In this document: piece after piece, positions 1 to 64,000 of the stretch
Numbering within the stretch: the stretch's first letter is position 1
Layout: every line of letters starts with the position of its first letter
Assembly (NCBI GenBank): GCA_963692865.2
Contig: OY843592.1
Location: 3,008,001 to 3,072,000 of the forward strand
DNA: 64,000 bases
Source: a bacterium
GTDB lineage: Bacteria; UBA8248
Direction: 5' to 3'
The notes under the pieces: generated by a model
Databases searched by the model: none
What the model was told of the DNA's origin: nothing
The model's input: the letters and a program-made list of their open reading frames with translations, nothing else
Made by a program: the position numbers and the translations under genes

Positions 1-365
1 GGCAGATGCAGGGGGATAATCTGCTCGTCAAAGCCCACGGGAACCTCGGCGTTTCGGTAATGGAGCTTGCCGATCGAGGTGGTTCTCACGCCGGCTTCCT
101 GAAGGCGATGACCCCAACTCGGCGGCTCTCCCTCGTAGGGGTGAGCATTGTCCCAGGCGCTGATTTCATGCACATACTTGCCCGTGGCGAAACTCGCGCG
201 GGCCGGCACGCAGATGGGGCAGTTCGTATAGGCGCTCTCAAACCGCGTGCCTGCCGCAGCGAGCGCGTCGATGTTCGGCGTCTTGACGAGCGGGTGGCCA
301 TAGCAGCCCATCATTTTTTGCGTGTGCTCATCGTCCATCAAGAGCAAGAAATTCATCGGTTCCAT
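1..365 (-). CDS. Sulfatase (choline-sulfatase-like), 5' part; runs off the window start
   Basis: Manual minus-strand translation from ATG at 365: MEPMNFLLLMDDEHTQKMMGCYGHPLVKTPNIDALAAAGTRFESAYTNCPICVPARASFATG. Has the CxPxR formylglycine motif and a later GKLH; GGGAG RBS upstream. Not in the ORF track because it is truncated. Confidence 0.9.
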   Translation of the reverse strand, partial: MEPMNFLLLMDDEHTQKMMGCYGHPLVKTPNIDALAAAGTRFESAYTNCPICVPARASFATGKYVHEISAWDNAHPYEGEPPSWGHRLQEAGVRTTSIGKLHYRNAEVPVGFDEQIIPLHL

Positions 366-677
366 ACGCGCGACTCCCTGAATCGATTGATAGTAAAACT
401 TTCATGAATTCAAAAAATCATATCCCCAAAAACACCGAAATGGGAAATACCTCCTCTCTCTCGAATCACGGCGAAGCACTCTGCCCTGCTCTTGAGAATC
501 GACATTCGCACGAACGCGAGACGCGCGCTTGCCGTTTGCCTCGGTTGCCAATTCTTTTCATATCCTTCATTATAAGGGATCAGTTCGCCCGGACCCCCAA
601 AAAGGAGCCGGTCGGGGAACGAAATGAAAAAATATGCCTCCTCGTATATGGCGAGAGGCTTTAACAGGTTGATTACA

Positions 678-3500
678 ATGAATTTAGACTACGCACGGGA
701 CGTCTTTCCCTTCGTCCAGAAACCATCGCGTTATCTGGGCAACGAGGTCAATTCGATCCGCAAGGATCTGACCTGTGTGAGAAACCGCGTCGCCCTCGCC
801 TTCCCGGATACCTACGAAGTCGGCATGTCGCACAACGGCATCCGCATACTCTATCACCTCCTGAACGAGATTGAAGACGTGGCTGCCGAGCGGGTTTTTC
901 TCCCGTGGGATGACTTCGAAATCATCCTGAGAAGCAAAAACGCGCTCCTGAGCACGCTGGAGAGCCGGACGCCCGTCCGGGAATTCCATATTCTGGGTAT
1001 ATCGCTCCTATACGAACTGGCCGCCAGCAACATCGTCTTGCTGCTCGATTTGGCCGGCATCCCCAGACGCGCCACACAAAGACGGAGAGAAGACCCGCTC
1101 GTCATCGCGGGCGGCCCCGTGACGTTCAACGTGGAACCGATGGCGCCTTTCTTCGACGCCGTCGCCCTCGGAGACGGAGAGGAACTTTTCCCCGAAGTCA
1201 TCAAGGTCCACGAAAGGTGGCGAGAAACGAAAGCGCCGAGAGAAACGCTGCTCGAGATGCTGGAGGAGATCGACGGAGTCTACATCCCGAGTCGCTACGT
1301 GGTCGAGCACGAGCCGAGCGGCGAGGTGAAAAGTTTCCGGCACGTCAGCGGCCATCAAGAACCCGTTTTGGCTCGGGTTTTGGAGGATTTGAACGACTCG
1401 CCCCACCCCACGCAGCCCGTCATCCCCTACACCCAGGTGGTGCACGACCGGGTGACGCTCGAGGTGCAGCGCGGCTGCACGAGGGGTTGCCGTTTCTGTC
1501 ATGCGGGGATGGTCTATCGCCCCGTTCGGGATCGGGACCCGCACAAGGTACTCGAACTCGCCGAGGAATCCCTCAAGAACACGGGTTATGAGGAAATCAG
1601 CCTTTCATCGCTTTGTATCGCCGATTATCAACCCCTCAAGGGCCTGGTGCCCCGCATGATGGAGCGTCTCGCCCCCATGCAGACCTCCATATCCCTGCCT
1701 TCGCTGCGCGTCGGAGCGATGAGTCCGGATCTCCTGGCCCAGATTGCGCGCGTGCGCCGCACGGGCTTCACCCTGGTGCCCGAGGCGGGCAGCGAGCGAC
1801 TGCGCAACGTCATCAACAAGGTGCTGACCGAGGCGGATCTCAAGCGAAACCTTCAGGACATCCTCGATACCGGTTGGCCGGGCGTGAAATTCTACTTCAT
1901 GCTCGGTCTTCCCACCGAGAACTTCGACGATTTACAGGAAATGGCGGACATGCTGATGTCCTGCATGAGAATGCGCTCGCGCGAAACGGGCGAGCCGTTC
2001 CGCTTCATCAACGTGAGCCTTTCCACTTTCGTGCCGAAACCCCATACGCCGTTCCAGTGGTTTCCCCAGAATACGAAAGAGGAAATCAAGGCAAAACTCG
2101 ATTTTATCAAGCGAGCCGTACCTGACCGCAGAATCAAGCTGCACTGGTCGAATCCAGAGCACAGCTTCCTGGAAGCAGTCATCTCGAAAGGCGACCGTCG
2201 CCAGGCCGACATCATTGAGACGGCGGTCGACATGGGATGCAAATTCGACGGCTGGATGGAATTTTTCGATTACGAGAAGTGGATGGCCGCCTTCAAGGAA
2301 CATGACCTTGACCCGGAATGGTACGCCTACCGCGAAATACACGAAGATGCGCCCCTGCCCTGGGACCATCTCGACTGCGGGGTGACCAAGGAATACCAAC
2401 TCGCCGACTGGAAACGTTCCCTTCGCGAGGTCACCATCGGCGATTGCCGCTACGAGGCGTGCGGCCAGTGCGGCATTCTGGATAAATACAAGGGCATCAA
2501 ATACCACTACGAAAAGCCGATGCCGCTTGAGGGATCCTCTCTTCCGGTTATAAGCGGACCGGCGCAGACGGGCGATGCCCTCCGGGCAATGGATTTGCCA
2601 CCCGGACAAGACGTCCCTCCCGCTGAGCCGGTGGAGCTCGCAATCGCCAAGGCCCGGCCTGAACCGCACCGCCCCAGACAAAGGAGGCGCAAGAGCGTCG
2701 CTCGGGAATCCGGCCCCGTTCCGGTGGGCTTCGAGGGCGCACACGAGGACAATCCCGGCCTCGGCGAGGAACAGCCCGACGCACCGGTTCGCAAATTCAG
2801 GTTCACCTATGAAAAATCTGGCGACTTACGTTTTCTAAGTCACCTGGAGATTCTGAGAACTTTCATCCGCGCCATTCAGCGCGCGGGTTATCGCCTCGAA
2901 CATTCCAGGGGCTTCAACCCGCATCCGAAAATCGTTTTCTCCCATGCGCTGCCCGTGGGCGTGGAAAGCCGCGTGGAGATAGTGGATTTCTCGCTTTTGG
3001 AAGTCAACGAACGAATCGGATTGCGCGATTTGTTCCAGAACCTGAAGCGAGAACTCCCGCGAGGCCTCAGACCCCGCTCGGGATGGCGCATCGAGGGGAA
3101 AGCGCCTTCATCCGCCAATGCGCTAAGAGCCGCGACCTATGAAATCTCCTTGTCCCGAAAAGATCTGGACTCGCTCGAAGCGCCGGATTCACGGGTCAGA
3201 GCCACCATTGGAGAGTTCATGAATGAGGAGCACATTGAAATAACCCGCGAACACAAGGGAAAGATAAAACATTTCGACGCTCGGCCATCCATCACGCGAT
3301 TTTCGCTCGAATCATCGACGAATGCCGCCATCCGCCTGCACCTCACGCTGCGCTACGGAGACGGCGTAAAACCGAAGGTAACCGAAATACTCGCCAGATG
3401 TTTCGGGTTATCTCCCGAGGCGTGCCTTAGAACCCGGATTCGGAAAATATCCGTCCACTGGAGAGCGGGAGCATCCCGCGCGATAGAACATGCCGTCTGA
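678..3500 (+). CDS. B12-binding radical SAM protein (TIGR03960-like) fused to a C-terminal TIGR03936/DUF2344-like domain
   Basis: KPSRYLGNEVN, AFPDTYEVGMSH, CTRGCRFC cluster motif; C-terminal RFLSHLE...GFNPHPK..ALPVGVES. Lies upstream of rng. Start at 678 or 624. Confidence 0.88.
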   Translation: MNLDYARDVFPFVQKPSRYLGNEVNSIRKDLTCVRNRVALAFPDTYEVGMSHNGIRILYHLLNEIEDVAAERVFLPWDDFEIILRSKNALLSTLESRTPVREFHILGISLLYELAASNIVLLLDLAGIPRRATQRRREDPLVIAGGPVTFNVEPMAPFFDAVALGDGEELFPEVIKVHERWRETKAPRETLLEMLEEIDGVYIPSRYVVEHEPSGEVKSFRHVSGHQEPVLARVLEDLNDSPHPTQPVIPYTQVVHDRVTLEVQRGCTRGCRFCHAGMVYRPVRDRDPHKVLELAEESLKNTGYEEISLSSLCIADYQPLKGLVPRMMERLAPMQTSISLPSLRVGAMSPDLLAQIARVRRTGFTLVPEAGSERLRNVINKVLTEADLKRNLQDILDTGWPGVKFYFMLGLPTENFDDLQEMADMLMSCMRMRSRETGEPFRFINVSLSTFVPKPHTPFQWFPQNTKEEIKAKLDFIKRAVPDRRIKLHWSNPEHSFLEAVISKGDRRQADIIETAVDMGCKFDGWMEFFDYEKWMAAFKEHDLDPEWYAYREIHEDAPLPWDHLDCGVTKEYQLADWKRSLREVTIGDCRYEACGQCGILDKYKGIKYHYEKPMPLEGSSLPVISGPAQTGDALRAMDLPPGQDVPPAEPVELAIAKARPEPHRPRQRRRKSVARESGPVPVGFEGAHEDNPGLGEEQPDAPVRKFRFTYEKSGDLRFLSHLEILRTFIRAIQRAGYRLEHSRGFNPHPKIVFSHALPVGVESRVEIVDFSLLEVNERIGLRDLFQNLKRELPRGLRPRSGWRIEGKAPSSANALRAATYEISLSRKDLDSLEAPDSRVRATIGEFMNEEHIEITREHKGKIKHFDARPSITRFSLESSTNAAIRLHLTLRYGDGVKPKVTEILARCFGLSPEACLRTRIRKISVHWRAGASRAIEHAV

Positions 3501-5097
3501 AATCGTCGTCAACGCCGAACCGTTCGAGACGCGCGTCGCTCTGCTCGAAAACGGAGTCGCGGCCGAGCTTTATATCGAACGCGAAAGCGGCAAAAGCATC
3601 GTCGGCAACATCTATAAGGGAAAAGTAACGAAAGTGCTGCCGGGAATGCAGGCGGCGTTCGTGGACATCGGACTGGAAAAGGCGGGCTTTCTCTACGTGA
3701 GCGACGTGGACACCATCGAGTCCATCGAGAATTACAGGAAACTCGCTGCCGAACAGGCGGACGACGACGATGACCTCGATTTCGATGGCAACGATTTCAG
3801 TAACGGGGACGAACACGAGGGCGTCAAGGAAGAACAGCAAAACGGTTCGCATCGAAACCTCATCGGGAGACGTTCGCGCCGTTGGGAGGAAGAACGCCAC
3901 ATCGAAGACCTGCTCAAAGACGGTCAGGACGTCATCGTCCAGGTCAGCAAAGAACCCTTGGGTACGAAAGGCTCCCGGCTGACGAGCTACATCACCCTGC
4001 CCGGCCGATACGTGGTCTACATGCCGACGATCAAACAAATCGGCATCAGCAGGCGGATCGAGAACGAAGAAGAAAGGAAAAGACTCAAAAAACTCGTCCG
4101 CAAGAACCGCCAACCAGGAGCCGGGTACATCGTGCGTACGGCGAGTGAAACCATGCCGGCGCAGGACATTCAGGCAAACGTGAACTTCCTGCACGCGCTT
4201 TGGGACGATATTCTGATCAAAAACGAATCGGCTTCCGCGCCATCGCGGATTCATTCGAATTTGAACATCATCGAGCGGACTGTAAGGGATTTGTTCAATT
4301 CCAGCGTCGACAAGATGATCATCGACGACAAGGAACAATATCTGAAGACCAGAAGATTCCTGCAAAGCTACTACCCGCATCTGGTTCCCAAACTCCACCA
4401 TTACGACGGAGATGAGCCGATATTCGACCATTTCGGCGTTGAACTCGAACTCGAGCGCGCGCTCGGGCAACGCGTGTGGCTCAGGAACGGCGGCTACATC
4501 GTGATTGATCAGACCGAGGCGCTTACGACGATCGACGTCAACACCGGACGATTCGTGGGCAAGAAGAGCCCGGAGGAGACAATTCTCGAAACAAATCTGG
4601 AAGCGGTGCGAGAAATCGTAGCCCAATTGCGTCTGCGCAACCTGGGCGGAATCATCATCGTCGATTTCATCGACATGGAGAAAGAGGAAAACAAGGAAAA
4701 AGTATTCAATACCTTCAAGGAGGAACTCAGAAAAGACCGTTCGCGCACCAACATCTTGAAGATAAGCGAGTTGGGGCTCGTCGAGATGACCCGGAAGCGC
4801 GTTCGCGACAGCATCCAGAGAACGCTCTGCACCTCATGTCCCTATTGCGAAGGACGCGGACAGGTGAAATCCGCAGTCTCTGTGAGTTATGAAGCCATGC
4901 GAGAGGTGCGCCGCATGAGGAGAGCGCACAAGGATGCCGCAAAATTCCTCATCAACATCCACCCCGAGGTCGTGGACATCCTCCTCGACGAGGAAAGAAG
5001 GCACGTGGAAGAACTTGAAAGCCTCCTTAACATACAGCTCGTCATCAAGGGCGATGCCGAACTGCATCGCGAAGGTTTCGAAGTCGTCCGGCTGTAA
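3490..5097 (+). CDS. rng: Ribonuclease G (Rne/Rng family)
   Basis: GNIYKGKVTKVLPGMQAAFVDIG S1 domain, IDVNTG, GGIIIVDFIDM, CPYC. Confidence 0.95.
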   Translation: MPSEIVVNAEPFETRVALLENGVAAELYIERESGKSIVGNIYKGKVTKVLPGMQAAFVDIGLEKAGFLYVSDVDTIESIENYRKLAAEQADDDDDLDFDGNDFSNGDEHEGVKEEQQNGSHRNLIGRRSRRWEEERHIEDLLKDGQDVIVQVSKEPLGTKGSRLTSYITLPGRYVVYMPTIKQIGISRRIENEEERKRLKKLVRKNRQPGAGYIVRTASETMPAQDIQANVNFLHALWDDILIKNESASAPSRIHSNLNIIERTVRDLFNSSVDKMIIDDKEQYLKTRRFLQSYYPHLVPKLHHYDGDEPIFDHFGVELELERALGQRVWLRNGGYIVIDQTEALTTIDVNTGRFVGKKSPEETILETNLEAVREIVAQLRLRNLGGIIIVDFIDMEKEENKEKVFNTFKEELRKDRSRTNILKISELGLVEMTRKRVRDSIQRTLCTSCPYCEGRGQVKSAVSVSYEAMREVRRMRRAHKDAAKFLINIHPEVVDILLDEERRHVEELESLLNIQLVIKGDAELHREGFEVVRL

Positions 5098-5940
5098 ATG
5101 AGGGTCTGGCGGTTTTTCGTGATTTTGCCGCCTCCGAGGACAGACGATATGTGGCGGAGTGTATGCGCATCGGCGTGCGCTATGTTGGTAGCAGGGTGCG
5201 CCAATTTTGCACAACTGAACCCGGAAACCACCCCTTCGCAAGCGTCCCGAAGTGCTTCTGACATCAAGGCGCTTACAAATGAATTGTCCTCGGCCAGGGA
5301 GCGAAACACGCGGCTCGCGGCTCAAATGTCCGAATCCGCCAGAAAAATCGAGGCGCTGACCCAAAGTGTTCGCGACTTAAAAAAGAAAAACAGCACCCTG
5401 GAAGCCACTGTGGAAAGATTGAGACGGGAAAACATCATCGCAAAGAGCTTCCCTGTTCCCTCGCCATCCCGAAAGCCGATGAAAGCGCCAAAACCATCCC
5501 CCGGAATGCGAGCCGCAACGTCGAAAAAACCCGGACGAGCGTCAATCACTCCGCAAACTCTCTACAACAAGTCATATCGCGCCGTCAGGGACGGGAAAAA
5601 CAAGGAAGCCATTCGCGGGTTTCGCCGTTTCTTGCACCTGTTTCCCAAAAGTCAGTTGGCGGCTCACTCCCAATATTGGCTCGGGGAGGCCTACTACGCC
5701 CTCAACCGATATCCCGAGGCTCTGGATGAGTTTCTCAACCTCATTGCAAGATACCCCAAGAGCCGGAAAATTCCCGACGCCTATTACAAACGAGGGCTTA
5801 TCTATATCCGGCGCGCACTTTCCCTCAACGCCACGCTCGAATTTGAAAACTTGCTGGAAAAATTTCCCGCACATCCTCTAGCCGAAAAAGCGAGGGTTCA
5901 ACTCCAAAATCTCAGACACTACACCCCCAGAAAACCTTGA
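5098..5940 (+). CDS. cpoB: Tol-Pal-associated TPR lipoprotein, CpoB/YbgF-like
   Basis: Lipobox-like LVAGC, coiled coil, C-terminal TPRs (FPKSQLAAHSQYWLGEAYY; YPKSRKIPDAYYK). True start may be downstream (~5149). Confidence 0.75.
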   Translation: MRVWRFFVILPPPRTDDMWRSVCASACAMLVAGCANFAQLNPETTPSQASRSASDIKALTNELSSARERNTRLAAQMSESARKIEALTQSVRDLKKKNSTLEATVERLRRENIIAKSFPVPSPSRKPMKAPKPSPGMRAATSKKPGRASITPQTLYNKSYRAVRDGKNKEAIRGFRRFLHLFPKSQLAAHSQYWLGEAYYALNRYPEALDEFLNLIARYPKSRKIPDAYYKRGLIYIRRALSLNATLEFENLLEKFPAHPLAEKARVQLQNLRHYTPRKP

Positions 5941-5988
5941 TGGGAATAAATGAACCACTCTCCCCTCGCCCCTGAACTTTTCTATCTC

Positions 5989-6019
5989 TTGACACGAGAT
6001 ACGGACTCCGTGTTATGGG
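5989..6019 (+). promoter_or_regulatory. Possible sigma70 promoter for the dprA operon
   Basis: Perfect TTGACA at 5989-5994; the -10 region (TGTTATGG) is weak. Confidence 0.3.
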
Positions 6020-6049
6020 TTCAGGAGTGATTTACGCCGGAGATCGTGA

Positions 6050-7237
6050 ATGAAAACCTCAAACCCCACGGTGCGCTTCGAGAACCGAGACTCTCTGAGC
6101 GAAGCCGATGTATGGCTCGTCTTACAAACCCTCCCGGGCATGACGCCGGAGCGCCTGAGCCGGCTGACCGAAGCGTTTGAACGCCCGAGGGAAGCCTTCG
6201 AAGCGCCCGCCGACGTATTCGCGCGCCTTTGCGGCCGAAAAGCGCGTGAAGTTCTCGACAAGGATTCTCCGCTCGATTTGGCCGCAAGGATCCGTCAGGA
6301 GGCGTCGAAACTGGGCGTAGGGATCATCACACGCGATTCGACCCAATACCCCGAGACCCTGCGCGAGATTTACGCCCCGCCGGGCGCATTCTTCACGGAA
6401 GGGGAAATCCTGCCCGCAGACCGCCTCGCCGTCGCCATCGTCGGCATGCGGCGCCCGACGGACTATGGGAGGCGGGTGGCGAGACAACTAGCGTCCGATC
6501 TAGCCAGCAAAGGTGTCACCATCGTCAGCGGCATGGCTTACGGCATCGATGCGGAAGCCCACAAGGCCGCGCTCAATGCGGGAGGCAGAACCATCGCCGT
6601 CCTAGGGTGTGGTCTGACCCAGAACTATCCGGCCGAGCATAAGGAACTCAGGGAGGAGATCGCCGTCCACGGAGCCGTGATATCTGAATTTCACCTTCGC
6701 GCTCATCCGAGAAAAGAGAATTTTCCCAGGAGAAACCGCCTCATCAGCGGCTTGTCCCTGGCGACGGTTGTCGTTGAGGCCGCGCAGCGAAGCGGCGCGC
6801 TCCTCACCGCCCGGCTGGCGCTCGAGCAAGGACGCGAGGTGATGGCCGTTCCGGGGCCCGTTCATACCCAGAAAAGCGCTGGCTGCCACCACCTGCTCAA
6901 AGAGGGGGCGCATCTGGTGGAAAACGCGGGCGACATTGTCGCCGCCCTTCCAGAATACACCCGAAATATGCTAGATAATCCAGCGCAGATTCGAGTCAAG
7001 GGGTTGGGGCCTGAAAAAAGCGACGTTCAAGCAGTCCCGAAAGCGACGCCGCACCCGAATCTCACGGAGGATGAAAACGCGCTTTTGCGTTTGCTGGAGA
7101 ATGGGGACAACACCATAGAGGGATTGACCCAGAAACGGGGCCTGCCGGCGCAGGAAGTTTCATCCGCCCTTTTGCGCCTGGAATTGGAAGGACTCGTGAG
7201 ACAAACGACCTCGGGAATATATGAGCGGATTGTATGA
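6050..7237 (+). CDS. dprA: DNA-protecting protein DprA
   Basis: VAIVGMR, VSGMAYGID, FPRRNRLISGLS, VVEAAQRSGAL, C-terminal winged helix. Confidence 0.95.
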   Translation: MKTSNPTVRFENRDSLSEADVWLVLQTLPGMTPERLSRLTEAFERPREAFEAPADVFARLCGRKAREVLDKDSPLDLAARIRQEASKLGVGIITRDSTQYPETLREIYAPPGAFFTEGEILPADRLAVAIVGMRRPTDYGRRVARQLASDLASKGVTIVSGMAYGIDAEAHKAALNAGGRTIAVLGCGLTQNYPAEHKELREEIAVHGAVISEFHLRAHPRKENFPRRNRLISGLSLATVVVEAAQRSGALLTARLALEQGREVMAVPGPVHTQKSAGCHHLLKEGAHLVENAGDIVAALPEYTRNMLDNPAQIRVKGLGPEKSDVQAVPKATPHPNLTEDENALLRLLENGDNTIEGLTQKRGLPAQEVSSALLRLELEGLVRQTTSGIYERIV

Positions 7238-7431
7238 CGGAGCGCACGGCTTGCTGGCCGATAGGGAATTTTAGATTTGCGCTGTGAATTTCCCCCGAAA
7301 GAAGCATCGGATTCGATGAACCGGCTCCGCAAGGCGCAAACGAGCGCAAATCGAGGAACGATAGCCGCCCGCCAGGAAAATTCATCCGAAGACAGCGCCC
7401 CGAACAACAACCGGCGGGCATGAGAAAGTAA

Positions 7432-9993
7432 ATGACCGACAAAAAAACCTCGAACAAAGCGGCCTCGAAGCGACCCTCCGCCCGGAGAAATACCCGGAAA
7501 AGCGCTTCTCGAACCCCGCAAGACGGCAAATCCGCCCCTAAGCTCCTCATCGTGGAATCGCCGACGAAAGTGCGCACCATCCAGAAATTCCTGGATTCGG
7601 ATTTCGATATCCTCGCATCGCTAGGCCACGTGCGGGATTTGCGAAAAACGGGTGAGCGAAAAATGGGAATCGACGTCCACAACGACTTCAAGGCCGATTA
7701 CGGCGTCATTCAGGGAAAAGCGAAGACCATCGACCAGTTGCGCAAGGCCGCCAGGGCGGCGAAAGAAATTTATCTGGCCCCGGATCCGGACCGCGAGGGC
7801 GAGGCCATCGCCTGGCATATCCAGGAACTCCTTGGGGGTTCTGACGCCGAAAGCGAATTTTATCGGGTGACGTTCAACGAGATTACCAAACGCGCAGTGC
7901 AGGAGGCGCTCCTGAAACCCGGTCGAATCGACCAGAGAAAAGTGGACGCGCAGGAGACCCGCAGAAAGCTGGACAGAATCGTTGGCTTCAAGCTCTCCGG
8001 CGAAATACTATGGAACAAGGTCGCCTTCGGCTTGAGCGCAGGCCGGGTGCAGTCGGTCGCTCTGAAACTAATTTGCGAGCGCGAAGACGCGATAGAGGCC
8101 TTCGACCCGAAAGAATACTGGAGCATCACGGCGCATCTCGAAAAAAGAGGTTTCGAGCCCCCCTTCGAAGCCAAGCTCCACCGAATCGACGGAAAAGATG
8201 CGGAAATACCGGACGAAACCAGGGCGATGGCGCTCGCAGAGAGAATAGCCGCCGGCGCTTTAAGGGTTTCCGGAGTCGAGAAAAAAGAGCGTCGGCGCAG
8301 GCCGCCCGCTCCTTTCATCACCAGCACACTGCAACAGGAAAGCTCCGGCAAACTGCGCTACGGCGCGAAGAAAACCATGCGCATCGCCCAGTCGTTGTAC
8401 GAGGGGGTGAACCTGGGGCGCGAAGCGGGCAACATCGGCCTCATCACCTACATGAGAACGGATTCCGTGCGCTCCGCGCCGGAGGCCGTCGCCGCGGCGC
8501 GCGCCTATATCGAGGCGAAATACGGACAAGACCACCTCCCCGCAAAACCCAACGTCTTCAAGACGAGAGAGACGGCCCAGGATGCGCACGAGGCGATTCG
8601 GCCCACCGACATCGGGCTCACGCCCGACAAGGTGCGCGCCTACCTGAAACCGGAGCAACTCTCGCTCTACCGCCTTATTTGGAGGCGCTTCCTCGCAAGC
8701 CAGATGGCGCCGGCCGTCTACGACCAGACGAGTGTGGACATCACTCCCGACCGACAGGCGCCAAGCGGCGCAGAGGATGAGGAGCTTCTTCTGCGTGCGA
8801 GCGGCTCGGTCCTCAAGTTCAGGGGTTTCTTGAGGGTATACCAGGACGACTCCAAACCGGGGAGCGAGGCGGAAGCCCCGAATGCCGGGACGTCCAACTC
8901 CGGGCAGGACAGGCTCCTGCCTCCTCTTGAGAGTGGAGACCCTCTATCGCTCATAAAATCCGAATCCGCGCCCACCGGCGTCGCCGCCGATCAGCACTTC
9001 ACCCAGCCTCCGCCGCGCTACACGGAAGCCTCCCTGGTGAAGGAACTCGAAGAAGACGGCGTGGGCCGTCCGAGCACCTACGCGAGCATTCTGGACACCC
9101 TGGAGAAACGCAAATACGTCACCATTGAGAGAAGGCGCAGGCAGTTCACGCCCTCCTCGCTCGGTCGGGAGGTGAACCGCCTTCTCATCCAGGGTTTTCC
9201 CGATCAAATCGACGTGGGCTTTACGGCGAAGATGGAAAAATATCTCGACGACATCGAGAACGGGACGACGCCGTGGCTGCCCGTGATGAGAGATTTCTAC
9301 GACAACTTCGACAGGAAAATTCAGATAGCCAAAAAGGAATTGCCGAATATCAAGACCAAGGGAGAGCCCATCGGCAGAAACTGCCCCGAATGCGAGCGCG
9401 AGTTGGTGAAAAAATTCAGCAAGAACGGCTGGTTCATCTCCTGCTCGGGATATCCGGACTGCCGTTATTCGGAGGACATCTCCACTGAAAGCGAAGCCGA
9501 GCCGGAAGCGGCGGAAGAGTTGGCCCGCATCGAGGAAGTCGCCCAGCCTTGCGAGGAATGCGGCGCGCCGATGCAGGCGAAACGAGGACCTTATGGAATA
9601 TATCTCTCCTGCACGGTGTTTCCCGATGCGCACAAGAAAAGAAAGGCGTTCGGCAACGGACAGTCTCCTGCCGCTCCCAAATCGACCGGCGTGCCCTGTC
9701 CCACAGAAGGTTGCAGCGGAGAATTGGTAGAGCGGCGCTCCCGCCGCACCGGGAAGCCCTTTTACGGGTGCAGCCGCTTCCCGGCGTGCAAGACGGTCTC
9801 CTGGGATTGGCCCGTGGCGCAGCCCTGCCCTTCCTGCGGCAACCCCGTTCTCACCATCAAGACGACCAAAAAGAACGGGAGTCAGCTTGTTTGTCCGCAA
9901 AAAGAATGCGGACATGCGGTAGAATGTCCTCCTGAGTTCATCGAACGGATGGAAGCCTCGAAAACCACTCCCGCCCGGGAGGCTTCGGCTTGA
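7432..9993 (+). CDS. topA: DNA topoisomerase I
   Basis: LLIVESPTK, DPDREGEAI, SAGRVQS, ITYMRTD, C-terminal zinc ribbons. Confidence 0.97.
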   Translation: MTDKKTSNKAASKRPSARRNTRKSASRTPQDGKSAPKLLIVESPTKVRTIQKFLDSDFDILASLGHVRDLRKTGERKMGIDVHNDFKADYGVIQGKAKTIDQLRKAARAAKEIYLAPDPDREGEAIAWHIQELLGGSDAESEFYRVTFNEITKRAVQEALLKPGRIDQRKVDAQETRRKLDRIVGFKLSGEILWNKVAFGLSAGRVQSVALKLICEREDAIEAFDPKEYWSITAHLEKRGFEPPFEAKLHRIDGKDAEIPDETRAMALAERIAAGALRVSGVEKKERRRRPPAPFITSTLQQESSGKLRYGAKKTMRIAQSLYEGVNLGREAGNIGLITYMRTDSVRSAPEAVAAARAYIEAKYGQDHLPAKPNVFKTRETAQDAHEAIRPTDIGLTPDKVRAYLKPEQLSLYRLIWRRFLASQMAPAVYDQTSVDITPDRQAPSGAEDEELLLRASGSVLKFRGFLRVYQDDSKPGSEAEAPNAGTSNSGQDRLLPPLESGDPLSLIKSESAPTGVAADQHFTQPPPRYTEASLVKELEEDGVGRPSTYASILDTLEKRKYVTIERRRRQFTPSSLGREVNRLLIQGFPDQIDVGFTAKMEKYLDDIENGTTPWLPVMRDFYDNFDRKIQIAKKELPNIKTKGEPIGRNCPECERELVKKFSKNGWFISCSGYPDCRYSEDISTESEAEPEAAEELARIEEVAQPCEECGAPMQAKRGPYGIYLSCTVFPDAHKKRKAFGNGQSPAAPKSTGVPCPTEGCSGELVERRSRRTGKPFYGCSRFPACKTVSWDWPVAQPCPSCGNPVLTIKTTKKNGSQLVCPQKECGHAVECPPEFIERMEASKTTPAREASA

Positions 9994-11324
9994 GCGACAG
10001 ACTGCGGATCATCGGCGGCGGCCTTGCGGGCTGCGAGGCCGCCTGGCAGGCAGCGAAACGAGGCGTCGAAGTCGACCTCTACGAGATGCGTCCCCACAAG
10101 AAAACGCCCGCGCATGAAACCAGCGGATTGGCCGAACTCGTCTGCTCGAACTCGTTTCGCTCCAATTCCATGGAAAACGCCTCGGGCCTCCTCAAAGAAG
10201 AAATGCGCAAGCTCGACTCAATCATCCTGCGGGGCGCAGACTCCTGCCGGGTTCCCGCTGGTCTGGCGCTGGCCGTCGATCGGGCGTCTTTCAGCAAAAC
10301 GGTCACCGAAGCGATCGAAAACGATCCGCGAATCACCATCCACAGAGAAGAAATCAGGGATTTGGAGGATAAAACCCTCACCATCGTCGCCACCGGCCCG
10401 CTTACCAGCGATTCCCTCTCCGCGGAAATCGCCCGCCTCACGCAGGGCAAGTATCTGTATTTCTACGACGCCATTTCGCCCATCCTGTCTGCGGACAGCA
10501 TCGACATGTCAGTGGCGTTCACCTGCTCGCGTTACGGCAAAGGCAACGAAGAGGGCGGAGAGGGCGACTATCTGAACCTGGGCCTCAACGAATCGCAATA
10601 TTATCAATTCGTCAAGGATCTCCTCGCCGGTGAGAAAATCCCCCTCAGGGAGTTTGAACGCGCCATCTATTTCGAGGGCTGCCTCCCTCTTGAGGAAATG
10701 GCCGCCCGGGGAAAAGACACACTGGCGTTCGGACCCATGAAGCCTGTGGGTCTCGAGCATCCCGAAACGGGAGAGACGTACTGCGCGGTCGCTCAGCTAA
10801 GGCGCGAGGATTTGACGGGAGATTACTTCTCAATGGTGGGCTTTCAGACCAGGTTGCGCTACCCCGAACAAAAGCGCATCTTCTCGACGCTGCCCGCTCT
10901 CGGGAACGCGCGCTTTTTGCGCTACGGAAGTCTACACCGCAATACCTACATCAACGCGCCGCGCCTGATGCGGATTACCCTGCAACTCAAGCGTCACCCG
11001 CATATTTTCATGGCGGGCCAGCTCACCGGCGTGGAGGGATATCTCGAATCGGCCGCCATCGGCTTGATCGCCGGGATGAACACGGCCGCCCTCATCCAGG
11101 AAGAACCCATCACTCCCCCGCCACCGACGACGGCGCTCGGCGCCCTGAATCGCTACATCATCGAGGCGAACCCGAGAAACTTCCAGCCCATGAACATCAA
11201 CTTCGGCCTCTTTCCGCCCCTGGAAAAGCGCGTCCCCAAGAAGTTCAGGAAAAAGCACGTCACCAATCGCGCCATCGAGGATATGGAGCAATGGAGAAGC
11301 AAACTCGCCTCACAAACAGCCTGA
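9990..11324 (+). CDS. trmFO: Folate/FAD-dependent tRNA (uracil-5)-methyltransferase
   Basis: IIGGGLAGCEAAWQ, ELVCSNS, GQLTGVEGY, FQPMNINFGL. Confidence 0.96.
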   Translation: MSDRLRIIGGGLAGCEAAWQAAKRGVEVDLYEMRPHKKTPAHETSGLAELVCSNSFRSNSMENASGLLKEEMRKLDSIILRGADSCRVPAGLALAVDRASFSKTVTEAIENDPRITIHREEIRDLEDKTLTIVATGPLTSDSLSAEIARLTQGKYLYFYDAISPILSADSIDMSVAFTCSRYGKGNEEGGEGDYLNLGLNESQYYQFVKDLLAGEKIPLREFERAIYFEGCLPLEEMAARGKDTLAFGPMKPVGLEHPETGETYCAVAQLRREDLTGDYFSMVGFQTRLRYPEQKRIFSTLPALGNARFLRYGSLHRNTYINAPRLMRITLQLKRHPHIFMAGQLTGVEGYLESAAIGLIAGMNTAALIQEEPITPPPPTTALGALNRYIIEANPRNFQPMNINFGLFPPLEKRVPKKFRKKHVTNRAIEDMEQWRSKLASQTA

Positions 11325-12232
11325 GCGAAGCCCGGGAGTTGTTCGAGGCGCACCTGCGCGATGAGCGCGACAGTTCGGAGCACACGCTTCGCGCATACGC
11401 GGCGGATCTGAAGGAATTCGACGATTTTCTCACCGATTGGGCGCAAAAGCCGGTTCCGCTGGATGAAATCGACTCTCTGGCCGTCCGCGGCTATCTCGGA
11501 TTTCTGTACCGAAAGGGAGTCTCGCCGACGACCGTAAACCGGCACCTTTCGAGCATACGCAGCCTGTTTCGCTTCTTGAGGCGAGAGGGCTTCCCCCTGG
11601 GCGACCCGGCGGGAGAAGTACCCTCACCCAAAGAAACCAGGCCTTTGCCGACCTTCTTGCCCGTGGATGACGCCGTCCGACTCATGGAGATGCCCGACAC
11701 CTCGACCCCCGAGGGACTTAGAGACAAGGCGATCTTCGAGCTTCTCTACGGATCGGGCTTGCGGGTCAGCGAATTGACGGGTCTGAACCGCGCCGATCTG
11801 AACATGGCGGAGAGACTCATCCGCGTTCGCGGAAAAGGAAGAAAAGAGAGAATCGTGCCCATCACCAAGGAGGCGGCGAAAGCCGTAGCCAACCATCTTG
11901 CACATATAGAAGCAAACCCTCTTGATGATTCGCCCCTTTTCATCAACAAGCGGAACAAGAGAATCTCCCCGGCCTTCGTGCGCTCTATTTTCCGCGCATA
12001 TGAAAAAAAAGGCGGTTTCAGCTATCATTTCACCCCGCATGCCCTTCGCCATACGGCGGCGACGCATTTACTCGAGAGCCAAGAGGCCGACCTTCGCTCG
12101 ATCCAGGAGTTGTTGGGACACGCGAGCCTCTCCACGACGCAAAGATACACGCAGGTGGACTTCTCTCACCTGCGCGCCGTGTATGACGACGCGCACCCCA
12201 GGGCGAAGACGAAACCCGAACGAGGACGATAG
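11291..12232 (+). CDS. xerC: Tyrosine recombinase XerC
   Basis: ELLYGSGLR, GKGRKER, HALRH, LGHASLSTTQRY; conserved topA-trmFO-xerC-hslVU context. Confidence 0.92.
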   Translation: MEKQTRLTNSLSEARELFEAHLRDERDSSEHTLRAYAADLKEFDDFLTDWAQKPVPLDEIDSLAVRGYLGFLYRKGVSPTTVNRHLSSIRSLFRFLRREGFPLGDPAGEVPSPKETRPLPTFLPVDDAVRLMEMPDTSTPEGLRDKAIFELLYGSGLRVSELTGLNRADLNMAERLIRVRGKGRKERIVPITKEAAKAVANHLAHIEANPLDDSPLFINKRNKRISPAFVRSIFRAYEKKGGFSYHFTPHALRHTAATHLLESQEADLRSIQELLGHASLSTTQRYTQVDFSHLRAVYDDAHPRAKTKPERGR

Positions 12233-12781
12233 ATGACGACGCCAGGCGCAATCATCCACTCCACCACGATTCTCGCGCTGCGCTACAATGGGCAAACGGC
12301 TCTGGGCGGGGACGGGCAGGTCACCATGGGAAACGCGGCGGTGAAGCACGGCGCCGTGAAAATCCGCAAGCTCGGTGACGGCAAGGTGCTCGCCGGTTTC
12401 GCGGGTTCGGCTTCCGACGCCATCGCCCTGTTCGAACGGTTCGAAGGAAAGCTCGAAGAATATCGGGGGAATCTGTCGCGCGCCGCCGTGGAGATGGGCA
12501 AGGACTGGCGGACGGACAGGGTACTTCGCCGCCTGGAAGCTCTCCTCGCCGTGGCGGATAAGGAAACCTCTCTCATTCTCTCGGGTACGGGCGACATCAT
12601 CGAGCCCGATGACGGCGTACTCGGAATCGGCAGCGGCGGTCCCATGGCCATCGCCGCCGCGCGCGGCATTTTGAGCCTCGAACCCGACCTCGATGCCGAT
12701 GAAATCGTAAGGAAATCTCTGGAAATCGCAGCGGACATCTGCGTCTACACCAACAGCAACATTTCAGTGGAAACCCTTTGA
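12233..12781 (+). CDS. hslV: ATP-dependent protease subunit HslV
   Basis: STTILAL...GDGQVT, GSGG, ICVYTN. Confidence 0.96.
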
Positions 12782-14139
12782 TGGAAAACCTCACCCCCGC
12801 ACGAATCGTCGAGGAACTCGACCGCTATGTCGTCGGCCAGAAAGACGCCAAGCGAGCCGTGGCGGTTGCCCTCAGAAACCGCTGGCGCAGGCAGCAACTG
12901 CCGCCCGAGATGGCCGAGGACGTGGCGCCCAAGAACATCATCATGATAGGCCCCACCGGCGTCGGGAAGACCGAGATCGCAAGACGCCTGGCCAAACTGG
13001 CGAAAAGCCCGTTCATCAAGGTCGAGGCCAGCAAATTCACCGAGGTGGGCTACGTGGGCCGCGATGTGGAGAGCATGATTCGCGACCTCGTCGAACTGGC
13101 GCGAAACATCGTTCAGGAGGAGCAGCGCGACATCAACAAGAGCAAGGCCCAGGAACTCGCCGAAGAACGCCTGCTCGATTTGCTGCTGCCGCGTCCCCCG
13201 GGATTCGGCGCGCTTGATGAGCGAGGCCAATCCCGCGACCCGCTCGGCGAGGAGAGCTATCAGCGTTCGCGGGAGAAGTTTCGCTCCCTGCTCCTCGAGG
13301 GAAAACTCGACGACCGGGAAGTGGAGATAGAAGTGGCGGACAGAGGCCCCGAAATTCACTTCATGGGCGGGAGCGACATGGAGCAGATCGGCATCAACAT
13401 GAAGGAAATCATGGGAAACTTCATGCCCCAGACCCCCAAGAGCAGGCGCATGAAGGTGCCCGAAGCTTTCGAGTATCTCGCCCAGGATGAGGCGGACAAG
13501 CTCATCGACCCGGACAACCTGAACGCCGAGGCCATCGAGCGCACCGAGCAGTCCGGCATCGTATTTCTCGATGAGGTCGACAAGGTCGCCGCCCAGAACA
13601 ACGGGAGAGGAGGCCCCGACGTCTCGCGCGAAGGCGTGCAAAGAGACCTGCTCCCCATCGTGGAAGGCTCTACGGTACAGACCAAGTACGGCCCGGTGAA
13701 GACGGACCACATCCTCTTCATCGCGGCGGGCGCGTTCCACATGGCCAAGCCCTCGGACCTCCTGCCCGAACTCCAGGGCCGCTTCCCCATCCGCGTGGAA
13801 CTCGACTCCCTGGACCGCGATGATTTCATCCGCATCCTCCAGGAACCCGAAAACGCGCTTGTGCGCCAATACCCCGCCCTTCTGGCGACGGAGGGCGTCA
13901 ACATCACATTCGGGGAAGACGCCGTGAAAGAAGTGGCCGACTTCGCCTTCCGCATCAACGAGCAGACCGAGAACATCGGCGCCAGAAGACTTCACACCAT
14001 CATGGAACGACTTCTCGAGGAAATTTCCTTCCGGGCGCCCGAGATGTCCGGCGAAAGCGTGGAGATAGACGCCGCCTACGTGCGCGAGCGCCTGAGCGAC
14101 ATCGTCGAAGACCTTGACTTGAGCCGTTATATTCTCTAA
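12778..14139 (+). CDS. hslU: ATP-dependent protease ATPase HslU
   Basis: [30 protein letters not shown]-terminus. Confidence 0.97.
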
Positions 14140-14236
14140 ACCTTCTCCCCTTCCCTCTTGGCCTTGCGCCCTGGGGGAGTGTATATTTCTCGGCTTATGA
14201 CGAGAAAGCCGTATTCCATTCTCTGTTTTTGAAGGT

Positions 14237-15118
14237 TTGGACATGGAACCGAGAGACAGGGCGGCGACGCTGGTTGAAGCGCTGCCCTACATCCAACAGT
14301 TCGCGGGCAAGACCATCGTCGTCAAATACGGCGGCGCGGCCCAGGTGCAGCCGGAACTTCACGCTCCGTTCGCCCAGGACATCGTGCTGCTCAAGTACGT
14401 GGGTATCAACGTGGTCGTCGTCCACGGCGGCGGCCCCCAAATCGGCGAGACACTCAAGAAGATTGGCAAGACCAGCGAGTTCATCGAAGGCCTCCGGGTG
14501 ACGGACGAGGAAACCGTCGGCGTGGTGGAGATGGTGCTTTCCGGCGCTACGAACAAGAGCATCGTGAGGCTCATCAACCGGCACGGTGGGAACGCCGTGG
14601 GCCTTTCCGGTTCGGACGCAGGCCTCACGACGGCGAAAAAACTGATCATGAGCAGAAAAGGACCAAGCGGGGAGGACATGGAGTATGACCTGGGGCGCGT
14701 CGGCGAGGTGCTGGCGATACAGCCCGACATCATCCACCACCTCACCGACGGCGGCTTCATTCCCGTCATCGCGCCCCTTGGTGTTGGGCGGGACGGCAAC
14801 GTTTACAACATCAACGCCGACTCGGCAGCCGGCGCCATTGCCGGAGCCCTTCACGCGGAAAAATTCATCCTCCTGACGGACGTGCCCGGTATTCTGGGCG
14901 ATGACGAGAACCTCATCAGCACCATCAGGCGCGATGACGTCAAAAGGCTCAAAGAAGAGAAAATCGTCACCGGCGGGATGATCCCGAAAGTCGCCGCGTG
15001 TCTGGACGCCCTCTCATCGGACGTCACGAAAACCCACATCGTCGACGGCAGGGTTCCTCACGCCGTACTGCTCGAAGTGTTCACGGATGAAGGCGTGGGC
15101 ACGCAAATCGTCAGATAG
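14237..15118 (+). CDS. argB: Acetylglutamate kinase
   Basis: EALPYI, VVKYGG, VHGGGPQI, NINAD, GGMIPK. Confidence 0.96.
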   Translation: MDMEPRDRAATLVEALPYIQQFAGKTIVVKYGGAAQVQPELHAPFAQDIVLLKYVGINVVVVHGGGPQIGETLKKIGKTSEFIEGLRVTDEETVGVVEMVLSGATNKSIVRLINRHGGNAVGLSGSDAGLTTAKKLIMSRKGPSGEDMEYDLGRVGEVLAIQPDIIHHLTDGGFIPVIAPLGVGRDGNVYNINADSAAGAIAGALHAEKFILLTDVPGILGDDENLISTIRRDDVKRLKEEKIVTGGMIPKVAACLDALSSDVTKTHIVDGRVPHAVLLEVFTDEGVGTQIVR

Positions 15119-15126
15119 CTTCTTTT

Positions 15127-16332
15127 TTGGGGAAAAGCATGGACAACGCCACACTGATCTCGGACGCCGCACTCAACGTCGCCCCCACGTACGGGCGCTA
15201 CCCCATCGCCCTGGTTCGCGGCGAGGGATGCCGCGTCTGGGATGCGGACGGGAAAGAGTATCTGGATTTCGTATCCGGCCTGGCGGTGTGCAACCTGGGG
15301 CATTGCCACCCCGGCGTCGTAGACGCCATCAGGGGACAGGCCGGAAAACTCATCCACGTCTCGAACCTCTACCACATCGAGCCCCAGATCGAGTTGGCGA
15401 AGAAGCTCAACCGGCTCTCTTTCGGCGACAAGACGTTTTTCTGCAACAGCGGCACGGAGGCAGTCGAGGCGGCACTCAAACTCGCCAGAAAGTATTCGTT
15501 CAAAAAATACGGGGAAGGCCGACACGAGATACTGAGCTTCGACATGAGTTTCCACGGCCGCACCATGGCCTCGCTCACCGCCACGGGTCAGACGAAGTTT
15601 CACGGGGCGTTCAAGCCTCTGCTGCCCGGGTTCCGGTACTTGCCCTTCGGCGATTTGGAGTCGGTGGCCGCCTCGGTTTCGGAGCAGACCTGCGCCATCA
15701 TGGTGGAGCCCATCCAGGGCGAGGGCGGCGTGAACGTGCCGCCTGATGGCTATCTCAAGGGTTTGCGCGAAATTTGCGACGCGAACGATCTCCTCCTTCT
15801 CTTCGACGAGGTCCAAGTCGGTCTGGGCAGGACGGGAAAACTCTGGGCGTATGAGCACGAGGGCGTCGCGCCCGACGCCATGAGCCTCGCGAAGGCCCTT
15901 GCCGGCGGAACCGCCATCGGCGCGCTGGTCGCCTCGGACAAGGCCATGGCGTTCGAACCGGGAGATCACGCCGCCACGTTCGGCGGCAATCCCCTGGCCA
16001 CCGCCGCGGGATGCGCCGCGATGGACGCCATCACCGCGCCCGGATTCCTCGAACACGTACAGGAGATGGGAGCGTACGCCACCGCGGGACTCGAGGAATT
16101 GGCGACGCGGCACGCCATCATCAAGGACATCCGGGGCAAGGGGCTGATCATCGGCTGCGAAGTGGACGTGGACGCGACATCCATCGTCACGAAGGGTCTG
16201 GATGCGGGCTTTTTGCTCAACGTGGCCGTCCAGAAGGTCATCCGGCTCATCCCTCCCCTCGTCGTGGAAAAAGGGATGATCGACAAGCTGATGAATTTCT
16301 TGGATGAGGCGCTGGCGGAACTGGCGAAATGA
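15127..16332 (+). CDS. argD: Acetylornithine aminotransferase
   Basis: Class III PLP enzyme: FHGRT, EPIQGEGG, DEVQVG, AKALAGG. Start probably ATG at 15139. Confidence 0.93.
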   Translation: MGKSMDNATLISDAALNVAPTYGRYPIALVRGEGCRVWDADGKEYLDFVSGLAVCNLGHCHPGVVDAIRGQAGKLIHVSNLYHIEPQIELAKKLNRLSFGDKTFFCNSGTEAVEAALKLARKYSFKKYGEGRHEILSFDMSFHGRTMASLTATGQTKFHGAFKPLLPGFRYLPFGDLESVAASVSEQTCAIMVEPIQGEGGVNVPPDGYLKGLREICDANDLLLLFDEVQVGLGRTGKLWAYEHEGVAPDAMSLAKALAGGTAIGALVASDKAMAFEPGDHAATFGGNPLATAAGCAAMDAITAPGFLEHVQEMGAYATAGLEELATRHAIIKDIRGKGLIIGCEVDVDATSIVTKGLDAGFLLNVAVQKVIRLIPPLVVEKGMIDKLMNFLDEALAELAK

Positions 16333-17253
16333 AAAAGCGCGACTACCTCACAGGCTTTGAACTGAGCGCCGCGCAAACGCGCGAACTCATCGAGGAGGCG
16401 CTCGTCCAGAAAAAAGAAACGGCGCAGGGGAAACTACGCCCCGCGCTGGCGGGAAAGAACTTTGCGCTTATCTTCGAAAAACACTCCACGAGGACGCGGG
16501 TTTCCTTCGAGGCGGGCCTCACCCAACTGGGGGCCAGCACCATTTTCCTCGCGCCGAACGACACACAGATCGCCCGTGGGGAAACCCCCGCGGACAGCGC
16601 CAAGGTGCTGAGCGAATACGTGGACGGCATCGTCGTCAGAACATATGCCCATGCGCGCGTGGAGGAAATCGCTGCGAACGCGAGCGTCCCCGTGGTCAAC
16701 GGCCTCACGGACCTGCACCACCCTTGCCAGGCGCTCGCCGATTTCCTGACGATGAGGGAACGCTACGGCACGCTCGAAAATCTCAAGCTCGCCTATCTGG
16801 GCGACGGGAACAACGTGCTGCATTCGCTGCTCATCGTGGGCGCATTGAGCGGCGTCGACGTTTGCGCCGCGTGCCCGAAAGAGTATTGGCCGGACTCCGA
16901 AGTCCTGGAGCAGGCCCGAAACACGGCGCGAGAATCGAACGCGCAAATCCACGTCACCGAGAGCGTGGAAGAAGCCTGCGCGGGCGCCCACGCCGTCTAC
17001 ACGGACGTGTGGGCTTCCATGGGACAGGAAGCTGAGAACGAACGCCGCCAGAAAGACCTGGCCCCGTACCAGGTGAACGAGGGCGTGTTCCGGGGCGCGA
17101 ACGAGGACGCCGTTTTCATGCACTGCCTCCCCGCCCACAGGGGGGAGGAGGTGACGGCGGAAGTCATCGACGGCCCGAGGAGCGTCGTTTTCACGCAGGC
17201 CGGAAATCGGCTCCACGCACAGAAGATTCTCCTTCAAATCCTGGCCGGAGGAA

Positions 17254-17267
<14 letters not shown>
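16329..17267 (+). CDS. argF: Ornithine carbamoyltransferase
   Basis: STRTR, HPCQ, DVWASMG, HCLP. Confidence 0.96.
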
Positions 17268-18471
<1,204 letters not shown>

Positions 18472-18605
18472 AATTCCAGGACTTAGAACCTAAGACTGCA
18501 CGGAATCTTCTGTTGAGTGGGGACGCTGAACGAAGAATTCATGATCCGGGCGTGGATGGATGAATGCTCTCCCGGGCTGAAACTCCTTACCCTTACGAGA
18601 TTGAA

Positions 18606-19535
18606 TCAGGCCTTGGCGGCGGAGCTTCTCTTGCTTCGGGAGCCGCGGCGCGCCGACTCCGGCCACGACAGCAGGATGGGGCTCGCCACGTAGATGGAGG
18701 AATACGTACCGGCCACGATGCCCACTGCGAGGGCGAACGCCACGTCGGAGATTATGTCGCCCCCCAGAATGAGGAACGCCAGCACCGCGACCAGCGTGGT
18801 ACCCGATGTGAGCAACGTGCGCGAGAGGGTCTGGTTGATGGATTTGTTGACGAGTCCCGAAAACTCGGCCCGCCTCGAAGCGCGCGTATTCTCGCGGATT
18901 CGGTCGAACACGACGATGGTGTCGTTCAGTGAATAACCGATAATCGTCAAGACGGCCGCCACGATGGGGAGTGAGAACTCCTTGCCGGAGAGGGAGAAGA
19001 CGCCCAGCGTGATGATGACGTCGTGCAAAAGCGCCACGACCGAGGCGATGGCCTGTCGGAACTGGAACCTGAAACTAATGTAGATCAGGATGCCGATGAG
19101 GGCGAAGAGCATGCTGCTGAGCGCCTTCTGGCGCAGGTCCGCACCCACTTTGGGACCCACCATCTCGGTTCTGCGCATCTCGAACGCGTCTTTGCCGAAT
19201 TTCTTGACGAGCGCGCCTTTCACGACGGATTCGACACCCTTGATGTCGCCCGAGCTTTTCTCCACGCGAATCAGGAACTCTCCCTCGGAGCCGAAATTCT
19301 GGATGACGGTATCGCCCAAAGAGAGTCCGGCGATGGCGCTTCGAATATCTCCAATCGGCTTGGCCTCTTTGAATTGCACCTGAACCAGCGTTCCGCCGGT
19401 GAAATCGATGCCGTAGTTGATCCCCTTGGTCATAAGCAGGAGCAGGGACAGCAAGACGAACGCGGTGGAGACGCCGACGAAGAGCTTGATTTTGCCGATG
19501 ATGTCGTATGATGCGTCTGGCCGGATGATCTCCAT
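18606..19535 (-). CDS. secF: Protein translocase subunit SecF
   Basis: GIDFTGG, GYSLNDTIVVFDRIRE. Confidence 0.96.
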   Translation of the reverse strand: MEIIRPDASYDIIGKIKLFVGVSTAFVLLSLLLLMTKGINYGIDFTGGTLVQVQFKEAKPIGDIRSAIAGLSLGDTVIQNFGSEGEFLIRVEKSSGDIKGVESVVKGALVKKFGKDAFEMRRTEMVGPKVGADLRQKALSSMLFALIGILIYISFRFQFRQAIASVVALLHDVIITLGVFSLSGKEFSLPIVAAVLTIIGYSLNDTIVVFDRIRENTRASRRAEFSGLVNKSINQTLSRTLLTSGTTLVAVLAFLILGGDIISDVAFALAVGIVAGTYSSIYVASPILLSWPESARRGSRSKRSSAAKA

Positions 19536-21085
19536 TAGATGCTCAAACTCCTCACGTCGGTTCGGTACAAGAAGAAGTCATAGACGAATCGGGTGACGAA
19601 TATCGCCGTAAACATGCTCGCCACGATGCCGATGCTCAAGGTGACGGCGAATCCCTTGATGGGGCCCGTCCCGAACTGCAGGAGCACGAGCGCCGCGATG
19701 AGCGTCGTTACGTTCGCGTCGAGAATCGTGAGGAATGCCTTGCCGTAACCCGAATCGATCGCGGAGCGAATGGTTTTCCCCAGTCGCAACTCTTCGCGGA
19801 TGCGCTCAAAGATCAGGACGTTGGCGTCCACCGCCATCCCAACCGTGAGTACGATGCCGGCGATTCCCGGCAGGGTCAGCGTTGCGCCGAAAAAACCGAG
19901 CGCGCCCATGAGTATCAAGAGGTTGAACAAAAGCGCCATGATGGCCACCGCGCCGCTCAACTTGTAGTAGACCCCCATGAATATCAGAACGAGAATGAAG
20001 CCGACGATGATGCTGATAAGACCCTGCCGCACGGAATCGGCCCCCAGCGATGGGCCGACGTTTCTTTCCTCCAAAACCTCCACTGGAGCGGGGAGAGCGC
20101 CTGCTCTTAAGGCAATCGCCAGATCCGTCGCTTCTTCGAGCGTGAAGCTTCCCGTTATCTGCGCCCTGCCCTGGCTGATACGTTCCTGAATCACGGGCGC
20201 GCTGTAGATGACGCCGTCGAGCACGATGGCGAGGCGCCTGCCCACGTTGGCCGCCGTGAGGCGGTCGAACGCATCCGCACCTACCGAGTCGAACGCGATA
20301 GCCACGTAGGACTGGTTGAAGCGATCGCCGATTTCAACGCGCGCGTCCGTGAGGTTGTCCCCGGTCAGGGCGGCTTCTCTCTTGACCAGCAAGGGGGTGC
20401 GATCGAGCACCTCGCCCGTCTGCCTGTCTCTGGTCACCTGATAGAGAAGCTGGAGTCCCTCGGGCGCGCGGCCCCTTTCCACCGCGCTCGCGGCGTTGGC
20501 CTGGTTGTCCACCATCTTGAATTCCAGGAGCGCCGTCTTCCCGATCAAGGACTTCGCCCGGGAGGGATCCTCTACACCCGGAAGCTGGATGATGATGCGC
20601 CGCTCTCCCTGGCGCTGGAGCGTGGGTTCACGCACGCCGAACTGATCGATTCGGTTCCGAATCGTCTCGAGCGACTGAATGATAGCCTGCTCTTTCGTGC
20701 GCTCCACCTGTTGCGATGAGAGGAAATATGCGAACGTCGGCGGCGCGCCTTCTTCCCGCTCCAGGGTGAGGTCCGGGTAATTCTGCATCATCGAGAGGAA
20801 ACGGCCCCTGTCGCCGGGGCGATGCAGGGTCACGGTCAGCCTCAAGCCGTCGCGCTTGAAGGCACGGGTCCTTATGTCGTCGATGGAAAGACGGTTTCGA
20901 AGTTCCGTGAAATAGCGGCTCATTTTCGATTCCACCGCCTTTTCGGACTGCACCTCGAGGACGAGATGAATCCCGCCCTGCAAATCAAGCCCGAGGTTGA
21001 TGCGCTCATCCGGCGGCATCAGGTAAAACGCGGATACGGCGATTACAATGGCAATCAGGCCCGCCCGCCAACCTACACCCCTCAT
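19535..21085 (-). CDS. secD: Protein translocase subunit SecD
   Basis: LGLDLQGG, GMAVDANVLIFERIREE. Confidence 0.96.
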   Translation of the reverse strand: MRGVGWRAGLIAIVIAVSAFYLMPPDERINLGLDLQGGIHLVLEVQSEKAVESKMSRYFTELRNRLSIDDIRTRAFKRDGLRLTVTLHRPGDRGRFLSMMQNYPDLTLEREEGAPPTFAYFLSSQQVERTKEQAIIQSLETIRNRIDQFGVREPTLQRQGERRIIIQLPGVEDPSRAKSLIGKTALLEFKMVDNQANAASAVERGRAPEGLQLLYQVTRDRQTGEVLDRTPLLVKREAALTGDNLTDARVEIGDRFNQSYVAIAFDSVGADAFDRLTAANVGRRLAIVLDGVIYSAPVIQERISQGRAQITGSFTLEEATDLAIALRAGALPAPVEVLEERNVGPSLGADSVRQGLISIIVGFILVLIFMGVYYKLSGAVAIMALLFNLLILMGALGFFGATLTLPGIAGIVLTVGMAVDANVLIFERIREELRLGKTIRSAIDSGYGKAFLTILDANVTTLIAALVLLQFGTGPIKGFAVTLSIGIVASMFTAIFVTRFVYDFFLYRTDVRSLSI

Positions 21086-21160
21086 GAAACTCTCCTTACG
21101 CCGGGCGGCGCCGTGCCGCCCGCATCGAAAACCATATCACCGAATAACGGCGAAATGACT

Positions 21161-21559
21161 TCACTTTTGTTTTTCTGGCTTTTCTTTCCGGGGAGCCTTG
21201 TTCTGCTCCGCATTCGCGCTCGAACCCGCAGCCGTCACAAAAGATTTCTGCACGCGAATACGCACGTTCTCATCCACTTTCAGCGTCACGATGTCATCCT
21301 TGATTCTCGCCACTTCTCCCAGAATTCCACTCGCGACGACCTGATCGCCGGGCTTGAGAGCCTCCTGCATCCGGCGAATTTCCTGCTGCCTCTTCTGCTG
21401 GGGCCTGATCATGATGAAATAGATGATGGCGAAGATCATCAGGAACGGCGCCAGTTGAATCAGGAAGCTGGGCTGCCCTCCACCGCCGCCGGAAGGAGGG
21501 GCCATGGCGTATGCGACGGAAAAATCCGCCAACCATGCCGCTAGAGAATCCAACATCAT
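21161..21559 (-). CDS. yajC: Preprotein translocase subunit YajC
   Basis: YFIMIRPQQKR, LKPGDQV; tgt-yajC-secDF order. Confidence 0.92.
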   Translation of the reverse strand: MMLDSLAAWLADFSVAYAMAPPSGGGGGQPSFLIQLAPFLMIFAIIYFIMIRPQQKRQQEIRRMQEALKPGDQVVASGILGEVARIKDDIVTLKVDENVRIRVQKSFVTAAGSSANAEQNKAPRKEKPEKQK

Positions 21560-21606
21560 CTACGTCTCCATGAAAAAAGCGCTTCGCCTGTCCTCATAGC
21601 CAAGGC

Positions 21607-21635
21607 TTCGTAGCAAAGCCCCCGCTCCTTGTCAA
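21607..21635 (-). promoter_or_regulatory. Sigma70 promoter upstream of yajC-secDF
   Basis: Minus strand TTGACA-17 nt-TACGAA with TG one base before the -10. Confidence 0.55.
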
Positions 21636-21658
21636 CAAAGGCATTAAGAATCAGTCGC

Positions 21659-23634
<1,976 letters not shown>

Positions 23635-23641
23635 TTATCCG

Positions 23642-24826
23642 CTACAGCTTGCGGACATGGGTCACCCGGCCCCCTCGCAGGTAGATTCTCGGCACGCGCA
23701 TGCCCACCCCGCACATGATCTCATAAGGTATCGTCTCGGCCCTGTCAGCCAACTCCCCGCAACTGACGGCCCCACCACCCTGCTCTCCCAAAAGGACGAC
23801 TTCATCCCCCGGCGCGACGCTTTCGATATTCGTCACATCCAGCGCCAGCATGTCCATGGATACGCGCCCCGCCACCGGAACCCGCAAGCCGCAAGCCAAC
23901 GCGTCCGCGCGGTTGGAGAGAATGCGCGGATAGCCGTCCCCGTACCCCGCCGCCACGATTGCGATTCGACCGGGTGAATTCCTCTCATACGTTCCGCCAT
24001 AGCCGACCGGCCGGCCCGCGTCCATCTCTTTTACCTGCAACACTCTCGCCACCCACGTCATGGCGCATTGAAGCGTCACGCTCTTCGAAAACTGGGGCGA
24101 GGAGCCATACAGCGCGATTCCCAGACGCACGAGATTGCCGGGCGCCTGGGGATAATTCAACAAGCCCGCGCTGTTCGCCATATGGACACAGGGGGGAAGC
24201 AGGTTTTTCTCCCCAAGCGCATGGATGAGCGCCTCCATCTCGCGAATCTGCGCGCCCGTCGCGGCCTCTCCATCTTCTTCGTCCGCCCGGGCGAAGTGGC
24301 TCATCAACCCGGCGACCTCGACCCTCTCCTCTCGGGATGTCCTCTCGAAGAAATCGACGGCTTCCGCCGGGCGCAATCCCAGACGCCCCATTCCCGTATC
24401 CACCTTGACGTGGACTCTGGCCTTCCTCCCTGCTACTCTCGCTGCGCTTGCCAAGCCTTCAATTTGCTCCATATGCCAGACGGCGACGTCGCAATCCGCC
24501 TCGATCAGCCTCCCCGCGTTATACGCCAACGTATCGCTCATCACCAATATGCGCGCATCGGCGAATCCGTCTCCCTCCTCGCGGTTACGGGCGGCGCGGA
24601 GCGATTCCGCCTCCTCGACCGTCGCCACGCCGAACCACCTCGCGCCCGACTCATACAAAGCGCGAGCAACCTCCACGCCCCCGTGCCCGTAGGCCTCCGC
24701 CTTCACGACGGCGAACGGCTCTTGCGAGACAAGCAGACTCGTCAGATTTTTATAATTTTGAATCAGGATGTCCAGATCGATGAAAACGGCGTTGCGATAC
24801 CCCGACGGCAGCAAATGTTCACTCAA
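23642..24826 (-). CDS. alr: Alanine racemase
   Basis: AVVKAEAYGHG, KVDTGMGRLG, GYGDG, GRVSMD, TIPYE. Confidence 0.95.
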   Translation of the reverse strand: MSEHLLPSGYRNAVFIDLDILIQNYKNLTSLLVSQEPFAVVKAEAYGHGGVEVARALYESGARWFGVATVEEAESLRAARNREEGDGFADARILVMSDTLAYNAGRLIEADCDVAVWHMEQIEGLASAARVAGRKARVHVKVDTGMGRLGLRPAEAVDFFERTSREERVEVAGLMSHFARADEEDGEAATGAQIREMEALIHALGEKNLLPPCVHMANSAGLLNYPQAPGNLVRLGIALYGSSPQFSKSVTLQCAMTWVARVLQVKEMDAGRPVGYGGTYERNSPGRIAIVAAGYGDGYPRILSNRADALACGLRVPVAGRVSMDMLALDVTNIESVAPGDEVVLLGEQGGGAVSCGELADRAETIPYEIMCGVGMRVPRIYLRGGRVTHVRKL

Positions 24827-24868
24827 AAAGAAGGCCCCCTTTTTGGAGACGTCCTCGTCGTTTCTTCG

Positions 24869-26293
24869 CTAGAACGGCGAATCTTCTTCCTCGGGATAGC
24901 CCGGTTCCGCGTATTGCGAGCCTACGGCGGCGCCCTCGTGGTACGTATCGAGGTTAACGAACCGCGCATAGTCCGGGAAAAACTTGAGCTCCAGCTCGCC
25001 GGTCGGCCCGTTGCGTTGCTTGGCGAGAATGACGGTGGCGAGTCCTTTGTTCTCGGCCTTCGGTTCGTAATACTCTTCGCGATACAGCAAGGCCACGACA
25101 TCCGCGTCCTGTTCTATCGAGCCCGACTCGCGCAAATCGGCGAGGTTGGGGCGCTTGCCCTCCCTCGATTCCACCGCCCTCGACAACTGACTCAAGGCCA
25201 CGACGGGCACGCCTAGTTCCTTCGCCAGGCTTTTCAAGCCACGGGATATCTCGCTGATCTCGCGCTGGCGGTTCTCCATGGAGCGGCCCCTGTGATGCAC
25301 GAGTTGGAGATAATCGACCACCACGAGCCCAAGGCCCTGATCCGCCTGAATGCGGCGGCATTTCGCCCGGATGTCGAACACGGACAAATCCGTCGCGTCG
25401 TCCACGTAGATGGAAGCCTCCGAGAGTTCGCCCGCGCTGCGAATCAAATCCGGCCACTTCTGGGACGGCATGTAGCCGCTTTGGAGCTGCCTGGAATTCA
25501 CCATGGCGCGGCCGCACATCATCCGAATCGCCAATGCGCGCGCGCTCATCTCGAGGCTGAATATCGCCGTGGCGGTCTTCGACGCCAACGCGGCGTATTC
25601 GGCGATGCAAAGCGCGAACGCCGTCTTTCCCATGCTGGGGCGACCGGCAACGATGACCAGTTCCCCGGGCTGCAGGCCGCTCGTCAGCTTGTCCAGGTCC
25701 GTGAACCCCGTGGGCACGCCGGTGACGAGTTCCTTGCGGTCGTAGAGGTCCTCCAGGTAGGGGAACGTGTGCTTGATGATGTCGCGCATCCCCTCGACGC
25801 TTTGCTGGTAACGGCCGGACGAGACCTCCAGCATCGCGCGCTCGGCGTCGTCCACGAGCGTATCGATATCCTCCTCGCCCGTGAAGGCTCTCTGCGCGAT
25901 GGCGTTCGAGGTATGTATGAGTTCTCTGAGCAACGCCGTGCTTCTGACGAGTTTCGCATAGGTTTCCGCGCGCCTGGCGCTGGAAACATCGTCCGCCAGA
26001 CGCGCGACATATTCGGGCCCGCCCGCGGTGTCGAGCGTTCCCGCCTTTTTCAGGGCGTCGGCCAGGGTGAGCAGGTCGATGGGTTCGGATTTCTCGAAAA
26101 GGCCGAGCATGCCTTCGTAAATCACGCGGTGGCTCATGCGGTAGAAATGCTCCGGCCGCAACACCTCCATCACGGGCGGCACCATCGAGCCGTCGAGCAG
26201 CAAGGCACCCAGAACGCGCTGTTCGGCTTCTATGTTCTGCGGGGGAAGATGGCCCGGCTGCCCGGAACGCTCATCGCGAGCGGTCGTTTCCAC
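24869..26293 (-). CDS. dnaB: Replicative DNA helicase
   Basis: PPQNIEAEQ, GRPSMGKT, LSQLSR, DLRESGSIEQDAD; no intein. Confidence 0.97.
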   Translation of the reverse strand: METTARDERSGQPGHLPPQNIEAEQRVLGALLLDGSMVPPVMEVLRPEHFYRMSHRVIYEGMLGLFEKSEPIDLLTLADALKKAGTLDTAGGPEYVARLADDVSSARRAETYAKLVRSTALLRELIHTSNAIAQRAFTGEEDIDTLVDDAERAMLEVSSGRYQQSVEGMRDIIKHTFPYLEDLYDRKELVTGVPTGFTDLDKLTSGLQPGELVIVAGRPSMGKTAFALCIAEYAALASKTATAIFSLEMSARALAIRMMCGRAMVNSRQLQSGYMPSQKWPDLIRSAGELSEASIYVDDATDLSVFDIRAKCRRIQADQGLGLVVVDYLQLVHHRGRSMENRQREISEISRGLKSLAKELGVPVVALSQLSRAVESREGKRPNLADLRESGSIEQDADVVALLYREEYYEPKAENKGLATVILAKQRNGPTGELELKFFPDYARFVNLDTYHEGAAVGSQYAEPGYPEEEDSPF

Positions 26294-26401
26294 TTCAAGA
26301 CTCCAACGGCGATTCCGTGGAAAGAACGGGCGAGGAGTTTAGATTACATCAGATGAAGCCAAGATCAAACTACGGGAAACCGTAAATCCCGGATCAACCG
26401 G

Positions 26402-26434
26402 AGAAAAAGGGCGCCGAAATACAGCGGCCCCTTC
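26402..26434 (-). terminator. Intrinsic terminator after rplI
   Basis: Minus strand AAGGGGCCGCTGTATTTCGGCGCCCTTTTTC: imperfect GC stem followed by a U tract. Confidence 0.5.
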
Positions 26435-26496
26435 TATCTATATGATATCATGCGCGTTGCGACTGTGCGCCAGAAAACGACCAGCTATGGAAAACG

Positions 26497-27129
26497 CTAC
26501 TCGGGCTTCCCTTGCCCGTCTTCCCCGTCCGGGTTCTCTTCCGGCTCATCTTCGACAACGGCCTCGGTCGCCTCCCCTGCCGTTTCCGCTTCGGCTTCGA
26601 CCCCGACTTCATCCGCAGCCTCGGCGGTTTCTTCGGTATCGGCGGCGGCCGCTTCTTCCGCCTCGGCCTGGGCTTCCAGAGACGCCTCATCGGGCATCAC
26701 CTTCACCTGCACCGACGCCCTCACCTCCTGGTGCAGGCGGATGTCGACGTCATAGGTGCCGACCTTCTTGATCGGTTCGTCCAGAACGATCCTCCTGCGG
26801 TTCACCTCCAGGCCCTTCTCCTGTAGGGCGTCCTCGATCATCCGGTTCGTCACCGAGCCGAACAGCCTGCCGTCCGCGCCCACGCGCATCGAGAACTCGA
26901 TCTCGACCCCGGTAAATTCACCCGCGAAATCCTGCGCGCTGCGCTTCGCCGCCTGGATTTGCGCTTCCCGCAGCCGCTGCTCGTGCTGCGTCGCGCGCAC
27001 CGTGCTCGCCGTGGCGTGAAGCGCCAGACCTTTCGGAATGAGATAGTTGAGCCCGTAGCCGTCGGCTACTTCGACGACGTCGCCCACCTCTCCGAGATGC
27101 TCTATGTCCTTACGCAATATCAAGCGCAT
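26497..27129 (-). CDS. rplI: 50S ribosomal protein L9 with acidic C-terminal tail
   Basis: LGEVGDVVEVADGYGLNYLIPKG, GRLFGSVT. Confidence 0.96.
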   Translation of the reverse strand: MRLILRKDIEHLGEVGDVVEVADGYGLNYLIPKGLALHATASTVRATQHEQRLREAQIQAAKRSAQDFAGEFTGVEIEFSMRVGADGRLFGSVTNRMIEDALQEKGLEVNRRRIVLDEPIKKVGTYDVDIRLHQEVRASVQVKVMPDEASLEAQAEAEEAAAADTEETAEAADEVGVEAEAETAGEATEAVVEDEPEENPDGEDGQGKPE

Positions 27130-27146
27130 CTTTCGATATCTCCGAC

Positions 27147-27416
27147 TTATGAATGGTCTACGGTGTAGGGCATCAACGCCATGTAGCGGGCGCGCTTAAT
27201 GGCCGTCGTCAATTGCCGCTGAAAGCGTGCGGACGTGCCGGTCACGCGGCGGGGAATGATTTTTCCCCGCTCGCTCACCATGTTTCGAAGCGTTTTCACG
27301 TCCTTGTAGTCGATATACGCCACGCCATCCGCAGAGAAGCGGCATATCTTCTTTCGCTGAAAACGCTTTTTTCTCTTCTTTTTCTTATCGCCGAATCCAC
27401 GGGGCACAAGCGCCAT
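27147..27416 (-). CDS. rpsR: 30S ribosomal protein S18
   Basis: [25 protein letters not shown]. Confidence 0.96.
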
Positions 27417-27451
27417 CTCTATCTCCTAAAAATGGTCGACAAGTTTCGATA

Positions 27452-27874
27452 TCAAAACGGGATGTCATCGTCCGTCATGGGCGAGTCTTGCGACGGCGGC
27501 GCGTAGGATTCCGCGCTCCTCGACCCGCCGCCTCCTGCCCTCTCGTCCCGGGTGGTGAGGAAATGGACGTTGTTCGCCACAACTTCGTGCTTGCTGCGCC
27601 TCGAACCATCCTGCGCTTCCCATGAACGGAAACTCAAACGCCCTTCCACCACGAGCGGGCTGCCCTTGCTCGTCTGCTCCATTACCCAGTCGCCCTGCCG
27701 TCCATAGACGACCACATCCACGAAGCACGTATCCTCTTTCCACTCCTCTCCGCTGCGATATCGCCGATTGACCGCGAACCCGAACGAAACCACGGAATTC
27801 CCTGAAGGCAGAAACCGTTTTTCGGGATCGCGCGTCATGTTGCCGCGAAGATAAACAGAATTCATCTGAGCCAT
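27452..27874 (-). CDS. ssb: Single-stranded DNA-binding protein
   Basis: OB-fold motifs and DDDIPF C-terminus. Confidence 0.96.
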   Translation of the reverse strand: MAQMNSVYLRGNMTRDPEKRFLPSGNSVVSFGFAVNRRYRSGEEWKEDTCFVDVVVYGRQGDWVMEQTSKGSPLVVEGRLSFRSWEAQDGSRRSKHEVVANNVHFLTTRDERAGGGGSRSAESYAPPSQDSPMTDDDIPF

Positions 27875-27891
27875 AACAATCCCCTCGCCAT

Positions 27892-28302
27892 TTATGAGTC
27901 GTCCGACGAGGCGGGCGCGGGTCGGCGTTGAGAATCGCCATCACCCCCCTCCGAAGCCCCCTCTTGCTCCCTCGCGGCTGCGCTTTTTGCGTTTTTCTCG
28001 ATCTTTCTCAGAAGGGCGTCATCCATCCGCACCGTCATGTAGCGCCATGTCTGCTCATCGATGCGCATATCACGCTCGATGTCCGCCACGACCGGCGGCT
28101 CCGAATGATATGTGATGATGAAATAGATGCCGTGACGCTGGCGGTTGATGGGATATGCGAGGCGCTTCTTGCCCCACCGGTCCACGTTCAGAACTTCCCC
28201 GCCCCCCTCGGTCACCTTTTTCTCGAAACCGGAGATCTTCTCCTCCACGGTCTCATCGGTGAGTTCGGGGGACAGCAAAACCATGGTTTCGTACTGTCTC
28301 AT
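27892..28302 (-). CDS. rpsF: 30S ribosomal protein S6
   Basis: MRQYETM, WGKKRLAYPI. Confidence 0.96.
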   Translation of the reverse strand: MRQYETMVLLSPELTDETVEEKISGFEKKVTEGGGEVLNVDRWGKKRLAYPINRQRHGIYFIITYHSEPPVVADIERDMRIDEQTWRYMTVRMDDALLRKIEKNAKSAAAREQEGASEGGDGDSQRRPAPASSDDS

Positions 28303-28307
28303 CTAGT

Positions 28308-28358
28308 CCTCCTCCCGGACTGAGCGGCCCCGGCCCGTGTCGACCGGAGCGAGGAGCC
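28308..28358 (-). ncRNA. S6:S18-binding leader (rpsF autoregulatory RNA)
   Basis: Minus strand GGCTCCTCGCTCCGG-TCGACACGGG-CCGGGGC-CGCTCAGTCC-GGGAGGAGG. The outer stem pairs with the SD and the inner hairpin is followed by CCG, matching the known S6:S18 motif. Extended -10 TGcTAACCT at 28371-28379. Confidence 0.7.
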
Positions 28359-28455
28359 AATAAGAGCCGAAGGTTAGCACACATGCCCCCGGCGGGCCAT
28401 AGCGGATCAAAAAAGCGCCGCGAAAATGATACGCTGGTTCAAATTCCCGCTTTCA

Positions 28456-30453
<1,998 letters not shown>

Positions 30454-30535
30454 TATCTTCCTTTCCTCCTCCTCACGGGCTGTTTAGCGAGAGGTATTAA
30501 GATGGACTTTCAATTTTGCGATGAACAAGACGGAT

Positions 30536-31078
30536 TCAGGAGCTGGCGCCAACAACAAAATCAAACGCCCGCCTCACCGCCTCATCAACAGCAGGCTCCA
30601 CTGCTTCCAATTCATGATCCAGAAAAGAATCCAACAACCAATCCGCGCCGTTCACTCCAACCGGTGGTCTGCCCACCCCGATGCGCAGACGGGAAAACAC
30701 GTCCGTGCCCAATGAGTGGATAATGCTGCCGATGCCATGATGGCCCGCGTCTCCACCCGATTTCTTGTACTTCACACGACCGAGTTCGATATCCATATCG
30801 TCGTGCATCACGAGCAAGTCTTCCGGCCCCAATCCTTCTCCGAGCATGAGGGACCTCACGGCCTTGCCGCTTAGATTCATGAACGTCTGGGGCTTCGCGA
30901 GTATGAATTTCCAGCCCCTAAGCGATCCGCGCCCCAAAGCGGAATGATGTTTCGAATCATTCATCGAAACGCGATGGGCGCGGGCCATCCTGTCCACCGC
31001 CCAAAAGCCCAGATTGTGCCTCGTCAACGCATACTCTACCCCGGGATTGCCAAGACCGACGATCAAAACAGCAGCCAT
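30536..31078 (-). CDS. pth: Peptidyl-tRNA hydrolase
   Basis: VGLGNPG, TRHNLG, KPQTFMNLSG, RLRIGVGRP. Start at 31078 or 31114. Confidence 0.95.
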   Translation of the reverse strand: MAAVLIVGLGNPGVEYALTRHNLGFWAVDRMARAHRVSMNDSKHHSALGRGSLRGWKFILAKPQTFMNLSGKAVRSLMLGEGLGPEDLLVMHDDMDIELGRVKYKKSGGDAGHHGIGSIIHSLGTDVFSRLRIGVGRPPVGVNGADWLLDSFLDHELEAVEPAVDEAVRRAFDFVVGASS

Positions 31079-31120
31079 CCGAACCCCAGTTTCATTTTCC
31101 CCGGCTCCCTGCAAGAACTA

Positions 31121-31810
31121 TCAGCCGGAAGAATCAGCAGGCTTATCCCCTTCATCGTCAGAATCCTCGGCCTCCGGCGCATCTTCTCCTTCGGCTTCGA
31201 CGTCAAGCAATTCATCCTCATCCACTTCTTCTTCCTCTTCCACAGGAACGATTACCGTCAGGACGGGATCATCGGGGTCGGCCACAAGCTCAACGCCTTC
31301 GGGAATTTGCAGATCGCGCACGTGGAGAACGTCGCCAATTTCCACCTCCGAAATATCGACCTCGATTTGTTCCGGGATGGCGTTCGGCAGACAGGATATC
31401 TCCAGTTCACGCAGCAGTTGAGAAAGCGTTCCGCCCATTTTCTCTCCGGGCGCCTCGCCCGACAAGGAGAGCGGCACGGCGATTTCGATTGTTTCGTCCA
31501 TCCGGATTTCCAGAAAATCGGCGTGAAGGATGTCCCCTCTCATCGGGTCGCGCTGAAGCTCCTTTACGATCACCGGACGCTCCGAGGCGGCTTCACCCTC
31601 CACGTTGAGCTGGAATACGACGTTTGCGCCGGCCCTCGTACCGAGCAAGGCCTCCAACTCCTTGGGCTTGATGGTCAAGGGTGTCGAATCCTGAATTCCG
31701 TATACGACGCCTGGAATGTTACCGGCTCTTCTCACCGCACGGGCGCCGCTCTTGCCCGTTTGCGCTCTTTTATCCACAGAAAGAGACAGGTTTTCCATTT
31801 TTCGCTCCAA
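31121..31810 (-). CDS. rplY: 50S ribosomal protein L25 (CTC type)
   Basis: RRAGNIPGVVYG, HADF, C-terminal CTC domain; prs-rplY-pth order. Confidence 0.94.
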   Translation of the reverse strand: MERKMENLSLSVDKRAQTGKSGARAVRRAGNIPGVVYGIQDSTPLTIKPKELEALLGTRAGANVVFQLNVEGEAASERPVIVKELQRDPMRGDILHADFLEIRMDETIEIAVPLSLSGEAPGEKMGGTLSQLLRELEISCLPNAIPEQIEVDISEVEIGDVLHVRDLQIPEGVELVADPDDPVLTVIVPVEEEEEVDEDELLDVEAEGEDAPEAEDSDDEGDKPADSSG

Positions 31811-31834
31811 ATATGCCGACGACGACCAGAATGG

Positions 31835-32779
31835 TTATTCGAACAGGCTGCTCACGGAGGCGTTCTCGTGAATCCGTCGAATCGCCTCGGCCAAAAGCCT
31901 CCCCACCTCCAGCACCTTGATGCGAGAGCAGCCTTTCGCCTTATCCGAAAGCGGTATCGAATCGCTCACGACGAACTCGACGATGCTCGATTTCTCGATT
32001 CTCTCCACCGCCGGACCCGACAAAACCGCGTGCGTGCAGCATGCGTATACCTGCCGCGCGCCGGCCGCCATGAGCGCATCCGCACCCTGGCTCATGGTGC
32101 CCGCCGTGTCGCAAAGATCGTCCACGACAAGGACATCGCATCCTTTCACGTCGCCGATGATGTTCATCACTTCGGAGTGGTTCGCCCGCTCGCGGCGCTT
32201 GTCGATGATGCCCAGGCCCGCGTTCAGCCTTCGCGCATAATCCCGGGCCCTCTCCACGCCCCCGGCGTCGGGCGAGACAACCACGAGATCCTTCAACTCC
32301 TTCTTCTTGAAATACTCAATCATGATGGGCGCCGAATAGAGATGGTCCACAGGAATATCGAAAAACCCCTGTATCTGGCCCGCATGCAAATCCATAGCGA
32401 TGACCCTGTCCGCACCCGAGGCGGCCAGCAGGTTCGCCACGAGCTTCGCGGTAATCGGCACCCGGGGCTGCACCTTCCGGTCCTGGCGGGCGTATGCGAA
32501 ATAAGGAATCACCGCCGTGATGCGTTCGGCGGACGAGCGCCGGAACGCATCGAGCATGATTAGCATTTCCATCAGGTTCGCGTTCCCGGGGGTGCACAGA
32601 CTCTGCACGGCGAACACGTCCGCGCCCCGGATGTTCTCGTTTATTCGGACAAATGTTTCTCCATCGCTGAAATCGATGATTTCCACCGAGCCGGGCCGGA
32701 TGTACAAAGACTCAAAAATACTCTGGTTCAGCGCCGGATTCGAGCGCCCGCCGAAAACCTTTAGCTGATGTCCGTTCAC
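31835..32779 (-). CDS. prs: Ribose-phosphate pyrophosphokinase
   Basis: FSDGE, YARQDRK, DLHAGQIQGFF, SPDAGG, DDLCDTAGT. Confidence 0.97.
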   Translation of the reverse strand: MNGHQLKVFGGRSNPALNQSIFESLYIRPGSVEIIDFSDGETFVRINENIRGADVFAVQSLCTPGNANLMEMLIMLDAFRRSSAERITAVIPYFAYARQDRKVQPRVPITAKLVANLLAASGADRVIAMDLHAGQIQGFFDIPVDHLYSAPIMIEYFKKKELKDLVVVSPDAGGVERARDYARRLNAGLGIIDKRRERANHSEVMNIIGDVKGCDVLVVDDLCDTAGTMSQGADALMAAGARQVYACCTHAVLSGPAVERIEKSSIVEFVVSDSIPLSDKAKGCSRIKVLEVGRLLAEAIRRIHENASVSSLFE

Positions 32780-32922
32780 CGTTCCTGCTCACAAGTATTG
32801 TTCATTCAATCACAAGGGGCGATTTTTGATACTTGATTTTCAAGGCGGAGGCAAGTGGTGAGAGGCGAAATTCTCTCCATTTCCCATTTTTTCAGAAATT
32901 TTATCTCGTTTTTCGATTTTTT

Positions 32923-33822
32923 TTACTGGAAGCACATCTCCCGGAGCGGTTTCGTGAGAAAATATTCGCATTCCTTTCCCTTTTCGCTCTCCTTGATGCG
33001 GATAGCCGCCCGCTCGGCTTCCCCTTTTCGGCGAAAAAAACCGAAAACCGTCGAGCCGCTGCCGCTCATCATGGCCCTCACGGCGCCATGCCGAACGAGT
33101 TCTCCGCACAGACCCGCAAGCTCCGGATATCTCGGAAAAACGATTTTCTCCAAATCATTGCCGTATTCATACCGCCCGAGGCGCGCCGGGCCGTTTCTCT
33201 CCTCAAAATTCTCTTCAAAATTTCGTCCCTCCCGGCCCAGTTCTTCACGGGACCGGCCATAAACGTCCTGCGTGGACAAGGCTACGGGCGGCTTGACCAG
33301 CAGGAACCAGCCGCTCCTCAAGGCCTCTTTCGCCTCGACCCGCTCACCCCGCCCCCGGCACACCGCCGCCGGCCCATGGAGGAAGAACGGGACATCCGAA
33401 CCGACCCGCGCGGCCACCTCGCAAAGCTCCCTTCTGCGCATTCCGAGGCTCCAGGCCCGGTTCAGCGCCCAGAGCGCTCCCGCCGCGTTGCCGCTCCCCC
33501 CACCGAGGCCTGCGCCCGCGGGGATGTTTTTTTTCAAATAGATGCGCGCGCCGAGCGCTTTGCGCCCTGACGCCTCGCGCAAGGCGCTCGCCGCGCGATA
33601 TACGATGTTCTCTCTGCCGCCGGGAACGTCATTCCGATTCGCATACACGAGAATCCTCTCGCCGCCCGGCTCGACCCGAACCTCGTCATACAGCGATATC
33701 TGCTGCATCCAGGTGATGAGTTCGTGATAACCGTCGGCGCGCAGACCCAGAATCCTCAGGCATAGATTGATTTTCGCCGGTGTCTTCAAAATCAGGTGCC
33801 GGGAAGCGTCTTTGGCGCTCAT
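32923..33822 (-). CDS. ispE: 4-diphosphocytidyl-2-C-methyl-D-erythritol kinase
   Basis: PAKINL, KNIPAGAGLGGGSGNAA, GSDVPFF, MSGSGSTVF. Start reassigned to ATG at 33822. Confidence 0.95.
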   Translation of the reverse strand: MSAKDASRHLILKTPAKINLCLRILGLRADGYHELITWMQQISLYDEVRVEPGGERILVYANRNDVPGGRENIVYRAASALREASGRKALGARIYLKKNIPAGAGLGGGSGNAAGALWALNRAWSLGMRRRELCEVAARVGSDVPFFLHGPAAVCRGRGERVEAKEALRSGWFLLVKPPVALSTQDVYGRSREELGREGRNFEENFEERNGPARLGRYEYGNDLEKIVFPRYPELAGLCGELVRHGAVRAMMSGSGSTVFGFFRRKGEAERAAIRIKESEKGKECEYFLTKPLREMCFQ

Positions 33823-33829
33823 GAAGCGG

Positions 33830-34669
33830 CTATCCTCCCAGCCACAGCGTCCTCGCGCCCCGGGGCGGGTCGAGGCGGAACAACTCGTCGGGAAGCGCTT
33901 CGTCCACCGCGCCCTCATCGGCGGGATAGGAGATGCGGAGACGATTCTTCCCGCCGGCTCCCAGGATCTCCACCTGCGAGGGCCGCCATGTTTCTCCCGT
34001 TTTGACGAACTCGCCGTAGCGAACCAGTACCGCCCCCCGCCCCGTGCGAATTTCCATTTTCACGGGATGGAAATCCCGAGGCTCCAGTTCGACATAACCC
34101 GAAACCACCCCCTCGGGGCCCCTCCTCGTTTCGAGCGCATAGACAGCGCCCGGCTCTTTCAGTTCGAGATTTTCCTCGCCCCCCAGCGCAACCGCCCAGT
34201 CTCCCAGCAGCAGCTTGATGAAAATTTCGCCATCCAGCGGGATCCCCAAAATCCGCTCGATTCCCCGCCTGTTCGTCCTGCCCATGTAAACGGCGTTGCG
34301 CGAGGAGGAATAGGCGCGAAGCAGGCCGCCCTGGGCGGCCACGACCACCAGGGGCGTGCCGAATGGCGAGAGAGGCTCTATCCGCAGCGAGTCGGGCTCC
34401 TGCAGCACGAGCGCCGCTTGGCCGGAAAACGAACCCTCGGGGATCAGGTGGGGAGCGGGTCCCGCTTCCGCCCGGGCGCTGTGAAAGCGCAACTGCATGA
34501 ATACCGCGCCCCGGTACGCGCGGGGATACCGCCTCGCCTTGAGTTTGGCGATGATTTCCGCCCTGGAGGCATCGAGCGGCGGGGCCGGCCCGATCGGCCC
34601 GATTCGAAGGAGCGCGCAACCGGCCAGGGCGCAGCAAGACACCGCCAGACAAAGACGCAAGGTACGCAA
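33830..34669 (-). CDS. Lipoprotein, LolB-like/DUF4292-like
   Basis: Lipobox LAGC; LRIEPLSPFG motif; occupies the lolB position between the TPR gene and ispE. Confidence 0.6.
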   Translation of the reverse strand: MRTLRLCLAVSCCALAGCALLRIGPIGPAPPLDASRAEIIAKLKARRYPRAYRGAVFMQLRFHSARAEAGPAPHLIPEGSFSGQAALVLQEPDSLRIEPLSPFGTPLVVVAAQGGLLRAYSSSRNAVYMGRTNRRGIERILGIPLDGEIFIKLLLGDWAVALGGEENLELKEPGAVYALETRRGPEGVVSGYVELEPRDFHPVKMEIRTGRGAVLVRYGEFVKTGETWRPSQVEILGAGGKNRLRISYPADEGAVDEALPDELFRLDPPRGARTLWLGG

Positions 34670-34754
34670 GAATCAAGCATCCCCGGTGAGAGAAGTCGAA
34701 AAAATCCCGGCGAGAACCAACGGGCGCGGCCAAATGCTCCAAGAATCCGATACC

Positions 34755-36494
34755 CTACATGAGGGGCTTTCCCCCTTTCGGGAGGTGCGTTTGAATCTTC
34801 AGTTTCAGTTTTTCGTTTTTCGGATCCGCCTCGGAGGCGCGCTTCCAATGCAGAAGCGCCTTTTCCACATCATGCATGGCGAGATATATGTCGCCCAGGT
34901 GTTCGAGAATGACGGCGTCTTTGGGCATCTTCGTCGCCGCGTGCCGCACCTTCACGAGCGCTTCCCGAAAGCGGCCCTGGCGGTAATAAACCCACCCGAT
35001 GCTGTCGAGGAAAGCGGCGTTTTCCGGCTCAATCGCCAAGGCGCGGTCCAGGAGTTTTTCCGCCTCATTGAGGTTCTTGTCGAGTTCGGAGAACATATAG
35101 CCCAGCAAGTTCAGGGCGTTGGCGTGTTTGGGATTTTTCTGAATGATCTTCCGCGCCGACCGCTCCACGTCGTCCCAGCGTTTGAGTTCATAAAACGCCG
35201 AAGCGAGAGAATACCAATAACCCTCCCGGTCGGGGCTTGAGCTGACCGCCCGTTGAAGATAAGGCAACGCTTCGGCGAATTTCTTTTGCCGAGAGAGCGC
35301 CAAGCCGCGCGTATAATGCACCCGACCCTCATCGGGATGGCGCTTCTCGGCCTTATCCAAAACCTCCGCCGCCTTCTTCCACTTTTTCTGGTCGACGTAC
35401 AGCCAGGCGAGCTGGATGTGCCCGTCCAGCGACCTGGGCGAGAGCGACAACAATTCGAGGAGTTCCTCCTCGGCGCGCTCGTATTGCTTGAGTTCTTCGT
35501 AAATCCTCGCCACGTACTTGCGGACCATCTCGTCTTTCGGGTTTCTCGCCAGGACGAACCGAAACTCCCGAAGCGCGTCCTGGTACTCTCTCTGATCGAA
35601 ATTCAAAAAACCGAGGGTTCGGTGCACGCTCACGTTGTCGGGCTCCTCCGAACCGAGCGCTTTGAATTCCTCCAGAGCCTGCTTCATATTCTTCTTTCGG
35701 ATATAGAGTTGCCCCAGGCGAGAGCGAATGAGACGGTTGCCGGGTTCGACTTTTTGCGCCTTCTTGTAGGTCGCTTCCGCATCCTCGAATTTCTCCTGCG
35801 CCTCGTAAATTCTGGCCAGCAGGAGCATTCCCCGCGTGAATTTCGGTTCTCTTTCGAGGAGACGGAAAATTTCCTTCTCCGCCTCGTCGTATCTTTTCAG
35901 GCCCGCATAGGCCTGCGCCAGATGATACCTGCCGAGCAGGGGCCTTCTCCCCGACTCGACGAGGCTCTCCAGCGTCTCGGCGGCTTCGGCGTACTTGCGC
36001 AAATCGAGGTAGACGCTGCCCAGGAGCAGGCGCGTTTCCTGGTGCCCGGGACTCAGCTTCAGCAACGCGACGTAAGTGGCGGCGGCTTTCTCCAGCTTCG
36101 TCCGCGAAGCGTATATGCCCCCCAGGACGAAGTGGGCCTCGAGGTTCCTCGCGTCTTGCTTCGTCGCCTGGAGGGCGAATTTTTCGGCCTCGGCCAGTTT
36201 CCCCCGGCGGACGAGAAGCGACGCCAGGCGGGTCGACAAGAACGAGGAGTCCGGGTTGTTCTCGACCGCCTGCAAATAGGACGACTCCGCTTCCGCGAGG
36301 TTTCCGGCCAACTCTTCCCGGTATCCGGCGATGAAATGGAAATAGGACTTTGACGCTTCCTTTATCTTCTCGGAAAGCGGACTGAGCTTGGCCACGGGCG
36401 CAGGCGGGGCGGGCTTCACCTCGGGTTCGAGCGGTACGCATCCCGCCAGGATCAGGACAAGGGGCAATATCGACTTGACGTAGAATTTCATCAT
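34755..36494 (-). CDS. TPR-repeat lipoprotein
   Basis: LILAGC lipobox, many TPRs, ALNLLGY...LDSIGWVYY...HLGD C-terminus typical of the TPR gene upstream of lolB-ispE. Confidence 0.85.
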   Translation of the reverse strand: MMKFYVKSILPLVLILAGCVPLEPEVKPAPPAPVAKLSPLSEKIKEASKSYFHFIAGYREELAGNLAEAESSYLQAVENNPDSSFLSTRLASLLVRRGKLAEAEKFALQATKQDARNLEAHFVLGGIYASRTKLEKAAATYVALLKLSPGHQETRLLLGSVYLDLRKYAEAAETLESLVESGRRPLLGRYHLAQAYAGLKRYDEAEKEIFRLLEREPKFTRGMLLLARIYEAQEKFEDAEATYKKAQKVEPGNRLIRSRLGQLYIRKKNMKQALEEFKALGSEEPDNVSVHRTLGFLNFDQREYQDALREFRFVLARNPKDEMVRKYVARIYEELKQYERAEEELLELLSLSPRSLDGHIQLAWLYVDQKKWKKAAEVLDKAEKRHPDEGRVHYTRGLALSRQKKFAEALPYLQRAVSSSPDREGYWYSLASAFYELKRWDDVERSARKIIQKNPKHANALNLLGYMFSELDKNLNEAEKLLDRALAIEPENAAFLDSIGWVYYRQGRFREALVKVRHAATKMPKDAVILEHLGDIYLAMHDVEKALLHWKRASEADPKNEKLKLKIQTHLPKGGKPLM

Positions 36495-36534
36495 CGAATG
36501 CGGCCTCTCCAGCAGTTGTTCACGCCGGATACTA

Positions 36535-37041
36535 TCACAATCGGGAATCTCCGCGCGCGCGAATGTGGTGAATCAGTTTCTTCGCGGCGCGGCGTAACTG
36601 CTCGTCCCCCACCTCGGCGATGGCGTCCTCTATGGCGGCGCCATCACCGGAGGAAATCGGCGCCGCCTTCCGCGAAGGCACAGCCGGCTCGGCCTCTTCG
36701 CCATCATCATCGAACATCAGGCCTGCGTTCGAGAGCCGGAAGCGAATCTCGTCGATGCGGGAATCCTCCATATGCTCGTTGATTCTCGCCAGCAGATCCT
36801 GCTTCCTGAACTCGAGTTCGTACAGCCAGCTCGAATCCGCCACTTCCACATAGAGACAATTGTTCTTGAGAGACACCGGACGCGCCGCGCGGGAGATGCC
36901 CTCGCCCACGGCCCTCGGCCAGACGCGGAACACGAAATTCATAGCCAGCCGTCTGCCCCACGGCTCTTTTCGGCGCATTTCCCGCAGGATGGAAGCGAAT
37001 TTCCTGGGTTTCGAAAAAGAAGGCTTACTCACTCGCAACAT
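36535..37041 (-). CDS. dciA: DciA/DUF721 family protein
   Basis: WPRAVGEGISRAARPVSL, VADSSWLYEL, IDEIRF. Confidence 0.75.
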   Translation of the reverse strand: MLRVSKPSFSKPRKFASILREMRRKEPWGRRLAMNFVFRVWPRAVGEGISRAARPVSLKNNCLYVEVADSSWLYELEFRKQDLLARINEHMEDSRIDEIRFRLSNAGLMFDDDGEEAEPAVPSRKAAPISSGDGAAIEDAIAEVGDEQLRRAAKKLIHHIRARGDSRL

Positions 37042-37723
37042 CCTTTATATCAACAGCTTCGGGGATTTCGTCGCTTCTGAGTTCCCCTATCGTCGTCATC
37101 ACGCGATCGATGATCTTCCGGCTCGCCTCCTTCGTGTTGACGATTGTATATTCATCGCTCAAATCCATCGGCGCGCCGAAGCGTATCTCGACCCTCGTTC
37201 CCGGGCGCGGGATGATCTTGCCCACCGGAATCACCCGGTCCGTCCCCTTCACGGAGACGGGGACGACCGTCGGCGTGGTGTTCCTCACGATCCTGCCCAC
37301 CATCCGGTTTCCCTGCAGGAGCCTTCCGTCGCGGCTCCGCGTGCCCTCGGGGTAGAGGATCACTTTGCCTTCTCTGATGTATTCCTCGATCATGCGGATG
37401 GACTTCCTGTCCGCTCCGCCGCGTTTGATGGGGAAACCCCGCCATTTGCGCAAAATCCAGCCCACGACGGGGATGTCGAAAAGCTCTTCCTTCCCCGCCT
37501 GGCGAAGCAGTTCTTCGGGATATTTCAAATAGACGGCCCAGGGTATCACCAGGACGTCGAGGGCGGAGATGTGATTGCTCAGGAACAGGACGCTCCCCCC
37601 CGGCGGGATGTTTTCCATCCCGGTGATTTTCATTTTCGTGAACAGGCGCACCAGAAGACCCACGAAGCCGCGTCCCAGCCTTATCATCACCCGCTCGCTC
37701 AATGGACCCGTACCGGCGATCAA
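37025..37723 (-). CDS. plsC: Lysophospholipid acyltransferase
   Basis: NHISALD (HX4D) and YPEGTRS. Confidence 0.85.
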   Translation of the reverse strand: MIAGTGPLSERVMIRLGRGFVGLLVRLFTKMKITGMENIPPGGSVLFLSNHISALDVLVIPWAVYLKYPEELLRQAGKEELFDIPVVGWILRKWRGFPIKRGGADRKSIRMIEEYIREGKVILYPEGTRSRDGRLLQGNRMVGRIVRNTTPTVVPVSVKGTDRVIPVGKIIPRPGTRVEIRFGAPMDLSDEYTIVNTKEASRKIIDRVMTTIGELRSDEIPEAVDIKDVASE

Positions 37724-37964
37724 CTCGAAACTCCCCCATCGTATAAAACTGAAAAATCACTGAATTTCATGGTTTTCAACAGCCGAACCACCCAGTAGGC
37801 GTAGAGCGCAACTGCGCAGGGGCGAACGAAGCGGCATTATACCCTCCCACGATGGAGAATGACACAAGGCGGGTTCAAAAACGAGGTTGCCCGGCGAAGA
37901 AGGGGGTGCAATAATTCGCGCGCCTTGCAAAGATACGACCATTCGCCCGGAAGGGGAGTTTCGC

Positions 37965-39344
37965 GTGCCAGGCATCAACCCGCTGATCTTCAGGGAATAC
38001 GACATCCGCGGCGTAGTCGGAAAAGACCTCACGGCCGAGGTCGTCGAGACCATCGGCGGTGCGCTCGGAACGCACCTGGGCGGCGCGGGGGGAGCCGCCG
38101 TCGCCGTCGGGCGGGACAACCGCTTCTCCTCCCCTGATTTCTACGAGGCGCTCCGAAAAGGCCTCACTGCGTCCGGCTGCCGCGTGGTCGGGGTCGGCAT
38201 GGCGCCCACCCCGGTGGTCTCCTTCGCGACGCACCACCTGGACGTGGCGGGGGCGGTGCAGATCACTGGCTCTCACAACCCGCCGGAATTCAACGGCTTC
38301 AAAATCACCCGGGGGCGCGAGGCGATCCACGGCTCGGAAATCCAGGAGATACGGAAAATCATCGAGGAGGGCCGTATCCACCGGGCCGAGACGCGGGGCG
38401 CGTTCGAGGAGGTCGACATCAGGCACAGGTACATCGAGCGGGCGTCCAAGGATCTCGCGCTCTCGCGGCCCATGAAGGTCGTGGTGGATGCGGGGAACGG
38501 CGTCGGCGGCACGGTGGCGCCCCAGGTGCTGAAAAGAATCGGCGCCGAAGTGGTGGAGCTCTTCACCGAACCGGACGCCTCCTATCCGAATCACCACCCC
38601 GACCCCACGGTGCCCGAAAATCTCGAATCCCTGATAGCGAAGGTTCGCGAGACGGGCGCGGAGGTTGGTATCGGCTTGGACGGCGACGGCGACCGCATCG
38701 GCGCGGTGGACGCCACGGGCAGGATCATCTGGGGGGACGAGCTGCTCATGCTGCTCGCCGCGCCCATTCTGGCGCGTAGCCCCGGTGAGGCCATCGTCTT
38801 CGACGTGAAATGCTCATCGCGCCTGGCCGACGCCGTGAAGCGGATGGGCGGGCGTCCGGTGATGAGCGCGACGGGGCACTCGCTCGTACGCGCCAAGATA
38901 GTGGAGGAGAAGGCGCCTTTGGGCGGCGAGCTTTCGGGCCACATCTTCTTCGTGGACGGCTATCTGGGCTATGACGACGCCATCTACACCGCAGCCAGAC
39001 TCCTGCATCTTCTATGCGACTCGGGGGAAACGCTCGCCGAGCGGGTATCTGAAATCCCCATCTCGGTCTCGACGCCCGAGATCAGGGTCGCCTGCCCGGA
39101 TGAGGAGAAATTCCAGATCGTGGGAGACTTAAAGAATCACTTCAGGAATCTATACGAAACCATTGAAGTAGATGGCGCTCGCATCAATTTCGAGAAAGGC
39201 TGGGGCCTCATTCGCGCCTCGAACACCCAGCCAGTACTCGTCATGCGCTTCGAGGCGCTCGATGAACCCTCCCTGCGCGCGTACCAGAGCGAAGTATACG
39301 AAGAGATAAAAAAATACCCCGCCGTCTCCCTGCCGGATGCGTAG
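37965..39344 (+). CDS. Phosphomannomutase/phosphoglucomutase (AlgC-like)
   Basis: IFREYDIRG, TGSHNP, DGDGDR, GELSGH, RASNTQP; GTG start at 37965 after GGGGAG. Confidence 0.93.
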   Translation: MPGINPLIFREYDIRGVVGKDLTAEVVETIGGALGTHLGGAGGAAVAVGRDNRFSSPDFYEALRKGLTASGCRVVGVGMAPTPVVSFATHHLDVAGAVQITGSHNPPEFNGFKITRGREAIHGSEIQEIRKIIEEGRIHRAETRGAFEEVDIRHRYIERASKDLALSRPMKVVVDAGNGVGGTVAPQVLKRIGAEVVELFTEPDASYPNHHPDPTVPENLESLIAKVRETGAEVGIGLDGDGDRIGAVDATGRIIWGDELLMLLAAPILARSPGEAIVFDVKCSSRLADAVKRMGGRPVMSATGHSLVRAKIVEEKAPLGGELSGHIFFVDGYLGYDDAIYTAARLLHLLCDSGETLAERVSEIPISVSTPEIRVACPDEEKFQIVGDLKNHFRNLYETIEVDGARINFEKGWGLIRASNTQPVLVMRFEALDEPSLRAYQSEVYEEIKKYPAVSLPDA

Positions 39345-39924
39345 ACTCCGCGCGCTCTACGAGTGGGTGCTGAGCTGGGCGGATTCGCGCTACGCCCTGC
39401 CCGCCCTCATCGTCGTATCGACGACAGAATCCGTCTTCTTTCCCATACCGCCGGACCCGCTTCTGATGGCGCTGGCCCTCGCCAGGCCGCAAAGAGCGTA
39501 TCTCTACGCCGCCGTCTGCTCGGCGGCCTCCGTTCTGGGCGGGGCGCTGGGCTACTTAATCGGCTTTTATTTGCTTCAAAGCGTCGGCGAGCCCATCATC
39601 GCGTTCTACGGCGTGGCGGATAAATACCAGATCGTTCAGGAATACTATCGCGCCTATGACGCCTGGGCGGTGGGCATCGCGGGCTTCACGCCAATCCCCT
39701 ATAAAGTGTTCACGATTTCGGCGGGCGCGTTCGAGATCAATTTTCTCGTTTTCCTCATCGCGTCTATCGTGAGCCGCTCGGCGCGTTTTTTCATCGAGGC
39801 CGCGCTCATCCACCGCTTCGGCCCGCCGATACGAAGTTTCATCGATCGCCGCTTTAATTTATTGACCATCCTCTTTATCGTATTGCTTTTGGGCGGTTTT
39901 CTCCTGTTCAAAGGATTCTTCTAA
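39337..39924 (+). CDS. YqaA/DedA (VTT domain) membrane protein
   Basis: ESVFFPIPPD, AGFTPIPYKVF. Confidence 0.88.
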   Translation: MRRLRALYEWVLSWADSRYALPALIVVSTTESVFFPIPPDPLLMALALARPQRAYLYAAVCSAASVLGGALGYLIGFYLLQSVGEPIIAFYGVADKYQIVQEYYRAYDAWAVGIAGFTPIPYKVFTISAGAFEINFLVFLIASIVSRSARFFIEAALIHRFGPPIRSFIDRRFNLLTILFIVLLLGGFLLFKGFF

Positions 39925-41039
39925 TGGCCGGACGCGGCGCGCCCCCCTTGTGGGCGGTCATCATGGCGGGAGGCTCGGGGACGCGCTTCTGGCCCGTGAG
40001 CAGAAAATCGAAACCCAAGCAATTCCTGCCGCCCGGCGGGGGGATTCCTCCCAAAAACGCCGGCCCATCGCTGCTGGAACTCACACTCAAGCGCGCTCGC
40101 GGCCTGGCGCCCCCCGAGCGGACGCTCGTCATGGCCTCGGCGGCGCACCGGAAATTTCTGAGAAATCTCGATATCCCCAAAGGCAACGTCGTCCGTGAAC
40201 CCGCGTCGAAAAACACCGCGCCCTGCCTCGGGCTGGCCGCCCGCATCATCGAATCGAGGGAGCCGGGCGCGCTCATATGCGCCGTGCCCGCGGACCAGTT
40301 CATCGGAAAAACGAGAGCGTTCCGAAAACTCGTCAAGGCGGGAGCGCGTCTGGCGCGTGAGCATGGAGCCATCGTCTCGCTCGGTGTACCGCCCCGCTCA
40401 ACCGAGACCGGATACGGCTACATCGAGTGCGGCGCGCGCATCACGCCTCCAAGCGAAATCGAGGCGTTCCGCGCCAAGAGGTTCAGGGAAAAACCACCGC
40501 TCGCACAGGCCAAAAGGTACGCGGCTTCCGGGAAACATTTCTGGAACAGCGGCATTTTTATCTCACAGGCCGCTCACCTAATTGAAGAGCTAAAGGCCCA
40601 CTCGCCCCGCCTGAGCGCGCTCCTAGACCGCACAGCATCCGCGTTTGATAAGCGCGACGCCGCTACATTCTCGAAATTATGGGAGAAGTGCGAATCCATC
40701 AGCATCGACTACGCGGTGATGGAGCGAACGCGCCGCTTAATCGTCCTGCCCGCCGATGTCGGCTGGAGCGATCTGGGCACGTGGCCGGCCCTTCGAGGCG
40801 TCCTGCCGCGCGATGAAGCAGGCAACGTCTGGATACTGCCCAGGGGGGGCAAGACCGAGTCCATCGACGCGAAGAACCTCATCGTCCGCTCGAACAAGAA
40901 ACTCGTCGCCGCAGTCGGGGTAGAAGACCTCATCGTCGTCGAGACGGACGACGCGCTCCTCATCTGTTCGGTTGAGAGCGCGGAAAAAATCGGCGAGATA
41001 GTGAAAAATCTTGGGCGTGGCAACGCCAGATATCTATGA
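39924..41039 (+). CDS. manC: Mannose-1-phosphate guanylyltransferase (no isomerase domain)
   Basis: IMAGGSGTRFWP, PKQF, TGYGYI, FREKP, WNSG, SIDYAVME, WSDLG. Confidence 0.9.
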   Translation: MAGRGAPPLWAVIMAGGSGTRFWPVSRKSKPKQFLPPGGGIPPKNAGPSLLELTLKRARGLAPPERTLVMASAAHRKFLRNLDIPKGNVVREPASKNTAPCLGLAARIIESREPGALICAVPADQFIGKTRAFRKLVKAGARLAREHGAIVSLGVPPRSTETGYGYIECGARITPPSEIEAFRAKRFREKPPLAQAKRYAASGKHFWNSGIFISQAAHLIEELKAHSPRLSALLDRTASAFDKRDAATFSKLWEKCESISIDYAVMERTRRLIVLPADVGWSDLGTWPALRGVLPRDEAGNVWILPRGGKTESIDAKNLIVRSNKKLVAAVGVEDLIVVETDDALLICSVESAEKIGEIVKNLGRGNARYL

Positions 41040-41061
41040 ACCGTCCACCGGAAGATTGAGC

Positions 41062-41868
41062 ATGCTCTGGGAACACGCCCTCATTCTCGGCGTCCTCCAA
41101 GGCCTCACTGAATTTCTGCCGGTGAGCAGCTCGGGACACCTCGTTCTGGGCCAGAGCATTCTGGGGCTGAAAGAACCCGAGTTGCTCTTCGACGTCCTGC
41201 TCCACGTCGGCACGCTCGCCGCCGTAATCGTCTTTTACGGAAAAGATATCCGGCGCATCGCCTGGGGCTGGTGCTCTTCCCTGTTGGGCAAGGATTCGGG
41301 CGACGGCGCGGCCAGAACCGGCTGGCTCTTGATTCTAGGATCCATCCCTGCGGGAATTGTGGGCGTTTTTCTGGGCGATCTGGTCGAGCAGATGTTCGCC
41401 TCCCCCAAGCTCGCCGCCTGCGCGCTGCTCGGGACGGGCGGTATTTTAAGCCTGAGCGAACCCCGAAAGGGCGGGGGCCGGGAGGAAGCGCAGATGACGG
41501 CCAAAGACGCCCTCATCATCGGCCTCTTTCAGGCGTTCGCCATCGTTCCGGGCATCTCGCGCTCGGGAGCGACCATCGCCGCCGCCCTCATGCGCGGCGT
41601 GGCGCGCGAGCAGGCCGCGCGCTTCAGCTTCCTGCTGTCCGTGCCAGCGATTCTGGGCGCATTCGCACTCAAGATAAAAGATTTGGAAGGCCCTTTAGGC
41701 GCCAGGCTGCTCCCATACGCCGTCGGGGCGCTCGCCGCGGCTATCGTGGGAACACTCGCCTTGGGCTGGCTCATCCGGCTCGTGCGGGGCGGCAATCTGG
41801 CGCGTTTTCGCTACTACTGCTGGGGCGCGGGCTCAGTGGCCCTCATCTACCTGTTCGCTTCGGGATAG
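41062..41868 (+). CDS. uppP: Undecaprenyl-diphosphatase BacA
   Basis: QGLTEFLPVSSSGHL, PGISRSG, ARFSFLL. Confidence 0.95.
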   Translation: MLWEHALILGVLQGLTEFLPVSSSGHLVLGQSILGLKEPELLFDVLLHVGTLAAVIVFYGKDIRRIAWGWCSSLLGKDSGDGAARTGWLLILGSIPAGIVGVFLGDLVEQMFASPKLAACALLGTGGILSLSEPRKGGGREEAQMTAKDALIIGLFQAFAIVPGISRSGATIAAALMRGVAREQAARFSFLLSVPAILGAFALKIKDLEGPLGARLLPYAVGALAAAIVGTLALGWLIRLVRGGNLARFRYYCWGAGSVALIYLFASG

Positions 41869-41877
41869 CGCGCTTCG

Positions 41878-41967
41878 GACAGGCACGGGGGCCTGTCCCT
41901 ACGGGCCCACCCTCCCGGGTCGGCTTCATACCACAAATCACGAAGCCAGGACTTTTTCAACAACCCC
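41878..41967. mobile_element. 90-bp insert (GTAG-REP hairpin plus one IS-like end) between 10-bp direct repeats
   Basis: GCGCGCTTCG at 41868-41877 and 41968-41977; insert ends GACTTTTTCAACAACCCC; diverged homolog at ~61955-62046. Confidence 0.7.
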
Positions 41968-41978
41968 GCGCGCTTCGC

Positions 41979-42593
41979 CTAGTGCATGGGTGAAAACGAA
42001 GAGGGCACCCAAATTTCCGAATTCTGCGAATCCAGGAACGGGCGCGAACCCGGAGGCCAGTTCGGCAACTCGTGCGCTTTCTTGCGAATCTCGGCGCGGT
42101 GGTTCATGTCCTCATACGCCCAGACGTGAATCCACTGGTTGAGCGGCCCCACGTCGGTCATGAAGAGCGCCGCCAGCGGGGAGAGCTCTTCCCGCGCGGC
42201 GATGTGCTCTGTCCAGCGGCTCAGGACTTCTCCCGTCTTGCCGGGCTGCACGGTGTAGGTTCTGAACTCGTATACGCCGCCATACTGTCCAAGGCGCGGT
42301 TCGGGCCGGAACGGGGGAGCCGTCATGACCTTGCTCTCCTGATCGAGAATGAGATGCCCGTTGGGCGGCGGCCACCAGTCCATCGACATCGTTTTCGCGC
42401 GCACCTCGGCGCGGTGATCCATGCTCTCGTACTGCCAGATATGCCTGATGCGGTTCAGGTCCCCGACCTCGGTATGAAAAAATCCCATGATCGGAGAAAC
42501 TTCGTTCCTCTTGTCGATGACTTTGGCAAAATTCTCCTCGAACTCGGCCACGCCGCCGACGGTCAGCCGATAAGTGCGCATCTCGTATATCAT
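41979..42593 (-). CDS. NIPSNAP family protein (two domains)
   Basis: MIYEMRTY...GDLNRIRHIWQYES and VYEFRTY...GPLNQWIHVWAYED; SFSPMH end; GAGGAG RBS. Confidence 0.9.
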   Translation of the reverse strand: MIYEMRTYRLTVGGVAEFEENFAKVIDKRNEVSPIMGFFHTEVGDLNRIRHIWQYESMDHRAEVRAKTMSMDWWPPPNGHLILDQESKVMTAPPFRPEPRLGQYGGVYEFRTYTVQPGKTGEVLSRWTEHIAAREELSPLAALFMTDVGPLNQWIHVWAYEDMNHRAEIRKKAHELPNWPPGSRPFLDSQNSEIWVPSSFSPMH

Positions 42594-42704
42594 GGAAATT
42601 CTCCTCACAGATGTTTTCAGAAAAAGGATTTATTCGAAGTGTAGGCCTAAGCGTGCAGGCGGGCAAGGACGCGAGGGCTTTATTCGCCCAGGCAGGCTTC
42701 AGAG

Positions 42705-43180
42705 TAACCCCCCAACCCCCCTGCTCAGGGGGGCTTTTCCTCCACCCCTCGTCGGGGGGTATCGCCTTTACCCCCCTGACAAGGGGGGGCAGGGGGGGTG
42801 CTTTTCCAGTCGAGAAGGGCGCCCCCTCTACCCCCGGAAAGGGGTCTTTTTCAACAACCCCATATACACGACCTGCATATCGAATGGGGAGGGCCGCATG
42901 TATGCGTCCCCTATGGGAACATCCCTTTGAGAGATCACAATGCCCGTCATTCCGGCGTATGCCGGAATCCAGGGACTTTGTCTTTGCTCTTTGCCTTTTC
43001 CCATCCGACCGGTGAGAACGCAAAAGACCGGAGCACTTTGATCCTCATCGGCCCTGGATTCCGGCCTTCGCCGGAATGACGAACAAAACCGCACCGCCTC
43101 GCAGGGACACGACCTGTCCCTACCACCTCGCAAACGCAGAATGTCGGGGTTCCGTAGGGGCCGTATATAAGCAGTCCATG
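42705..43180. repeat. Composite palindromic intergenic array 1
   Basis: C6/G6 hairpin pair 42705-42798; IS-like end 42845-42861; CGTC-REP doublet 42945-43081; GTAG hairpins near 43101-43123 and 43154. Confidence 0.8.
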
Positions 43181-43202
43181 ACGGGCGACGAAAAAAGCCT
43201 CC

Positions 43203-43907
43203 CTATTCGCCCAAGTAGGCCTCGCGGACGGCGGGCGAATCGCGCAGGACGTCCGGCCTGTCGCCCATGACGATCCGCCCCGTCTCCATCACGTAGGCCC
43301 AGTCCGAGAAATTGAGCGCCAGATGCGCGTTTTGCTCGACGAGGAAAATGCCCGTCCCCTCGTCTCGGATTCTCGCCAGCACCTCGAAGATGGTCTCGAT
43401 GATCCGGGGCGCGAGGCCGAGGGAGGGTTCATCGAGCAGGAGGAGTCTGGGCCTCGACATCAGGGCGCGCGCGATGGCCAGCATCTGCTGCTCCCCGCCC
43501 GAGAGCGTGCCGCCCCTCTGGCCGCGCCGCTCGTGCAACACGGGAAACAGGGAGCAGACGTAATCCAGATCGTCTTTCACGCCTGCCGCGTCGTTTCTCA
43601 AAAAAGCGCCCATCTCCAGGTTTTCGAGCACGGTCAGGTCCGGGAAGATGCGCCTGCCCTCGGGCACCTGACAGATGCCGCGCCTCACGATCTCATCCGG
43701 CTCCCGTGCGTGAATGGCCTCCCCCTCTAAGAGTATCTCGCCCTGGACGACGGCGTTGACGCCGCATATCGCCATCAAGGTGGAGGATTTCCCCGCCCCG
43801 TTGCTGCCGATGAGGCAGACGACCTGCCCCGAGCGCACTTCCATCGACACGCCCTGGAGCGCGTGGATGTGGCCGTAGTAGAAATGAACCTCCCTCAGTT
43901 CAAGCAT
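43203..43907 (-). CDS. livF: Branched-chain amino acid ABC ATPase
   Basis: GSNGAGKS, VPEGRRIF, LSGGEQQMLA, DEPSLGLAP. Confidence 0.93.
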   Translation of the reverse strand: MLELREVHFYYGHIHALQGVSMEVRSGQVVCLIGSNGAGKSSTLMAICGVNAVVQGEILLEGEAIHAREPDEIVRRGICQVPEGRRIFPDLTVLENLEMGAFLRNDAAGVKDDLDYVCSLFPVLHERRGQRGGTLSGGEQQMLAIARALMSRPRLLLLDEPSLGLAPRIIETIFEVLARIRDEGTGIFLVEQNAHLALNFSDWAYVMETGRIVMGDRPDVLRDSPAVREAYLGE

Positions 43908-44676
43908 CGGAAGTCCCCAGATAGGCTTCCAGCACCTTGGGGTCGCGCCGCACCTCGGCGGGGGTTCCGTCCGCAATCTTCTCCCCGTGGTCGAGGACGA
44001 CCACGCGATCCGAGATGCCCATGACCACCTTCATGTCGTGTTCGATCAGCAAAATGGTGACGCCACGATCGCGAATCGCCAGTATCAACTCGTTGAGCAC
44101 GCCCTTCTCGCTCGGGTTCATGCCCGCGGCGGGTTCGTCGAGCAGCAGGAGGCTGGGCTCGCTCGCCAGGGCGCGGGCGATCTCGAGCCTTCTCTGATCC
44201 CCGTAGGAGAGCGCCTCCGCCATGTTTGAGGCGTAGGCGCCGATGCCCGTGAACTCGAGCAGATCCATGGCCTCGGCCACCGCCCGGCGCTCCTCGGCCA
44301 CCATGCCGGGGAGCCTGAATATCGCGCCAATCGGGCCGGCGCGCATCTTGCAGTGCCGGCCCACGAGGACGTTTTCGAGCACCGTCATCCCGCGGAACAG
44401 ACGAATGTTCTGGAACGTGCGCGCGATGCCCCGGCTCGCCACTTCGCTCGGTTTCAAGCCAACGAGGTTTTTGCCCTTGAACACGACGTCGCCCCCGGTG
44501 GGCGCGTGCAGGCCGGTCACCACGTTGAAGGCGGTCGTCTTGCCCGCGCCGTTCGGGCCGATGAGCCCGAGCACCTCGCCCTCGTGCAATATCAGGTCCA
44601 GAGAATCGAGCGCCACCACGCCGCCGAAGCGCCGCGTGAGATTTTTCAGCAACAAAAGACGAACCTTAGCGTTCAT
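43900..44676 (-). CDS. livG: Branched-chain amino acid ABC ATPase
   Basis: GPNGAGKTT, RTFQNIRLF, DEPAAGMN, IEHDM; start ATG at 44676. Confidence 0.93.
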   Translation of the reverse strand: MNAKVRLLLLKNLTRRFGGVVALDSLDLILHEGEVLGLIGPNGAGKTTAFNVVTGLHAPTGGDVVFKGKNLVGLKPSEVASRGIARTFQNIRLFRGMTVLENVLVGRHCKMRAGPIGAIFRLPGMVAEERRAVAEAMDLLEFTGIGAYASNMAEALSYGDQRRLEIARALASEPSLLLLDEPAAGMNPSEKGVLNELILAIRDRGVTILLIEHDMKVVMGISDRVVVLDHGEKIADGTPAEVRRDPKVLEAYLGTSDA

Positions 44677-45854
44677 TTCCCCGCCCCCGTCTCTTTTGGC
44701 GATTCGCCTCGTTCGAGATGGTGACGCCGGCCCTTGGCCTGCAGGAGTCCCTGGGGTCTCAGCACCATCATGAGCACCATGGCGCCCCCCAGAAGCATGG
44801 GCCGGAACAGCGTGAGTTCCCGGAGCGCCTCGGGCAGCACGGTGAGGATGAACGCGCCCAGCATGACGCCCGGAATGCTCGCCATGCCGCCCAGCACCAC
44901 CATGCACAGGATGATGACGGACTCAAAAAACGTAAAACTCTCCGGCGAGATGAACGTCTGCTTCGCGGAGAAGACGACGCCCCCGAACCCCGCCCAGGCG
45001 GCGCCGAAGGCGAAGGCGGAGAGCTTCGTGTAGACGATGTTGACGCCCACGCACTCGGCCACCGTCTCGTCCTCGCGCATGGCCGCCCAGGCGCGGCCCA
45101 GGCGGCTCTTGTCGAGCCGGTTCACGATGAAGATGGTGATGACGCACAAGACGAGAACGAGGTAGTAGAAGTGCATGGGCTTGTAGAGGCGCATCTCGCC
45201 CAGGTAGGGGCGTCCGATGCCCAGGATGCCGTTCGGGCCCTGGGTCACGTTGTCCCAGTTGTTCAAGACCAGGCGGATGATCTCGCCGAAGCCGAGCGTG
45301 ACGATGGCGAGATAATCGCCCCGGAGCCGCAGGACGGGAACGCCCAGAATGACTCCGAACAGGGCGGAGCAGGCCACGCCGACGCCCAAGGCCGGCCAGA
45401 AGGAAAGCCCGTACCAGCTGTTCAGAAGAGCGTAGGAATACGCCCCCACGGCGTAGAAGGCCACGTAGCCCAGATCCAGGAGGCCAGCGAAGCCGACCAC
45501 CACGTTCAGCCCAAGCGCCAGCATGATGTAGATGCCCGTGATGACGAGCACATCGGTGGAGTAGCGGTCGAGCGTCCAGGGGAGCGCGATGATGAGGAGC
45601 AGGAACAGGCTCCAGTAGCGCTTGTCGTAGGATTTCTCCTCGATGAAGCCCCAGGCGGACGTGAAACCGCTCTTGATGCGCTCCGCAGGCTCCGCCAGAG
45701 CGCCGGACTGCACGCTCGCCCGCGCCGCGCTGACCACGAAGACGACGGCGGCGCAGCCCAGCCCTATCCAGAGGCTGTTCTTCCATCCCGCGAGCGGCAG
45801 CGCCAGAAAGGCGAACCACATGCCGATGAGCGGGACTCTCGCGTATGCGCTCAT
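44673..45854 (-). CDS. livM: Branched-chain amino acid ABC permease
   Basis: GLNVVVGFAGLLDLGYVAF, LRGDYLAIVTLGFGEI. Confidence 0.93.
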   Translation of the reverse strand: MSAYARVPLIGMWFAFLALPLAGWKNSLWIGLGCAAVVFVVSAARASVQSGALAEPAERIKSGFTSAWGFIEEKSYDKRYWSLFLLLIIALPWTLDRYSTDVLVITGIYIMLALGLNVVVGFAGLLDLGYVAFYAVGAYSYALLNSWYGLSFWPALGVGVACSALFGVILGVPVLRLRGDYLAIVTLGFGEIIRLVLNNWDNVTQGPNGILGIGRPYLGEMRLYKPMHFYYLVLVLCVITIFIVNRLDKSRLGRAWAAMREDETVAECVGVNIVYTKLSAFAFGAAWAGFGGVVFSAKQTFISPESFTFFESVIILCMVVLGGMASIPGVMLGAFILTVLPEALRELTLFRPMLLGGAMVLMMVLRPQGLLQAKGRRHHLERGESPKETGAGK

Positions 45855-46756
45855 GTTCTGTCCGCCTCGCCGGAGCCGCCCAGGATTCCCTCGGGCCGGA
45901 AAATGAGGACGACGACCAGCACCATGAAGGCGAAGACGTCCTTATAGACGGCGGAGACGTATCCCGCCCAGAAACTCTCCAGAAGCGCCAGCAGAAAACC
46001 GCCCAGGAACGCTCCCGTGACGTTGCCGATGCCGCCCAGCACGGCGGCGGTGAACGCCTTCATACCCGCCACGAAGCCGATGTGGTGGTTCACGATGCCG
46101 TAGTACATCCCCACCATCACGCCGGCCACGGCGGCCAGCACGGAGCCGATGGCGAACGTGACCGCGATCACCCGGTTCACGTTCACGCCGACGAGCGAGG
46201 CCATCGTCCTGTCCTGCGCGGTGGCGCGCATGGCCTTGCCGAGCTTCGTCTTCTTGATGAAAAGCTGAAGAGCGGCCATGAGGCCCAGCGCCAGAATGAG
46301 GATGAAAATCTGGAGGCCGTTCACGTAGGCGCCGAAAAGCTGGAAGCTCCCGAGTTCGAGGAGATTGGGAAACGCCTTGTCCCGCGCTCCCTGCACCACC
46401 TGCACGTAGTTCTGGAGAAAGAGGCTCATGCCTATCGCGCTGATGAGCGGGGAGAGCCTCGGCGCGTTTCGCAGCGGGCGGTAGGCCACGCGCTCCAGGG
46501 TGATTCCATACGCGGCGCAGTAGACCATCGGGATGAGGAAGACGAGAACGATGCTCAGCGCCAGGCTCGTCTGCGTCAGGCCCATCGTCCCCAGCACCGC
46601 AAGGACGGCGATGCCCACGTACGCGCCTATCATGTAGATTTCGCCGTGGGCGAAATTGATGAGCTGCAAGATGCCGTAGACGAGCGTATAGCCCAGGGCG
46701 ATCAGGGCGTATACCGCGCCCACGACGAGTCCGTTCACCAACTGTTGCGCAAACAT
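45851..46756 (-). CDS. livH: Branched-chain amino acid ABC permease
   Basis: YALIALGYTLVYG, INFAHGE, KAFTAAVLGGIG. Confidence 0.94.
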   Translation of the reverse strand: MFAQQLVNGLVVGAVYALIALGYTLVYGILQLINFAHGEIYMIGAYVGIAVLAVLGTMGLTQTSLALSIVLVFLIPMVYCAAYGITLERVAYRPLRNAPRLSPLISAIGMSLFLQNYVQVVQGARDKAFPNLLELGSFQLFGAYVNGLQIFILILALGLMAALQLFIKKTKLGKAMRATAQDRTMASLVGVNVNRVIAVTFAIGSVLAAVAGVMVGMYYGIVNHHIGFVAGMKAFTAAVLGGIGNVTGAFLGGFLLALLESFWAGYVSAVYKDVFAFMVLVVVLIFRPEGILGGSGEADRT

Positions 46757-46783
46757 AGAAAAATCTTTACACGATCACGAGGC

Positions 46784-46828
46784 AAAAAAGAAGGGGAGGC
46801 TTTCGGGGGTGTTGCCTCCCCCCGAAAA
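46784..46828 (-). terminator. Intrinsic terminator between livK and livH, with an alternative competing hairpin
   Basis: Minus strand GGGGAGGC...GCCTCCCC-TTCTTTTTT; overlapping alternative stem TTTCGGGGG/CCCCCGAAA. Confidence 0.65.
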
Positions 46829-46851
46829 CAAATGAATTTCTCAATCGACAT

Positions 46852-47445
46852 ACGCTTTTGAAGTTCACTCCCCCCTTGAGGGGGAGTCAGTGAGCCGAGG
46901 GCGTAGGCCCGAAAGCGAACCGGTGGGGGGCGCTCTCGTTTTGTGTGGAATTTCGTCCCAAAAATCATACCCCCCCGCCGCCTCAAGGGGCTGTTGAAAA
47001 AGCCGGAGAGAGACAATTTGTTTGTAGGTCAGACATATATGTCTGACATATCATGCGACCCTGATTTTCGCCTCCACAAGGCGGGCCGCATGATATGCGG
47101 CCCCTACAAAAACCGTTCCTCCCCGGTCAGGTGAAACATTCGTTCATCAGGACTTTTTCAACAACCCCCTCAAGTGGGGAGTGTTTGGTCGGCGCTCTTA
47201 TAAAGGGAGAGTTATTCCTCCGCCCGCCTTGATCGTCACTCCGGCTTTCGCCGGAATGACGGCGGGGGCAAACCCCTCGGAGAGGAAAGCGGGCTCATCG
47301 GATGGCCCTGCGCAGATCGTGATGATTCTGTAGTGACCCGTCCTGATGGAGGCCTTTGCCCCGATGAAGACGAAGGACAACCACGGGGGGTTGTCCCTAC
47401 AAACCCTCTACCTGGATGGCCCTTGCCGGGTTTTTCAACAACCCC
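46852..47445. repeat. Composite palindromic intergenic array 2
   Basis: ACTCCCCCCTTGAGGGGGAGT hairpin at 46866; MITE 46987-47168; CGTC hairpin ~47234-47261; GTAG hairpin 47375-47400; IS-like end ~47428-47445. Confidence 0.8.
46987..47168. mobile_element. 182-bp MITE with IS-like terminal inverted repeats, carrying a GTAG-REP doublet
   Basis: GGGGCTGTTGAAAAAGCC ... GACTTTTTCAACAACCCC flanked by a CTCAA duplication (up to CCTCAAG); inner GTAG...CTAC cassette 47024-47107. Confidence 0.8.
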
Positions 47446-47486
47446 TTCCGCCTCCCCTCCCATGATTCAGCATGGCGATGCGCGCC

Positions 47487-48611
47487 CTAGTTGATCTGGA
47501 CGAATTTCGCCCCCTTCACCCGCCAGAGCACGTAGGGGCTCTCCAGGACGTCTCCTTTCTTGTTGAACTGGAGTTTGCCCAAAGACGTGTTCCAGGCCTT
47601 GCTGCGCAGGTGCGCCGCCAGCTTGGACCCCTTGGCGCCGCCCGTGGCCTGGATCGAGCTCAGAATCATGTTCATGGCCACGTAGCTGTAAATGGTGTAG
47701 GCGCCCACTTCCTTGCCGAAACGCTTGCGGTGTTTCTTGATGACGTTCTGGGCCGCCGCGATTTTCGTCTGATCCGGCGTGAACGTTATCAAGGTGCCCT
47801 CGGCGGCCTTGCCGGCGATCTTGTAGTACTCGTCCGTGACGATGCCGTCGCCGCTCATGAAGAGCGCCTTCATGCCGAGGCGCTCGCGCATCTGCTTCAC
47901 CAGCAGGATGGCCTCGGGGTGGATGCCGCCGAAATAGACGAGTTCGGGGTTTTTCTGTTTCGCGGCCGTAAGCACGGGCGTGTAGTCCTTGTCCCCCTGC
48001 ACGACGCCGCTGTAGAAGACGGCCTTGACCCCTCTTTTCTCCAGGAACCGCTTGGTCTCGTCGGCGAGGCCCTGGCCGTAGGTGGTCTTGTCGTGGAGGA
48101 TGGCGACCCGCTTTAGCTTGAGCGTGTCCACGATGTAGTTCGCCGCCACTTCGCCTTGCTGATCGTCGCGGCCGCAGACGCGGAACACCGTCGAGAAGCC
48201 CTGCTCGGTGAGCTTGGGGTTCGTGGACGCCGGCGTGATCTGGACGACGCCCGCCTCCGCGTACACGGTGGACGCCGGAATGGAGACCGAACTGTTGAAA
48301 TGGCCGACGATGCCTGCGGCGCCCGAGTTCACGAACTTGTGCGCGATCGACACCCCTTCCCTGGGGTCGTGGCGGTCGTCGCCCCAGAGGATGTCCACCT
48401 TCATCTTCTTGCCGCCGACGCTCACGCCGCCCTTGGCGTTCCATTCCTCGACGGCGATCGTTGCGCCGTTTTTCAGCATTTCGCCGAACGCCGCCTGATC
48501 GCCCGTGAGCGGACCGGCCACGCCGATCTTGATCGTCGCGGCGTGCGCGGCCGAACCCAGGAAGGCGGCGGCTGTGAGAATGGTCAGGGCATGGAATATC
48601 CTGCTGCGCAT
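47487..48611 (-). CDS. livK: Branched-chain amino acid ABC substrate-binding protein
   Basis: Signal peptide (AHA|ATIK), IGVAGPLTG, VGHFNSS, TPASTNP, RVCGRDDQQG. Confidence 0.92.
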   Translation of the reverse strand: MRSRIFHALTILTAAAFLGSAAHAATIKIGVAGPLTGDQAAFGEMLKNGATIAVEEWNAKGGVSVGGKKMKVDILWGDDRHDPREGVSIAHKFVNSGAAGIVGHFNSSVSIPASTVYAEAGVVQITPASTNPKLTEQGFSTVFRVCGRDDQQGEVAANYIVDTLKLKRVAILHDKTTYGQGLADETKRFLEKRGVKAVFYSGVVQGDKDYTPVLTAAKQKNPELVYFGGIHPEAILLVKQMRERLGMKALFMSGDGIVTDEYYKIAGKAAEGTLITFTPDQTKIAAAQNVIKKHRKRFGKEVGAYTIYSYVAMNMILSSIQATGGAKGSKLAAHLRSKAWNTSLGKLQFNKKGDVLESPYVLWRVKGAKFVQIN

Positions 48612-48777
48612 GGGGTTCCTCCTTCAGGTGATTGGAATTCCTGGAAACCGGGCGGGCCGCACGGCCCGTCATCGCGCCGTCATGCGACCCCGCGACGAGG
48701 CCGTGAGAAACAAGGTCATGTCAAGAATACCCTATTTCGGTTCGGCGGCAAAAGTTTTTTTGGGGAGACTTCGCGGA

Positions 48778-48972
48778 CGGCCGGTTGAAAAAGCCCCGCA
48801 GCGACCCCTGCAAACCGCCAACGCCTCTTTCTTCATCCTGAGTAGCCGCCGAAGGTCAAACGCGAGTGAGGAGGGGGGTTGGTTTTGCGGCGTCGGCCCC
48901 TACGGAATCATCCCGTCGCCGACCGGGTAGCGGAACAACCACTCCCCCCTTGAGGGGGCTGCTGAAAACCCC
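48778..48972. repeat. Composite palindromic array 3 upstream of livK
   Basis: IS-like end at ~48780 followed by a CATCCTGAGTAGCCGCC module homologous to 61074-61190; CCCCTACGG module shared with ~49838 and ~61699; ACTCCCCCCTTGAG-GGGGCTGCTGAAAA at 48941-48968. Confidence 0.7.
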
Positions 48973-49616
48973 GGCTTCGGCGGCGGGCGGCATGGAGGCT
49001 CACGCGGCGGAGAGGAAGCCCGCGCCGGGTCTTCGCCGCGCCTTCCTGCGGGCGGTTTGCGCGGAAATGCGGGGAGAGCCGCGCAATTCATCGCAGATGC
49101 GGGCAAATGCGGGGCGCAAAGAAAATTTTGCGGCCGTATCTGAGCCGCCCGCGCTCAGATATATGAAACAAGTCTTTTCATTACAATAAGTTGCGATATT
49201 TTCCCGCTTTCGTTTTTTATCGAAAAACCCCGTGAATTTATACAATTTTATCCAATTTCCCGGTATTTTACCGAAATTCCCGGCGCACCCCTCGCGCTCC
49301 GTCCCCGAGCGCGAAAGAGCGGTCCCGACCGCCATGAGAAGAGCCGCCGTCTTCACTCCCGCCGCATCACTGAATCCCATGAGAAAACCTCCGCGTCTTT
49401 CGGCTCCATTCCGAACCAAGCGGGAAAACCGCTTCCCCGCGACGCGCGCACGATAGCGCAGGACGGGATTGGGGGAGGAAGAGGAATTGCGGGGAAATGC
49501 GTAGCCGGGCGCAATTCGGGCGTTTCCCGAAAAAAGCGGTAAATCGCCGACCGGACGCGGACGCAATGCCGGGCGAAACGGGGGGTTTTCCCGAACAAAA
49601 AAGAGACGATGGTTTT

Positions 49617-49677
49617 GCAGGGGCCGTTCGCGAACGGCCCTCCCGAAAAAAACGAGCGCTTCACGAAGCGCCCCTAC
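49617..49677. repeat. GTAG-type REP doublet (REPIN-like)
   Basis: GCAGGGGCCGTTCGCGAACGGCCC ... GAGCGCTTCACGAAGCGCCCCTAC. Confidence 0.7.
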
Positions 49678-49697
49678 GGTCGCCATTCAGATTCGAT

Positions 49698-50879
49698 GTA
49701 GGGGTCGCATATCATGCGACCCGTATTGTGAAGACGAAAAGGCAGGGCCGCATAGTATGCGACCCCTACAATGCCATCGCGTTTTGCGTAGCAGGACAGG
49801 CGCGGTGGCCTGTGGGACAGCCCCGAGGAGAGGCCGGCGCTACGGGAGCATCACGTCGCCGACCGGGGATACATGGACTTTTTCAACAGCCCCTCATCGG
49901 TCGGAATCGATCACCGGCGTCATTCCGGCGAAAGCCGGAATCCATTTTCAAGCAAAATGACAATACGTCGGCTTTTCATCTCCCCGTCCTTGGCGCGAAT
50001 CAATCAGAAAATAAAAAAACAAGGCGAAACAAATGGATTCCGTCGAACCCTCATTCATCAATCGGGTTCGACCTCCCTCCCCGGTCGGCTCCGACGCCGG
50101 AATGACGGCGGTGTGATCCGGTTCAACGGATGCGAGGGGGTGCAGGGATCGCATATATGGGGCTGTTGAAAAAGCCCCCTCAAGGGGGGAGGTTCTTCTG
50201 CGCGTGTACCGAAGGGGCCGCATCCCTCTCTCTTTGATCTGAAACGACCCCCGTAGGGGTCGCATATCATGCGACCCGTATTGTGAAGACGAAAAGGCAG
50301 GGCCGCATAGTATGCGACCCCTACAATGCCATCGCGTTTTGCGTAGCAGGACAGGCGCGGTGGCCTGTGGGACAGCCCCGAGGAGAGGCCGGCGCTACGG
50401 GAGCATCACGTCGCCGACCGGGGATACATGGACTTTTTCAACAGCCCCTCATCGGTCGGAATCGATCACCGGCGTCATTCCGGCGAAAGCCGGAATCCAT
50501 TTTCAAGCAAAATGACAATACGTCGGCTTTTCATCTCCCCGTCCTTGGCGCGAATCAATCAGAAAATAAAAAAACAAGGCGAAACAAATGGATTCCGTCG
50601 AACCCTCATTCATCAATCGGGTTCGACCTCCCTCCCCGGTCGGCTCCGACGCCGGAATGACGGCGGTGTGATCCGGTTCAACGGATGCGAGGGGGTGCAG
50701 GGATCGCATATATGGGGCTGTTGAAAAAGCCCCCTCAAGGGGGGAGGTTCTTCTGCGCGTGTACCGAAGGGGCCGCATCCCTCTCTCTTTGATCTGAAAC
50801 GACCCCCGTAGGGGTCGCATATCATGCGACCCGTATTGTGAAGACGAAAAGGCAGGGCCGCATGATATGCGGCCCCTAC
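49698..50879. repeat. 555-bp tandem duplication: REPIN(72)-spacer(483)-REPIN-spacer-REPIN
   Basis: Units start with GTAGGGGTCGCATATCATGCGACCC at 49698, 50253 and 50808; identical ORF-track peptides at a 555-bp offset. Confidence 0.95.
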
Positions 50880-50918
50880 GGTCGGATCCCCCGGCTGCTG
50901 CGGAATATCCCCGCCCCC

Positions 50919-53900
50919 CTACCAGCGCAGGGAGCCGCGAAGCGCCACGCCGTGCGCCGGGTCGTCGTTCTCTCGCTCGCGCACGTCGCCCTCGACGCTC
51001 ATGCTCAGGCGCTCGCCCACCTTGAAGCGCCCGCCCAGGCGGTAGATCCCGCTCCCGCCCTCGGACACCGAGAGACCGGCGTAGGGCGTCAGCAGACCGC
51101 CCCAGGCGTCCAGCCCGTAGCCCACCTCCGCGCGCACGCGGGGGTCGAGACCCCGGACTTCCTCTTTCGCCAGGCGCGAGGCGTCCTTGAGACCCCACAG
51201 GCGCGCGGCCCCGCCGGCGGTCTCGCCCATTTCAGGCCGCACGGTGAGGGCGAGGCCCCGGCCCGCCTCCCCGGGCGCTATGCGGATCATGCCGCCCGCG
51301 CCCCAGTCCGCCGCGTCTTCCTCCTCGTGCGTGAGGAGACCGCGCGCCTTGAACTCCAGCGTGAGGCCCAGGGCCGGACTCGTGAAGCGAAGGCTCCCGC
51401 CCACCTCCACGCCCGCCCCCTCGTCCGCGTCGCCCCCGTCGTGGCGAAGGCCCGCCTCCACGGAGGGCCGGAACGCGCCGCCGTCCTTCATCGAAACCTC
51501 GCGCGAGGCCTCCAGCATCACCCGAAGGCGGGTCGCCTCCGCCGATACGGCATCGAGGCCGTCCTTCGCGTCCGCGTCCGTCTGCGCCAGCAGGACGTCG
51601 GACTTCACCGCCAGGTCGAACCCGCCCACCTTCGCGAGTTCGCCCCGAAGACCGAACGCGGCCATCCGCATCTCGATGTCGGTCTCGGCCTCGGCCTTCT
51701 GCCGGACGTCTTTCCTGTCCATCTCCAGCGTCATCTCGCCCCGGCCCATTCCCAGGACGCCCCAGGCCGTGACCCGCTCGTTCAGCGCGAAGCGCAGGTA
51801 GGGGTGCGCGCTCGTGAGCGTCGCCTCCACCCCGCTGCGGCCCCCGCTCTCGAAGCCCCCCTCGCCTCTGGCGTGAGAGAGCGCCACGCCCATGAGGACG
51901 GCGTTCTTCTCGTAGTCCACGCCCAGCATGGCCGTCGACACGTCGCCCTCGATGGCGGCCGCCCCGCCGCCCTCGAAACTCGTGCGCGCGCCCCGGCCCC
52001 AGAGCGACCAGCGTCCGCCCGGGACGGCCTCGCCCTCCCCGGCGGAGGCCAGGTGGAACGAACCGCCCCGCAGAAACTCGCTCATCGTCATCTCGCGGTA
52101 GGCGGGGGAGTCCTCCTCCCCGTTCGCCGGCCGGTTCGCGGCCCTTGCGCGCGCGAGGCCGCGGGAGTCGGTTCCACCATGCGTGAGCGAGGCGGACCCG
52201 AAGCCCGCGCCTTCTTTCGCGAGGTAGCGGTCCGGATCCGCATTCAGGTCCACGCTCCGGCCGCCGAGCGTCACCTTCGCCCCGCCCGGCGCGGGCGCGT
52301 TCATCCGGCTCGATATCATCTCCACCGCCTGGCTTCCCACCGCGCGGCCGAAGCGCGCCAGCCAGCCCCGCATCGCGGGGGGCGACCAGACGGGCGTCAC
52401 GGCGTCGGACGCCGGCGATGCCGCCCCCTCGCCGGCCGCGTTCACCGCGCGCACCTTGAACCGGTAGGCCACGCCGTTGACCAGGCTCGCGACGGTGTGG
52501 CGCCTCGTCGACGCCCCGCTGCCGGGAACGTCTCTCCAGGCCGTCTCGAAGGCGCCGCCCCCGGCCTGCTTGACGTATTGCCACTTCGTGATCGACGAGC
52601 CGCCGTCGCTCCCCGGGGTCCACGACAGCGCGACGCTGCCGTCGCCCGCCGTTGCGACCGGCTTCGACGGAGCGGAGGGCTTCGCGGCGGGCGTCAAGGC
52701 GTCCGTCGCCTCCGAAGCGGCCCCCGCGCCGAGCGCATTCACCGCGCGCACCCGGAAGCGGTAGGTAACGCCGTTGGTCAGGCCGGTGACGGTGTGGCTC
52801 GTCCTGTCCGGGCAGTCGGGTTCCATCGCCGTAACGCAGATGTCGGTCCAGACCGTCTCGAAATCGCCGTCCCCGGCCTGCTTGACGTATTGCCACTTCG
52901 TGATCGGCGAGCCGCCGTCGCTCCCCGGGGTCCACGACAGCGCGACGCTGCCGTCGCCCGCCGTTGCGACCGGCTTCGACGGAGCGGAGGGCGTCGAGAC
53001 GGGCGTCACGGCGTTCGTCGCCCCCGAAGCGGCGCCCGCGCCGAGCCTGTTCACCGCGCGCACCCGGAAGCGGTAGGTAACGCCGTTGGTCAGGCCGGTG
53101 ACGGTGTGGCTCGTCCTGTCCGGGCAGTCGGGTTCCATCGCCGTAACGCAGATGTCGGTCCAGACCGTCTCGAAATCGCCGTCCCCGGCCTGCTTGACGT
53201 ACTGCCACTTCGTGATCGACGAGCCGCCGTCGCTCCCCGGGGTCCACGACAGCGCGACGCTGCCGTCGCCCGCCGTTGCGACCGGCTTCGACGGAGCGGA
53301 GGGCTTCGCGGCGGGCGTCAAGGCGTCCGTCGCCTCCGAAGCGGCCCCCGCGCCGAGCGCATTCACCGCGCGCACCCGGAAGCGGTAGGTAACGCCGTTG
53401 GTCAGGCCGGTGACGGTGTGGCTCGTCCTGTCCGGGCAGTCGGGTTCCATCGCCGTAACGCAGATGTCGGTCCAGACCGTCTCGAAATCGCCGTCCCCGG
53501 CCTGCTTGACGTATTGCCACTTCGTGATCGGCGAGCCGCCGTCGCTCCCCGGGGTCCACGACAGCGCGACGCTGCCGTCGCCCGCCGTTGCGACCGGCTT
53601 CGACGGAGCGGAGGGCGTCGAGACGGGCGTCACGGCGTTCGTCGCCCCCGAAGCGGCGCCCGCGCCGAGCCCGTTCACCGCGCGCACCCGGAAGCGGTAG
53701 GTAACGCCGTTGGTCAGGCCGGTGACGGTGTGGCTCGTCCTGTCCGGGCAGTCGGGTTCCGTCGCCGTAACGCAGATGTCGGTCCAGACCGTCTCGAAAT
53801 CTTCGTCCCCGGCCTGCTTGACGTACTGCCACTTCGTGATCGACGAGCCGCCGTCGCTCCCCGGGGTCCACGACAGCGCGACGCTGCCGTCGCCCGCCGT

Positions 53901-56900
53901 TGCGACCGGCTTCGACGGAGCGGAGGGCTTCGCGGCGGGCGTCAAGGCGTCCGTCGCCCCCGAAGCGGCGCCCGCGCCGAGCCCGTTCACCGCGCGCACC
54001 CGGAAGCGGTAGGTAACGCCGTTGGTCAGGCCGGTGACGGTGTGGCTCGTCCTGTCCGGACAGTCGGGTTCCGTCGCCGTAACGCAGATGTCGGTCCAGA
54101 CCGTCTCGAAATCTTCGTCCCCGGCCTGCTTGACGTATTGCCACTTCGTGATCGGCGAGCCGCCGTCGCCACCCGAGGTCCAGAAGAGCGTCGCGCTGCC
54201 GTCGCCCGACACCGCGCCCGGCTGCCCGCCCGGCCCGGTTATGGAAGGCGCGGAGGGCGTCGAGACGGGCGTCACGGCGTTCGTCGCCTCCGAAGCGGCC
54301 CCCGCGCCGAGCGCATTCACCGCGCGCACCCGGAAGCGGTAGGCAACGCCGTTGGTCAGGCCGGTGACGGTGTGGCTCGTCCTGTCCGGACAGTCGGGTT
54401 CCATCGCCGTAACGCAGATGTCGGTCCAGACCGTCTCGAAATCGCCGTCCCCGGCCTGCTTGACGTATTGCCACTTCGTGATCGGCGAGCCGCCGTCGCC
54501 ACCCGAGGTCCAGAAGAGCGTCGCGCTGCCGTCGCCCGCCACCGCGCCCGGCTGCCCGCCCGGCCCGGTTATGGAAGGCGCGGAGGGCGCCCCGACGGGC
54601 GTCACGGCGTTCGTCGCCCCCGAAGCGGCGCCCGCGCCGAGCCTGTTCACCGCGCGCACCCGGAAGCGGTAGGCAACGCCGTTGGTCAGGCCGGTGACGG
54701 TGTGGCTCCTCCTGTCCGGGCAGTCGGGTTCCGTCGCCGTAACGCAGATGTCGGTCCAGAACGTCTCGAAATCTTCGTCCCCGGCCTGCTTGACGTACTG
54801 CCACTTCGTGATCGACGAGCCGCCGTCGCCCCCCGAGGTCCAGAAGAACGTCGCGCTGCCGTCGCCCGCCACCGCGCCCGGCTGCCCGCCCGGCCCGGTG
54901 ATGAAAGGCGCGGAGGGCGTCGAGACGGGGTTGGAGGGCCTCACGGCGTCCGACTCGGGCGAAGCGGCGCCGTCGCCCTCGCCGTTCACCGCGCGCACCT
55001 TGAACCTGTATTCCGTGCCGAAGGCGAGGCCGGTGACGGTGTGCTTGGCCCTCTCCGGGCAGTCGGGTTGCGTCGCCGTAACGCAGATGTCGGTCCAGTC
55101 CGTCTCGAAATCTTCGTCCCCGGCCTTCTTGACGTACTGCCACTTCGTGATCGGGTGGCCGCCGTCGCCCCGCGATATCCAGGTCAGCGCGACGCTGCCG
55201 GCGCCGGCGGTCGCGCCCGGCTTCTCCGGCGGGGGGGGCGGCCCGGTGAGCGCCAGTTCGATCGATTCGGGCGAAGCGGCGCCGCCGCCGATCGCGTTCA
55301 CCGCGCGCACCTTGAACTTGTAGGACGTCCCGTTGAACAGGCCCGTCACGGTGTGAGCGTTGAAGAATACTTGCCGGCAGTCGGGGAGCGTATCGTGATC
55401 CGAGGCCATCGCGCAGGCGTCGGTCCAGCTTCCGTAGCCGCCGTAGTTCCCACCGGGCGGCTTGGACGCGAAGGCGTATTGAAACTTCGTGATCCCCGTT
55501 CCGCCGTCGCTCGGCGAGAACCAGTAAAGATTTACGCTCGCGTCGCCCGCCGTCACCGGGTAAAACGAAATCCAAGACGGCGTACCGGGCGGCGCGGCGG
55601 GCGTCACGGCGTTCGATTCGGGCGAATCGACGCCGGGGCCGCCGGTATTCACCGCGCGCACCTTGAACTTGTAGGTATTGCCGTTAATCAGGCCGGTGAC
55701 GGTGTGGCTGGTCCTGTTCGGGCAGGTGGCGTCCTGTGAGGTCTCGCAGATGTCGCTCCAGCTGCCGTAGCCGTAACTCTGCTTGTAGGCGTACTGCCAC
55801 TTCGTGATCGCCGATCCGCCGGCTCCCCCCGAGGTCCACGACAGCGTGACGCTTCGGTCGCCGGGGGTCACCCCCGGCTTCGAGGGCGCGGGGGGCGTCT
55901 CGATCTCGATGAAGTCCGTCTTCGAGAAATCCCGGCCCTCGACGCTCTGGGAGGATTTCAGGGAGACGTTCCACCTGCCGTTCCGAGCCGTGTTACCGGT
56001 GTTGCCATCCTCGTCGTGCAGCGTCGTCCCGTTCAGGACGATGGTCGTCACGCCGCCGTCGTTCATGATGTAGTCGTCCCCGAAGACCTGCGCCATCGTG
56101 CGCCCGTCGAGGGTGAGGCTCACGTGGAGCGCGGGGGCGGTCTCCGTGGCGAGCTTCCTCGCCGCGCGAATCGCCGCGCCCGACGCCGCCCGCAGACTTG
56201 CGTCCTTCCCGATGACCACCTTGCCCCCGCCGGAGAGATACACCCCCGCCGCGTCGCCCGAGCCGCCCGTCACCGAACCGTTCACCGTCACCGTCTGTTG
56301 TCGGTAGCCGTCCGTCCCCAGCTTCGCCGCGAGCTCCAGGGCTTGCGTCGTACTGTTGAACCCGCCTATCCGGACGCCGCTCGCCTTCGCTCCCGAAGCG
56401 GTGAGCGAAGCCCCCGCGCCGATGGAGATCGCTATCGTCCCCTCGCCCGTCCGATGCCCGGCGTAGACGCCGTGGGCGTCCGCGCCCGTCGTCGTGACAC
56501 TGGTGGAGGCGCCCCGAACGTCCAGGTCGATGTCGCCGCCGGCGCCGGTATGGACGCCGTATGCGCCGTGGGAATCCGCGCCGCCCGTGGTGATGGAGGC
56601 GCCGCCCGCCACGTCGATCTCCAAATTGCCCTTGCTGTTCGAGCTTTCGTTGTAATGCCAGGCGAATATCCCGTGGGCGTCGTCGCCCTCCGTCTCGATG
56701 GAGGCGCCGTCAAGGCCCAGATCGACGTTGGCCGACTTCGTCGCCGATGCTATTCCATAATGCAGGCCGTATATCCCGTGGGAGCCGTCTTTCTTCGTGT
56801 TGATCGACGCGCTGCCCGCCACGTCGATCTCGATGTCGCCGTAGATGGGGCCGGTGTTCGAAAGTATGGCATGCCAGGCGGAAATCCCGTGGGACCTCTC

Positions 56901-57593
56901 GCCCTCCGTGGTGATGGAAGCGCTGCCCGCCACGTCGATGTCGGTGTCGCCCTCGATCGTGGCGGTTTGGGTGCTGTCATACTGAAAGGCGTATATCCCG
57001 TCGGCTTCGTCGCCCTTCGTGGTAATCGACGCGCTGCCCGCCACGTCGATGTCGATTTTGCCATCCGCTTTGAAGCCCGGACCCGAGCCTATGTAGTGGT
57101 AGCCGTATATCCCGTGGGAGTCGTCGGAATTCGTGGTGATCGAAGCGCTGCCCTCCACGAGGATTTTGCCGTCCCGTTTGGTCAGGCCGTAGACGCCGTA
57201 TCCTTCATTCGTGGTGGAGGTCAACGTGATCGAGGCGGCTCCATCCACGGTGATGTCGTAGTCGCCGTTGCCCTGGTGCCGGGCCCAGACGCCGTGGATA
57301 TTGCCGGCGTTCGGCGCCGCCGTGGAGATGACGCCGCCCGTCACGTCGATGTCGATGTCGCCCGTATTCTGGTGGTTGCCGTAGACGGCGTGGTTGTCCG
57401 ACGTGGTGATGTCGAAGTTCGTCAGGTCGATGGCCAGGTCGCCGCTCGTCGTCTTCACGCACTTTACCCTTTTCCCGGCCGTGGGGTTGCCCGAAGCGGG
57501 GCATTCCTCCTGCTGCTGGGCCGTAGCCGGCCCGGCGCAGAGGATCAGGGCGGCGGCCAGGGCGACGGCGCCCGCGAGAACCCGCGCACTCAC
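50919..57593 (-). CDS. Large autotransporter-like surface adhesin: signal peptide, beta-helix-like repeats, 11 Fn3 domains, C-terminal beta-barrel. True start probably ATG 57772, currently out of frame
   Basis: Hydrophobic ALAAALILCAGPATA; repeated DIDVAGSASITT.G..A.GIY; Fn3 motifs SVALSW...DGGSPITKWQY...TVTGLTNG..YRFRVRAVN; barrel with WSLWGRG and terminal LRGSLRW. Confidence 0.85.
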   Translation of the reverse strand: MSARVLAGAVALAAALILCAGPATAQQQEECPASGNPTAGKRVKCVKTTSGDLAIDLTNFDITTSDNHAVYGNHQNTGDIDIDVTGGVISTAAPNAGNIHGVWARHQGNGDYDITVDGAASITLTSTTNEGYGVYGLTKRDGKILVEGSASITTNSDDSHGIYGYHYIGSGPGFKADGKIDIDVAGSASITTKGDEADGIYAFQYDSTQTATIEGDTDIDVAGSASITTEGERSHGISAWHAILSNTGPIYGDIEIDVAGSASINTKKDGSHGIYGLHYGIASATKSANVDLGLDGASIETEGDDAHGIFAWHYNESSNSKGNLEIDVAGGASITTGGADSHGAYGVHTGAGGDIDLDVRGASTSVTTTGADAHGVYAGHRTGEGTIAISIGAGASLTASGAKASGVRIGGFNSTTQALELAAKLGTDGYRQQTVTVNGSVTGGSGDAAGVYLSGGGKVVIGKDASLRAASGAAIRAARKLATETAPALHVSLTLDGRTMAQVFGDDYIMNDGGVTTIVLNGTTLHDEDGNTGNTARNGRWNVSLKSSQSVEGRDFSKTDFIEIETPPAPSKPGVTPGDRSVTLSWTSGGAGGSAITKWQYAYKQSYGYGSWSDICETSQDATCPNRTSHTVTGLINGNTYKFKVRAVNTGGPGVDSPESNAVTPAAPPGTPSWISFYPVTAGDASVNLYWFSPSDGGTGITKFQYAFASKPPGGNYGGYGSWTDACAMASDHDTLPDCRQVFFNAHTVTGLFNGTSYKFKVRAVNAIGGGAASPESIELALTGPPPPPEKPGATAGAGSVALTWISRGDGGHPITKWQYVKKAGDEDFETDWTDICVTATQPDCPERAKHTVTGLAFGTEYRFKVRAVNGEGDGAASPESDAVRPSNPVSTPSAPFITGPGGQPGAVAGDGSATFFWTSGGDGGSSITKWQYVKQAGDEDFETFWTDICVTATEPDCPDRRSHTVTGLTNGVAYRFRVRAVNRLGAGAASGATNAVTPVGAPSAPSITGPGGQPGAVAGDGSATLFWTSGGDGGSPITKWQYVKQAGDGDFETVWTDICVTAMEPDCPDRTSHTVTGLTNGVAYRFRVRAVNALGAGAASEATNAVTPVSTPSAPSITGPGGQPGAVSGDGSATLFWTSGGDGGSPITKWQYVKQAGDEDFETVWTDICVTATEPDCPDRTSHTVTGLTNGVTYRFRVRAVNGLGAGAASGATDALTPAAKPSAPSKPVATAGDGSVALSWTPGSDGGSSITKWQYVKQAGDEDFETVWTDICVTATEPDCPDRTSHTVTGLTNGVTYRFRVRAVNGLGAGAASGATNAVTPVSTPSAPSKPVATAGDGSVALSWTPGSDGGSPITKWQYVKQAGDGDFETVWTDICVTAMEPDCPDRTSHTVTGLTNGVTYRFRVRAVNALGAGAASEATDALTPAAKPSAPSKPVATAGDGSVALSWTPGSDGGSSITKWQYVKQAGDGDFETVWTDICVTAMEPDCPDRTSHTVTGLTNGVTYRFRVRAVNRLGAGAASGATNAVTPVSTPSAPSKPVATAGDGSVALSWTPGSDGGSPITKWQYVKQAGDGDFETVWTDICVTAMEPDCPDRTSHTVTGLTNGVTYRFRVRAVNALGAGAASEATDALTPAAKPSAPSKPVATAGDGSVALSWTPGSDGGSSITKWQYVKQAGGGAFETAWRDVPGSGASTRRHTVASLVNGVAYRFKVRAVNAAGEGAASPASDAVTPVWSPPAMRGWLARFGRAVGSQAVEMISSRMNAPAPGGAKVTLGGRSVDLNADPDRYLAKEGAGFGSASLTHGGTDSRGLARARAANRPANGEEDSPAYREMTMSEFLRGGSFHLASAGEGEAVPGGRWSLWGRGARTSFEGGGAAAIEGDVSTAMLGVDYEKNAVLMGVALSHARGEGGFESGGRSGVEATLTSAHPYLRFALNERVTAWGVLGMGRGEMTLEMDRKDVRQKAEAETDIEMRMAAFGLRGELAKVGGFDLAVKSDVLLAQTDADAKDGLDAVSAEATRLRVMLEASREVSMKDGGAFRPSVEAGLRHDGGDADEGAGVEVGGSLRFTSPALGLTLEFKARGLLTHEEEDAADWGAGGMIRIAPGEAGRGLALTVRPEMGETAGGAARLWGLKDASRLAKEEVRGLDPRVRAEVGYGLDAWGGLLTPYAGLSVSEGGSGIYRLGGRFKVGERLSMSVEGDVRERENDDPAHGVALRGSLRW
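52388..55900 (-). repeat. Tandem Fn3-coding repeats (312-bp and 330-bp periods)
   Basis: Shadow ORFs recur at 52774/53086/53398/53710/54022 (step 312) and 54352/54682 (step 330); DNA is near-identical between units. Confidence 0.95.
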
Positions 57594-57772
57594 GCCGCGC
57601 CTCTTCTTTGGAGACTGGAGACTGGAGACTGGAGACTGGAGACTGGAGACTGGAGACTGGAGACTGGAGACTGGAGACTGGAGACTGGAGACTGGAGACT
57701 GGAGACTGGAGACTGGAATTTCATGATATCACGTTTCGGAGAGCGGATAAACGCCGGCTTGGAAGCATTCAT
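57590..57772 (-). CDS. Leader ORF / frameshifted 5' end of the adhesin, containing (QSPVSSL)5
   Basis: AAGGAGG (57785-57779) lies 6 nt before ATG 57772; its TGA overlaps the adhesin GTG (GTGA, 57593-57590). Confidence 0.7.
   Translation of the reverse strand: MNASKPAFIRSPKRDIMKFQSPVSSLQSPVSSLQSPVSSLQSPVSSLQSPVSSLQRRGAA
57609..57717. repeat. Perfect heptanucleotide SSR (TGGAGAC)x15 + TGGA
   Basis: Counted directly: 57609-57713 = 105 nt. Confidence 0.98.
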
Positions 57773-57797
57773 GACCAACCTCCTTGAGCGTCGTTCC

Positions 57798-57856
57798 CGA
57801 TTCGGTCACACCGCATGAAGCGAGGAAGCCGGAATCCCGGCTTCTGTGCCGAATCG
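57798..57856 (-). promoter_or_regulatory. Structured 5' leader upstream of the adhesin RBS
   Basis: Outer stem CGATTCGG(T)CACA/TGTGCCGAATCG encloses the hairpin GAAGCCGG-AATC-CCGGCTTC; AT-rich putative promoter at 57860-57970. Confidence 0.5.
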
Positions 57857-58293
57857 CTTGAATTATTTTAACCTCAACCCTAACTTCGTCGCGGAATTGG
57901 TTAAATTATTTTGATTTTTATATTTTTAGCACACTGATATGGCGCATTGCAATACGATCGTTTGATTAACGAGGGGGCGGGGCCGCGGCTTGTCCTCAAG
58001 GGAGGCCGACACCTTGCGGAAGGCGCGAAGCTTCGCAGGGCCGGATATGACCGCGGGGCAGGCGCGGGAGCCTCGAACAGGCGCAGGGGCGCCTGTCTCT
58101 ATGGGGGCGCATTCTATATCCGCAGGGGGCAGTCCCGAGGAGGAGCGGCCCCGGGTATGCGTAATTCCTCACTCTTCGAGGTTGTTGAAAAGGGAATTGT
58201 AGAGAATAGTTGACAAACATATTTCGTCAACCTGATTATACTCTTGCCGGCGAGTTGGGGAAACTGGATGGCTGGAATGAAAGGACGGAAGCA

Positions 58294-58491
58294 ATGACAA
58301 CCTACGAAACATTAAATCTCCTGTCATCGCTTCCCATGCCGATAGTTGTAAGTGTCGGCATTTATGCAATGGCTCAAGCAAACAACAAAAGAGCGGAGGC
58401 AGGCAAAAAAACTGAAGATGCGCTTACGGAAGCCATCGCAGGATTACGTGATGCCAATCGAGCCTTGCGAGAAATTTTGGAAAAGAAATAA
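58294..58491 (+). CDS. Small hypothetical protein (65 aa): N-terminal hydrophobic segment plus coiled coil
   Basis: MTTYETLNLLSSLPMPIVVSVGIYAMAQANNKRAEAGKKTEDALTEAIAGLRDANRALREILEKK; AAGGA upstream; AT-richer than neighbouring genes. Confidence 0.55.
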   Translation: MTTYETLNLLSSLPMPIVVSVGIYAMAQANNKRAEAGKKTEDALTEAIAGLRDANRALREILEKK

Positions 58492-58560
58492 TCCTGTGCG
58501 ACCCGGAATGCTTGCTCCGCAAAAAGATTCGAGATATCTGGTCAAGTAAAATTGATAACT

Positions 58561-58763
58561 CCCGTTGAAAAAGCCGGAGAGAGACAATTTGTTTGTAGGT
58601 GATAACCTCTCCTCGGGGTTGTCCCGCGCATATCATGCGGCCCGCCTTGTAGAGGCGAAAATCAGGGCCGCATGATATGTCAGACATATATGCCTGACCT
58701 ACAAAAACCATTCCTCGTCGGTCGCATCGAACCCTCGTTCATCAGGACTTTTTAACAGGCCCC
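58561..58763. mobile_element. Second copy of the 46987-47168 MITE with the inner cassette inverted
   Basis: Same outer arms (GTTGAAAAAGCCGGAGAGAGACAATTTGTTTGTAGG; CCTACAAAAACC...CGTTCATCAGGACTTTT); inner 58595-58702 matches 47024-47107 on the opposite strand. Confidence 0.85.
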
Positions 58764-58801
58764 CTTCAGGGCCGTTGAAAAAGTCCCGGACGAACCGCCC
58801 G

Positions 58802-59368
58802 CTACGCCGACTTCACGCGCTCGATGTATTCACCCGTGCGCGTGTCTATCTTGAGCACGTCGCCCTCGTTCAGGAACAGGGGCACGGTGACCACCGCGCC
58901 CGTCTCCAGTTCCGCCTGCTTGGTCGCGCCCGTCGCCGTATCGCCACGCACGCCGGGTTCGGTCTTCTTGATGGCCAGCTCCACGAACGTGGGCATTTCG
59001 ACCGAAATCGCGTCGCCCTTGTGGAAGAGGATGTCGACTACCGTCTCCTCGCGCAGGAGTTTGACGCTCTCGCCAAGCTTCTCCTCCCCCAGCCCGGTCT
59101 GGTCGTAGGTTTGCGTATCCATGAAATAGAATACGTCGCCGTCGCGGTAGAGATACTGCATCTGTTTCTGCTCGATCCCGGGGTCGCCGACGGACTCGCC
59201 CGAGCGGAACGTCTTCTCCAGAACGCGGCCGGTTCTCAGATTCTTGAGTTTCGTGCGCACGAAGGCCCCGCCCTTGCCGGGTTTTACGTGCTGGAACTCC
59301 ACGATGACGAACGGCTCGTTTTCGAGCTCGATTTTCAGTCCGTTACGGAAATCACTTGTCGAGGGCAT
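58802..59368 (-). CDS. efp: Elongation factor P
   Basis: HVKPGKGGAFVR, PGVRGDTA, KIDTRTGEY. Confidence 0.97.
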   Translation of the reverse strand: MPSTSDFRNGLKIELENEPFVIVEFQHVKPGKGGAFVRTKLKNLRTGRVLEKTFRSGESVGDPGIEQKQMQYLYRDGDVFYFMDTQTYDQTGLGEEKLGESVKLLREETVVDILFHKGDAISVEMPTFVELAIKKTEPGVRGDTATGATKQAELETGAVVTVPLFLNEGDVLKIDTRTGEYIERVKSA

Positions 59369-59400
59369 CTGTCCGAAAAACCTCCTGATGATGAAAATGG

Positions 59401-60471
59401 CTACAAGACGACGAGTTCCTTCGTGATCGAGCGGGTGAGCACCTCCCTGCCCCGCTCGGTGACGAGAACCATATCCTCGATTCTCACGCCGCCCCAGCGG
59501 GGCAGATAGATGCCGGGCTCCACCGTCACCACCATGCCGGGCCGGAGCTCCTCCCTGACGCCGGGACCGAGCCTGGGGGCTTCGTGGATGTCGAGCCCCA
59601 CGCCGTGGCCCGTGCCGTGCCCGAAAGCCTCGCCGTAGCCGTACGCTGTGATGACGTCGCGGGCGGCCCTATCCACCTCCCCGCAGGGGACGCCCGGCCG
59701 CACGGCTTCCAGCGCCGTCATCTGGGCTTCGAGGACGACGTTATATATCTTCTCTCCCTTGGGCGACGGCTTTCCCAGCGAGAACACCCGCGTCGTATCC
59801 GCATGGTAGCCCGACACCACGGCCCCGAAATCGACCGTGATGAGGTCGCCTTTTTTGAGTTTGCGCGAGGAGGCGATGCCGTGCGGGAGGGCCGAGCGCG
59901 GCCCCGAGGCGACGATGGTGTCGAAAGAAGCGCCCGAGGCGCCCCTTCTCCTCATCGCGGTTTCGAGATCGAGCGCGACTTCCGACTCGGCGCGGCCCGG
60001 ACGAATCGACGCCGAAACCTCCTGCAGGGCCCCCGCGTTCACCCGCGCGCCTTTTTTGAGTTTTTTGATCTCGCCCGAATCCTTGCAGAGCCTCAAACCC
60101 TCCACGAGGCCCGAGACGGGTTTCAGGCGCACGCCCTTCACGAGCCTTCGCATCTGCCGATACGCCCCGTGGACGAGGTGCGCTTCTTCGAAGCCGAGCG
60201 TCTTCGCCCTCGTTTTCTTGAGTTCCGCCGCTATCCCCGGAAGCGGGGAGGGGTGCTCGGCGCGGCGAAAACCGGGCGGCGCCTCTTTCGCCGCCTGCGA
60301 GCGGTAGCGGAAATCCGTGATGAAGACGGCGCTCCTCGGGAGGATCAGGCATGCGCCCGCAGAACCCGTGAACCCGGTGAGATAGTGGAGGTTCTTCCTG
60401 TTCGTCACGGCGAGGGCCGCGAGGCCTTCGCGCCGCATCGCCTTTCTCAGGGCGCCCAGACGCTGCCTCAT
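59401..60471 (-). CDS. Xaa-Pro aminopeptidase (M24B)
   Basis: [39 protein letters not shown]; aroQ-peptidase-efp order; start ATG at 60471. Confidence 0.92.
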
Positions 60472-60965
60472 TCTCCCTCCGCCGGAAACGTCAACCCCTT
60501 GACGCAGGCGTCGACCGCCGCGCGCAGGGCCAGGGCGTAGCCCGCCAGGCCGAACCCGACCACGCTTCCCGCCGCCACGGGCCCGATCATCGAGCGGTGC
60601 CGGAAACCCTCGCGCTTCAGGACGTTCGAGATGTGCACCTCGTAGACGGGCAGATCCAGGCCGCCTATCGCGTCCCGGAGCGCGACGCTGGTGTGGGTGT
60701 ATCCCCCCGGATTGAAGACGCAGGCGGCGCATACGCCCGCGGGAGCCGCTCTTTTCAAGGGCCGCTTCACGCCCGCCGCGCGCTGTAAGGCGTCGATGAG
60801 TTCTCCCTCGACGTTGGACTGGAAACACTCGAGCTCCACCCCCTCGTCCGCGGCCATACGGACCAGGGCCGCCTCGAGTTCGGCCAGCGTCGTCCTGCCG
60901 TAGACTTCCGGCTCGCGCGTTCCCAGCAGATTGAGGTTCGGGCCGTTCAAAAGCAGTATTCTCAT
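60468..60965 (-). CDS. aroQ: Type II 3-dehydroquinate dehydratase
   Basis: LNGPNLNLLGTREPEVYG, QSNVEG, NPGGYTHTS, EVHISN; start ATG at 60965. Confidence 0.95.
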   Translation of the reverse strand: MRILLLNGPNLNLLGTREPEVYGRTTLAELEAALVRMAADEGVELECFQSNVEGELIDALQRAAGVKRPLKRAAPAGVCAACVFNPGGYTHTSVALRDAIGGLDLPVYEVHISNVLKREGFRHRSMIGPVAAGSVVGFGLAGYALALRAAVDACVKGLTFPAEGE

Positions 60966-61073
60966 GTGTCCACCCGAAGAGGGTCTATCGCATCCGCATG
61001 AAAACAGGTAGCGAATGGTAGAAAACACGGGCGGCGGCGTCAATGAACGGGAGCCACCGAACTCGTGATTAAC

Positions 61074-62197
61074 GGGCTGGTCGAAAAAGCCCCGCATGCG
61101 ACCCCCGCAAACCGCCGACGCTTCTTCCCTCACCCTGAGTAGCCGCCGGGGGTCAAACGCGACTGAGAAGGAGCGTTTGTATCGAAGGGTGAAATTCGCG
61201 CCCACCGTAGAGGTGCGCCCCGGCGAACCCTCCCTCATCGGAGTTGCTGAAAAAGCCCACAGAAGGAACACAACGAGTTTCACTCCCCCCTTGAGGGGGC
61301 TGTTGAAAAAACCCTGATTTCGCGACTCGGCGAATGCAGCCGACCGGGAAGGGAGGGTTCGACGGTTTTGATCGTCATTCCGGTGTCGGAGCCGACCGCG
61401 GAGGGAGGTCGAACCCGATTGATGAATGAGGGTTCGACGGAATCCAGAGCCGATATGAATTTCGAGCCGCAGGACGACCATGAAAAACAATCATGCGAAA
61501 AGACGAATTCAAAAGCAAAGTCCCTGGATTCCGGCATGCGCCGGAATGACGGCGCGTAATCTCGATTGTAGGGGCCGCATATCATGCGGCCCGTTGCCGG
61601 AGACGCGAAAAAGGCTGGGCCGCATGATATGTCAAACATATATGTCTGACCTACAATGCTATCGCGTTTTGCGTAGCAGGACAGGCACGGAGGCCTGTCC
61701 CTACGGGATCATCACGTCGCCGACCGAGCGCGGAACAGGGTTTTTCAACGGCCCCAAAGGGGGGAGTGAACTTCAAAAGCGTGCGCGCAACTAAAATCGC
61801 TCCCGAGGACTTTTTCAACAATCCCATACACGCAGCCCTTGACGGGCGGCGAAAAGGCTGGGTCGCATGGTATGCGACCCCTACAACAGGAACGGCAATA
61901 ACGTCGGAATGACGAACAAAACCGTTCCACTTCATTTGGACAGATCGCGATCTCGGACGGGCCGGGGGCCTCTACGCTACGGACCCTCCTCCTCGATTGG
62001 TTTCATACACCAAATCTCGAAATCAGGACTATTTCAACAACCCCCCTCAAGGGGGGAGTGAAATTCAAAAGCGTGCGCACAACTCAAAATTGCTTCCCGG
62101 GACTTTTCAACAGGCCCTCATCGGTCGGGTTCGTGCCTTCGATACGCGGCTTCGCCGCTACTCAGGATGAGACAGAGAGGGCTTTTTCCACAACCCC
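61074..62197. repeat. Composite palindromic intergenic array 5 (1.1 kb, nested ends) between aroB and aroQ
   Basis: Left-type ends at ~61074, ~61240 and 61296; right-type ends ending at ~61755, 61825, 62046, 62117 and 62197; CGTC doublet 61373-61551; GTAG doublet 61568-61654. Confidence 0.85.
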
Positions 62198-63280
62198 TCA
62201 ACCGGCCAGCGCGCCGCGCCACAAGCGGGGCGGAACCTCTGCGCCCGGCTCCACCTCGCCGATCCTGCGCATCAGAACGAACCGGGGGCTGCCCCGCCGG
62301 GTTTTCTTGTCGCCGGCGAGGAGTCTCTTCAGTACCGCGAGTTTCGGCGGCTCCTCCATATTCGTGGGCAGGCCGAAACGACCGAGCAGGGCGGTCAGCC
62401 GCTCCACGTCGCCGGGCGCGCAGCGCCCCAGTTCGCAGGATATGCGGCTCGCGGCGCACATGCCGATGGCGACCGCCTCTCCGTGAAGCAGTTCGGAGGA
62501 ATAGCCCGCCAGCGCCTCCACCGCATGCCCGAGCGTATGGCCGTAGTTGAGTATCTGCCTGAGACCCGACTCGCGCTCGTCCTGCTCGACGACCCGCGCC
62601 TTGATCCGGCAGTTCGTGGCGACGACCCGCTCCATCACAGCCTCGTCGCGAGCGAGAACCAACGCCTCGTTCTTCTCAAGGTAAGCGAAAAGGCGGGCGT
62701 CGGCGATGGCCGCGTGCTTCACCACCTCGGCCAGCCCCGCCCTGAACTCCCGCTCGGGCAGCGTCTCGAGAGACGACGTGTCGCTCACCACGGCCGCCGG
62801 CTGATGAAACGCGCCCACGAGGTTTTTCCCCAGCTTGTGGTCGACCGCCGTCTTGCCGCCCACCGCGCTGTCCACCTGGGCGAGGAGCGTCGTCGGCGCC
62901 TGAACGTAGGGAATCCCCCGCAGGAAGACGGCCGCCGCGAATCCGGCGACGTCGCCAACGACGCCGCCGCCCAGGGCCACGGCGCCGCAGCCCCTGTCCA
63001 GCCGCATGGAGGCCATCTTGTCCAGGATTCCCGACAGCCGGCGCATCGACTTGCTCGCCTCGCCCGCCGGAATCCTGAGGAGCGCCGCCTGAACGCCGGC
63101 CGCGTCTAGCGAAGCAAGCGTCTTCTCGGCGTAGAGAGGCGCCACGTTCGCGTCCGTAACGACGAGCGCCCGCCCGCCCCTGAAACGGCGCAGGCATACC
63201 CTTCCGATTTCCCCGAGCTCTCCTGCGCCGATGCGAATCGTGTAGGAGCGCTCCCCCAGGCGAACCCGGACGTTCCTCAT
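62198..63280 (-). CDS. aroB: 3-dehydroquinate synthase
   Basis: ALGGGVVGD, PTTLLAQVDSAVGGKT, KNLVGAFHQP, LNYGHTLGHA, HGEAV; start ATG at 63280. Confidence 0.96.
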   Translation of the reverse strand: MRNVRVRLGERSYTIRIGAGELGEIGRVCLRRFRGGRALVVTDANVAPLYAEKTLASLDAAGVQAALLRIPAGEASKSMRRLSGILDKMASMRLDRGCGAVALGGGVVGDVAGFAAAVFLRGIPYVQAPTTLLAQVDSAVGGKTAVDHKLGKNLVGAFHQPAAVVSDTSSLETLPEREFRAGLAEVVKHAAIADARLFAYLEKNEALVLARDEAVMERVVATNCRIKARVVEQDERESGLRQILNYGHTLGHAVEALAGYSSELLHGEAVAIGMCAASRISCELGRCAPGDVERLTALLGRFGLPTNMEEPPKLAVLKRLLAGDKKTRRGSPRFVLMRRIGEVEPGAEVPPRLWRGALAG

Positions 63281-64000
63281 ACGGCCTCCAGGGCGCGGTA
63301 CGCCAGCCCCGCGCCGACGGCGGCGGCGGGCGCGAGTGATGCCGCGAGAGCCGAGTCGATCCCCTCGCCCGGCGCTTCGACGCGGCGGAAGGGATCCAGA
63401 ATTTCCACGGGCGCATCGAGCGCCTCCTCCAGACGCTCCGGCAGGCTCTTGAGCTGCGCGCCTCCGCCGGAGAGAATCACCCGCTCGACCTCGGAAGCGG
63501 GCGTTATCCGCCACATCAGCCGGAACGTCTCATCGAGTTCGGCGGCCAGCTTCTCCGCCTCCAGGCGGAAGGCGTCCTCCAGCGCGTCCGGGTCGGCGGC
63601 GGGCGCCTCCCCCCGCTTGACGGCCTCCGCTTCTTCACGGGAAATCGCCAGGCGGTCCGACAGCGACCTCGTCAACGCCTCCCCGCCGAAAGGGATTGCC
63701 CTGGTGATCAGCGTGTGCTCGTCGCACACCACGTTCACCAGCGTCTCGGCCGCGCCGACGTCCACCAGGGCGGCGACCTCCCCCTCCTCGCGCGCTCCCG
63801 AGAGTTCGAAGGCGCTCTCCATCGCCAGGAAGTTCACGTCCACGATCACCGGCTCGCAGCGAACGCGCTTCAGGAAGGCCAGCAGCGCCTCGAGCGGCTC
63901 GCGCCTCACGGCGATCATCAGATACTCGTCCAGCCGCTCGGTTCGTTTTTCCAGTTGGCCGATTTTGATATGAGACAGGCGCGCCTCGTCCAGGGGAAAG
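63277..64000 (-). CDS. pilM: Type IV pilus assembly protein PilM-like (actin fold), 3' part
   Basis: ALVDVGAAET, RAIPFGG, EEAEAVK, ILSGGGA, ILDPF, AVGAGLAYR; pilM genes commonly lie upstream of aroKB. Confidence 0.75.
   Translation of the reverse strand, partial: FPLDEARLSHIKIGQLEKRTERLDEYLMIAVRREPLEALLAFLKRVRCEPVIVDVNFLAMESAFELSGAREEGEVAALVDVGAAETLVNVVCDEHTLITRAIPFGGEALTRSLSDRLAISREEAEAVKRGEAPAADPDALEDAFRLEAEKLAAELDETFRLMWRITPASEVERVILSGGGAQLKSLPERLEEALDAPVEILDPFRRVEAPGEGIDSALAASLAPAAAVGAGLAYRALEAV

Follow-up and report, generated by a model that had tools for sequence, protein, structure and literature searches.

Intergenic repeat mosaics in a UBA8248 bacterium, probably formed by nested insertion of IS1182-type MITEs and other non-autonomous repeats

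The window analysed here is a stretch of 64,000 nucleotides (contig OY843592.1, positions 3,008,001–3,072,000, forward strand) and lies within a 3.94-Mb contig. The sequence GGGGYTGTTGAAAAA, hereafter the TIR, matched the window 14 times with at most one mismatch, always between 41,953 and 62,197 (chance expectation 0.02; reached by none of 100 shuffled sequences). With up to three mismatches, 22 matches were found within 41,868–62,197, near the "about 23" ends reported in the first-pass annotation, and only four more, all with three mismatches, in the remaining ~44 kb. A motif scan of 41,868–62,197 gave seven CGTC hairpins, eight CACTCCCCCCTTGAGGG-type ends, three CATCCTGAGTAGC modules and GTAG hairpins of at least four classes. 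In a BLAST comparison of the six large intergenic gaps with the whole genome, each block had tens to ~300 copies. Exact genome-wide occurrences were 413 for the TIR 15-mer, 390 for CGTCATTCCGGC, 302 for GTAGGGGYCGCATA, 154 for ACTCCCCCCTTGAGGGGG and 62 for CATCCTGAGTAGC. The gaps had been described as built from one shared kit of recurring blocks, which the BLAST results and motif counts bore out; the parts of this kit are repeat families spread genome-wide.

The leftmost element (41,878–41,968, minus strand) is a 5'-truncated IS1182-type MITE, of which 19 near-full copies elsewhere extend further left. It consists of a GTAGGGACAGGC-class REP (41,878–41,902), a subterminal block and a TIR (41,953–41,967), and is flanked by a direct repeat of 9–10 bp, GCGCGCTTC(G). 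At 42,700–42,861, C-run/G-run hairpins (CCCCCTGCTCAGGGGG, CCCCCTGACAAGGGGG) are followed by a TIR on the minus strand (42,847–42,861); hairpins of these types are favoured targets of MITEs and IS, with target site duplications (TSDs) GACAA and TTGTC. A head-to-head dimer of CGTC-type REPs (137 bp, 42,945–43,081) adjoins a GTAGGGACAGGT REP (43,098–43,123). A 640-bp mosaic (46,806–47,445) sits in a bidirectional terminator hairpin, AGGGGAGGC-TTTC-GCCTCCCCT, where it fills the loop; its outer end is a decayed TIR (~46,813) on the left and a TIR at 47,431–47,445 on the right. Within it lie the left part of a "D" element beginning with CACTCCCCCCTTGAGGG (46,866–46,935, plus strand), a complete 182-bp IS1182-type MITE with a GTAG REPIN as cargo and the 5-bp TSD CTCAA (46,987–47,168, plus strand), and a solitary CGTC palindrome, CGTCACTCCGGC-TTTC-GCCGGAATGACG (47,234–47,261).

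A 10-kb insertion follows. Its left border (48,778–48,969, plus strand) comprises a TIR-like end (48,778–48,792), a half E module (CATCCTGAGTAGC) at 48,834, a D-type end at 48,940 and, adjoining it, a TIR (48,955–48,969). It contains a 555-bp tandem duplication of two units plus a third REPIN (49,698–50,879, plus strand; C1:3057698-3058324 vs 3058253-3058879, 99.5% identity). The units are bounded by REPINs at 49,698–49,769, 50,253–50,324 and 50,808–50,879, and each holds a MITE right end (TIR 49,879–49,893 or 50,434–50,448), a CGTC element (49,918–50,107 or 50,473–50,662) and a MITE left end (50,159 or 50,714). The right border (58,565–58,782) is formed by a MITE (58,565–58,762) of the same family as that at 46,987–47,168 and, after it, an extra TIR (58,768–58,782); in this border MITE the TIRs have decayed and the REP head is a variant. 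The last gap is an outer MITE with E-module cargo (61,074–62,197, plus strand; CACCCTGAGTAGC at 61,131, CATCCTGAGTAGC on the minus strand at 62,157–62,169), interrupted by nested insertions totalling ~950 bp. These include a second-level MITE (61,240–61,825, plus strand; TIRs 61,240–61,254 and 61,811–61,825), in which a D-type hairpin was struck by a third-level 460-bp MITE (61,296–61,755, plus strand). The latter, a member of a four-member cluster, carries a CGTC dimer, a GTAG REPIN and a GTAGGGACAGGC REP. Further MITE right-end pieces lie on the minus strand at 61,826–62,117 (TIRs 62,030–62,044 and 62,103–62,117; D-type end 62,044–62,060). Three MITE levels are thus readable at 61,074–62,197, as expected from the nesting proposed earlier.

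The TIR was shown to terminate MITEs of 107–600 bp. Among consecutive matches (≤1 mismatch), at least 200 of 243 +/− pairs were spaced ≤498 bp, and only 26 of 242 −/+ pairs. Contig C1 held 259 TIR pairs spaced 80–600 bp. An exact 5-bp TSD flanked 54 of them, against 5 after shuffled pairing; when 3–5 terminal G/C were allowed, the numbers were 77 and 9. Stems with ≥4/6 pairs flanked 40 of these 77 TSDs and stems with ≥5/6 pairs 16, compared with 5% and 0.7%, respectively, of 20,000 random sites. By sequence, the IS described below and the MITEs both make target duplications of 5 bp (at times 4 bp) and favour the loops of hairpins with C-run/G-run stems, namely terminators, "D" element ends and CCCCCTGACAAGGGGG-type hairpins. 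The earlier proposal that insertions go into the hairpins of other repeats is supported by TSDs flanked by hairpin stems; the transposase would perform these insertions. An exact TSD was kept by only 30% of the TIR pairs, the rest being decayed, rearranged or perhaps of other origin. Two of the cleanest presence/absence events lack a 5-bp TSD: the truncated MITE at 41,878–41,968 is flanked by the 9–10-bp repeat, and a 151-bp extra piece in a CGTC hairpin of contig C5 by a 9-bp repeat. These two events may reflect microhomology, slippage or another enzyme.

The first-pass annotation had likened the ends to those of IS1182 and placed the enzymes outside the window, and a cognate full IS was found there. 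This 1,514-bp IS, present genome-wide as two identical intact copies, both elsewhere in the chromosome, and one fragment, is the autonomous partner of the MITEs. Its transposase scored 345.5 bits (cut-off 270) against the NCBIfam IS1182 family model (NF033551) and matched Pfam DUF772, DDE_Tnp_1_6 and DDE_Tnp_1. Its TIRs and flanks read CACTCCCCCCTTGAG on the left and TTGAGGGTCGGGC on the right, and its homology to the MITEs is confined to the terminal ~16–20 bp. In relatives, TIR pairs spaced ~1.5 kb were present at 38 of 44 loci of full IS copies; an exact 5-bp TSD was found at 26 of these 38, and 21 of the 26 had ≥5/6 stem pairs. The TIR 15-mer occurred in 31–338 copies in 13 of 18 congeners and not at all in five, and at most twice in each of 12 genomes beyond the genus. 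The TIR expansion is restricted to the genus.

The MITE interiors were shown to be made of other repeats: GTAG REPINs, CGTC REP dimers, D elements and E modules. Intervals between paired TIRs make up 1.8% of C1 and contained 46% of the G1 and 54% of the G1b REP heads, 33% of the CGTC 12-mers, 34% of the D ends and 42% of the E cores. Outward-facing TIRs lay within 200 bp on both sides of 68 of 132 REPINs and 37 of 109 CGTC dimers, compared with 3 of 241 shifted controls; 25 of the REPINs and 30 of the dimers had no TIR within 200 bp. The CGTC hairpins noted earlier are real, but occur mostly as head-to-head dimers of 130–145 bp (n = 109 on C1; exact solitary palindromes, n = 22). Congener G007 has 107 CGTC 12-mers and lacks the TIR 15-mer. 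REPINs and CGTC dimers are therefore not bound to the MITE shells. The 182-bp MITE at 46,987–47,168 has 19 full-length copies in the genome. Since five of these are ≥95% identical and each has its own target duplication (CTCAA, GACAA, CTCAA, TTGAG and TTCTC), the REP cargo travels with the shell, in agreement with the idea that shells spread it, and MITEs with such cargo have transposed as units. In this family, 36 copies linked to a TIR have the same shell-to-REP junction, and their REP heads come in three variants; the heads differ at one fixed position adjoining GTAGG, which suggests REP-level remodelling.

The RAYT (Y1 HUH) genes flanked by matching hairpins that had been predicted were also located outside the window. 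Three RAYT-like genes are each flanked on both sides by their own GTAG REP class. Their proteins have visible HUH and Y..NP motifs and Pfam Y1_Tnp matches of 24.1 and 26.2 bits (cut-off 23), and, with 59 and 65 bits, stay under the 80-bit equivalog cut-off of NCBIfam. They are putatively active on the REPs. REPs were also observed within ORFs, including one RAYT gene. The ACTCCCCCCTTGAGGGGG repeat is real, but had been taken for a free hairpin class; it forms the ends (TIR) of the D element, which is ~170–190 bp long, separate from the MITEs and present on C1 in 63 copies of 150–330 bp. An IS110-family IS, the transposase of which (237 bits, cut-off 140) is present in six identical copies, sits at one D-element position in five of the six. 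This is a third enzyme class, acting on the ACTCCCCCCTTGAGGGGG motif and overlooked in the first-pass annotation; a search for its bridge RNA gave no Rfam match.

Empty sites, which had been proposed as a check, were found in relatives at 41.9, 46.8–47.4 and 61.1–62.2 kb. The MITE at 41,878–41,968 is missing in G011, G012 and G002, where two convergent genes abut, and likewise in G013 and G031 (block table). At 46.8–47.4 kb, five relatives have the intact terminator hairpin only, and G011 has another filling with an identical right junction. The empty site was also seen in short-read data: in the two public runs X22 and X24, one contig each connects 46,805 directly with 47,454, skipping 648 bp. 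The whole stretch 48,640–58,798 is the 10-kb insertion, missing from five related genomes. At 61.1–62.2 kb, G013 is empty and G011 has an intact ~200-bp E-type MITE at the junctions (GTGATTAAC/GGG... ...CCCC/(C)TAAC, slashes marking the junctions), while G002, G012 and G031 hold other cargo at these junctions. The assembly contains strain-variant contigs, which differ at repeat sites (for instance, C1 and C4 by a 56-bp TIR-to-TIR indel), and 6.7% contamination. Logan contigs from four runs of one study showed no differences to the unique parts of the window and cross from unique DNA into repeats (e.g. 41,875–42,971, 45,835–46,881 and 47,373–48,865). As short-read contigs break inside the mosaics, the mosaic interiors are those of the assembly alone.

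The intergenic mosaics are very likely the outcome of repeated nested insertion of several independent non-autonomous repeat families, one of which builds most of them. We infer the mobility of the elements from comparison of sequences. The IS1182-type MITEs, sharing their TIRs with the autonomous IS, land preferentially in the loops of G/C-clamped hairpins. Because the TIR ends in GGGG, an insertion into a C6-loop-G6 hairpin would leave both junctions with a C-run/loop/G-run hairpin, and every insertion would thereby make fresh targets; this would account for the arrays and the nesting. Recombination between repeats adds tandem duplications and deletions, as seen in the examples, and probably also replaces cargo. 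The earlier interpretation of a layered mobile system held for the ends, the IS, the RAYT-like genes, nesting, empty sites and unit transposition, but not for a dedicated capture step: none was seen, and nested insertion with inter-repeat recombination fits the data equally well.

It is conceivable, although we regard it as rather unlikely, that the shells are sinks and not vehicles, i.e., that REPINs and CGTC dimers insert themselves into hairpins of existing MITEs, which seldom spread cargo. The same REPIN occurs in several shell types (one cluster), half of the REPINs are not enclosed by a complete TIR pair, and REP dimers are described as "inserted within" palindromes in other species in PMC3733652. 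However, the identical shell-to-REP junction in 36 copies and the five full-length copies that are ≥95% identical and have separate TSDs argue that at least the MITE family of the window spread after gaining its cargo.

Active capture would mean that shells possess a dedicated mechanism for taking up REP modules and that the DDE and HUH enzymes form one interdependent, co-evolved system; it seems improbable. The strong shell–cargo association would fit it, as would the differing cargo of G002, G011, G012, G031 and G000 at the outer 61.07–62.19-kb junctions, the restriction of IS–MITE similarity to the TIRs, the remodelling of REP heads within one shell family and the co-variation of TIR and CGTC counts in most congeners, the genomes being kin and non-independent. 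Yet no capture event was observed, and cargo could be replaced if a nested insertion were followed by loss of the DNA between two direct TIR copies, as the C1/C4 indel exemplifies for such a deletion; moreover, shell-free cargo exists, and G007 has CGTC REPs without the TIR. Host-function sites under selection (terminators, protein-binding or uptake sequences), suggested by the many copies at gene ends, by hairpins that could terminate transcription and by the terminator-like target at 46.8 kb, are contradicted by inverted pairing at MITE distances, TSDs, a full IS with identical ends, empty sites in close relatives and absence from 5 of 18 congeners, making this reading highly implausible. 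A false joining of scattered repeats during assembly, for which short-read contigs stopping inside repeats, strain variants and contamination might speak, is just as hard to credit given the Logan contigs reaching into repeats, the 3.94-Mb contig and the same families at orthologous junctions in separately assembled relatives.

Mosaic regions of Neisseria are known as NIMEs. Such regions and the BIMEs of E. coli, as outlined in PMC3733652, resemble the present mosaics in that different small repeats are interleaved in intergenic clusters, mostly downstream of genes. In contrast to these outlines, the layers can be resolved here into a succession of transposon insertions marked by TSDs, and sister species hold orthologous empty or simpler sites. 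REP-targeting elements of the IS110/IS1111 group include ISPpu9/10 and IS621. The IS110-family transposase found here, with five of six copies at one and the same site in a repeated element that bears hairpins, resembles those elements, whereas its target is the ~170–190-bp D element and no classical REP. REP-targeting IS110/IS1111 elements are treated in a preprint (10.64898/2026.03.19.712850).

The GTAG-headed hairpins arranged as inverted doublets recall REPIN/RAYT systems (Bertels & Rainey 2011), and the several REP classes, each with its own flanked RAYT-like gene, as well as REPs within ORFs, RAYT gene included, recall these and the GTAG REP super-family (PMC3733652). Here, in contrast to the systems as presented there, about half of the REPINs lie inside the TIRs of DDE-type MITEs and move with them, and the RAYT-like proteins are divergent. 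The CGTC repeats share with CGTC-1 (Di Nocera et al. 2013, PMC3733652) the CGTC head, an 8-bp stem starting with AT, a 4-nt loop and a CCA tail, and form head-to-head dimers, also in the window. In H. neapolitanus, according to PMC3733652, every CGTC-1 dimer lies inside a 41-bp palindrome with arms ending in ...GAAAaACC, which by eye resemble the TIR; that paper regards the palindromes as insertion targets and reports no transposase for CGTC REPs. In the present genome, the palindrome arms that flank the repeats were shown to be TIRs belonging to an IS1182-family element that has TSDs.

Close parallels are the IS1182 members IS1272 and TnSha1 of staphylococci, which target hairpins and terminators (PMC4923244; PMC5678879); PMC4923244 cites a review in which some IS1182 members target palindromes. 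The IS1182-family transposase, the single ORF, the TIRs and insertion at hairpins or terminators are common to both. This clade also has hundreds of MITE derivatives, none of which were found described for the IS1182 family in the literature searched. Whereas IS1272/TnSha1, as characterised in those two accounts, cuts in the stem and deletes part of the hairpin without a TSD, insertion here is in the loop, with a duplication of 5 bp (at times 4 bp) and both stem halves kept.

Six intergenic gaps at 41,868–62,197 of the window had been read in the first-pass annotation as built from one shared kit of repeats, with MITE shells that capture and spread REP modules. The named repeat parts were recovered there by a motif scan of the window and, across the genome, by BLAST and exact counts, and this observation stands. 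The motif GGGGYTGTTGAAAAA occurred 14 times in the window with at most one mismatch, always between 41,953 and 62,197 (chance expectation 0.02). A scan for the terminal inverted repeat (TIR) allowing up to three mismatches gave 22 matches within 41,868–62,197 and four elsewhere in the window, each with three mismatches. Positions 1–41,867 were nearly free of kit repeats (four such TIR-like matches and one match similar to the E module described below), and the repeat load along the chromosome was very uneven. When the six gaps were searched against the genome with BLAST, each block recurred tens to approximately 300 times. Exact genome-wide counts were 413 for the TIR 15-mer, 302 for GTAGGGGYCGCATA, 390 for CGTCATTCCGGC, 154 for ACTCCCCCCTTGAGGGGG and 62 for CATCCTGAGTAGC.

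The TIRs were arranged as the ends of short elements. With at most one mismatch, 806 matches were found in the genome (402 on the plus and 404 on the minus strand). Consecutive plus/minus pairs lay no more than 498 bp apart in at least 200 of 243 cases, compared with only 26 of 242 minus/plus pairs, a pattern characteristic of short elements whose GGGG tips face outward. A looser core pattern identified 259 TIR pairs spaced 80–600 bp on the main contig (C1). An exact 5-bp direct repeat surrounded 54 of these 259 pairs (shuffled pairing: 5), and 77 had an exact 5-bp target site duplication (TSD) when 3–5 terminal G/C were allowed (shuffled pairing: 9). The most frequent duplications were TTGAG, GACAA, CTCAA, TTGTC and TTCTC. 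These elements are small, present in many copies and without coding capacity, and have the TIRs of an autonomous IS, as is characteristic of MITEs. The TIR 15-mer was confined to the genus, with 31–338 copies in 13 of 18 congeners, none in the other five and no more than two in each of 12 genomes outside the genus.

A full IS with the same TIRs (GGGGCTGTTGAAAAACCCC and its complement) was located outside the window by genome self-comparison and inspection of the ends. Its two copies on C1 (approximately 1,499,148–1,500,661 and 1,724,374–1,725,887) are 1,514 bp long and share the same setting, with CACTCCCCCCTTGAG on one side and TTGAGGGTCGGGC on the other. Each contains one 480-aa ORF between the TIRs, the layout of the IS1182 family, whose elements have a total length of 1.3–2 kb. 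The protein encoded by the two copies is identical, and one more fragment was present in the genome. The transposase matched the IS1182 family model NF033551 (345.5 bits, cut-off 270) and the Pfam domains DUF772, DDE_Tnp_1_6 and DDE_Tnp_1. The MITEs agreed with this IS in TSD length and target preference, both favouring C-run/G-run hairpin loops, and their TIR identity with it covered the outer 16–20 bp only. Derivation of the MITEs from the IS by internal deletion found no support, as copy depth along the IS sequence fell from approximately 130–260 to 25 or less past about 20 bp at both ends, with no homology beyond the TIR. The MITEs are TIR shells and not deletion derivatives of the IS.

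Among relatives, with one genome per species scanned, 44 related IS loci were found, and TIR pairs approximately 1.5 kb apart were present in 38. Exact 5-bp duplications flanked 26 of these 38 full ISs, and at least five of six flanking stem pairs were formed in 21 of the 26. Two alphaproteobacterial IS copies with 59–60% identity retained GGGGCTGTTGAAAAA. Several of the relatives' full ISs (L015, L016, L018, L022, L027 and L039) had unlike hairpin halves on either side and lacked a TSD, for example CCCCCTTGTC to the left and CTCAAGGGGGG to the right of the IS. Such a pattern would be expected from chromosome rearrangement by recombination between IS copies.

The sequences around the duplications indicated where the MITEs had inserted. 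In 40 of the 77 MITEs with a TSD, the duplicated pentamer was flanked by at least four of six complementary bases, compared with 5% of 20,000 random sites, which places the insertions in hairpin loops. Typical sites were CCCCCC-TTGAG-GGGGG, CCCCCC-TTGTC-AGGGGGG and CGCTCCC-TTCTC-AGTCGCG, and in the flank logo positions −16 to −10 were 45–72% C.

The MITEs carried other repeat types as cargo between their TIRs. The 259 MITEs formed 117 clusters, of which the large ones were distinguished by their cargo: 57 members held GTAG REPINs (inverted REP doublets), 27 held D elements and 20 held E modules, and CGTC dimers were found in clusters of 10, 5, 3 and 3. The intervals between paired TIRs made up 1.8% of C1 and held 46% of the heads of the GTAG class G1, 54% of the TCAGACATATATGTCTGA variant, 33% of the CGTC 12-mers, 34% of the D ends and 42% of the E cores. 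Outward-facing TIRs lay within 200 bp on both sides of 68 of 132 REPINs and 37 of 109 CGTC dimers (shifted controls: 3 of 241); no TIR was found within 200 bp of 25 REPINs and 30 CGTC dimers. A 182-bp MITE (46,987–47,168) had 19 full-length copies in the genome. Five copies were at least 95% identical; no two of them occupied the same hairpin loop, and each had a separate duplication, so the cargo had travelled with the shell. The junction between shell and REP was identical in 36 TIR-linked copies of this family. The REP arm beside GTAGG existed in three versions: some copies were plain, some contained an 18-nt palindrome and some a hairpin of approximately 30 nt. This is REP-level change within one shell.

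Alignment of five related genomes to 40–64 kb of the window (coding DNA approximately 84–92% identical) revealed empty sites. The element at 41,878–41,968 was missing in G011, G012 and G002, as inspected in the alignments, and in G013 and G031 according to the block table. It is a left-truncated MITE with a flanking repeat of 9–10 bp and not 5 bp. At 46,806–47,445, the genomes G012, G018, G031, G013 and G001 had only a terminator-like hairpin, AGGGGAGGC-TTTC-GCCTCCCCT, between convergent genes. In the source genome (G000) and G011 the same loop contained MITE ends, with different interiors. The region 46,760–47,470 lies between a gene for a branched-chain amino-acid ABC transporter permease and a convergent gene of 401 aa, which apparently share the terminator. 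The stretch 61,074–62,197 was empty in G013. It contained one small MITE in G002, approximately 400–500 bp in G012 and G031, and an intact MITE of about 200 bp with E cargo in G011; in G000 a MITE of the G011 type was split by approximately 950 bp of further insertions. The outer junctions were common to the five filled genomes. The proposed nesting of elements was legible in G000 to at least three levels, as 61,074–62,197 contains 61,240–61,825, which in turn contains 61,296–61,755.

All five relatives had a plain promoter region of approximately 160–170 bp in place of 48,640–58,798. This stretch of 10.16 kb has MITE ends at both borders and includes a 2,224-aa ORF (50,919–57,593, minus strand; up to 73% G+C) with at least nine fibronectin type III repeats (Pfam fn3, E 1.8e-113), the DNA of which is internally repeated with a period of about 300–310 bp. 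A 555-bp tandem duplication at 49,698–50,879, with units 99.5% identical, was bounded by three copies of one 72-bp REPIN and looks, from its sequence, like the product of unequal recombination between REPINs.

Contigs from public sequencing runs were compared with the window as well. Logan contigs from a single study (four runs) showed no differences in unique DNA and extended into the repeats. Runs with small shares (0.10–0.21), labelled as sponge, marine or coral metagenomes, were left out of the comparison and provide no evidence of habitat. One contig each from two runs (X22 and X24) joined 46,805 to 47,454, skipping 648 bp with four letters in between, and represents an empty-site variant. 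The contigs aligned to the window reached 49,700, the edge of the 555-bp duplication. They did not span the mosaic interiors and neither support nor contradict the module order there.

The assembly itself (4.15 Mb, 61% G+C; completeness 97.4%, contamination 6.7%) offered a further comparison. The window lies on C1 (3.94 Mb) at 3,008,001–3,072,000, and seven small contigs (C2–C8, 17.8–50.5 kb) duplicated regions of C1, mostly at 96–99% identity. Such near-copies and the contamination value indicate a second strain, from which C2–C8 probably derive. They differed from C1 chiefly at repeat sites and in a few kb-scale replacements; no indels of 12 bp or more were found within megablast HSPs, the differences being confined to HSP borders. 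C5 exceeded C1 by 151 bp in a CGTC hairpin, where a 9-bp repeat was present. A 56-bp TIR-to-TIR unit occurred once more in C1 than in C4, and in one intergenic region the MITEs of C1 and C4 differed. Two other duplications were observed on C1. The EF-Tu gene was present twice (1,578,413–1,579,617 and 1,594,615–1,595,818; 99.3% identical), a tuf duplication and not a mobile element. A 100% identical pair of 3.4-kb copies (3,484,017–3,487,391 and 3,809,358–3,812,732), with inverted repeats of approximately 30 bp at the ends and ORFs of 794 and 304 aa, is probably another IS or transposon, IS66-like by eye.

For the GTAG REPs, candidate enzymes were found in the genome. A genome scan with Pfam Y1_Tnp gave no match, which was a false negative: three RAYT-like genes were located by tblastn with the ORFs of relatives, followed by hmmscan of the ORFs. 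The first (C1:1,531,604–1,532,143, 179 aa) lies between GTAGGGGCCGCATAYCATGCGGCCC arrays. The second (C1:17,530–18,054, 174 aa) has GTAGGGACAGGTCGCGACCTGTCC upstream and one copy within the ORF, and the third (approximately C1:861,557–861,961) is truncated and situated among REPs of the GTAGGGGCGGAC type. The two intact proteins scored 24.1 and 26.2 bits against Y1_Tnp (cut-off 23). Against the NCBIfam model REP_Tyr_transpos ('REP-associated tyrosine transposase'), the three scored 59.2, 65.2 and 23.7 bits, missing the equivalog-level cut-off of 80. HUH (NHIHG, DHLHG) and Y..NP motifs were visible. The proteins are related to REP-associated tyrosine transposases but divergent, and the arrangement is that of a REPIN/RAYT system, with a Y1 HUH transposase-like gene flanked by its associated REPs. 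REPs were also observed within the reading frames themselves: the second gene is apparently still open, and the third was truncated by REP insertions. In-frame stretches derived from REPs occurred in RAYT-like ORFs of relatives, too, as short tblastn matches.

The CGTC hairpins have the form CGTC-ATTCCGGC-GAAA-GCCGGAAT-CCA, and C1 contained 109 dimers, mostly 130–145 bp, and 22 solitary palindromes. With the CGTC-1 family of Di Nocera et al. (PMC3733652), they share the CGTC head, an 8-bp stem starting with AT, the 4-nt loop, the CCA tail and the head-to-head dimers. No TSD was found at the CGTC/GACG borders of any of the 109 dimers for k ≥ 3. The conserved flanks of the dimers suggest that the real unit is larger than the dimer. 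One related genome (G007) had 107 CGTC 12-mers and zero TIR 15-mers.

Another motif, which the first-pass annotation had counted among the hairpins of the MITE kit, is indeed repeated but belongs to a separate element, D, of which it forms the inverted-repeat end. D had 63 copies of 150–330 bp, with a peak at 169–185 bp, and its left part of approximately 165 bp occurred 85–110 times; an identical 3-bp flank surrounded 11 of the 63 copies. The E module is a pair of inverted arms of approximately 34 bp, as in the MITE cluster with E cargo. An IS110-family IS with six copies and an identical transposase (NF033542, 237 bits, cut-off 140; PF01548 (DEDD) and PF02371 (Transposase_20) above their cut-offs) broke the D element at one and the same hairpin in five of the six copies, a site-specific insertion into a repeat. 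At the gathering threshold, Rfam gave no match on the window or on the IS loci L001 and L002, the latter being the IS110-family IS, and identified no bridge RNA there.

From the sequence patterns, we consider it most likely that the IS1182-family transposase, acting in trans, moves any TIR-bounded DNA into hairpin loops with a 5-bp duplication. Since the TIR tip is GGGG, both junctions of an element that has entered a C-run/loop/G-run hairpin would again carry hairpins resembling the original. These junction hairpins should form new targets, which would account for the arrays and the nesting. The hairpin-rich REPINs, CGTC dimers, and D and E elements are insertion targets and become cargo when they have been enclosed. 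The GTAG REPs are probably maintained and remodelled by the RAYT-like enzymes, the IS110 element homes to D, and recombination between copies adds duplications (for example the 555-bp tandem repeat), deletions and, probably, cargo replacement. A farther-reaching reading, which we put forward tentatively and consider less likely than not, is that IS1182-family MITEs that seek hairpin loops serve generally as vehicles of REP-type repeats and are in particular the missing mobilizer of CGTC dimers, building self-amplifying nested mosaics as the GGGG tip rebuilds targets and as DDE, HUH and RNA-guided IS110 enzymes act on each other's products.

REPs rank among the most common repeats of bacteria, and their mode of spread is only partly known. 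The source genome and most of its genus provide a natural example: a large fraction of both the GTAG and the CGTC REPs lies within the ends of an ordinary DDE transposon, an autonomous copy is present, and empty sites in sister species allow insertions to be dated. The mobilizer of CGTC REPs and the pile-up of repeats in mosaics are thereby open to direct test. Hairpin targeting by IS1182 elements is extended to a clade that uses the loop, with duplication, and is able to hit transcription terminators, where insertions may alter the expression of neighbouring genes.

In a limited literature search, we found no account of IS1182-type MITEs with REP cargo. That REPs can be IS targets is already known, as are REPIN/RAYT systems and mosaic intergenic regions (PMC3733652). 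GTAG REPs are tied to RAYTs, and no enzyme is known for CGTC REPs; Di Nocera et al. conclude that the latter lack a dedicated transposase. The same authors describe REP dimers of A. variabilis and H. neapolitanus that are enclosed in palindromes, which they interpret as targets (PMC3733652). The palindrome arms of H. neapolitanus end in ...GAAAaACC and by eye resemble the TIR described here. Within the IS1182 family, IS1272/TnSha1 is described as targeting hairpins and terminators by stem cleavage with partial deletion and without duplication (PMC4923244; PMC5678879). In contrast, the clade described here inserts into the loop with a 5-bp duplication. The parts are familiar; new are their combination, the loop-with-duplication mode and a possible explanation for the spread of CGTC REPs.

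Follow-up and report, generated by a model that had tools for sequence, protein, structure and literature searches.

The window, a 64,000-nucleotide stretch of bacterial DNA, contains two copies, A and B, of a short repeated element whose interiors read in opposite directions. We think it rather likely that A and B are two members of MITE subfamilies, mobilised in trans by an IS1182-family element, and that the core of B has become inverted between its REP stems. Such centres occur in both directions, most likely because palindromes recombine or replication slips in the ordinary way and not through a special cut at GTAG.

Organisation of copies A and B

Both copies were found where the initial annotation had placed them (A, 46987-47168, 182 nt; B, 58561-58763, 203 nt), with outer arms collinear on the + strand. 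In each, the terminal-repeat core GTTGAAAAAG is followed by a 21-nt left arm and GTAGG and, beyond the interior, by CCTAC, a 45-nt right arm and the terminal repeat (Table 1). The inverted interior described by that annotation was recovered as repeat arms at 47021-47099 and 58627-58705, 79 nt long and 96% complementary, far beyond chance, and its limits (47024-47107 in A, 58595-58702 in B) agree with the module map. The different hairpin reported in B is also present: H2 stands where the mirror position of A reads CGGCC. The proposal that the inverted match ends at the GTAG-containing repeat is correct for one end only, which reaches GTAGG/CCTAC; the other stops within the REP stem (47099 in A, 58627 in B) because H2 is without counterpart in A. 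B has the appearance of a decayed copy since it lacks both the outer GGGGYT of its left repeat and, at its flanks, a target duplication. The predicted fold of A has an energy of -42.6 kcal/mol (z = -7.1). At the stem-spacer junction of A, CC is followed by TGAT.

Table 1. Feature map of copies A and B, in window positions.
Copy	Feature	Position	Strand
A	Target-site duplication CTCAA, 5 bp	left 46982-46986, right 47169-47173	+
A	Left terminal inverted repeat, 16 nt (GGGGCT + GTTGAAAAAG)	46987-47002	+
A	Left arm, 21 nt	47003-47023	+
A	GTAGG tag of left REP	47024-47028	+
A	H1, 18-nt perfect palindrome in place of the outer half of the left REP stem	47029-47046	+
A	Inner REP stem S, 15 nt	47047-47061	+
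A	Spacer (loop), forward, with its own mini hairpin	47062-47083	+
A	Right REP: stem S', CGGCC, CCTAC	47084-47107	+
A	Right arm, 45 nt	47108-47152	+
A	Right terminal inverted repeat	47153-47168	+
B	Terminal-repeat core and left arm; outer GGGGYT absent	58564-58594	+
B	GTAGG tag	58595-58599	+
B	H2, 29-nt hairpin of another REP type	58600-58628	+
B	Inner REP stem S	58629-58643	+
B	Spacer (loop), reverse	58644-58664	+
B	Inner REP stem S'	58665-58679	+
B	H1 (one substitution) and CCTAC	58680-58702	+
B	Right arm and degenerate right terminal repeat	58703-58763	+

The interior is a GTAG-type REP doublet, that is, a REPIN-like head-to-head dimer of two REP hairpins with GTAGG and CCTAC on the outside, and it also occurs outside shells. 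The genome holds 234 such doublets, 78 of them with a shell end on both sides and 70 without one within 170 nt, and bare doublets are found in relatives as well (L124, L128). GTAG lies at most 7 nt upstream in 295/620 strand-wise REP-i matches, and the tag is present on all REP types here. H1 and H2 always directly follow GTAGG; the 135 H1 sites of the genome lie almost all between the REP stem and CCTAC.

A MITE shell with IS1182-family ends

The shell is, as had been proposed, a MITE: small, non-coding, multi-copy and sharing its ends with a resident IS1182-family IS. Terminal-repeat cores spaced 100-420 nt apart form 171 pairs in the genome and, just outside the core, a GGGG block is conserved on either side, with G at each of its four positions in 147-164 of these 171 pairs. 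Exact direct repeats of 5 bp flank 37/116 end pairs, whereas 1000 shuffles average 3.65 and never exceed 11; other flank lengths (3, 4 and 6-9) yield just 0-4 matches. Four further full-length copies of A (95-99% identity) lie elsewhere in the genome, each apparently with a different duplication, and the loop of a CCCCC-N5-GGGGG hairpin is a frequent target.

The resident IS is present as two 1514-bp copies, 100% identical, with 19-nt perfect ends and 5-bp target duplications, TTGAG and CTCAA. It has the first 15 nt of the terminal repeat in common with the MITE, and the sharing is limited to those 15 nt. Its 480-aa ORF matches the IS1182 transposase model NF033551 (E 5e-103, 345 bits, cut-off 270) as well as Pfam DUF772, DDE_Tnp_1_6 and DDE_Tnp_1. 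The shell moves by a DDE transposase and not by a RAYT. A comparable IS1182 MITE was not among the subjects of the papers listed by a limited literature search.

Orthologous sites of both the A and B loci are empty in relatives. When the locus was aligned with three of these (G005, G008 and G012), a 639-bp block containing A (46806-47444) was absent from 3/3, as was the segment ending with B; match coordinates in the other same-genus genomes among the matches listed are consistent with absence of the A block. We propose that the MITE would be a long foldback made of the 16-nt repeat, arm, GTAGG, optional H1 or H2, inner REP stem and spacer, followed by the mirror half, and that the IS1182-family DDE transposase resident in the same genome would mobilise it in trans, whole elements being copied by transposition with formation of the 5-bp target duplication.

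Orientation of the core and how it may change

The closest relatives of B are five copies with the order left arm, H2, core, H1, right arm, which is also that of B, and the frame of B is ~90% identical to this H2 ... H1 subfamily. B matches the copy at C1:1640676 at 79/86 positions in its left part and 87/99 in its right part, as compared with 63/86 and 65/97 for A; the spacer matches that of C1:1640676 at 20/22 positions as reverse complement and at 9/22 directly. Across all five sisters, the 21-22-nt spacer of B matches 19-20 of 22-23 positions, as reverse complement only. The inverted spacer is bounded by 15-nt perfect inverted stems, its flanks are collinear and no bases are gained or lost. 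Derivation of B from A by a cassette flip was rejected, since the sister copies share the module order of B and differ from it only in the core inversion. The palindromic H1 lies at one end of the interior in A and at the other end in B, and this produces the 79-nt inverted match, which we read as the sum of two separate differences and not as a single cassette flip.

Inner orientation, which the initial annotation had proposed to score, does run both ways in the genome. Among 39 left-arm copies, 34 were parsed and 31 had an orientable spacer, three low-score forward calls being left out; 17 were forward and 14 reverse. Left end, spacer and right end were seen in ten combinations, which recur as amplified subfamilies (8, 8, 6, 3 ... 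copies). H2 adjoins the left arm in 11/11 H2 copies (nine with spacer forward, two reverse), while H1 is seen at either side, independently of spacer direction. Genome-wide, 98/135 H1 sites could be parsed; measured against H1, the spacer took one direction at 49 sites and the opposite direction at 40, with 9 unclear. Some spacers in this set are exact reverse complements of one another. Since inversion affects the core only, H2 is fixed and H1 is free of the spacer, breakpoints are scattered and not confined to GTAG/CTAC as had been claimed, the inversion separating B from its sisters lying only between the 15-nt REP stems. Scattered breakpoints are an outcome that the initial annotation itself had named as refuting its proposal. 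Of the suggestion that cassettes flip as units within a MITE shell, what stands is that the orientation of the centre varies; the A/B difference is not a whole-cassette flip. In two related genomes (L110 and L113), the arrangement left arm-H1 ... H2-right arm is the exact mirror of the B interior, spacer included. Judged by these mirrored end hairpins, whole-cassette exchange at GTAGG/CCTAC is possible.

A local invertase switch is unlikely because some 30 dispersed copies occur in both orientations. Spacer direction relative to the flanking gene gave no sign of function (36 concordant, 54 discordant, p = 0.07, on a crude gene map). We also asked whether the B interior could owe its orientation to faulty assembly or polishing of a region rich in repeats. 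In four public runs, the short-read unitigs end at 58593 and resume at 58663 or 58690, and none of them spans B. Both orientations nevertheless recur in many copies here and in the assembly of another species, where a free-standing H2 ... H1 doublet has a reverse spacer (L124), and B carries private substitutions in H2, spacer and H1 that are not expected of a collapsed repeat. We thus regard an artefact as highly improbable.

A different history would dispense with inversion in place: free doublets would have entered shells, or replaced resident doublets, in either direction, H1 and H2 would have been added, and the resulting combinations amplified. The many free-standing doublets beside those within shells, the amplified subfamilies, the abundance of H1 and the presence in this genome of every intermediate on a gain-only path to B all fit such a history. 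All combinations could also be reached by repeated site-specific gain of H1 or H2 at GTAGG from plain forward and reverse doublets, which weighs against a unique history by core inversion. However, H2 would have to be gained on the left-arm side every time, the reverse core of B would need to have acquired both end hairpins anew, at identical junctions, in a frame so close to that of its subfamily, and an empty shell, with arms joined without a doublet, was not seen among the 39 left-arm copies. This history consequently appears distinctly unlikely.

The initial annotation invoked RAYT-guided cleavage at GTAG, and nothing in our analysis links the events to RAYT nicking. Y1 enzymes act on single-stranded substrates and are not known to invert a segment in place, which counts against their involvement. 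The genome, which is 97% complete, has a single RAYT-like match, a 174-aa ORF (G000:C1:17496-18020, - strand) in which HLH and Y..NP motifs can be recognised by eye. It matches NF047646 (E 5.8e-18) at 65 bits, below the NCBIfam cut-off of 80, and PF01797 at 26.2 bits (cut-off 23). This ORF is flanked by a different REP, not of the A/B type, and contains an in-frame copy of that other REP, and its link to the A/B REPs is weak.

The same idea can be widened to more than one cut site: a RAYT would excise REP or spacer pieces as single strands, cutting at C|T sites that include a CTAC-overlapping one and the REP-spacer junction. Each piece would then be reintegrated into the opposite strand of a palindromic doublet, either the one it came from or a different one, producing inverted cassettes or cores. 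The existence of the RAYT-like ORF, the GTAG tag on all REP types, the position of H1 and H2 immediately after GTAGG and the mirrored H1/H2 arrangement in relatives all speak for it. In the available text of PMC3333891, the in vitro cleavage sites of E. coli TnpA-REP include one that overlaps CTAC and, secondly, TGCC|TGAT, and the enzyme transfers strands; its cut sites lie in REP feet and linkers, and the authors model BIME diversification in this way. The stem-spacer junction of A resembles the second of these sites. Against it stand the sub-threshold score of the ORF, its association with another REP and its being the only such match. Overall, we hold RAYT shuffling to be unlikely, and are still more doubtful of the specific version in which a RAYT cuts out REP doublet cores and end hairpins at REP-foot C|T sites and reinserts them into the opposite strand, the predicted cuts being the one that overlaps CTAC and the one where stem meets spacer (CC|TGAT).

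We return to core inversion between REP stems as the preferred reading. Separately from transposition, and more rarely, the stem-spacer-stem core would invert within a constant frame; B would belong to the H2 ... H1 subfamily, with its core inverted between two 15-nt inverted REP stems, and A to a different subfamily with H1 at the opposite end. Two routes can be envisaged. Firstly, inversion between short inverted repeats may occur by template switching or recombination in the palindrome; hairpin-loop inversion by interstrand template switching is described for perfect hairpins in the portion of PMC8794818 available. Secondly, a different doublet among the ~234, in antiparallel alignment, may act as donor in short-patch gene conversion. 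Both routes would dispense with a GTAG-directed nick. A further observation weighs against core inversion by random recombination: a stem marker 4 nt from the spacer is tightly linked to it, the link being broken in 1/33 and 1/51 copies of the two largest spacer families, so that the core must break within ~11 nt of the stem, a narrow interval for random recombination. The segment that flips takes in more than the loop alone.

Significance and relation to known systems

Two unrelated mobile systems, a DDE-transposon MITE and GTAG-REP doublets, are nested in one small element. The MITE arms provide a fixed frame in which rearrangements of a near-symmetric REP doublet can be scored, and hence a countable read-out of palindromic-repeat diversification by core inversion, end-hairpin exchange and arm exchange. 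A and B elements are also concrete substrates with which to separate RAYT activity from plain replication and recombination. For annotation, they warn that "same repeat, interior inverted" is the rule in such genomes and not a special event. Were RAYT reinsertion true, the genome would hold natural products of a BIME-diversification reaction known until now only from in vitro work, the DDE-type MITE would hitch-hike REPINs through the genome, and its constant frame would expose events normally hidden in near-symmetric REPINs.

Like the bacterial MITEs moved by a resident IS that are covered in the available part of PMC3733652 (RUP, NEMIS/Correia, ERIC, Nezha and others), the A/B family is short (180-200 nt), non-coding and multi-copy, folds as a long hairpin, shares terminal repeats with an IS and makes a fixed target duplication. 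It differs from them in its IS1182-family partner, in sharing only 15 nt of its ends, in its REP doublet core and in its preferred target, the CCCCC-N5-GGGGG hairpin loop.

The doublets themselves correspond to GTAG-REP dimers and REPINs as presented in the sections of PMC3733652 and PMC3333891 at hand: inverted hairpins, GTAG outside and hundreds of copies. Again according to those sections of PMC3733652, REPINs have a conserved spacer with a small stem-loop at one end, form heterodimers and hybrid dimers between REP families and in some cases lie within longer palindromes, as found here. In contrast, many doublets of this genome ride in a DDE-transposon shell, the sole RAYT-like gene has a different REP family at its flanks, and the spacer occurs both ways relative to asymmetric ends, a feature unmentioned in the portion of the REPIN literature covered.

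Loop inversion by template switching, as far as PMC8794818 was available, likewise reverse-complements a segment bounded by perfect inverted repeats, with no bases added or removed and no footprint in the stem, and small hairpin inversions in plastid DNA, from similarly partial sources, are comparable with the core inversion of B. Those cases concern single-copy RNA genes or organelle spacers and mostly loops of 4-8 nt, whereas the A/B element is mobile and multi-copy and its inverted segment spans 21-22 nt together with some of the stem, which makes gene conversion from one copy to another just as good a route. Finally, the E. coli TnpA-REP model of BIMEs shares with A/B a modular REP-linker-REP design with variable joints. 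In the accessible text of PMC3333891, that model covers excision, tandem amplification and variants, with no description of inversion, and its cleavage sites were defined in vitro.

An inverted core between collinear arms

The MITE copies A and B share collinear outer arms: on the + strand, a common terminal-repeat core is followed by a 21-nt left arm and GTAGG on the left side, while on the right side CCTAC is followed by a right arm of 45 nt and then the inverted terminal repeat. Between these arms, the repeat search of the window and the sequence of both copies confirm the inverted interior described in the initial annotation, 47021-47099 in A being 96% complementary to 58627-58705 in B over 79 nt. 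That annotation had bounded the inversion by GTAGG/CCTAC on both sides. This holds at one end of the match; the other end falls within the REP stem, because a 29-nt hairpin of B (H2) faces CGGCC in A. The 79-nt match has three causes: an 18-nt perfect palindrome (H1) on the left side of A but the right side of B, the palindromic stems, and a flipped spacer.

In a segment-by-segment comparison, B is nearest to copies with H2 on the left, a forward spacer and H1 on the right. It matches the copy at C1:1640676 at 79/86 positions in the left part and 87/99 in the right part, as against 63/86 and 65/97 for A, and the spacer matches that of C1:1640676 as the reverse complement only (20/22, versus 9/22 directly). 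Thus, B departs from its nearest relatives by one inversion between two 15-nt perfect inverted stems; it belongs to the H2 ... H1 subfamily, but with its core (stem, spacer and stem) inverted. For the flipping of a cassette guided by GTAG, as first proposed, A and B provide no evidence, since what separates B from its nearest relatives is this core inversion between stems. In predicted folding, A forms one branched hairpin end to end (-42.6 kcal/mol, z = -7.1) and B a weaker fold (z = -3.9). No Rfam family matched the region holding A (46700-47500) at E up to 1.

Coordinates of the features discussed (window positions unless a contig or locus is named)
Feature	Coordinates	Remarks
MITE copy A	46987-47168	+ strand
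MITE copy B	58561-58763	+ strand
H2 of B	58600-58628	
Perfect inverted stems of B	58629-58643 and 58665-58679	
Five sister copies of B	C1:439560-439770, 1167870-1168080, 1640470-1640680, 2791580-2791810 and 3315945-3316150	
Repeat mosaic holding A	46806-47444	639 bp; partial terminal repeat left, full one right (ending 47445)
Segment with B at its right edge	about 48630-58797	~10.1 kb
Tandem triplication with REP doublets	49698-50880	555 bp; within the ~10.1-kb segment
Long array of 312/330-nt repeats	52369-55900	within the ~10.1-kb segment
7-nt unit, ~19 copies	57595-57745	within the ~10.1-kb segment
Another doublet of the same family	61563-61700	from the repeat search; H1 at right end, different right arm
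IS1182-family IS	G000:C1:1499149-1500662 and 1724374-1725887	two copies, 100% identical
RAYT-like ORF	G000:C1:17496-18020 (L001:1447-1971)	174 aa, minus strand

Both core orientations occur in one MITE frame

As the initial annotation had suggested, inner orientation was scored across the genome copies, with the left arm as reference. Thirty-nine copies matched this arm over at least 27 nt, of which 34 could be parsed and 5 had no stem; three forward calls were set aside as their scores were too low to trust. The remaining 31 copies comprise 17 with a forward and 14 with a reverse spacer, relative to the left arm. Both core orientations therefore occur in one MITE frame, in ten combinations of left end, spacer and right end. 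H2 adjoins the left arm in 11/11 copies, H1 lies on the left side in 9 left-arm copies and on the right side in 11, and at least five different right arms are joined to the same left arm. Copies in relatives were 20/20 forward, but were chosen among matches collinear with A, a choice biased to forward that gives no frequency.

Combinations found among the parsed left-arm copies ("plain" denotes an end with neither H1 nor H2)
Left end	Spacer	Right end	Copies
plain	reverse	plain	8
H1	forward	plain	8 (A's type)
H2	forward	H1	6
plain	reverse	H1	3
H2	forward	plain	3
plain	forward	plain	2
H1	reverse	plain	1
plain	forward	H1	1
H2	reverse	plain	1
H2	reverse	H1	1 (B)

We then considered what flips. Of the 135 H1 sites in the genome, 98 could be parsed; taking H1 as reference, they divide into 49 with one spacer direction, 40 with the opposite direction and 9 without a clear call. 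Exact reverse-complement spacers are present in both directional classes. An apparent 87:63 split was discarded because it stemmed from a single spacer family whose ancestral arrangement is opposite. The spacer is tracked by a marker in the stem, 4 nt away (A/G on one side, C/T on the other), the link being broken in 1/33 and 1/51 copies of the two largest spacer families. Thus, the flipping unit is the core, inner stems included, as opposed to the end hairpins and arms, and flipping of the loop only is rejected. This places the joints within roughly 11 nt between the stem marker and the end hairpin. Core inversion would involve the inverted stems, through template switching or recombination; alternatively, other doublets would serve as donors for antiparallel gene conversion. 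The inversion of loops in perfect hairpins has been described as a class of mutation in the available part of PMC8794818. A limited literature search, including the accessible portion of PMC3733652, found no mention of REP dimers with an inverted spacer or core.

Two further candidates were rejected. Firstly, parvovirus-like flip/flop does not apply to repeats that are internal to the chromosome and not ends of a linear replicon. Secondly, a one-way terminator, made of REP hairpin and spacer T-run with its orientation selected by gene direction, would have to accommodate 36 concordant versus 54 discordant cases (p = 0.07), and 15 versus 21 when the upstream gene is no more than 300 nt away; on this crude genome gene map (ORFs filtered by GC3-GC2), no link emerged between the direction of the spacer and that of neighbouring genes. 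Separately, the left-arm copies at C1:861244 and C1:2642145 have no spacer and lack one stem, with the break inside a repeated REP half, which looks like deletion or slippage between direct repeats created by the palindromic REPs.

The MITE shell, its IS1182-family partner and the two loci

The window corresponds to C1:3008001-3072000 of a genome of 4.15 Mb in 8 contigs. The 8-nt core of the terminal repeat is found at 929 sites in this genome, 450 on one strand and 479 on the other, compared to ~21 per strand expected from composition. Neighbouring +/- cores at 100-420 nt form 171 pairs. Outside the core stands a GGGG block whose four positions each carry G in 147-164 of 171 pairs on either side; beyond it, left flanks are C-rich and right flanks G-rich. 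Among the 116 pairs with GGG/CCC, an exact 5-nt direct repeat lies just outside the ends in 37, and one with a single mismatch in 11 more; in 1000 shuffles the mean was 3.65 and no shuffle exceeded 11, inverted 5-nt flanks matched once, and direct repeats of length 3, 4 and 6-9 gave 0-4 matches. The flanks of these pairs are CCCCC on the left in 25/116 and GGGGG on the right in 23/116, which points to the loop of CCCCC-N5-GGGGG hairpins as a favoured target.

When end pairs lying far apart were screened for the same 5-nt flank on both sides, two 1514-bp elements emerged, with 5-bp duplications TTGAG and CTCAA. Their ends are 19-nt perfect repeats, the first 15 nt of which are those of the MITE, and both encode an IS1182-family transposase of 480 aa (NF033551, E 5e-103, 345 bits, cut-off 270) that also matches Pfam DUF772, DDE_Tnp_1_6 and DDE_Tnp_1. 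The shell is a MITE frame whose IS1182-family partner IS resides in the genome; a limited literature search found no published account of an IS1182 MITE of the A/B kind. Both ISs sit in the loop of a C-run/G-run hairpin, and such hairpins are recreated on both sides by insertion, which could explain tandem nests.

A is flanked by CTCAA on both sides and has four other full-length copies in the genome at 95-99% identity, so that the transposing unit is the whole element, interior included. In B, the left end has lost its outermost six bases and no duplication flanks the element; by its sequence, B would appear to be an old copy that no longer moves. The repeat mosaic holding A is absent in 3/3 aligned relatives (G005, G008 and G012), and match coordinates in other same-genus genomes agree with this absence. 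Having its own terminal repeats and missing as one piece, it is a nest of insertions. The ~10.1-kb segment with B is absent in the same three genomes, which have ~165 nt instead. Both sites are unoccupied across the same-genus genomes examined, which do hold the MITE family elsewhere. The EF-P gene adjoins B; its protein is 73-76% identical to Nitrospinaceae/Nitrospinae proteins and 94% to an unclassified MAG protein, so that the source would be a relative of Nitrospinota that has not been cultured. Four runs contain the locus as short-read unitigs, which show no differences over 57900-58593 and from 58663 (or 58690) to 59400; among those listed, none spans the interior of B.

REP doublets and a RAYT-like gene

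REP hairpins of the A/B type number ~310 in the genome (620 matches when counted by strand), alongside ~190 of a second type. H1 palindromes occur 135 times and H2 hairpins ~39 times. The A/B-type hairpins form 234 doublets, with shell ends within 170 nt on both sides in 78, on one side in 86 and on neither in 70, and 83 of the 171 shells hold one. The interior of A and B is a GTAG-REP doublet that is present outside shells too. Orientable doublets number 193: a T..A REP is paired with a C..G REP in 150, 43 are C..G/C..G and none is T..A/T..A, a homodimer that is strictly disfavoured. H1, almost always located between REP stem and CCTAC, mostly takes forms that keep its palindrome perfect (A..T at 62 sites, G..C at 56, mixed at only 17).

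The RAYT evoked in the initial annotation was traced to one RAYT-like ORF. A PF01797 search of the genome (97% complete) gave no match at E 0.001; relaxed to E 10, it returned this ORF at 26.2 bits, above the cut-off of 23, but against NF047646 it scores 65 bits (E 5.8e-18), below the cut-off of 80. A second-type REP lies in frame within it, between the HUH-like and Y motifs, and another just upstream of its start. It is thus a weak candidate only, whose own REP differs from the A/B type.

RAYT-driven exchange or cutting at GTAGG/CTAC and at the stem-spacer junction is a less probable route. L110 and L113, loci in two related genomes, have the same arms with H1 left and an H2-like hairpin right, the mirror of B, spacer included, and relatives hold free-standing H2 ... 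H1 doublets at L124 (reverse spacer) and L127. A switch of H2 between arms requires a joint at GTAGG, or else repeated site-specific gain of the hairpin directly after GTAGG. At the stem-spacer junction of A, CC is followed by TGAT; E. coli TnpA-REP, in the available part of PMC3333891, cuts single strands at a CTAC-overlapping site, between TGCC and TGAT and in linkers, and transfers strands. For B itself, we favour the single core inversion between stems.

In the accessible text of PMC3733652, GTAG dimers are head-to-head, with GTAG outside and a conserved spacer that has a small stem-loop at one end; hetero- and hybrid REP dimers, and REP dimers within longer palindromes in other bacteria, are also described. 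The A/B doublets have the same architecture as these head-to-head GTAG-REP dimers.

Follow-up and report, generated by a model that had tools for sequence, protein, structure and literature searches.

The heptamer tract described here lies in a 64,000-nt window (the whole stretch of DNA that was analysed) and, judged from alignments with its homologues, is part of a separate leader ORF added before the canonical start of a surface-protein family, outside the signal peptide. We tentatively read this arrangement, at somewhat less than even confidence, as a three-phase translational switch of the slipped-strand type (fusion, stop-on-start, overrun). A preliminary description of the locus had proposed a slipped-strand switch within the signal-peptide region. 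The switch itself is retained on the strength of the anatomy and of 20 loci in 8 related genomes that differ in unit number and frame state, whereas the placement of the tract had to be corrected. The elements of the 5′ region are these:

57779..57785, minus strand: Shine-Dalgarno (SD) sequence AAGGAGG of the leader ORF (direct reading).
57590..57772, minus strand: leader ORF in the n = 15 state, 60 codons (translation).
57609..57717, minus strand: perfect heptamer tract (CCAGTCT)n, 15.6 units (Tandem Repeats Finder and three-frame translation).
57600..57605, minus strand: SD-like, purine-rich AAGAGG, 6 nt 5′ of GTG 57593 (reading and homologue alignment).
57590..57593, minus strand: GTGA, in which the start GTG 57593-57591 overlaps the leader stop TGA 57592-57590 (reading and translation).
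57519..57593, minus strand: signal peptide from the GTG, MSARVLAGAVALAAALILCAGPATA then QQQ (translation, by eye).
57205..57207, minus strand: third-frame stop for n = 2 mod 3, about 130 codons beyond the GTG (translation).

Read on the minus strand, six nucleotides, TTGGTC, separate AAGGAGG from the leader ATG (57772-57770), from which the translated product is MNASKPAFIRSPKRDIMKF(QSPVSSL)5QRRGAA, ending on TGA 57592-57590. The tract has a period of 7, 100% matches and a score of 218 in Tandem Repeats Finder, and none of its three sense frames contains a stop codon, so that the strong SD, the ATG 6 nt away and the 15 perfect units first reported for this locus are all borne out. A second ATG (57768) stops at TGA 57723-57721, short of the tract, so only one frame enters it; the main frame is closed by a stop 5 codons ahead of the tract. 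Two known anatomies are present together. The first is that of a simple-sequence-repeat (SSR) contingency locus, a perfect non-triplet tract in a translated 5′ region with its own SD and ATG, and the second is that of a stop-start overlap (NUGA), with AAGAGG sitting inside a leader ORF whose TGA overlaps the GTG. It is at this GTG 57593 that the recorded gene call (P0002, 2224 aa) begins.

From ATG 57772 to GTG 57593 the distance is 179 nt, and each unit gained or lost shifts the relation of the leader frame to the main ORF. With this spacing the ATG and the main ORF are in frame at n = 1 mod 3 (13, 16), as had been proposed. The frame of 57770 reads ...QSPKKRRGVSARVLAGAVALAAALILCAGPATAQQQ and then enters the 2224-aa ORF (50919..57593); the junction of the in-frame fusion, after (QSPVSSL)n, is QSPKKRRGVSAR, and the predicted mature N-terminus QQQEECPASG... 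would not distinguish the states. The third frame is open beyond the GTG and is shared with an ORF ending at 57205, in agreement with the stop originally assigned to n mod 3 = 2, and the overlap of the n = 15 leader stop with the GTG, preceded by a purine-rich motif, likewise stands (TGA 57592-57590, AAGAGG 57605-57600). We also considered the leader UGA as a selenocysteine codon, the genome being noted to use Sec, and rejected this, as read-through adds just 14 nonsense codons before a TGA.

The protein downstream is a large, repeat-rich one, and three further features describe it:

50919..57593, minus strand: surface protein of 2224 aa with a repeat-rich N-terminal passenger, at least 11 Fn3 domains and a C-terminal autotransporter-type domain (Pfam, paralogues).
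50922..52301, minus strand: C-terminal 460 aa, autotransporter-type (paralogue alignment).
52535..55224, minus strand: 312-nt tandem array of 8.4 copies with 91% matches, encoding Fn3 repeats (repeat analysis).

The Fn3 domains are recognized directly (Pfam fn3, 1.8e-113, 11 stretches), and the array that encodes them is a second, in-frame source of length variation. The C-terminal 460 aa of the protein itself have no direct Pfam match at E<=1, and NCBIfam and PDB sequence searches gave no direct match to them either; the autotransporter-type class is therefore assigned via paralogues. This part is 76% identical (352/461) to the own-genome paralogue P0003, whose aligned portion matches the PF03797 Autotransporter beta-domain with 38.2 bits (cut-off 26), and P0014, named autotransporter domain-containing protein, reaches 42.8 bits to the same model. 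The signal peptide encoded from the GTG consists of MSAR, a hydrophobic core of about 17 residues and ATA|QQQ (A-x-A), assigned by eye to the Sec type, and the heptamer tract encodes a hydrophilic stretch ahead of this complete signal peptide.

That the GTG is the start of the family is indicated by its homologues. Those that are repeat-free or carry poly-C (L011, L043, L051, L055, L059, L060, L062) have as start codon an ATG or GTG that lines up with GTG 57593, and their SD spacing is equal. The repeat-free L011, for instance, reads AAGAGGCAAGGC ATG AGC GCG CGG over its start region, its ATG aligned with GTG 57593, and AAGAGG, the 6 nt and the GTG align with the SD and ATG of the repeat-free homologues. 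Around this junction (-16 to +12), 25/28 positions are identical between the studied locus and each of two G032 loci (another family), against 47/63 and 46/63 for the signal-peptide part and 154/255 for the sequence beyond it. Homologues had been expected to be continuous from the upstream ATG; the repeat-free ones start at the codon aligned with GTG 57593. From this alignment it follows that the GTG product is the normal pre-protein (MSAR, h-region, ATA|QQQ), and not the shortened signal peptide first envisaged. The claim that an in-frame repeat number supplies the basic n-region was correct as to frame, but ‘KKRRG’ results from translating the SD and its spacer. If the GTG product is the normal pre-protein, the assembled n = 15 state may be fully ON rather than low; it is probably expression-competent.

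Taken together, the slippage-prone (CCAGTCT)n lies within a leader ORF with a strong start and directly 5′ of a complete GTG start, and gain or loss of one unit would steer leader ribosomes to one of three outcomes. At n = 1 mod 3 (13, 16) they would read through and make a protein with a 55- or 62-residue N-terminal extension. At n = 0 mod 3 (15, as assembled) they would halt at the UGA overlapping the GUG (GUGA), and the GUG would yield the normal pre-protein by re-initiation and/or independent initiation. At n = 2 mod 3 (14, 17) they would overrun the start and translate about 130 codons in the wrong frame, as far as 57205, occluding the GUG, and the lowest output would be expected. We infer both that the tract slips in natural populations and how the three states rank in output. 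The earlier scheme of ON, coupled/low and OFF states finds some support, as sister loci occur in all three phases, with the qualification that n = 15 may be fully ON instead of low.

A simpler possibility is plain binary phase variation, in which the protein comes solely from the ATG 57772 fusion (n = 13, 16), the GTG is a relic that initiates little and n = 15 is OFF. We consider this unlikely, but it is not without evidence. The two other heptamer loci of the genome (L029, L030) have no internal start; no ATG, GTG or TTG lies between tract and hydrophobic core, and both off-frames stop immediately (GATTAGATAG). At these two loci translation can only begin at the leader ATG, a long repetitive extension of the N-terminus has to be tolerated, and the arrangement fits a plain ON/OFF switch. 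The gene caller chose the fused form in G013 (P0083), and of the two initiation signals that of the leader, AAGGAGG plus ATG, is stronger than AAGAGG plus GTG. At the studied locus, however, no stretch of the 5′ region is better conserved than the internal SD and start; these align with the true start of repeat-free homologues, and, being intact, they would leak expression in the OFF phases.

The switch with three phases also gains from recurrence of the layout. A census of the genome (4,150,441 bases) found only three 7-nt tracts of more than 3 units (20, 20 and 15 units), the next longest having 3 units, which excludes a chance origin. The two besides the present one are at G000:C1:235801-235940 and 3224137-3224276. 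These three belong to 3 of the 7 autotransporter-family genes of the genome, the remaining 4 being without a 5′ heptamer tract, while the other SSRs (G13, C13, G12, 8-mer x5 and others) lie in intergenic repeat-like elements and not at gene starts. Beyond this genome, a search with a profile from 5 aligned sequences gave 16 loci, and inspection of 20 loci, spread over 8 of 51 phylum-level group genomes, showed the leader-tract-start layout with units of 7 or 8 nt. Octamer tracts occupy at least 10 loci in G007 and at least 7 in G001, with n from about 10 to 36. Unit numbers differ between close relatives: L010 and L068 have near-identical leaders with 13 versus 27 units, and L014 and L023, orthologous-looking loci of two species, have 23 versus 17. 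The same layout in so many sister genes points to a mutational switch on surface-protein production.

Were the tract a neutral, self-expanding repeat without regulatory effect, the gene would always be translated from GTG 57593. Such an explanation, which we regard as improbable, draws on the complete and canonical GTG start, on the lack of any structure or SD-masking signal in our predictions and on the near-uniform frame states across loci. The 15 loci that have an internal start divide into 6 fused ones, 6 that stop on the NTGA and 3 in another frame (L078 assigned by hand), and a 6/6/3 split is also expected under neutrality. It accounts poorly for the confinement of the tracts to one surface-protein family, with none elsewhere in 4.15 Mb. 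It also sits uneasily with leaders that, despite differing in sequence, keep an SD-like motif and a start with a stop-free frame into the tract at 16 of 18 tabulated loci, and with the placement of 7-nt, 8-nt or poly-C tracts, depending on lineage, at the equivalent 5′ position.

An NTGA marks the internal start in 13 of the 14 tract loci that retain one, and it is present in 5 of those 10 repeat-free paralogues whose start is clear. As the loci are kin, and as half of these paralogues have it too, the overlap may be inherited rather than selected, and the contrast is too weak for it to be claimed as a selected signature. At four loci of G007 the third frame terminates at an ATGA from which a 6-codon mini-ORF begins, closed in turn by GTGA, and a clear OFF state is missing there.

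The closest published case is that of Haemophilus influenzae hmw1A/hmw2A, with a heptamer tract in the 5′-UTR of a large adhesin gene (PMC12721329). In this system, (ATCTTTC)n is present in 13-38 units, paralogous loci differ and 8-/9-nt variants occur in other strains (PMC2651432, PMC12721329); expression of hmw1A is inversely proportional to tract length, and the repeat hairpin is cut by RNase III (PMC12721329). The present system resembles these genes in that a 7-nt unit is repeated tens of times within the leader transcript of a very large gene for an adhesin, and the unit numbers of 10-36 in our loci resemble theirs (PMC2651432). A rheostat of that kind, in which the tract sets mRNA folding, processing or stability and output scales with n and not with frame, is nevertheless very unlikely in our view. 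In the MFE and centroid folds of the 281-nt leader we found no long hairpin between the repeats and a complementary G-rich arm, nor did we see a G-rich arm complementary to several units. The leader folds worse than its shuffles (z = +1.99; 196 of 200 at least as good), and the tract self-pairs weakly, the centroid fold pairing GGAGGUUGG with the first CCAGUCUCC, and UCAUGA with UCAUGA. Such a model, moreover, has no need of the leader's SD and ATG or of a frame that stays open across the repeats. Unlike the untranslated 5′-UTR tract with its long hairpin described for hmw1A (PMC12721329), the present tract is in a leader ORF with SD and ATG, where frame matters by construction.

Two other roles for RNA pairing were considered and set aside. 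As a general mechanism, the repeat as an anti-SD that masks the leader SD was rejected, SD-repeat duplex energies being no better than those of shuffled units at any of 15 loci (fraction of shuffles at least matching, 0.12-0.99; 0.20 at the studied locus). A hairpin hiding the internal start was not supported by folds of -30..+50 at 17 loci, where z ranged from -2.6 to +2.4 and was mostly near 0.

Public sequence data bear on the tract itself. In 4 public runs, from 3 samples of one study, contigs enter it from an identical flank, so the tract does not stem from an assembly quirk peculiar to a single data set. These contigs collapse the tract: over the part 57000-57650, flank contigs end 30 nt into it and a 35-nt cyclic contig is present besides. 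The depth ratio of cyclic contig to flank, which is not a copy number, was 10.1 (X1), 20.4 (X2), 11.5 (X3) and 10.3 (X4), where a 109-nt tract predicts 11.3; the doubled X2 ratio hints at about 25 units or at another source of the (CCAGTCT) unit. In a search for strain variants, exact-pattern scans of metagenome contigs for the leader-tract and SD-GTG junctions returned 0 stretches. No orthologue was found in the protein collection with residues 1-520 as query (best non-self match 44% identity) or among the species genomes (at most 49% identity).

Several well-studied loci help to put this design into context. In H. influenzae lic1A, a (CAAT)n tract with several upstream ATGs gives strong, weak or no expression. 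The scheme proposed here similarly has three levels through start-codon choice and frame, but in lic1A the alternative starts lie 5′ of the tract in different frames, whereas here a single frame enters the tract and the alternative start is 3′, so that multiple upstream starts of the lic1A kind are lacking. The Neisseria opa genes carry (CTCTT)n in the signal-peptide coding region, where it encodes part of the hydrophobic core. Like opa, the present genes form a surface-protein multigene family in which each copy has its own 5′ tract and independent frame state; unlike opa, the repeat encodes a hydrophilic stretch and precedes the complete signal peptide. Termination-reinitiation at overlapping AUGA or GUGA is known between adjacent bacterial genes, and the n = 15 leader UGA overlaps the GUG in the same way, with an SD-like motif 6 nt upstream within the leader ORF. 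Operon overlaps are fixed, whereas here a hypermutable tract would decide whether the overlap is used. To our knowledge, nearly all known contingency loci come from host-adapted pathogens and commensals that are in culture. In the literature within our coverage, mostly outside subscription journals, we found neither a report of SSR-based phase variation in uncultured lineages of this kind nor a tract-bearing leader ORF stopping on the main start. Phase-variable autotransporters with a tract inside the ORF include Lav, with (GCAA)n, NalP and MspA, with homopolymers, and AutB (PMC9022572, PMC3723659, PMC5118866). As in these, an autotransporter-type protein has the frame of its first start set by the unit number of a 5′ tract. 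Those genes, however, have one start, the tract in the gene proper and ON/OFF output, whereas here a canonical SD and start lie 3′ of the tract and one off-frame stops on it.

It is conceivable, though doubtful, that an SD-ATG leader, a hypermutable tract and a further SD with a NUGA start together form a portable cassette, which, placed before an otherwise complete gene, would confer a three-level translational rheostat (fusion, termination-reinitiation, overrun) instead of ON/OFF control. It would have spread with 7-nt, 8-nt and poly-C tracts through a large autotransporter-type family of several uncultured lineages (the phylum-level group and Alpha- and Gammaproteobacteria MAGs), a second ATGA mini-ORF relaying even the third frame to the start in one subfamily. 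The layout departs from the textbook cases in that the tract is in an added leader ORF before an intact start and one off-frame stops exactly there. In practice, gene callers place the starts of tract-bearing genes differently with unit number, and short-read MAGs will miss such tracts altogether.

In conclusion, long 7-/8-nt tracts recur across a family of giant Fn3- and Calx-beta-bearing surface proteins in a group known from MAGs alone, with at least 10 loci in some genomes. So many tract-bearing surface genes per genome imply that these organisms, which cannot yet be grown, vary their cell surface in a stochastic and combinatorial way. If the three phases correspond to three output levels, they would constitute a simple design found in nature by which translation is controlled in a graded, heritable and reversible manner.

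The gene is preceded on the minus strand by a short leader ORF that carries a heptamer tract, laid out as follows.

57785-57779, minus strand: leader SD AAGGAGG, read from the sequence, with a 6-nt spacer to the ATG
57772, minus strand: leader start ATG, opening a frame that encodes MNASKPAFIRSPKRDIMKF and then the tract
57717-57609, minus strand: perfect heptamer tract (Tandem Repeats Finder: period 7, 15.6 copies, 100% matches)
57592-57590, minus strand: leader stop TGA from translation, overlapping GTG 57593-57591

The 179 nt from ATG to GTG place the leader in frame with the main gene when the unit number n is 1 mod 3; this and all other numbers in the preliminary description held on direct reading, translation and Tandem Repeats Finder analysis. 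Translated at the assembled 15 full units, the leader frame ends in QRRGAA*. The frame two bases further along reads ...QSPKKRRGVSARVLAGAVALAAALILCAGPATAQQQ and runs on into the 2224-aa ORF (50919..57593), and the third crosses the GTG with no stop and terminates at 57205. A whole-genome census found three heptamer tracts of more than 3 units in the entire 4.15-Mb genome, so chance is not an issue. Within 57721-57772 (minus strand) the leader start reads ATGAATG; from the second ATG (57768, in a different frame) a 15-codon ORF stops at TGA 57723-57721, overlapping the in-frame ATG 57724 (leader Met17) in a further ATGA overlap.

The post-tract stretch reads AAGAGG CGCGGC GTG AGT GCG CGG. In repeat-free homologues the start is an ATG that aligns with GTG 57593 and has identical SD spacing, as at L011 from the same genus (AAGAGG CAAGGC ATG AGC GCG CGG), and distant homologues from Alpha- and Gammaproteobacteria MAGs have N-termini MSAR, MSVR or MNTR at the aligned position. 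Against different-family loci the SD-GTG junction is the best-conserved segment of the 5′ region, with 25/28 identities; the signal peptide has 47/63 (or 46/63), and the sequence downstream of it 154/255. Because the homologue starts align and this junction is the best conserved, GTG 57593 is the family's canonical start, 'KKRRG' is its SD and spacer translated as protein, and tract and leader are an addition ahead of a complete gene. The tract and frame anatomy is as first described, and the first interpretation is supported in part: KKRR is not simply a basic n-region belonging to a longer signal peptide.

Judged by eye, the N-terminus from the GTG resembles a normal Sec signal peptide, with MSAR followed by a hydrophobic core and ATA|QQQ. 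The 2224-aa protein has at least 11 Fn3 stretches (Pfam), encoded by a 312-nt tandem array (52535-55224; 8.4 copies, 91% matches) that is a source of in-frame length variation by recombination. For the C-terminal 460 residues, Pfam, NCBIfam and PDB sequence searches gave zero direct family matches. They share 76% identity with P0003, a paralogue from this genome, the aligned part of which matches the Pfam autotransporter beta-domain at 38.2 bits (cut-off 26), and a 72%-identical protein is labelled 'autotransporter domain-containing protein' by its source. Given this domain match and this named protein, the product is by homology a putative autotransporter-type surface protein.

Searching this genome with the C-terminal domain common to the family placed seven of its genes in the autotransporter-type family, three with a 5′ heptamer tract and four with none. 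Two tracts lie outside the window.

G000:C1:235801-235940 (L029:802-941): (CCGAACT)20 tract
G000:C1:3224137-3224276 (L030:5138-5277): (CCGAACT)20 tract

Their 5′ regions are inverted near-duplicates, each about 230 nt past a gene encoding a product with the C-terminus ...VRGVGYRMAAPE, and the layout is that of the window locus: SD GGGAGG, ATG, a 16-codon leader MTRWTAPAVSARLGKS, the tract, and a signal peptide that lies in a different frame. One more unit would bring either leader into frame with its 1470-aa Fn3/Calx-beta protein; GATTAGATAG after the tract terminates both off-frames, and there is no internal start downstream. Elsewhere in the genome, G/C homopolymers of 11-13 nt and short 8-9-nt repeats occur in intergenic elements (G000:C1:1828014, C1:2152708, C5:38853, C1:3657283, C1:2042446) with motifs in common, e.g. 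CCCCTTGTCGGGG...CTTTTTCAACAA; these look like a dispersed repeat family, not gene-start tracts.

Our inspection of the phylum-level group covered 20 tract loci, which came from 8 of its 51 species genomes. All eight assemblies have at most 8 contigs, and fragmented MAGs therefore probably hide more. The units are of 7 nt (CCAGTCT, CCAGACT, CTTCAGA, CCGAACT, GCCTCAA, CGTCATC) or 8 nt (CCGACTCA, CCGCCTCA); several are one base apart, which suggests common descent with homogenisation within each tract. Pattern scans found CCAGTCT at four or more copies in this genome only, and the octamer at eight or more units only in the related genomes G007 (167 overlapping matches, at least 10 loci) and G001 (80 matches, at least 7 loci), before paralogous genes and with about 10 to 36 units ((CCGACTCA)n at, for example, L010, L021, L031-L034, L068, L080 and L042). 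Near-identical leaders are followed by unequal n, 13 versus 27 at L010 and L068 and, between two species, 23 versus 17 at L014 and L023, which reads as the comparative signature of active slippage, in sister loci and not in the window locus itself. Another sister locus, L078 (G032:C1:2763822-2766840), keeps the leader and SD-GTGA junction with 2.4 repeat units left, followed by stops in all three frames (TAG, TAA, TGA on GTG); it may be a decayed copy, as its ORF appears split (259 + 469 aa open frames). Separately, poly-C runs of 18-24 nt lie 17-25 nt upstream of the ATG/GTG start in N-terminal-domain homologues from Alpha- and Gammaproteobacteria MAGs (L051, L055, L059, L060, L062); two paralogues within one genome have 23 and 22 C, and at L055 a leader frame with its own SD and ATG runs through the poly-C.

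For the window locus, species genomes and a protein search yielded no orthologue for tract-length comparison. Contigs from four public runs, which belong to one study and cover three samples, match the flank up to the tract with zero differences, and the tract is collapsed in their k=31 contigs. The depth ratio of cyclic repeat contig to flank (57609-57645), expected at 11.3 for a 109-nt tract, was about 10-11.5 in three runs and 20.4 in X2, from a different sample, in which the tract may be longer or the unit may have a second source.

That SSRs drive phase variation of adhesins and autotransporters is textbook knowledge, and opa and lic1A are further examples of SSR phase variation. Lav, NalP, MspA and AutB are phase-variable cases (PMC9022572, PMC3723659, PMC5118866). 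The nearest published relatives of this layout are the heptamer and octamer tracts preceding the H. influenzae hmw adhesin genes (PMC2651432), which function as an untranslated, RNase III-processed hairpin (PMC12721329). In contrast, RNA folding of the window leader predicted no such hairpin, and an RNA rheostat like that of hmw1A is, in our view, very unlikely here. Compared with known systems, the tract lies inside a leader ORF that is an addition in front of an intact start, there is a stop-on-start phase, the scale reaches at least 10 loci per genome, and the host is an uncultured group known from MAGs only; one homologue carries the label Nitrospinae. No description of this layout was found in a literature search that covered a minority of subscription journals. 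In the centroid fold (57708-57785, minus strand), leader SD and spacer GGAGGUUGG pair with the tract's first CCAGUCUCC, and the UCAUGA of the start codon pairs with that of Met17. The SD-repeat pairing was dismissed as a special feature, since none of 15 loci paired better with its real unit than with shuffled ones: at the window locus a fraction of 0.20 of shuffled units pair equally well, and other loci are without such pairing.

That a hypermutable control element of some kind is real we consider highly probable. We propose that n mod 3 would set the fate of leader ribosomes, which would fuse leader and gene, terminate at the start codon or overrun it, and that the assembled n = 15 state would be expression-competent from the GTG; this three-phase translational switch is our favoured reading but a tentative one, at slightly less than even odds. 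Among 15 inspected loci with an internal start, 6 are fused, 6 stop on NTGA and 3 are in other states (L078 assigned by hand), a split also compatible with neutrality. The family seems to tolerate long N-terminal extensions: at L029 and L030 the leader ATG is the sole possible start, and a protein of G013, a related genome, has about 85 residues from its internal Met to the hydrophobic core. Weighing against the three-phase reading, stop-on-start overlaps occur at 13/14 tract loci but also at 5/10 repeat-free paralogues, the loci being kin, and local RNA folds around the internal start at 17 loci gave no hairpin masking it. A plain ON/OFF switch, with fusion alone productive, we hold to be unlikely; a tract without any effect seems to us improbable.

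The three-phase switch has a bolder version, a 'rheostat cassette', prompted by four G007 loci (L021, L032, L034, L068). There the tract is followed by ACATGA..(6 codons)..[A/G]TGA. Even the third frame terminates at an ATGA, from which a 6-codon ORF runs to a GTGA, so that all three frames end on, or fuse to, a gene-entry start. At these loci such a relay would give graded levels instead of an OFF state.
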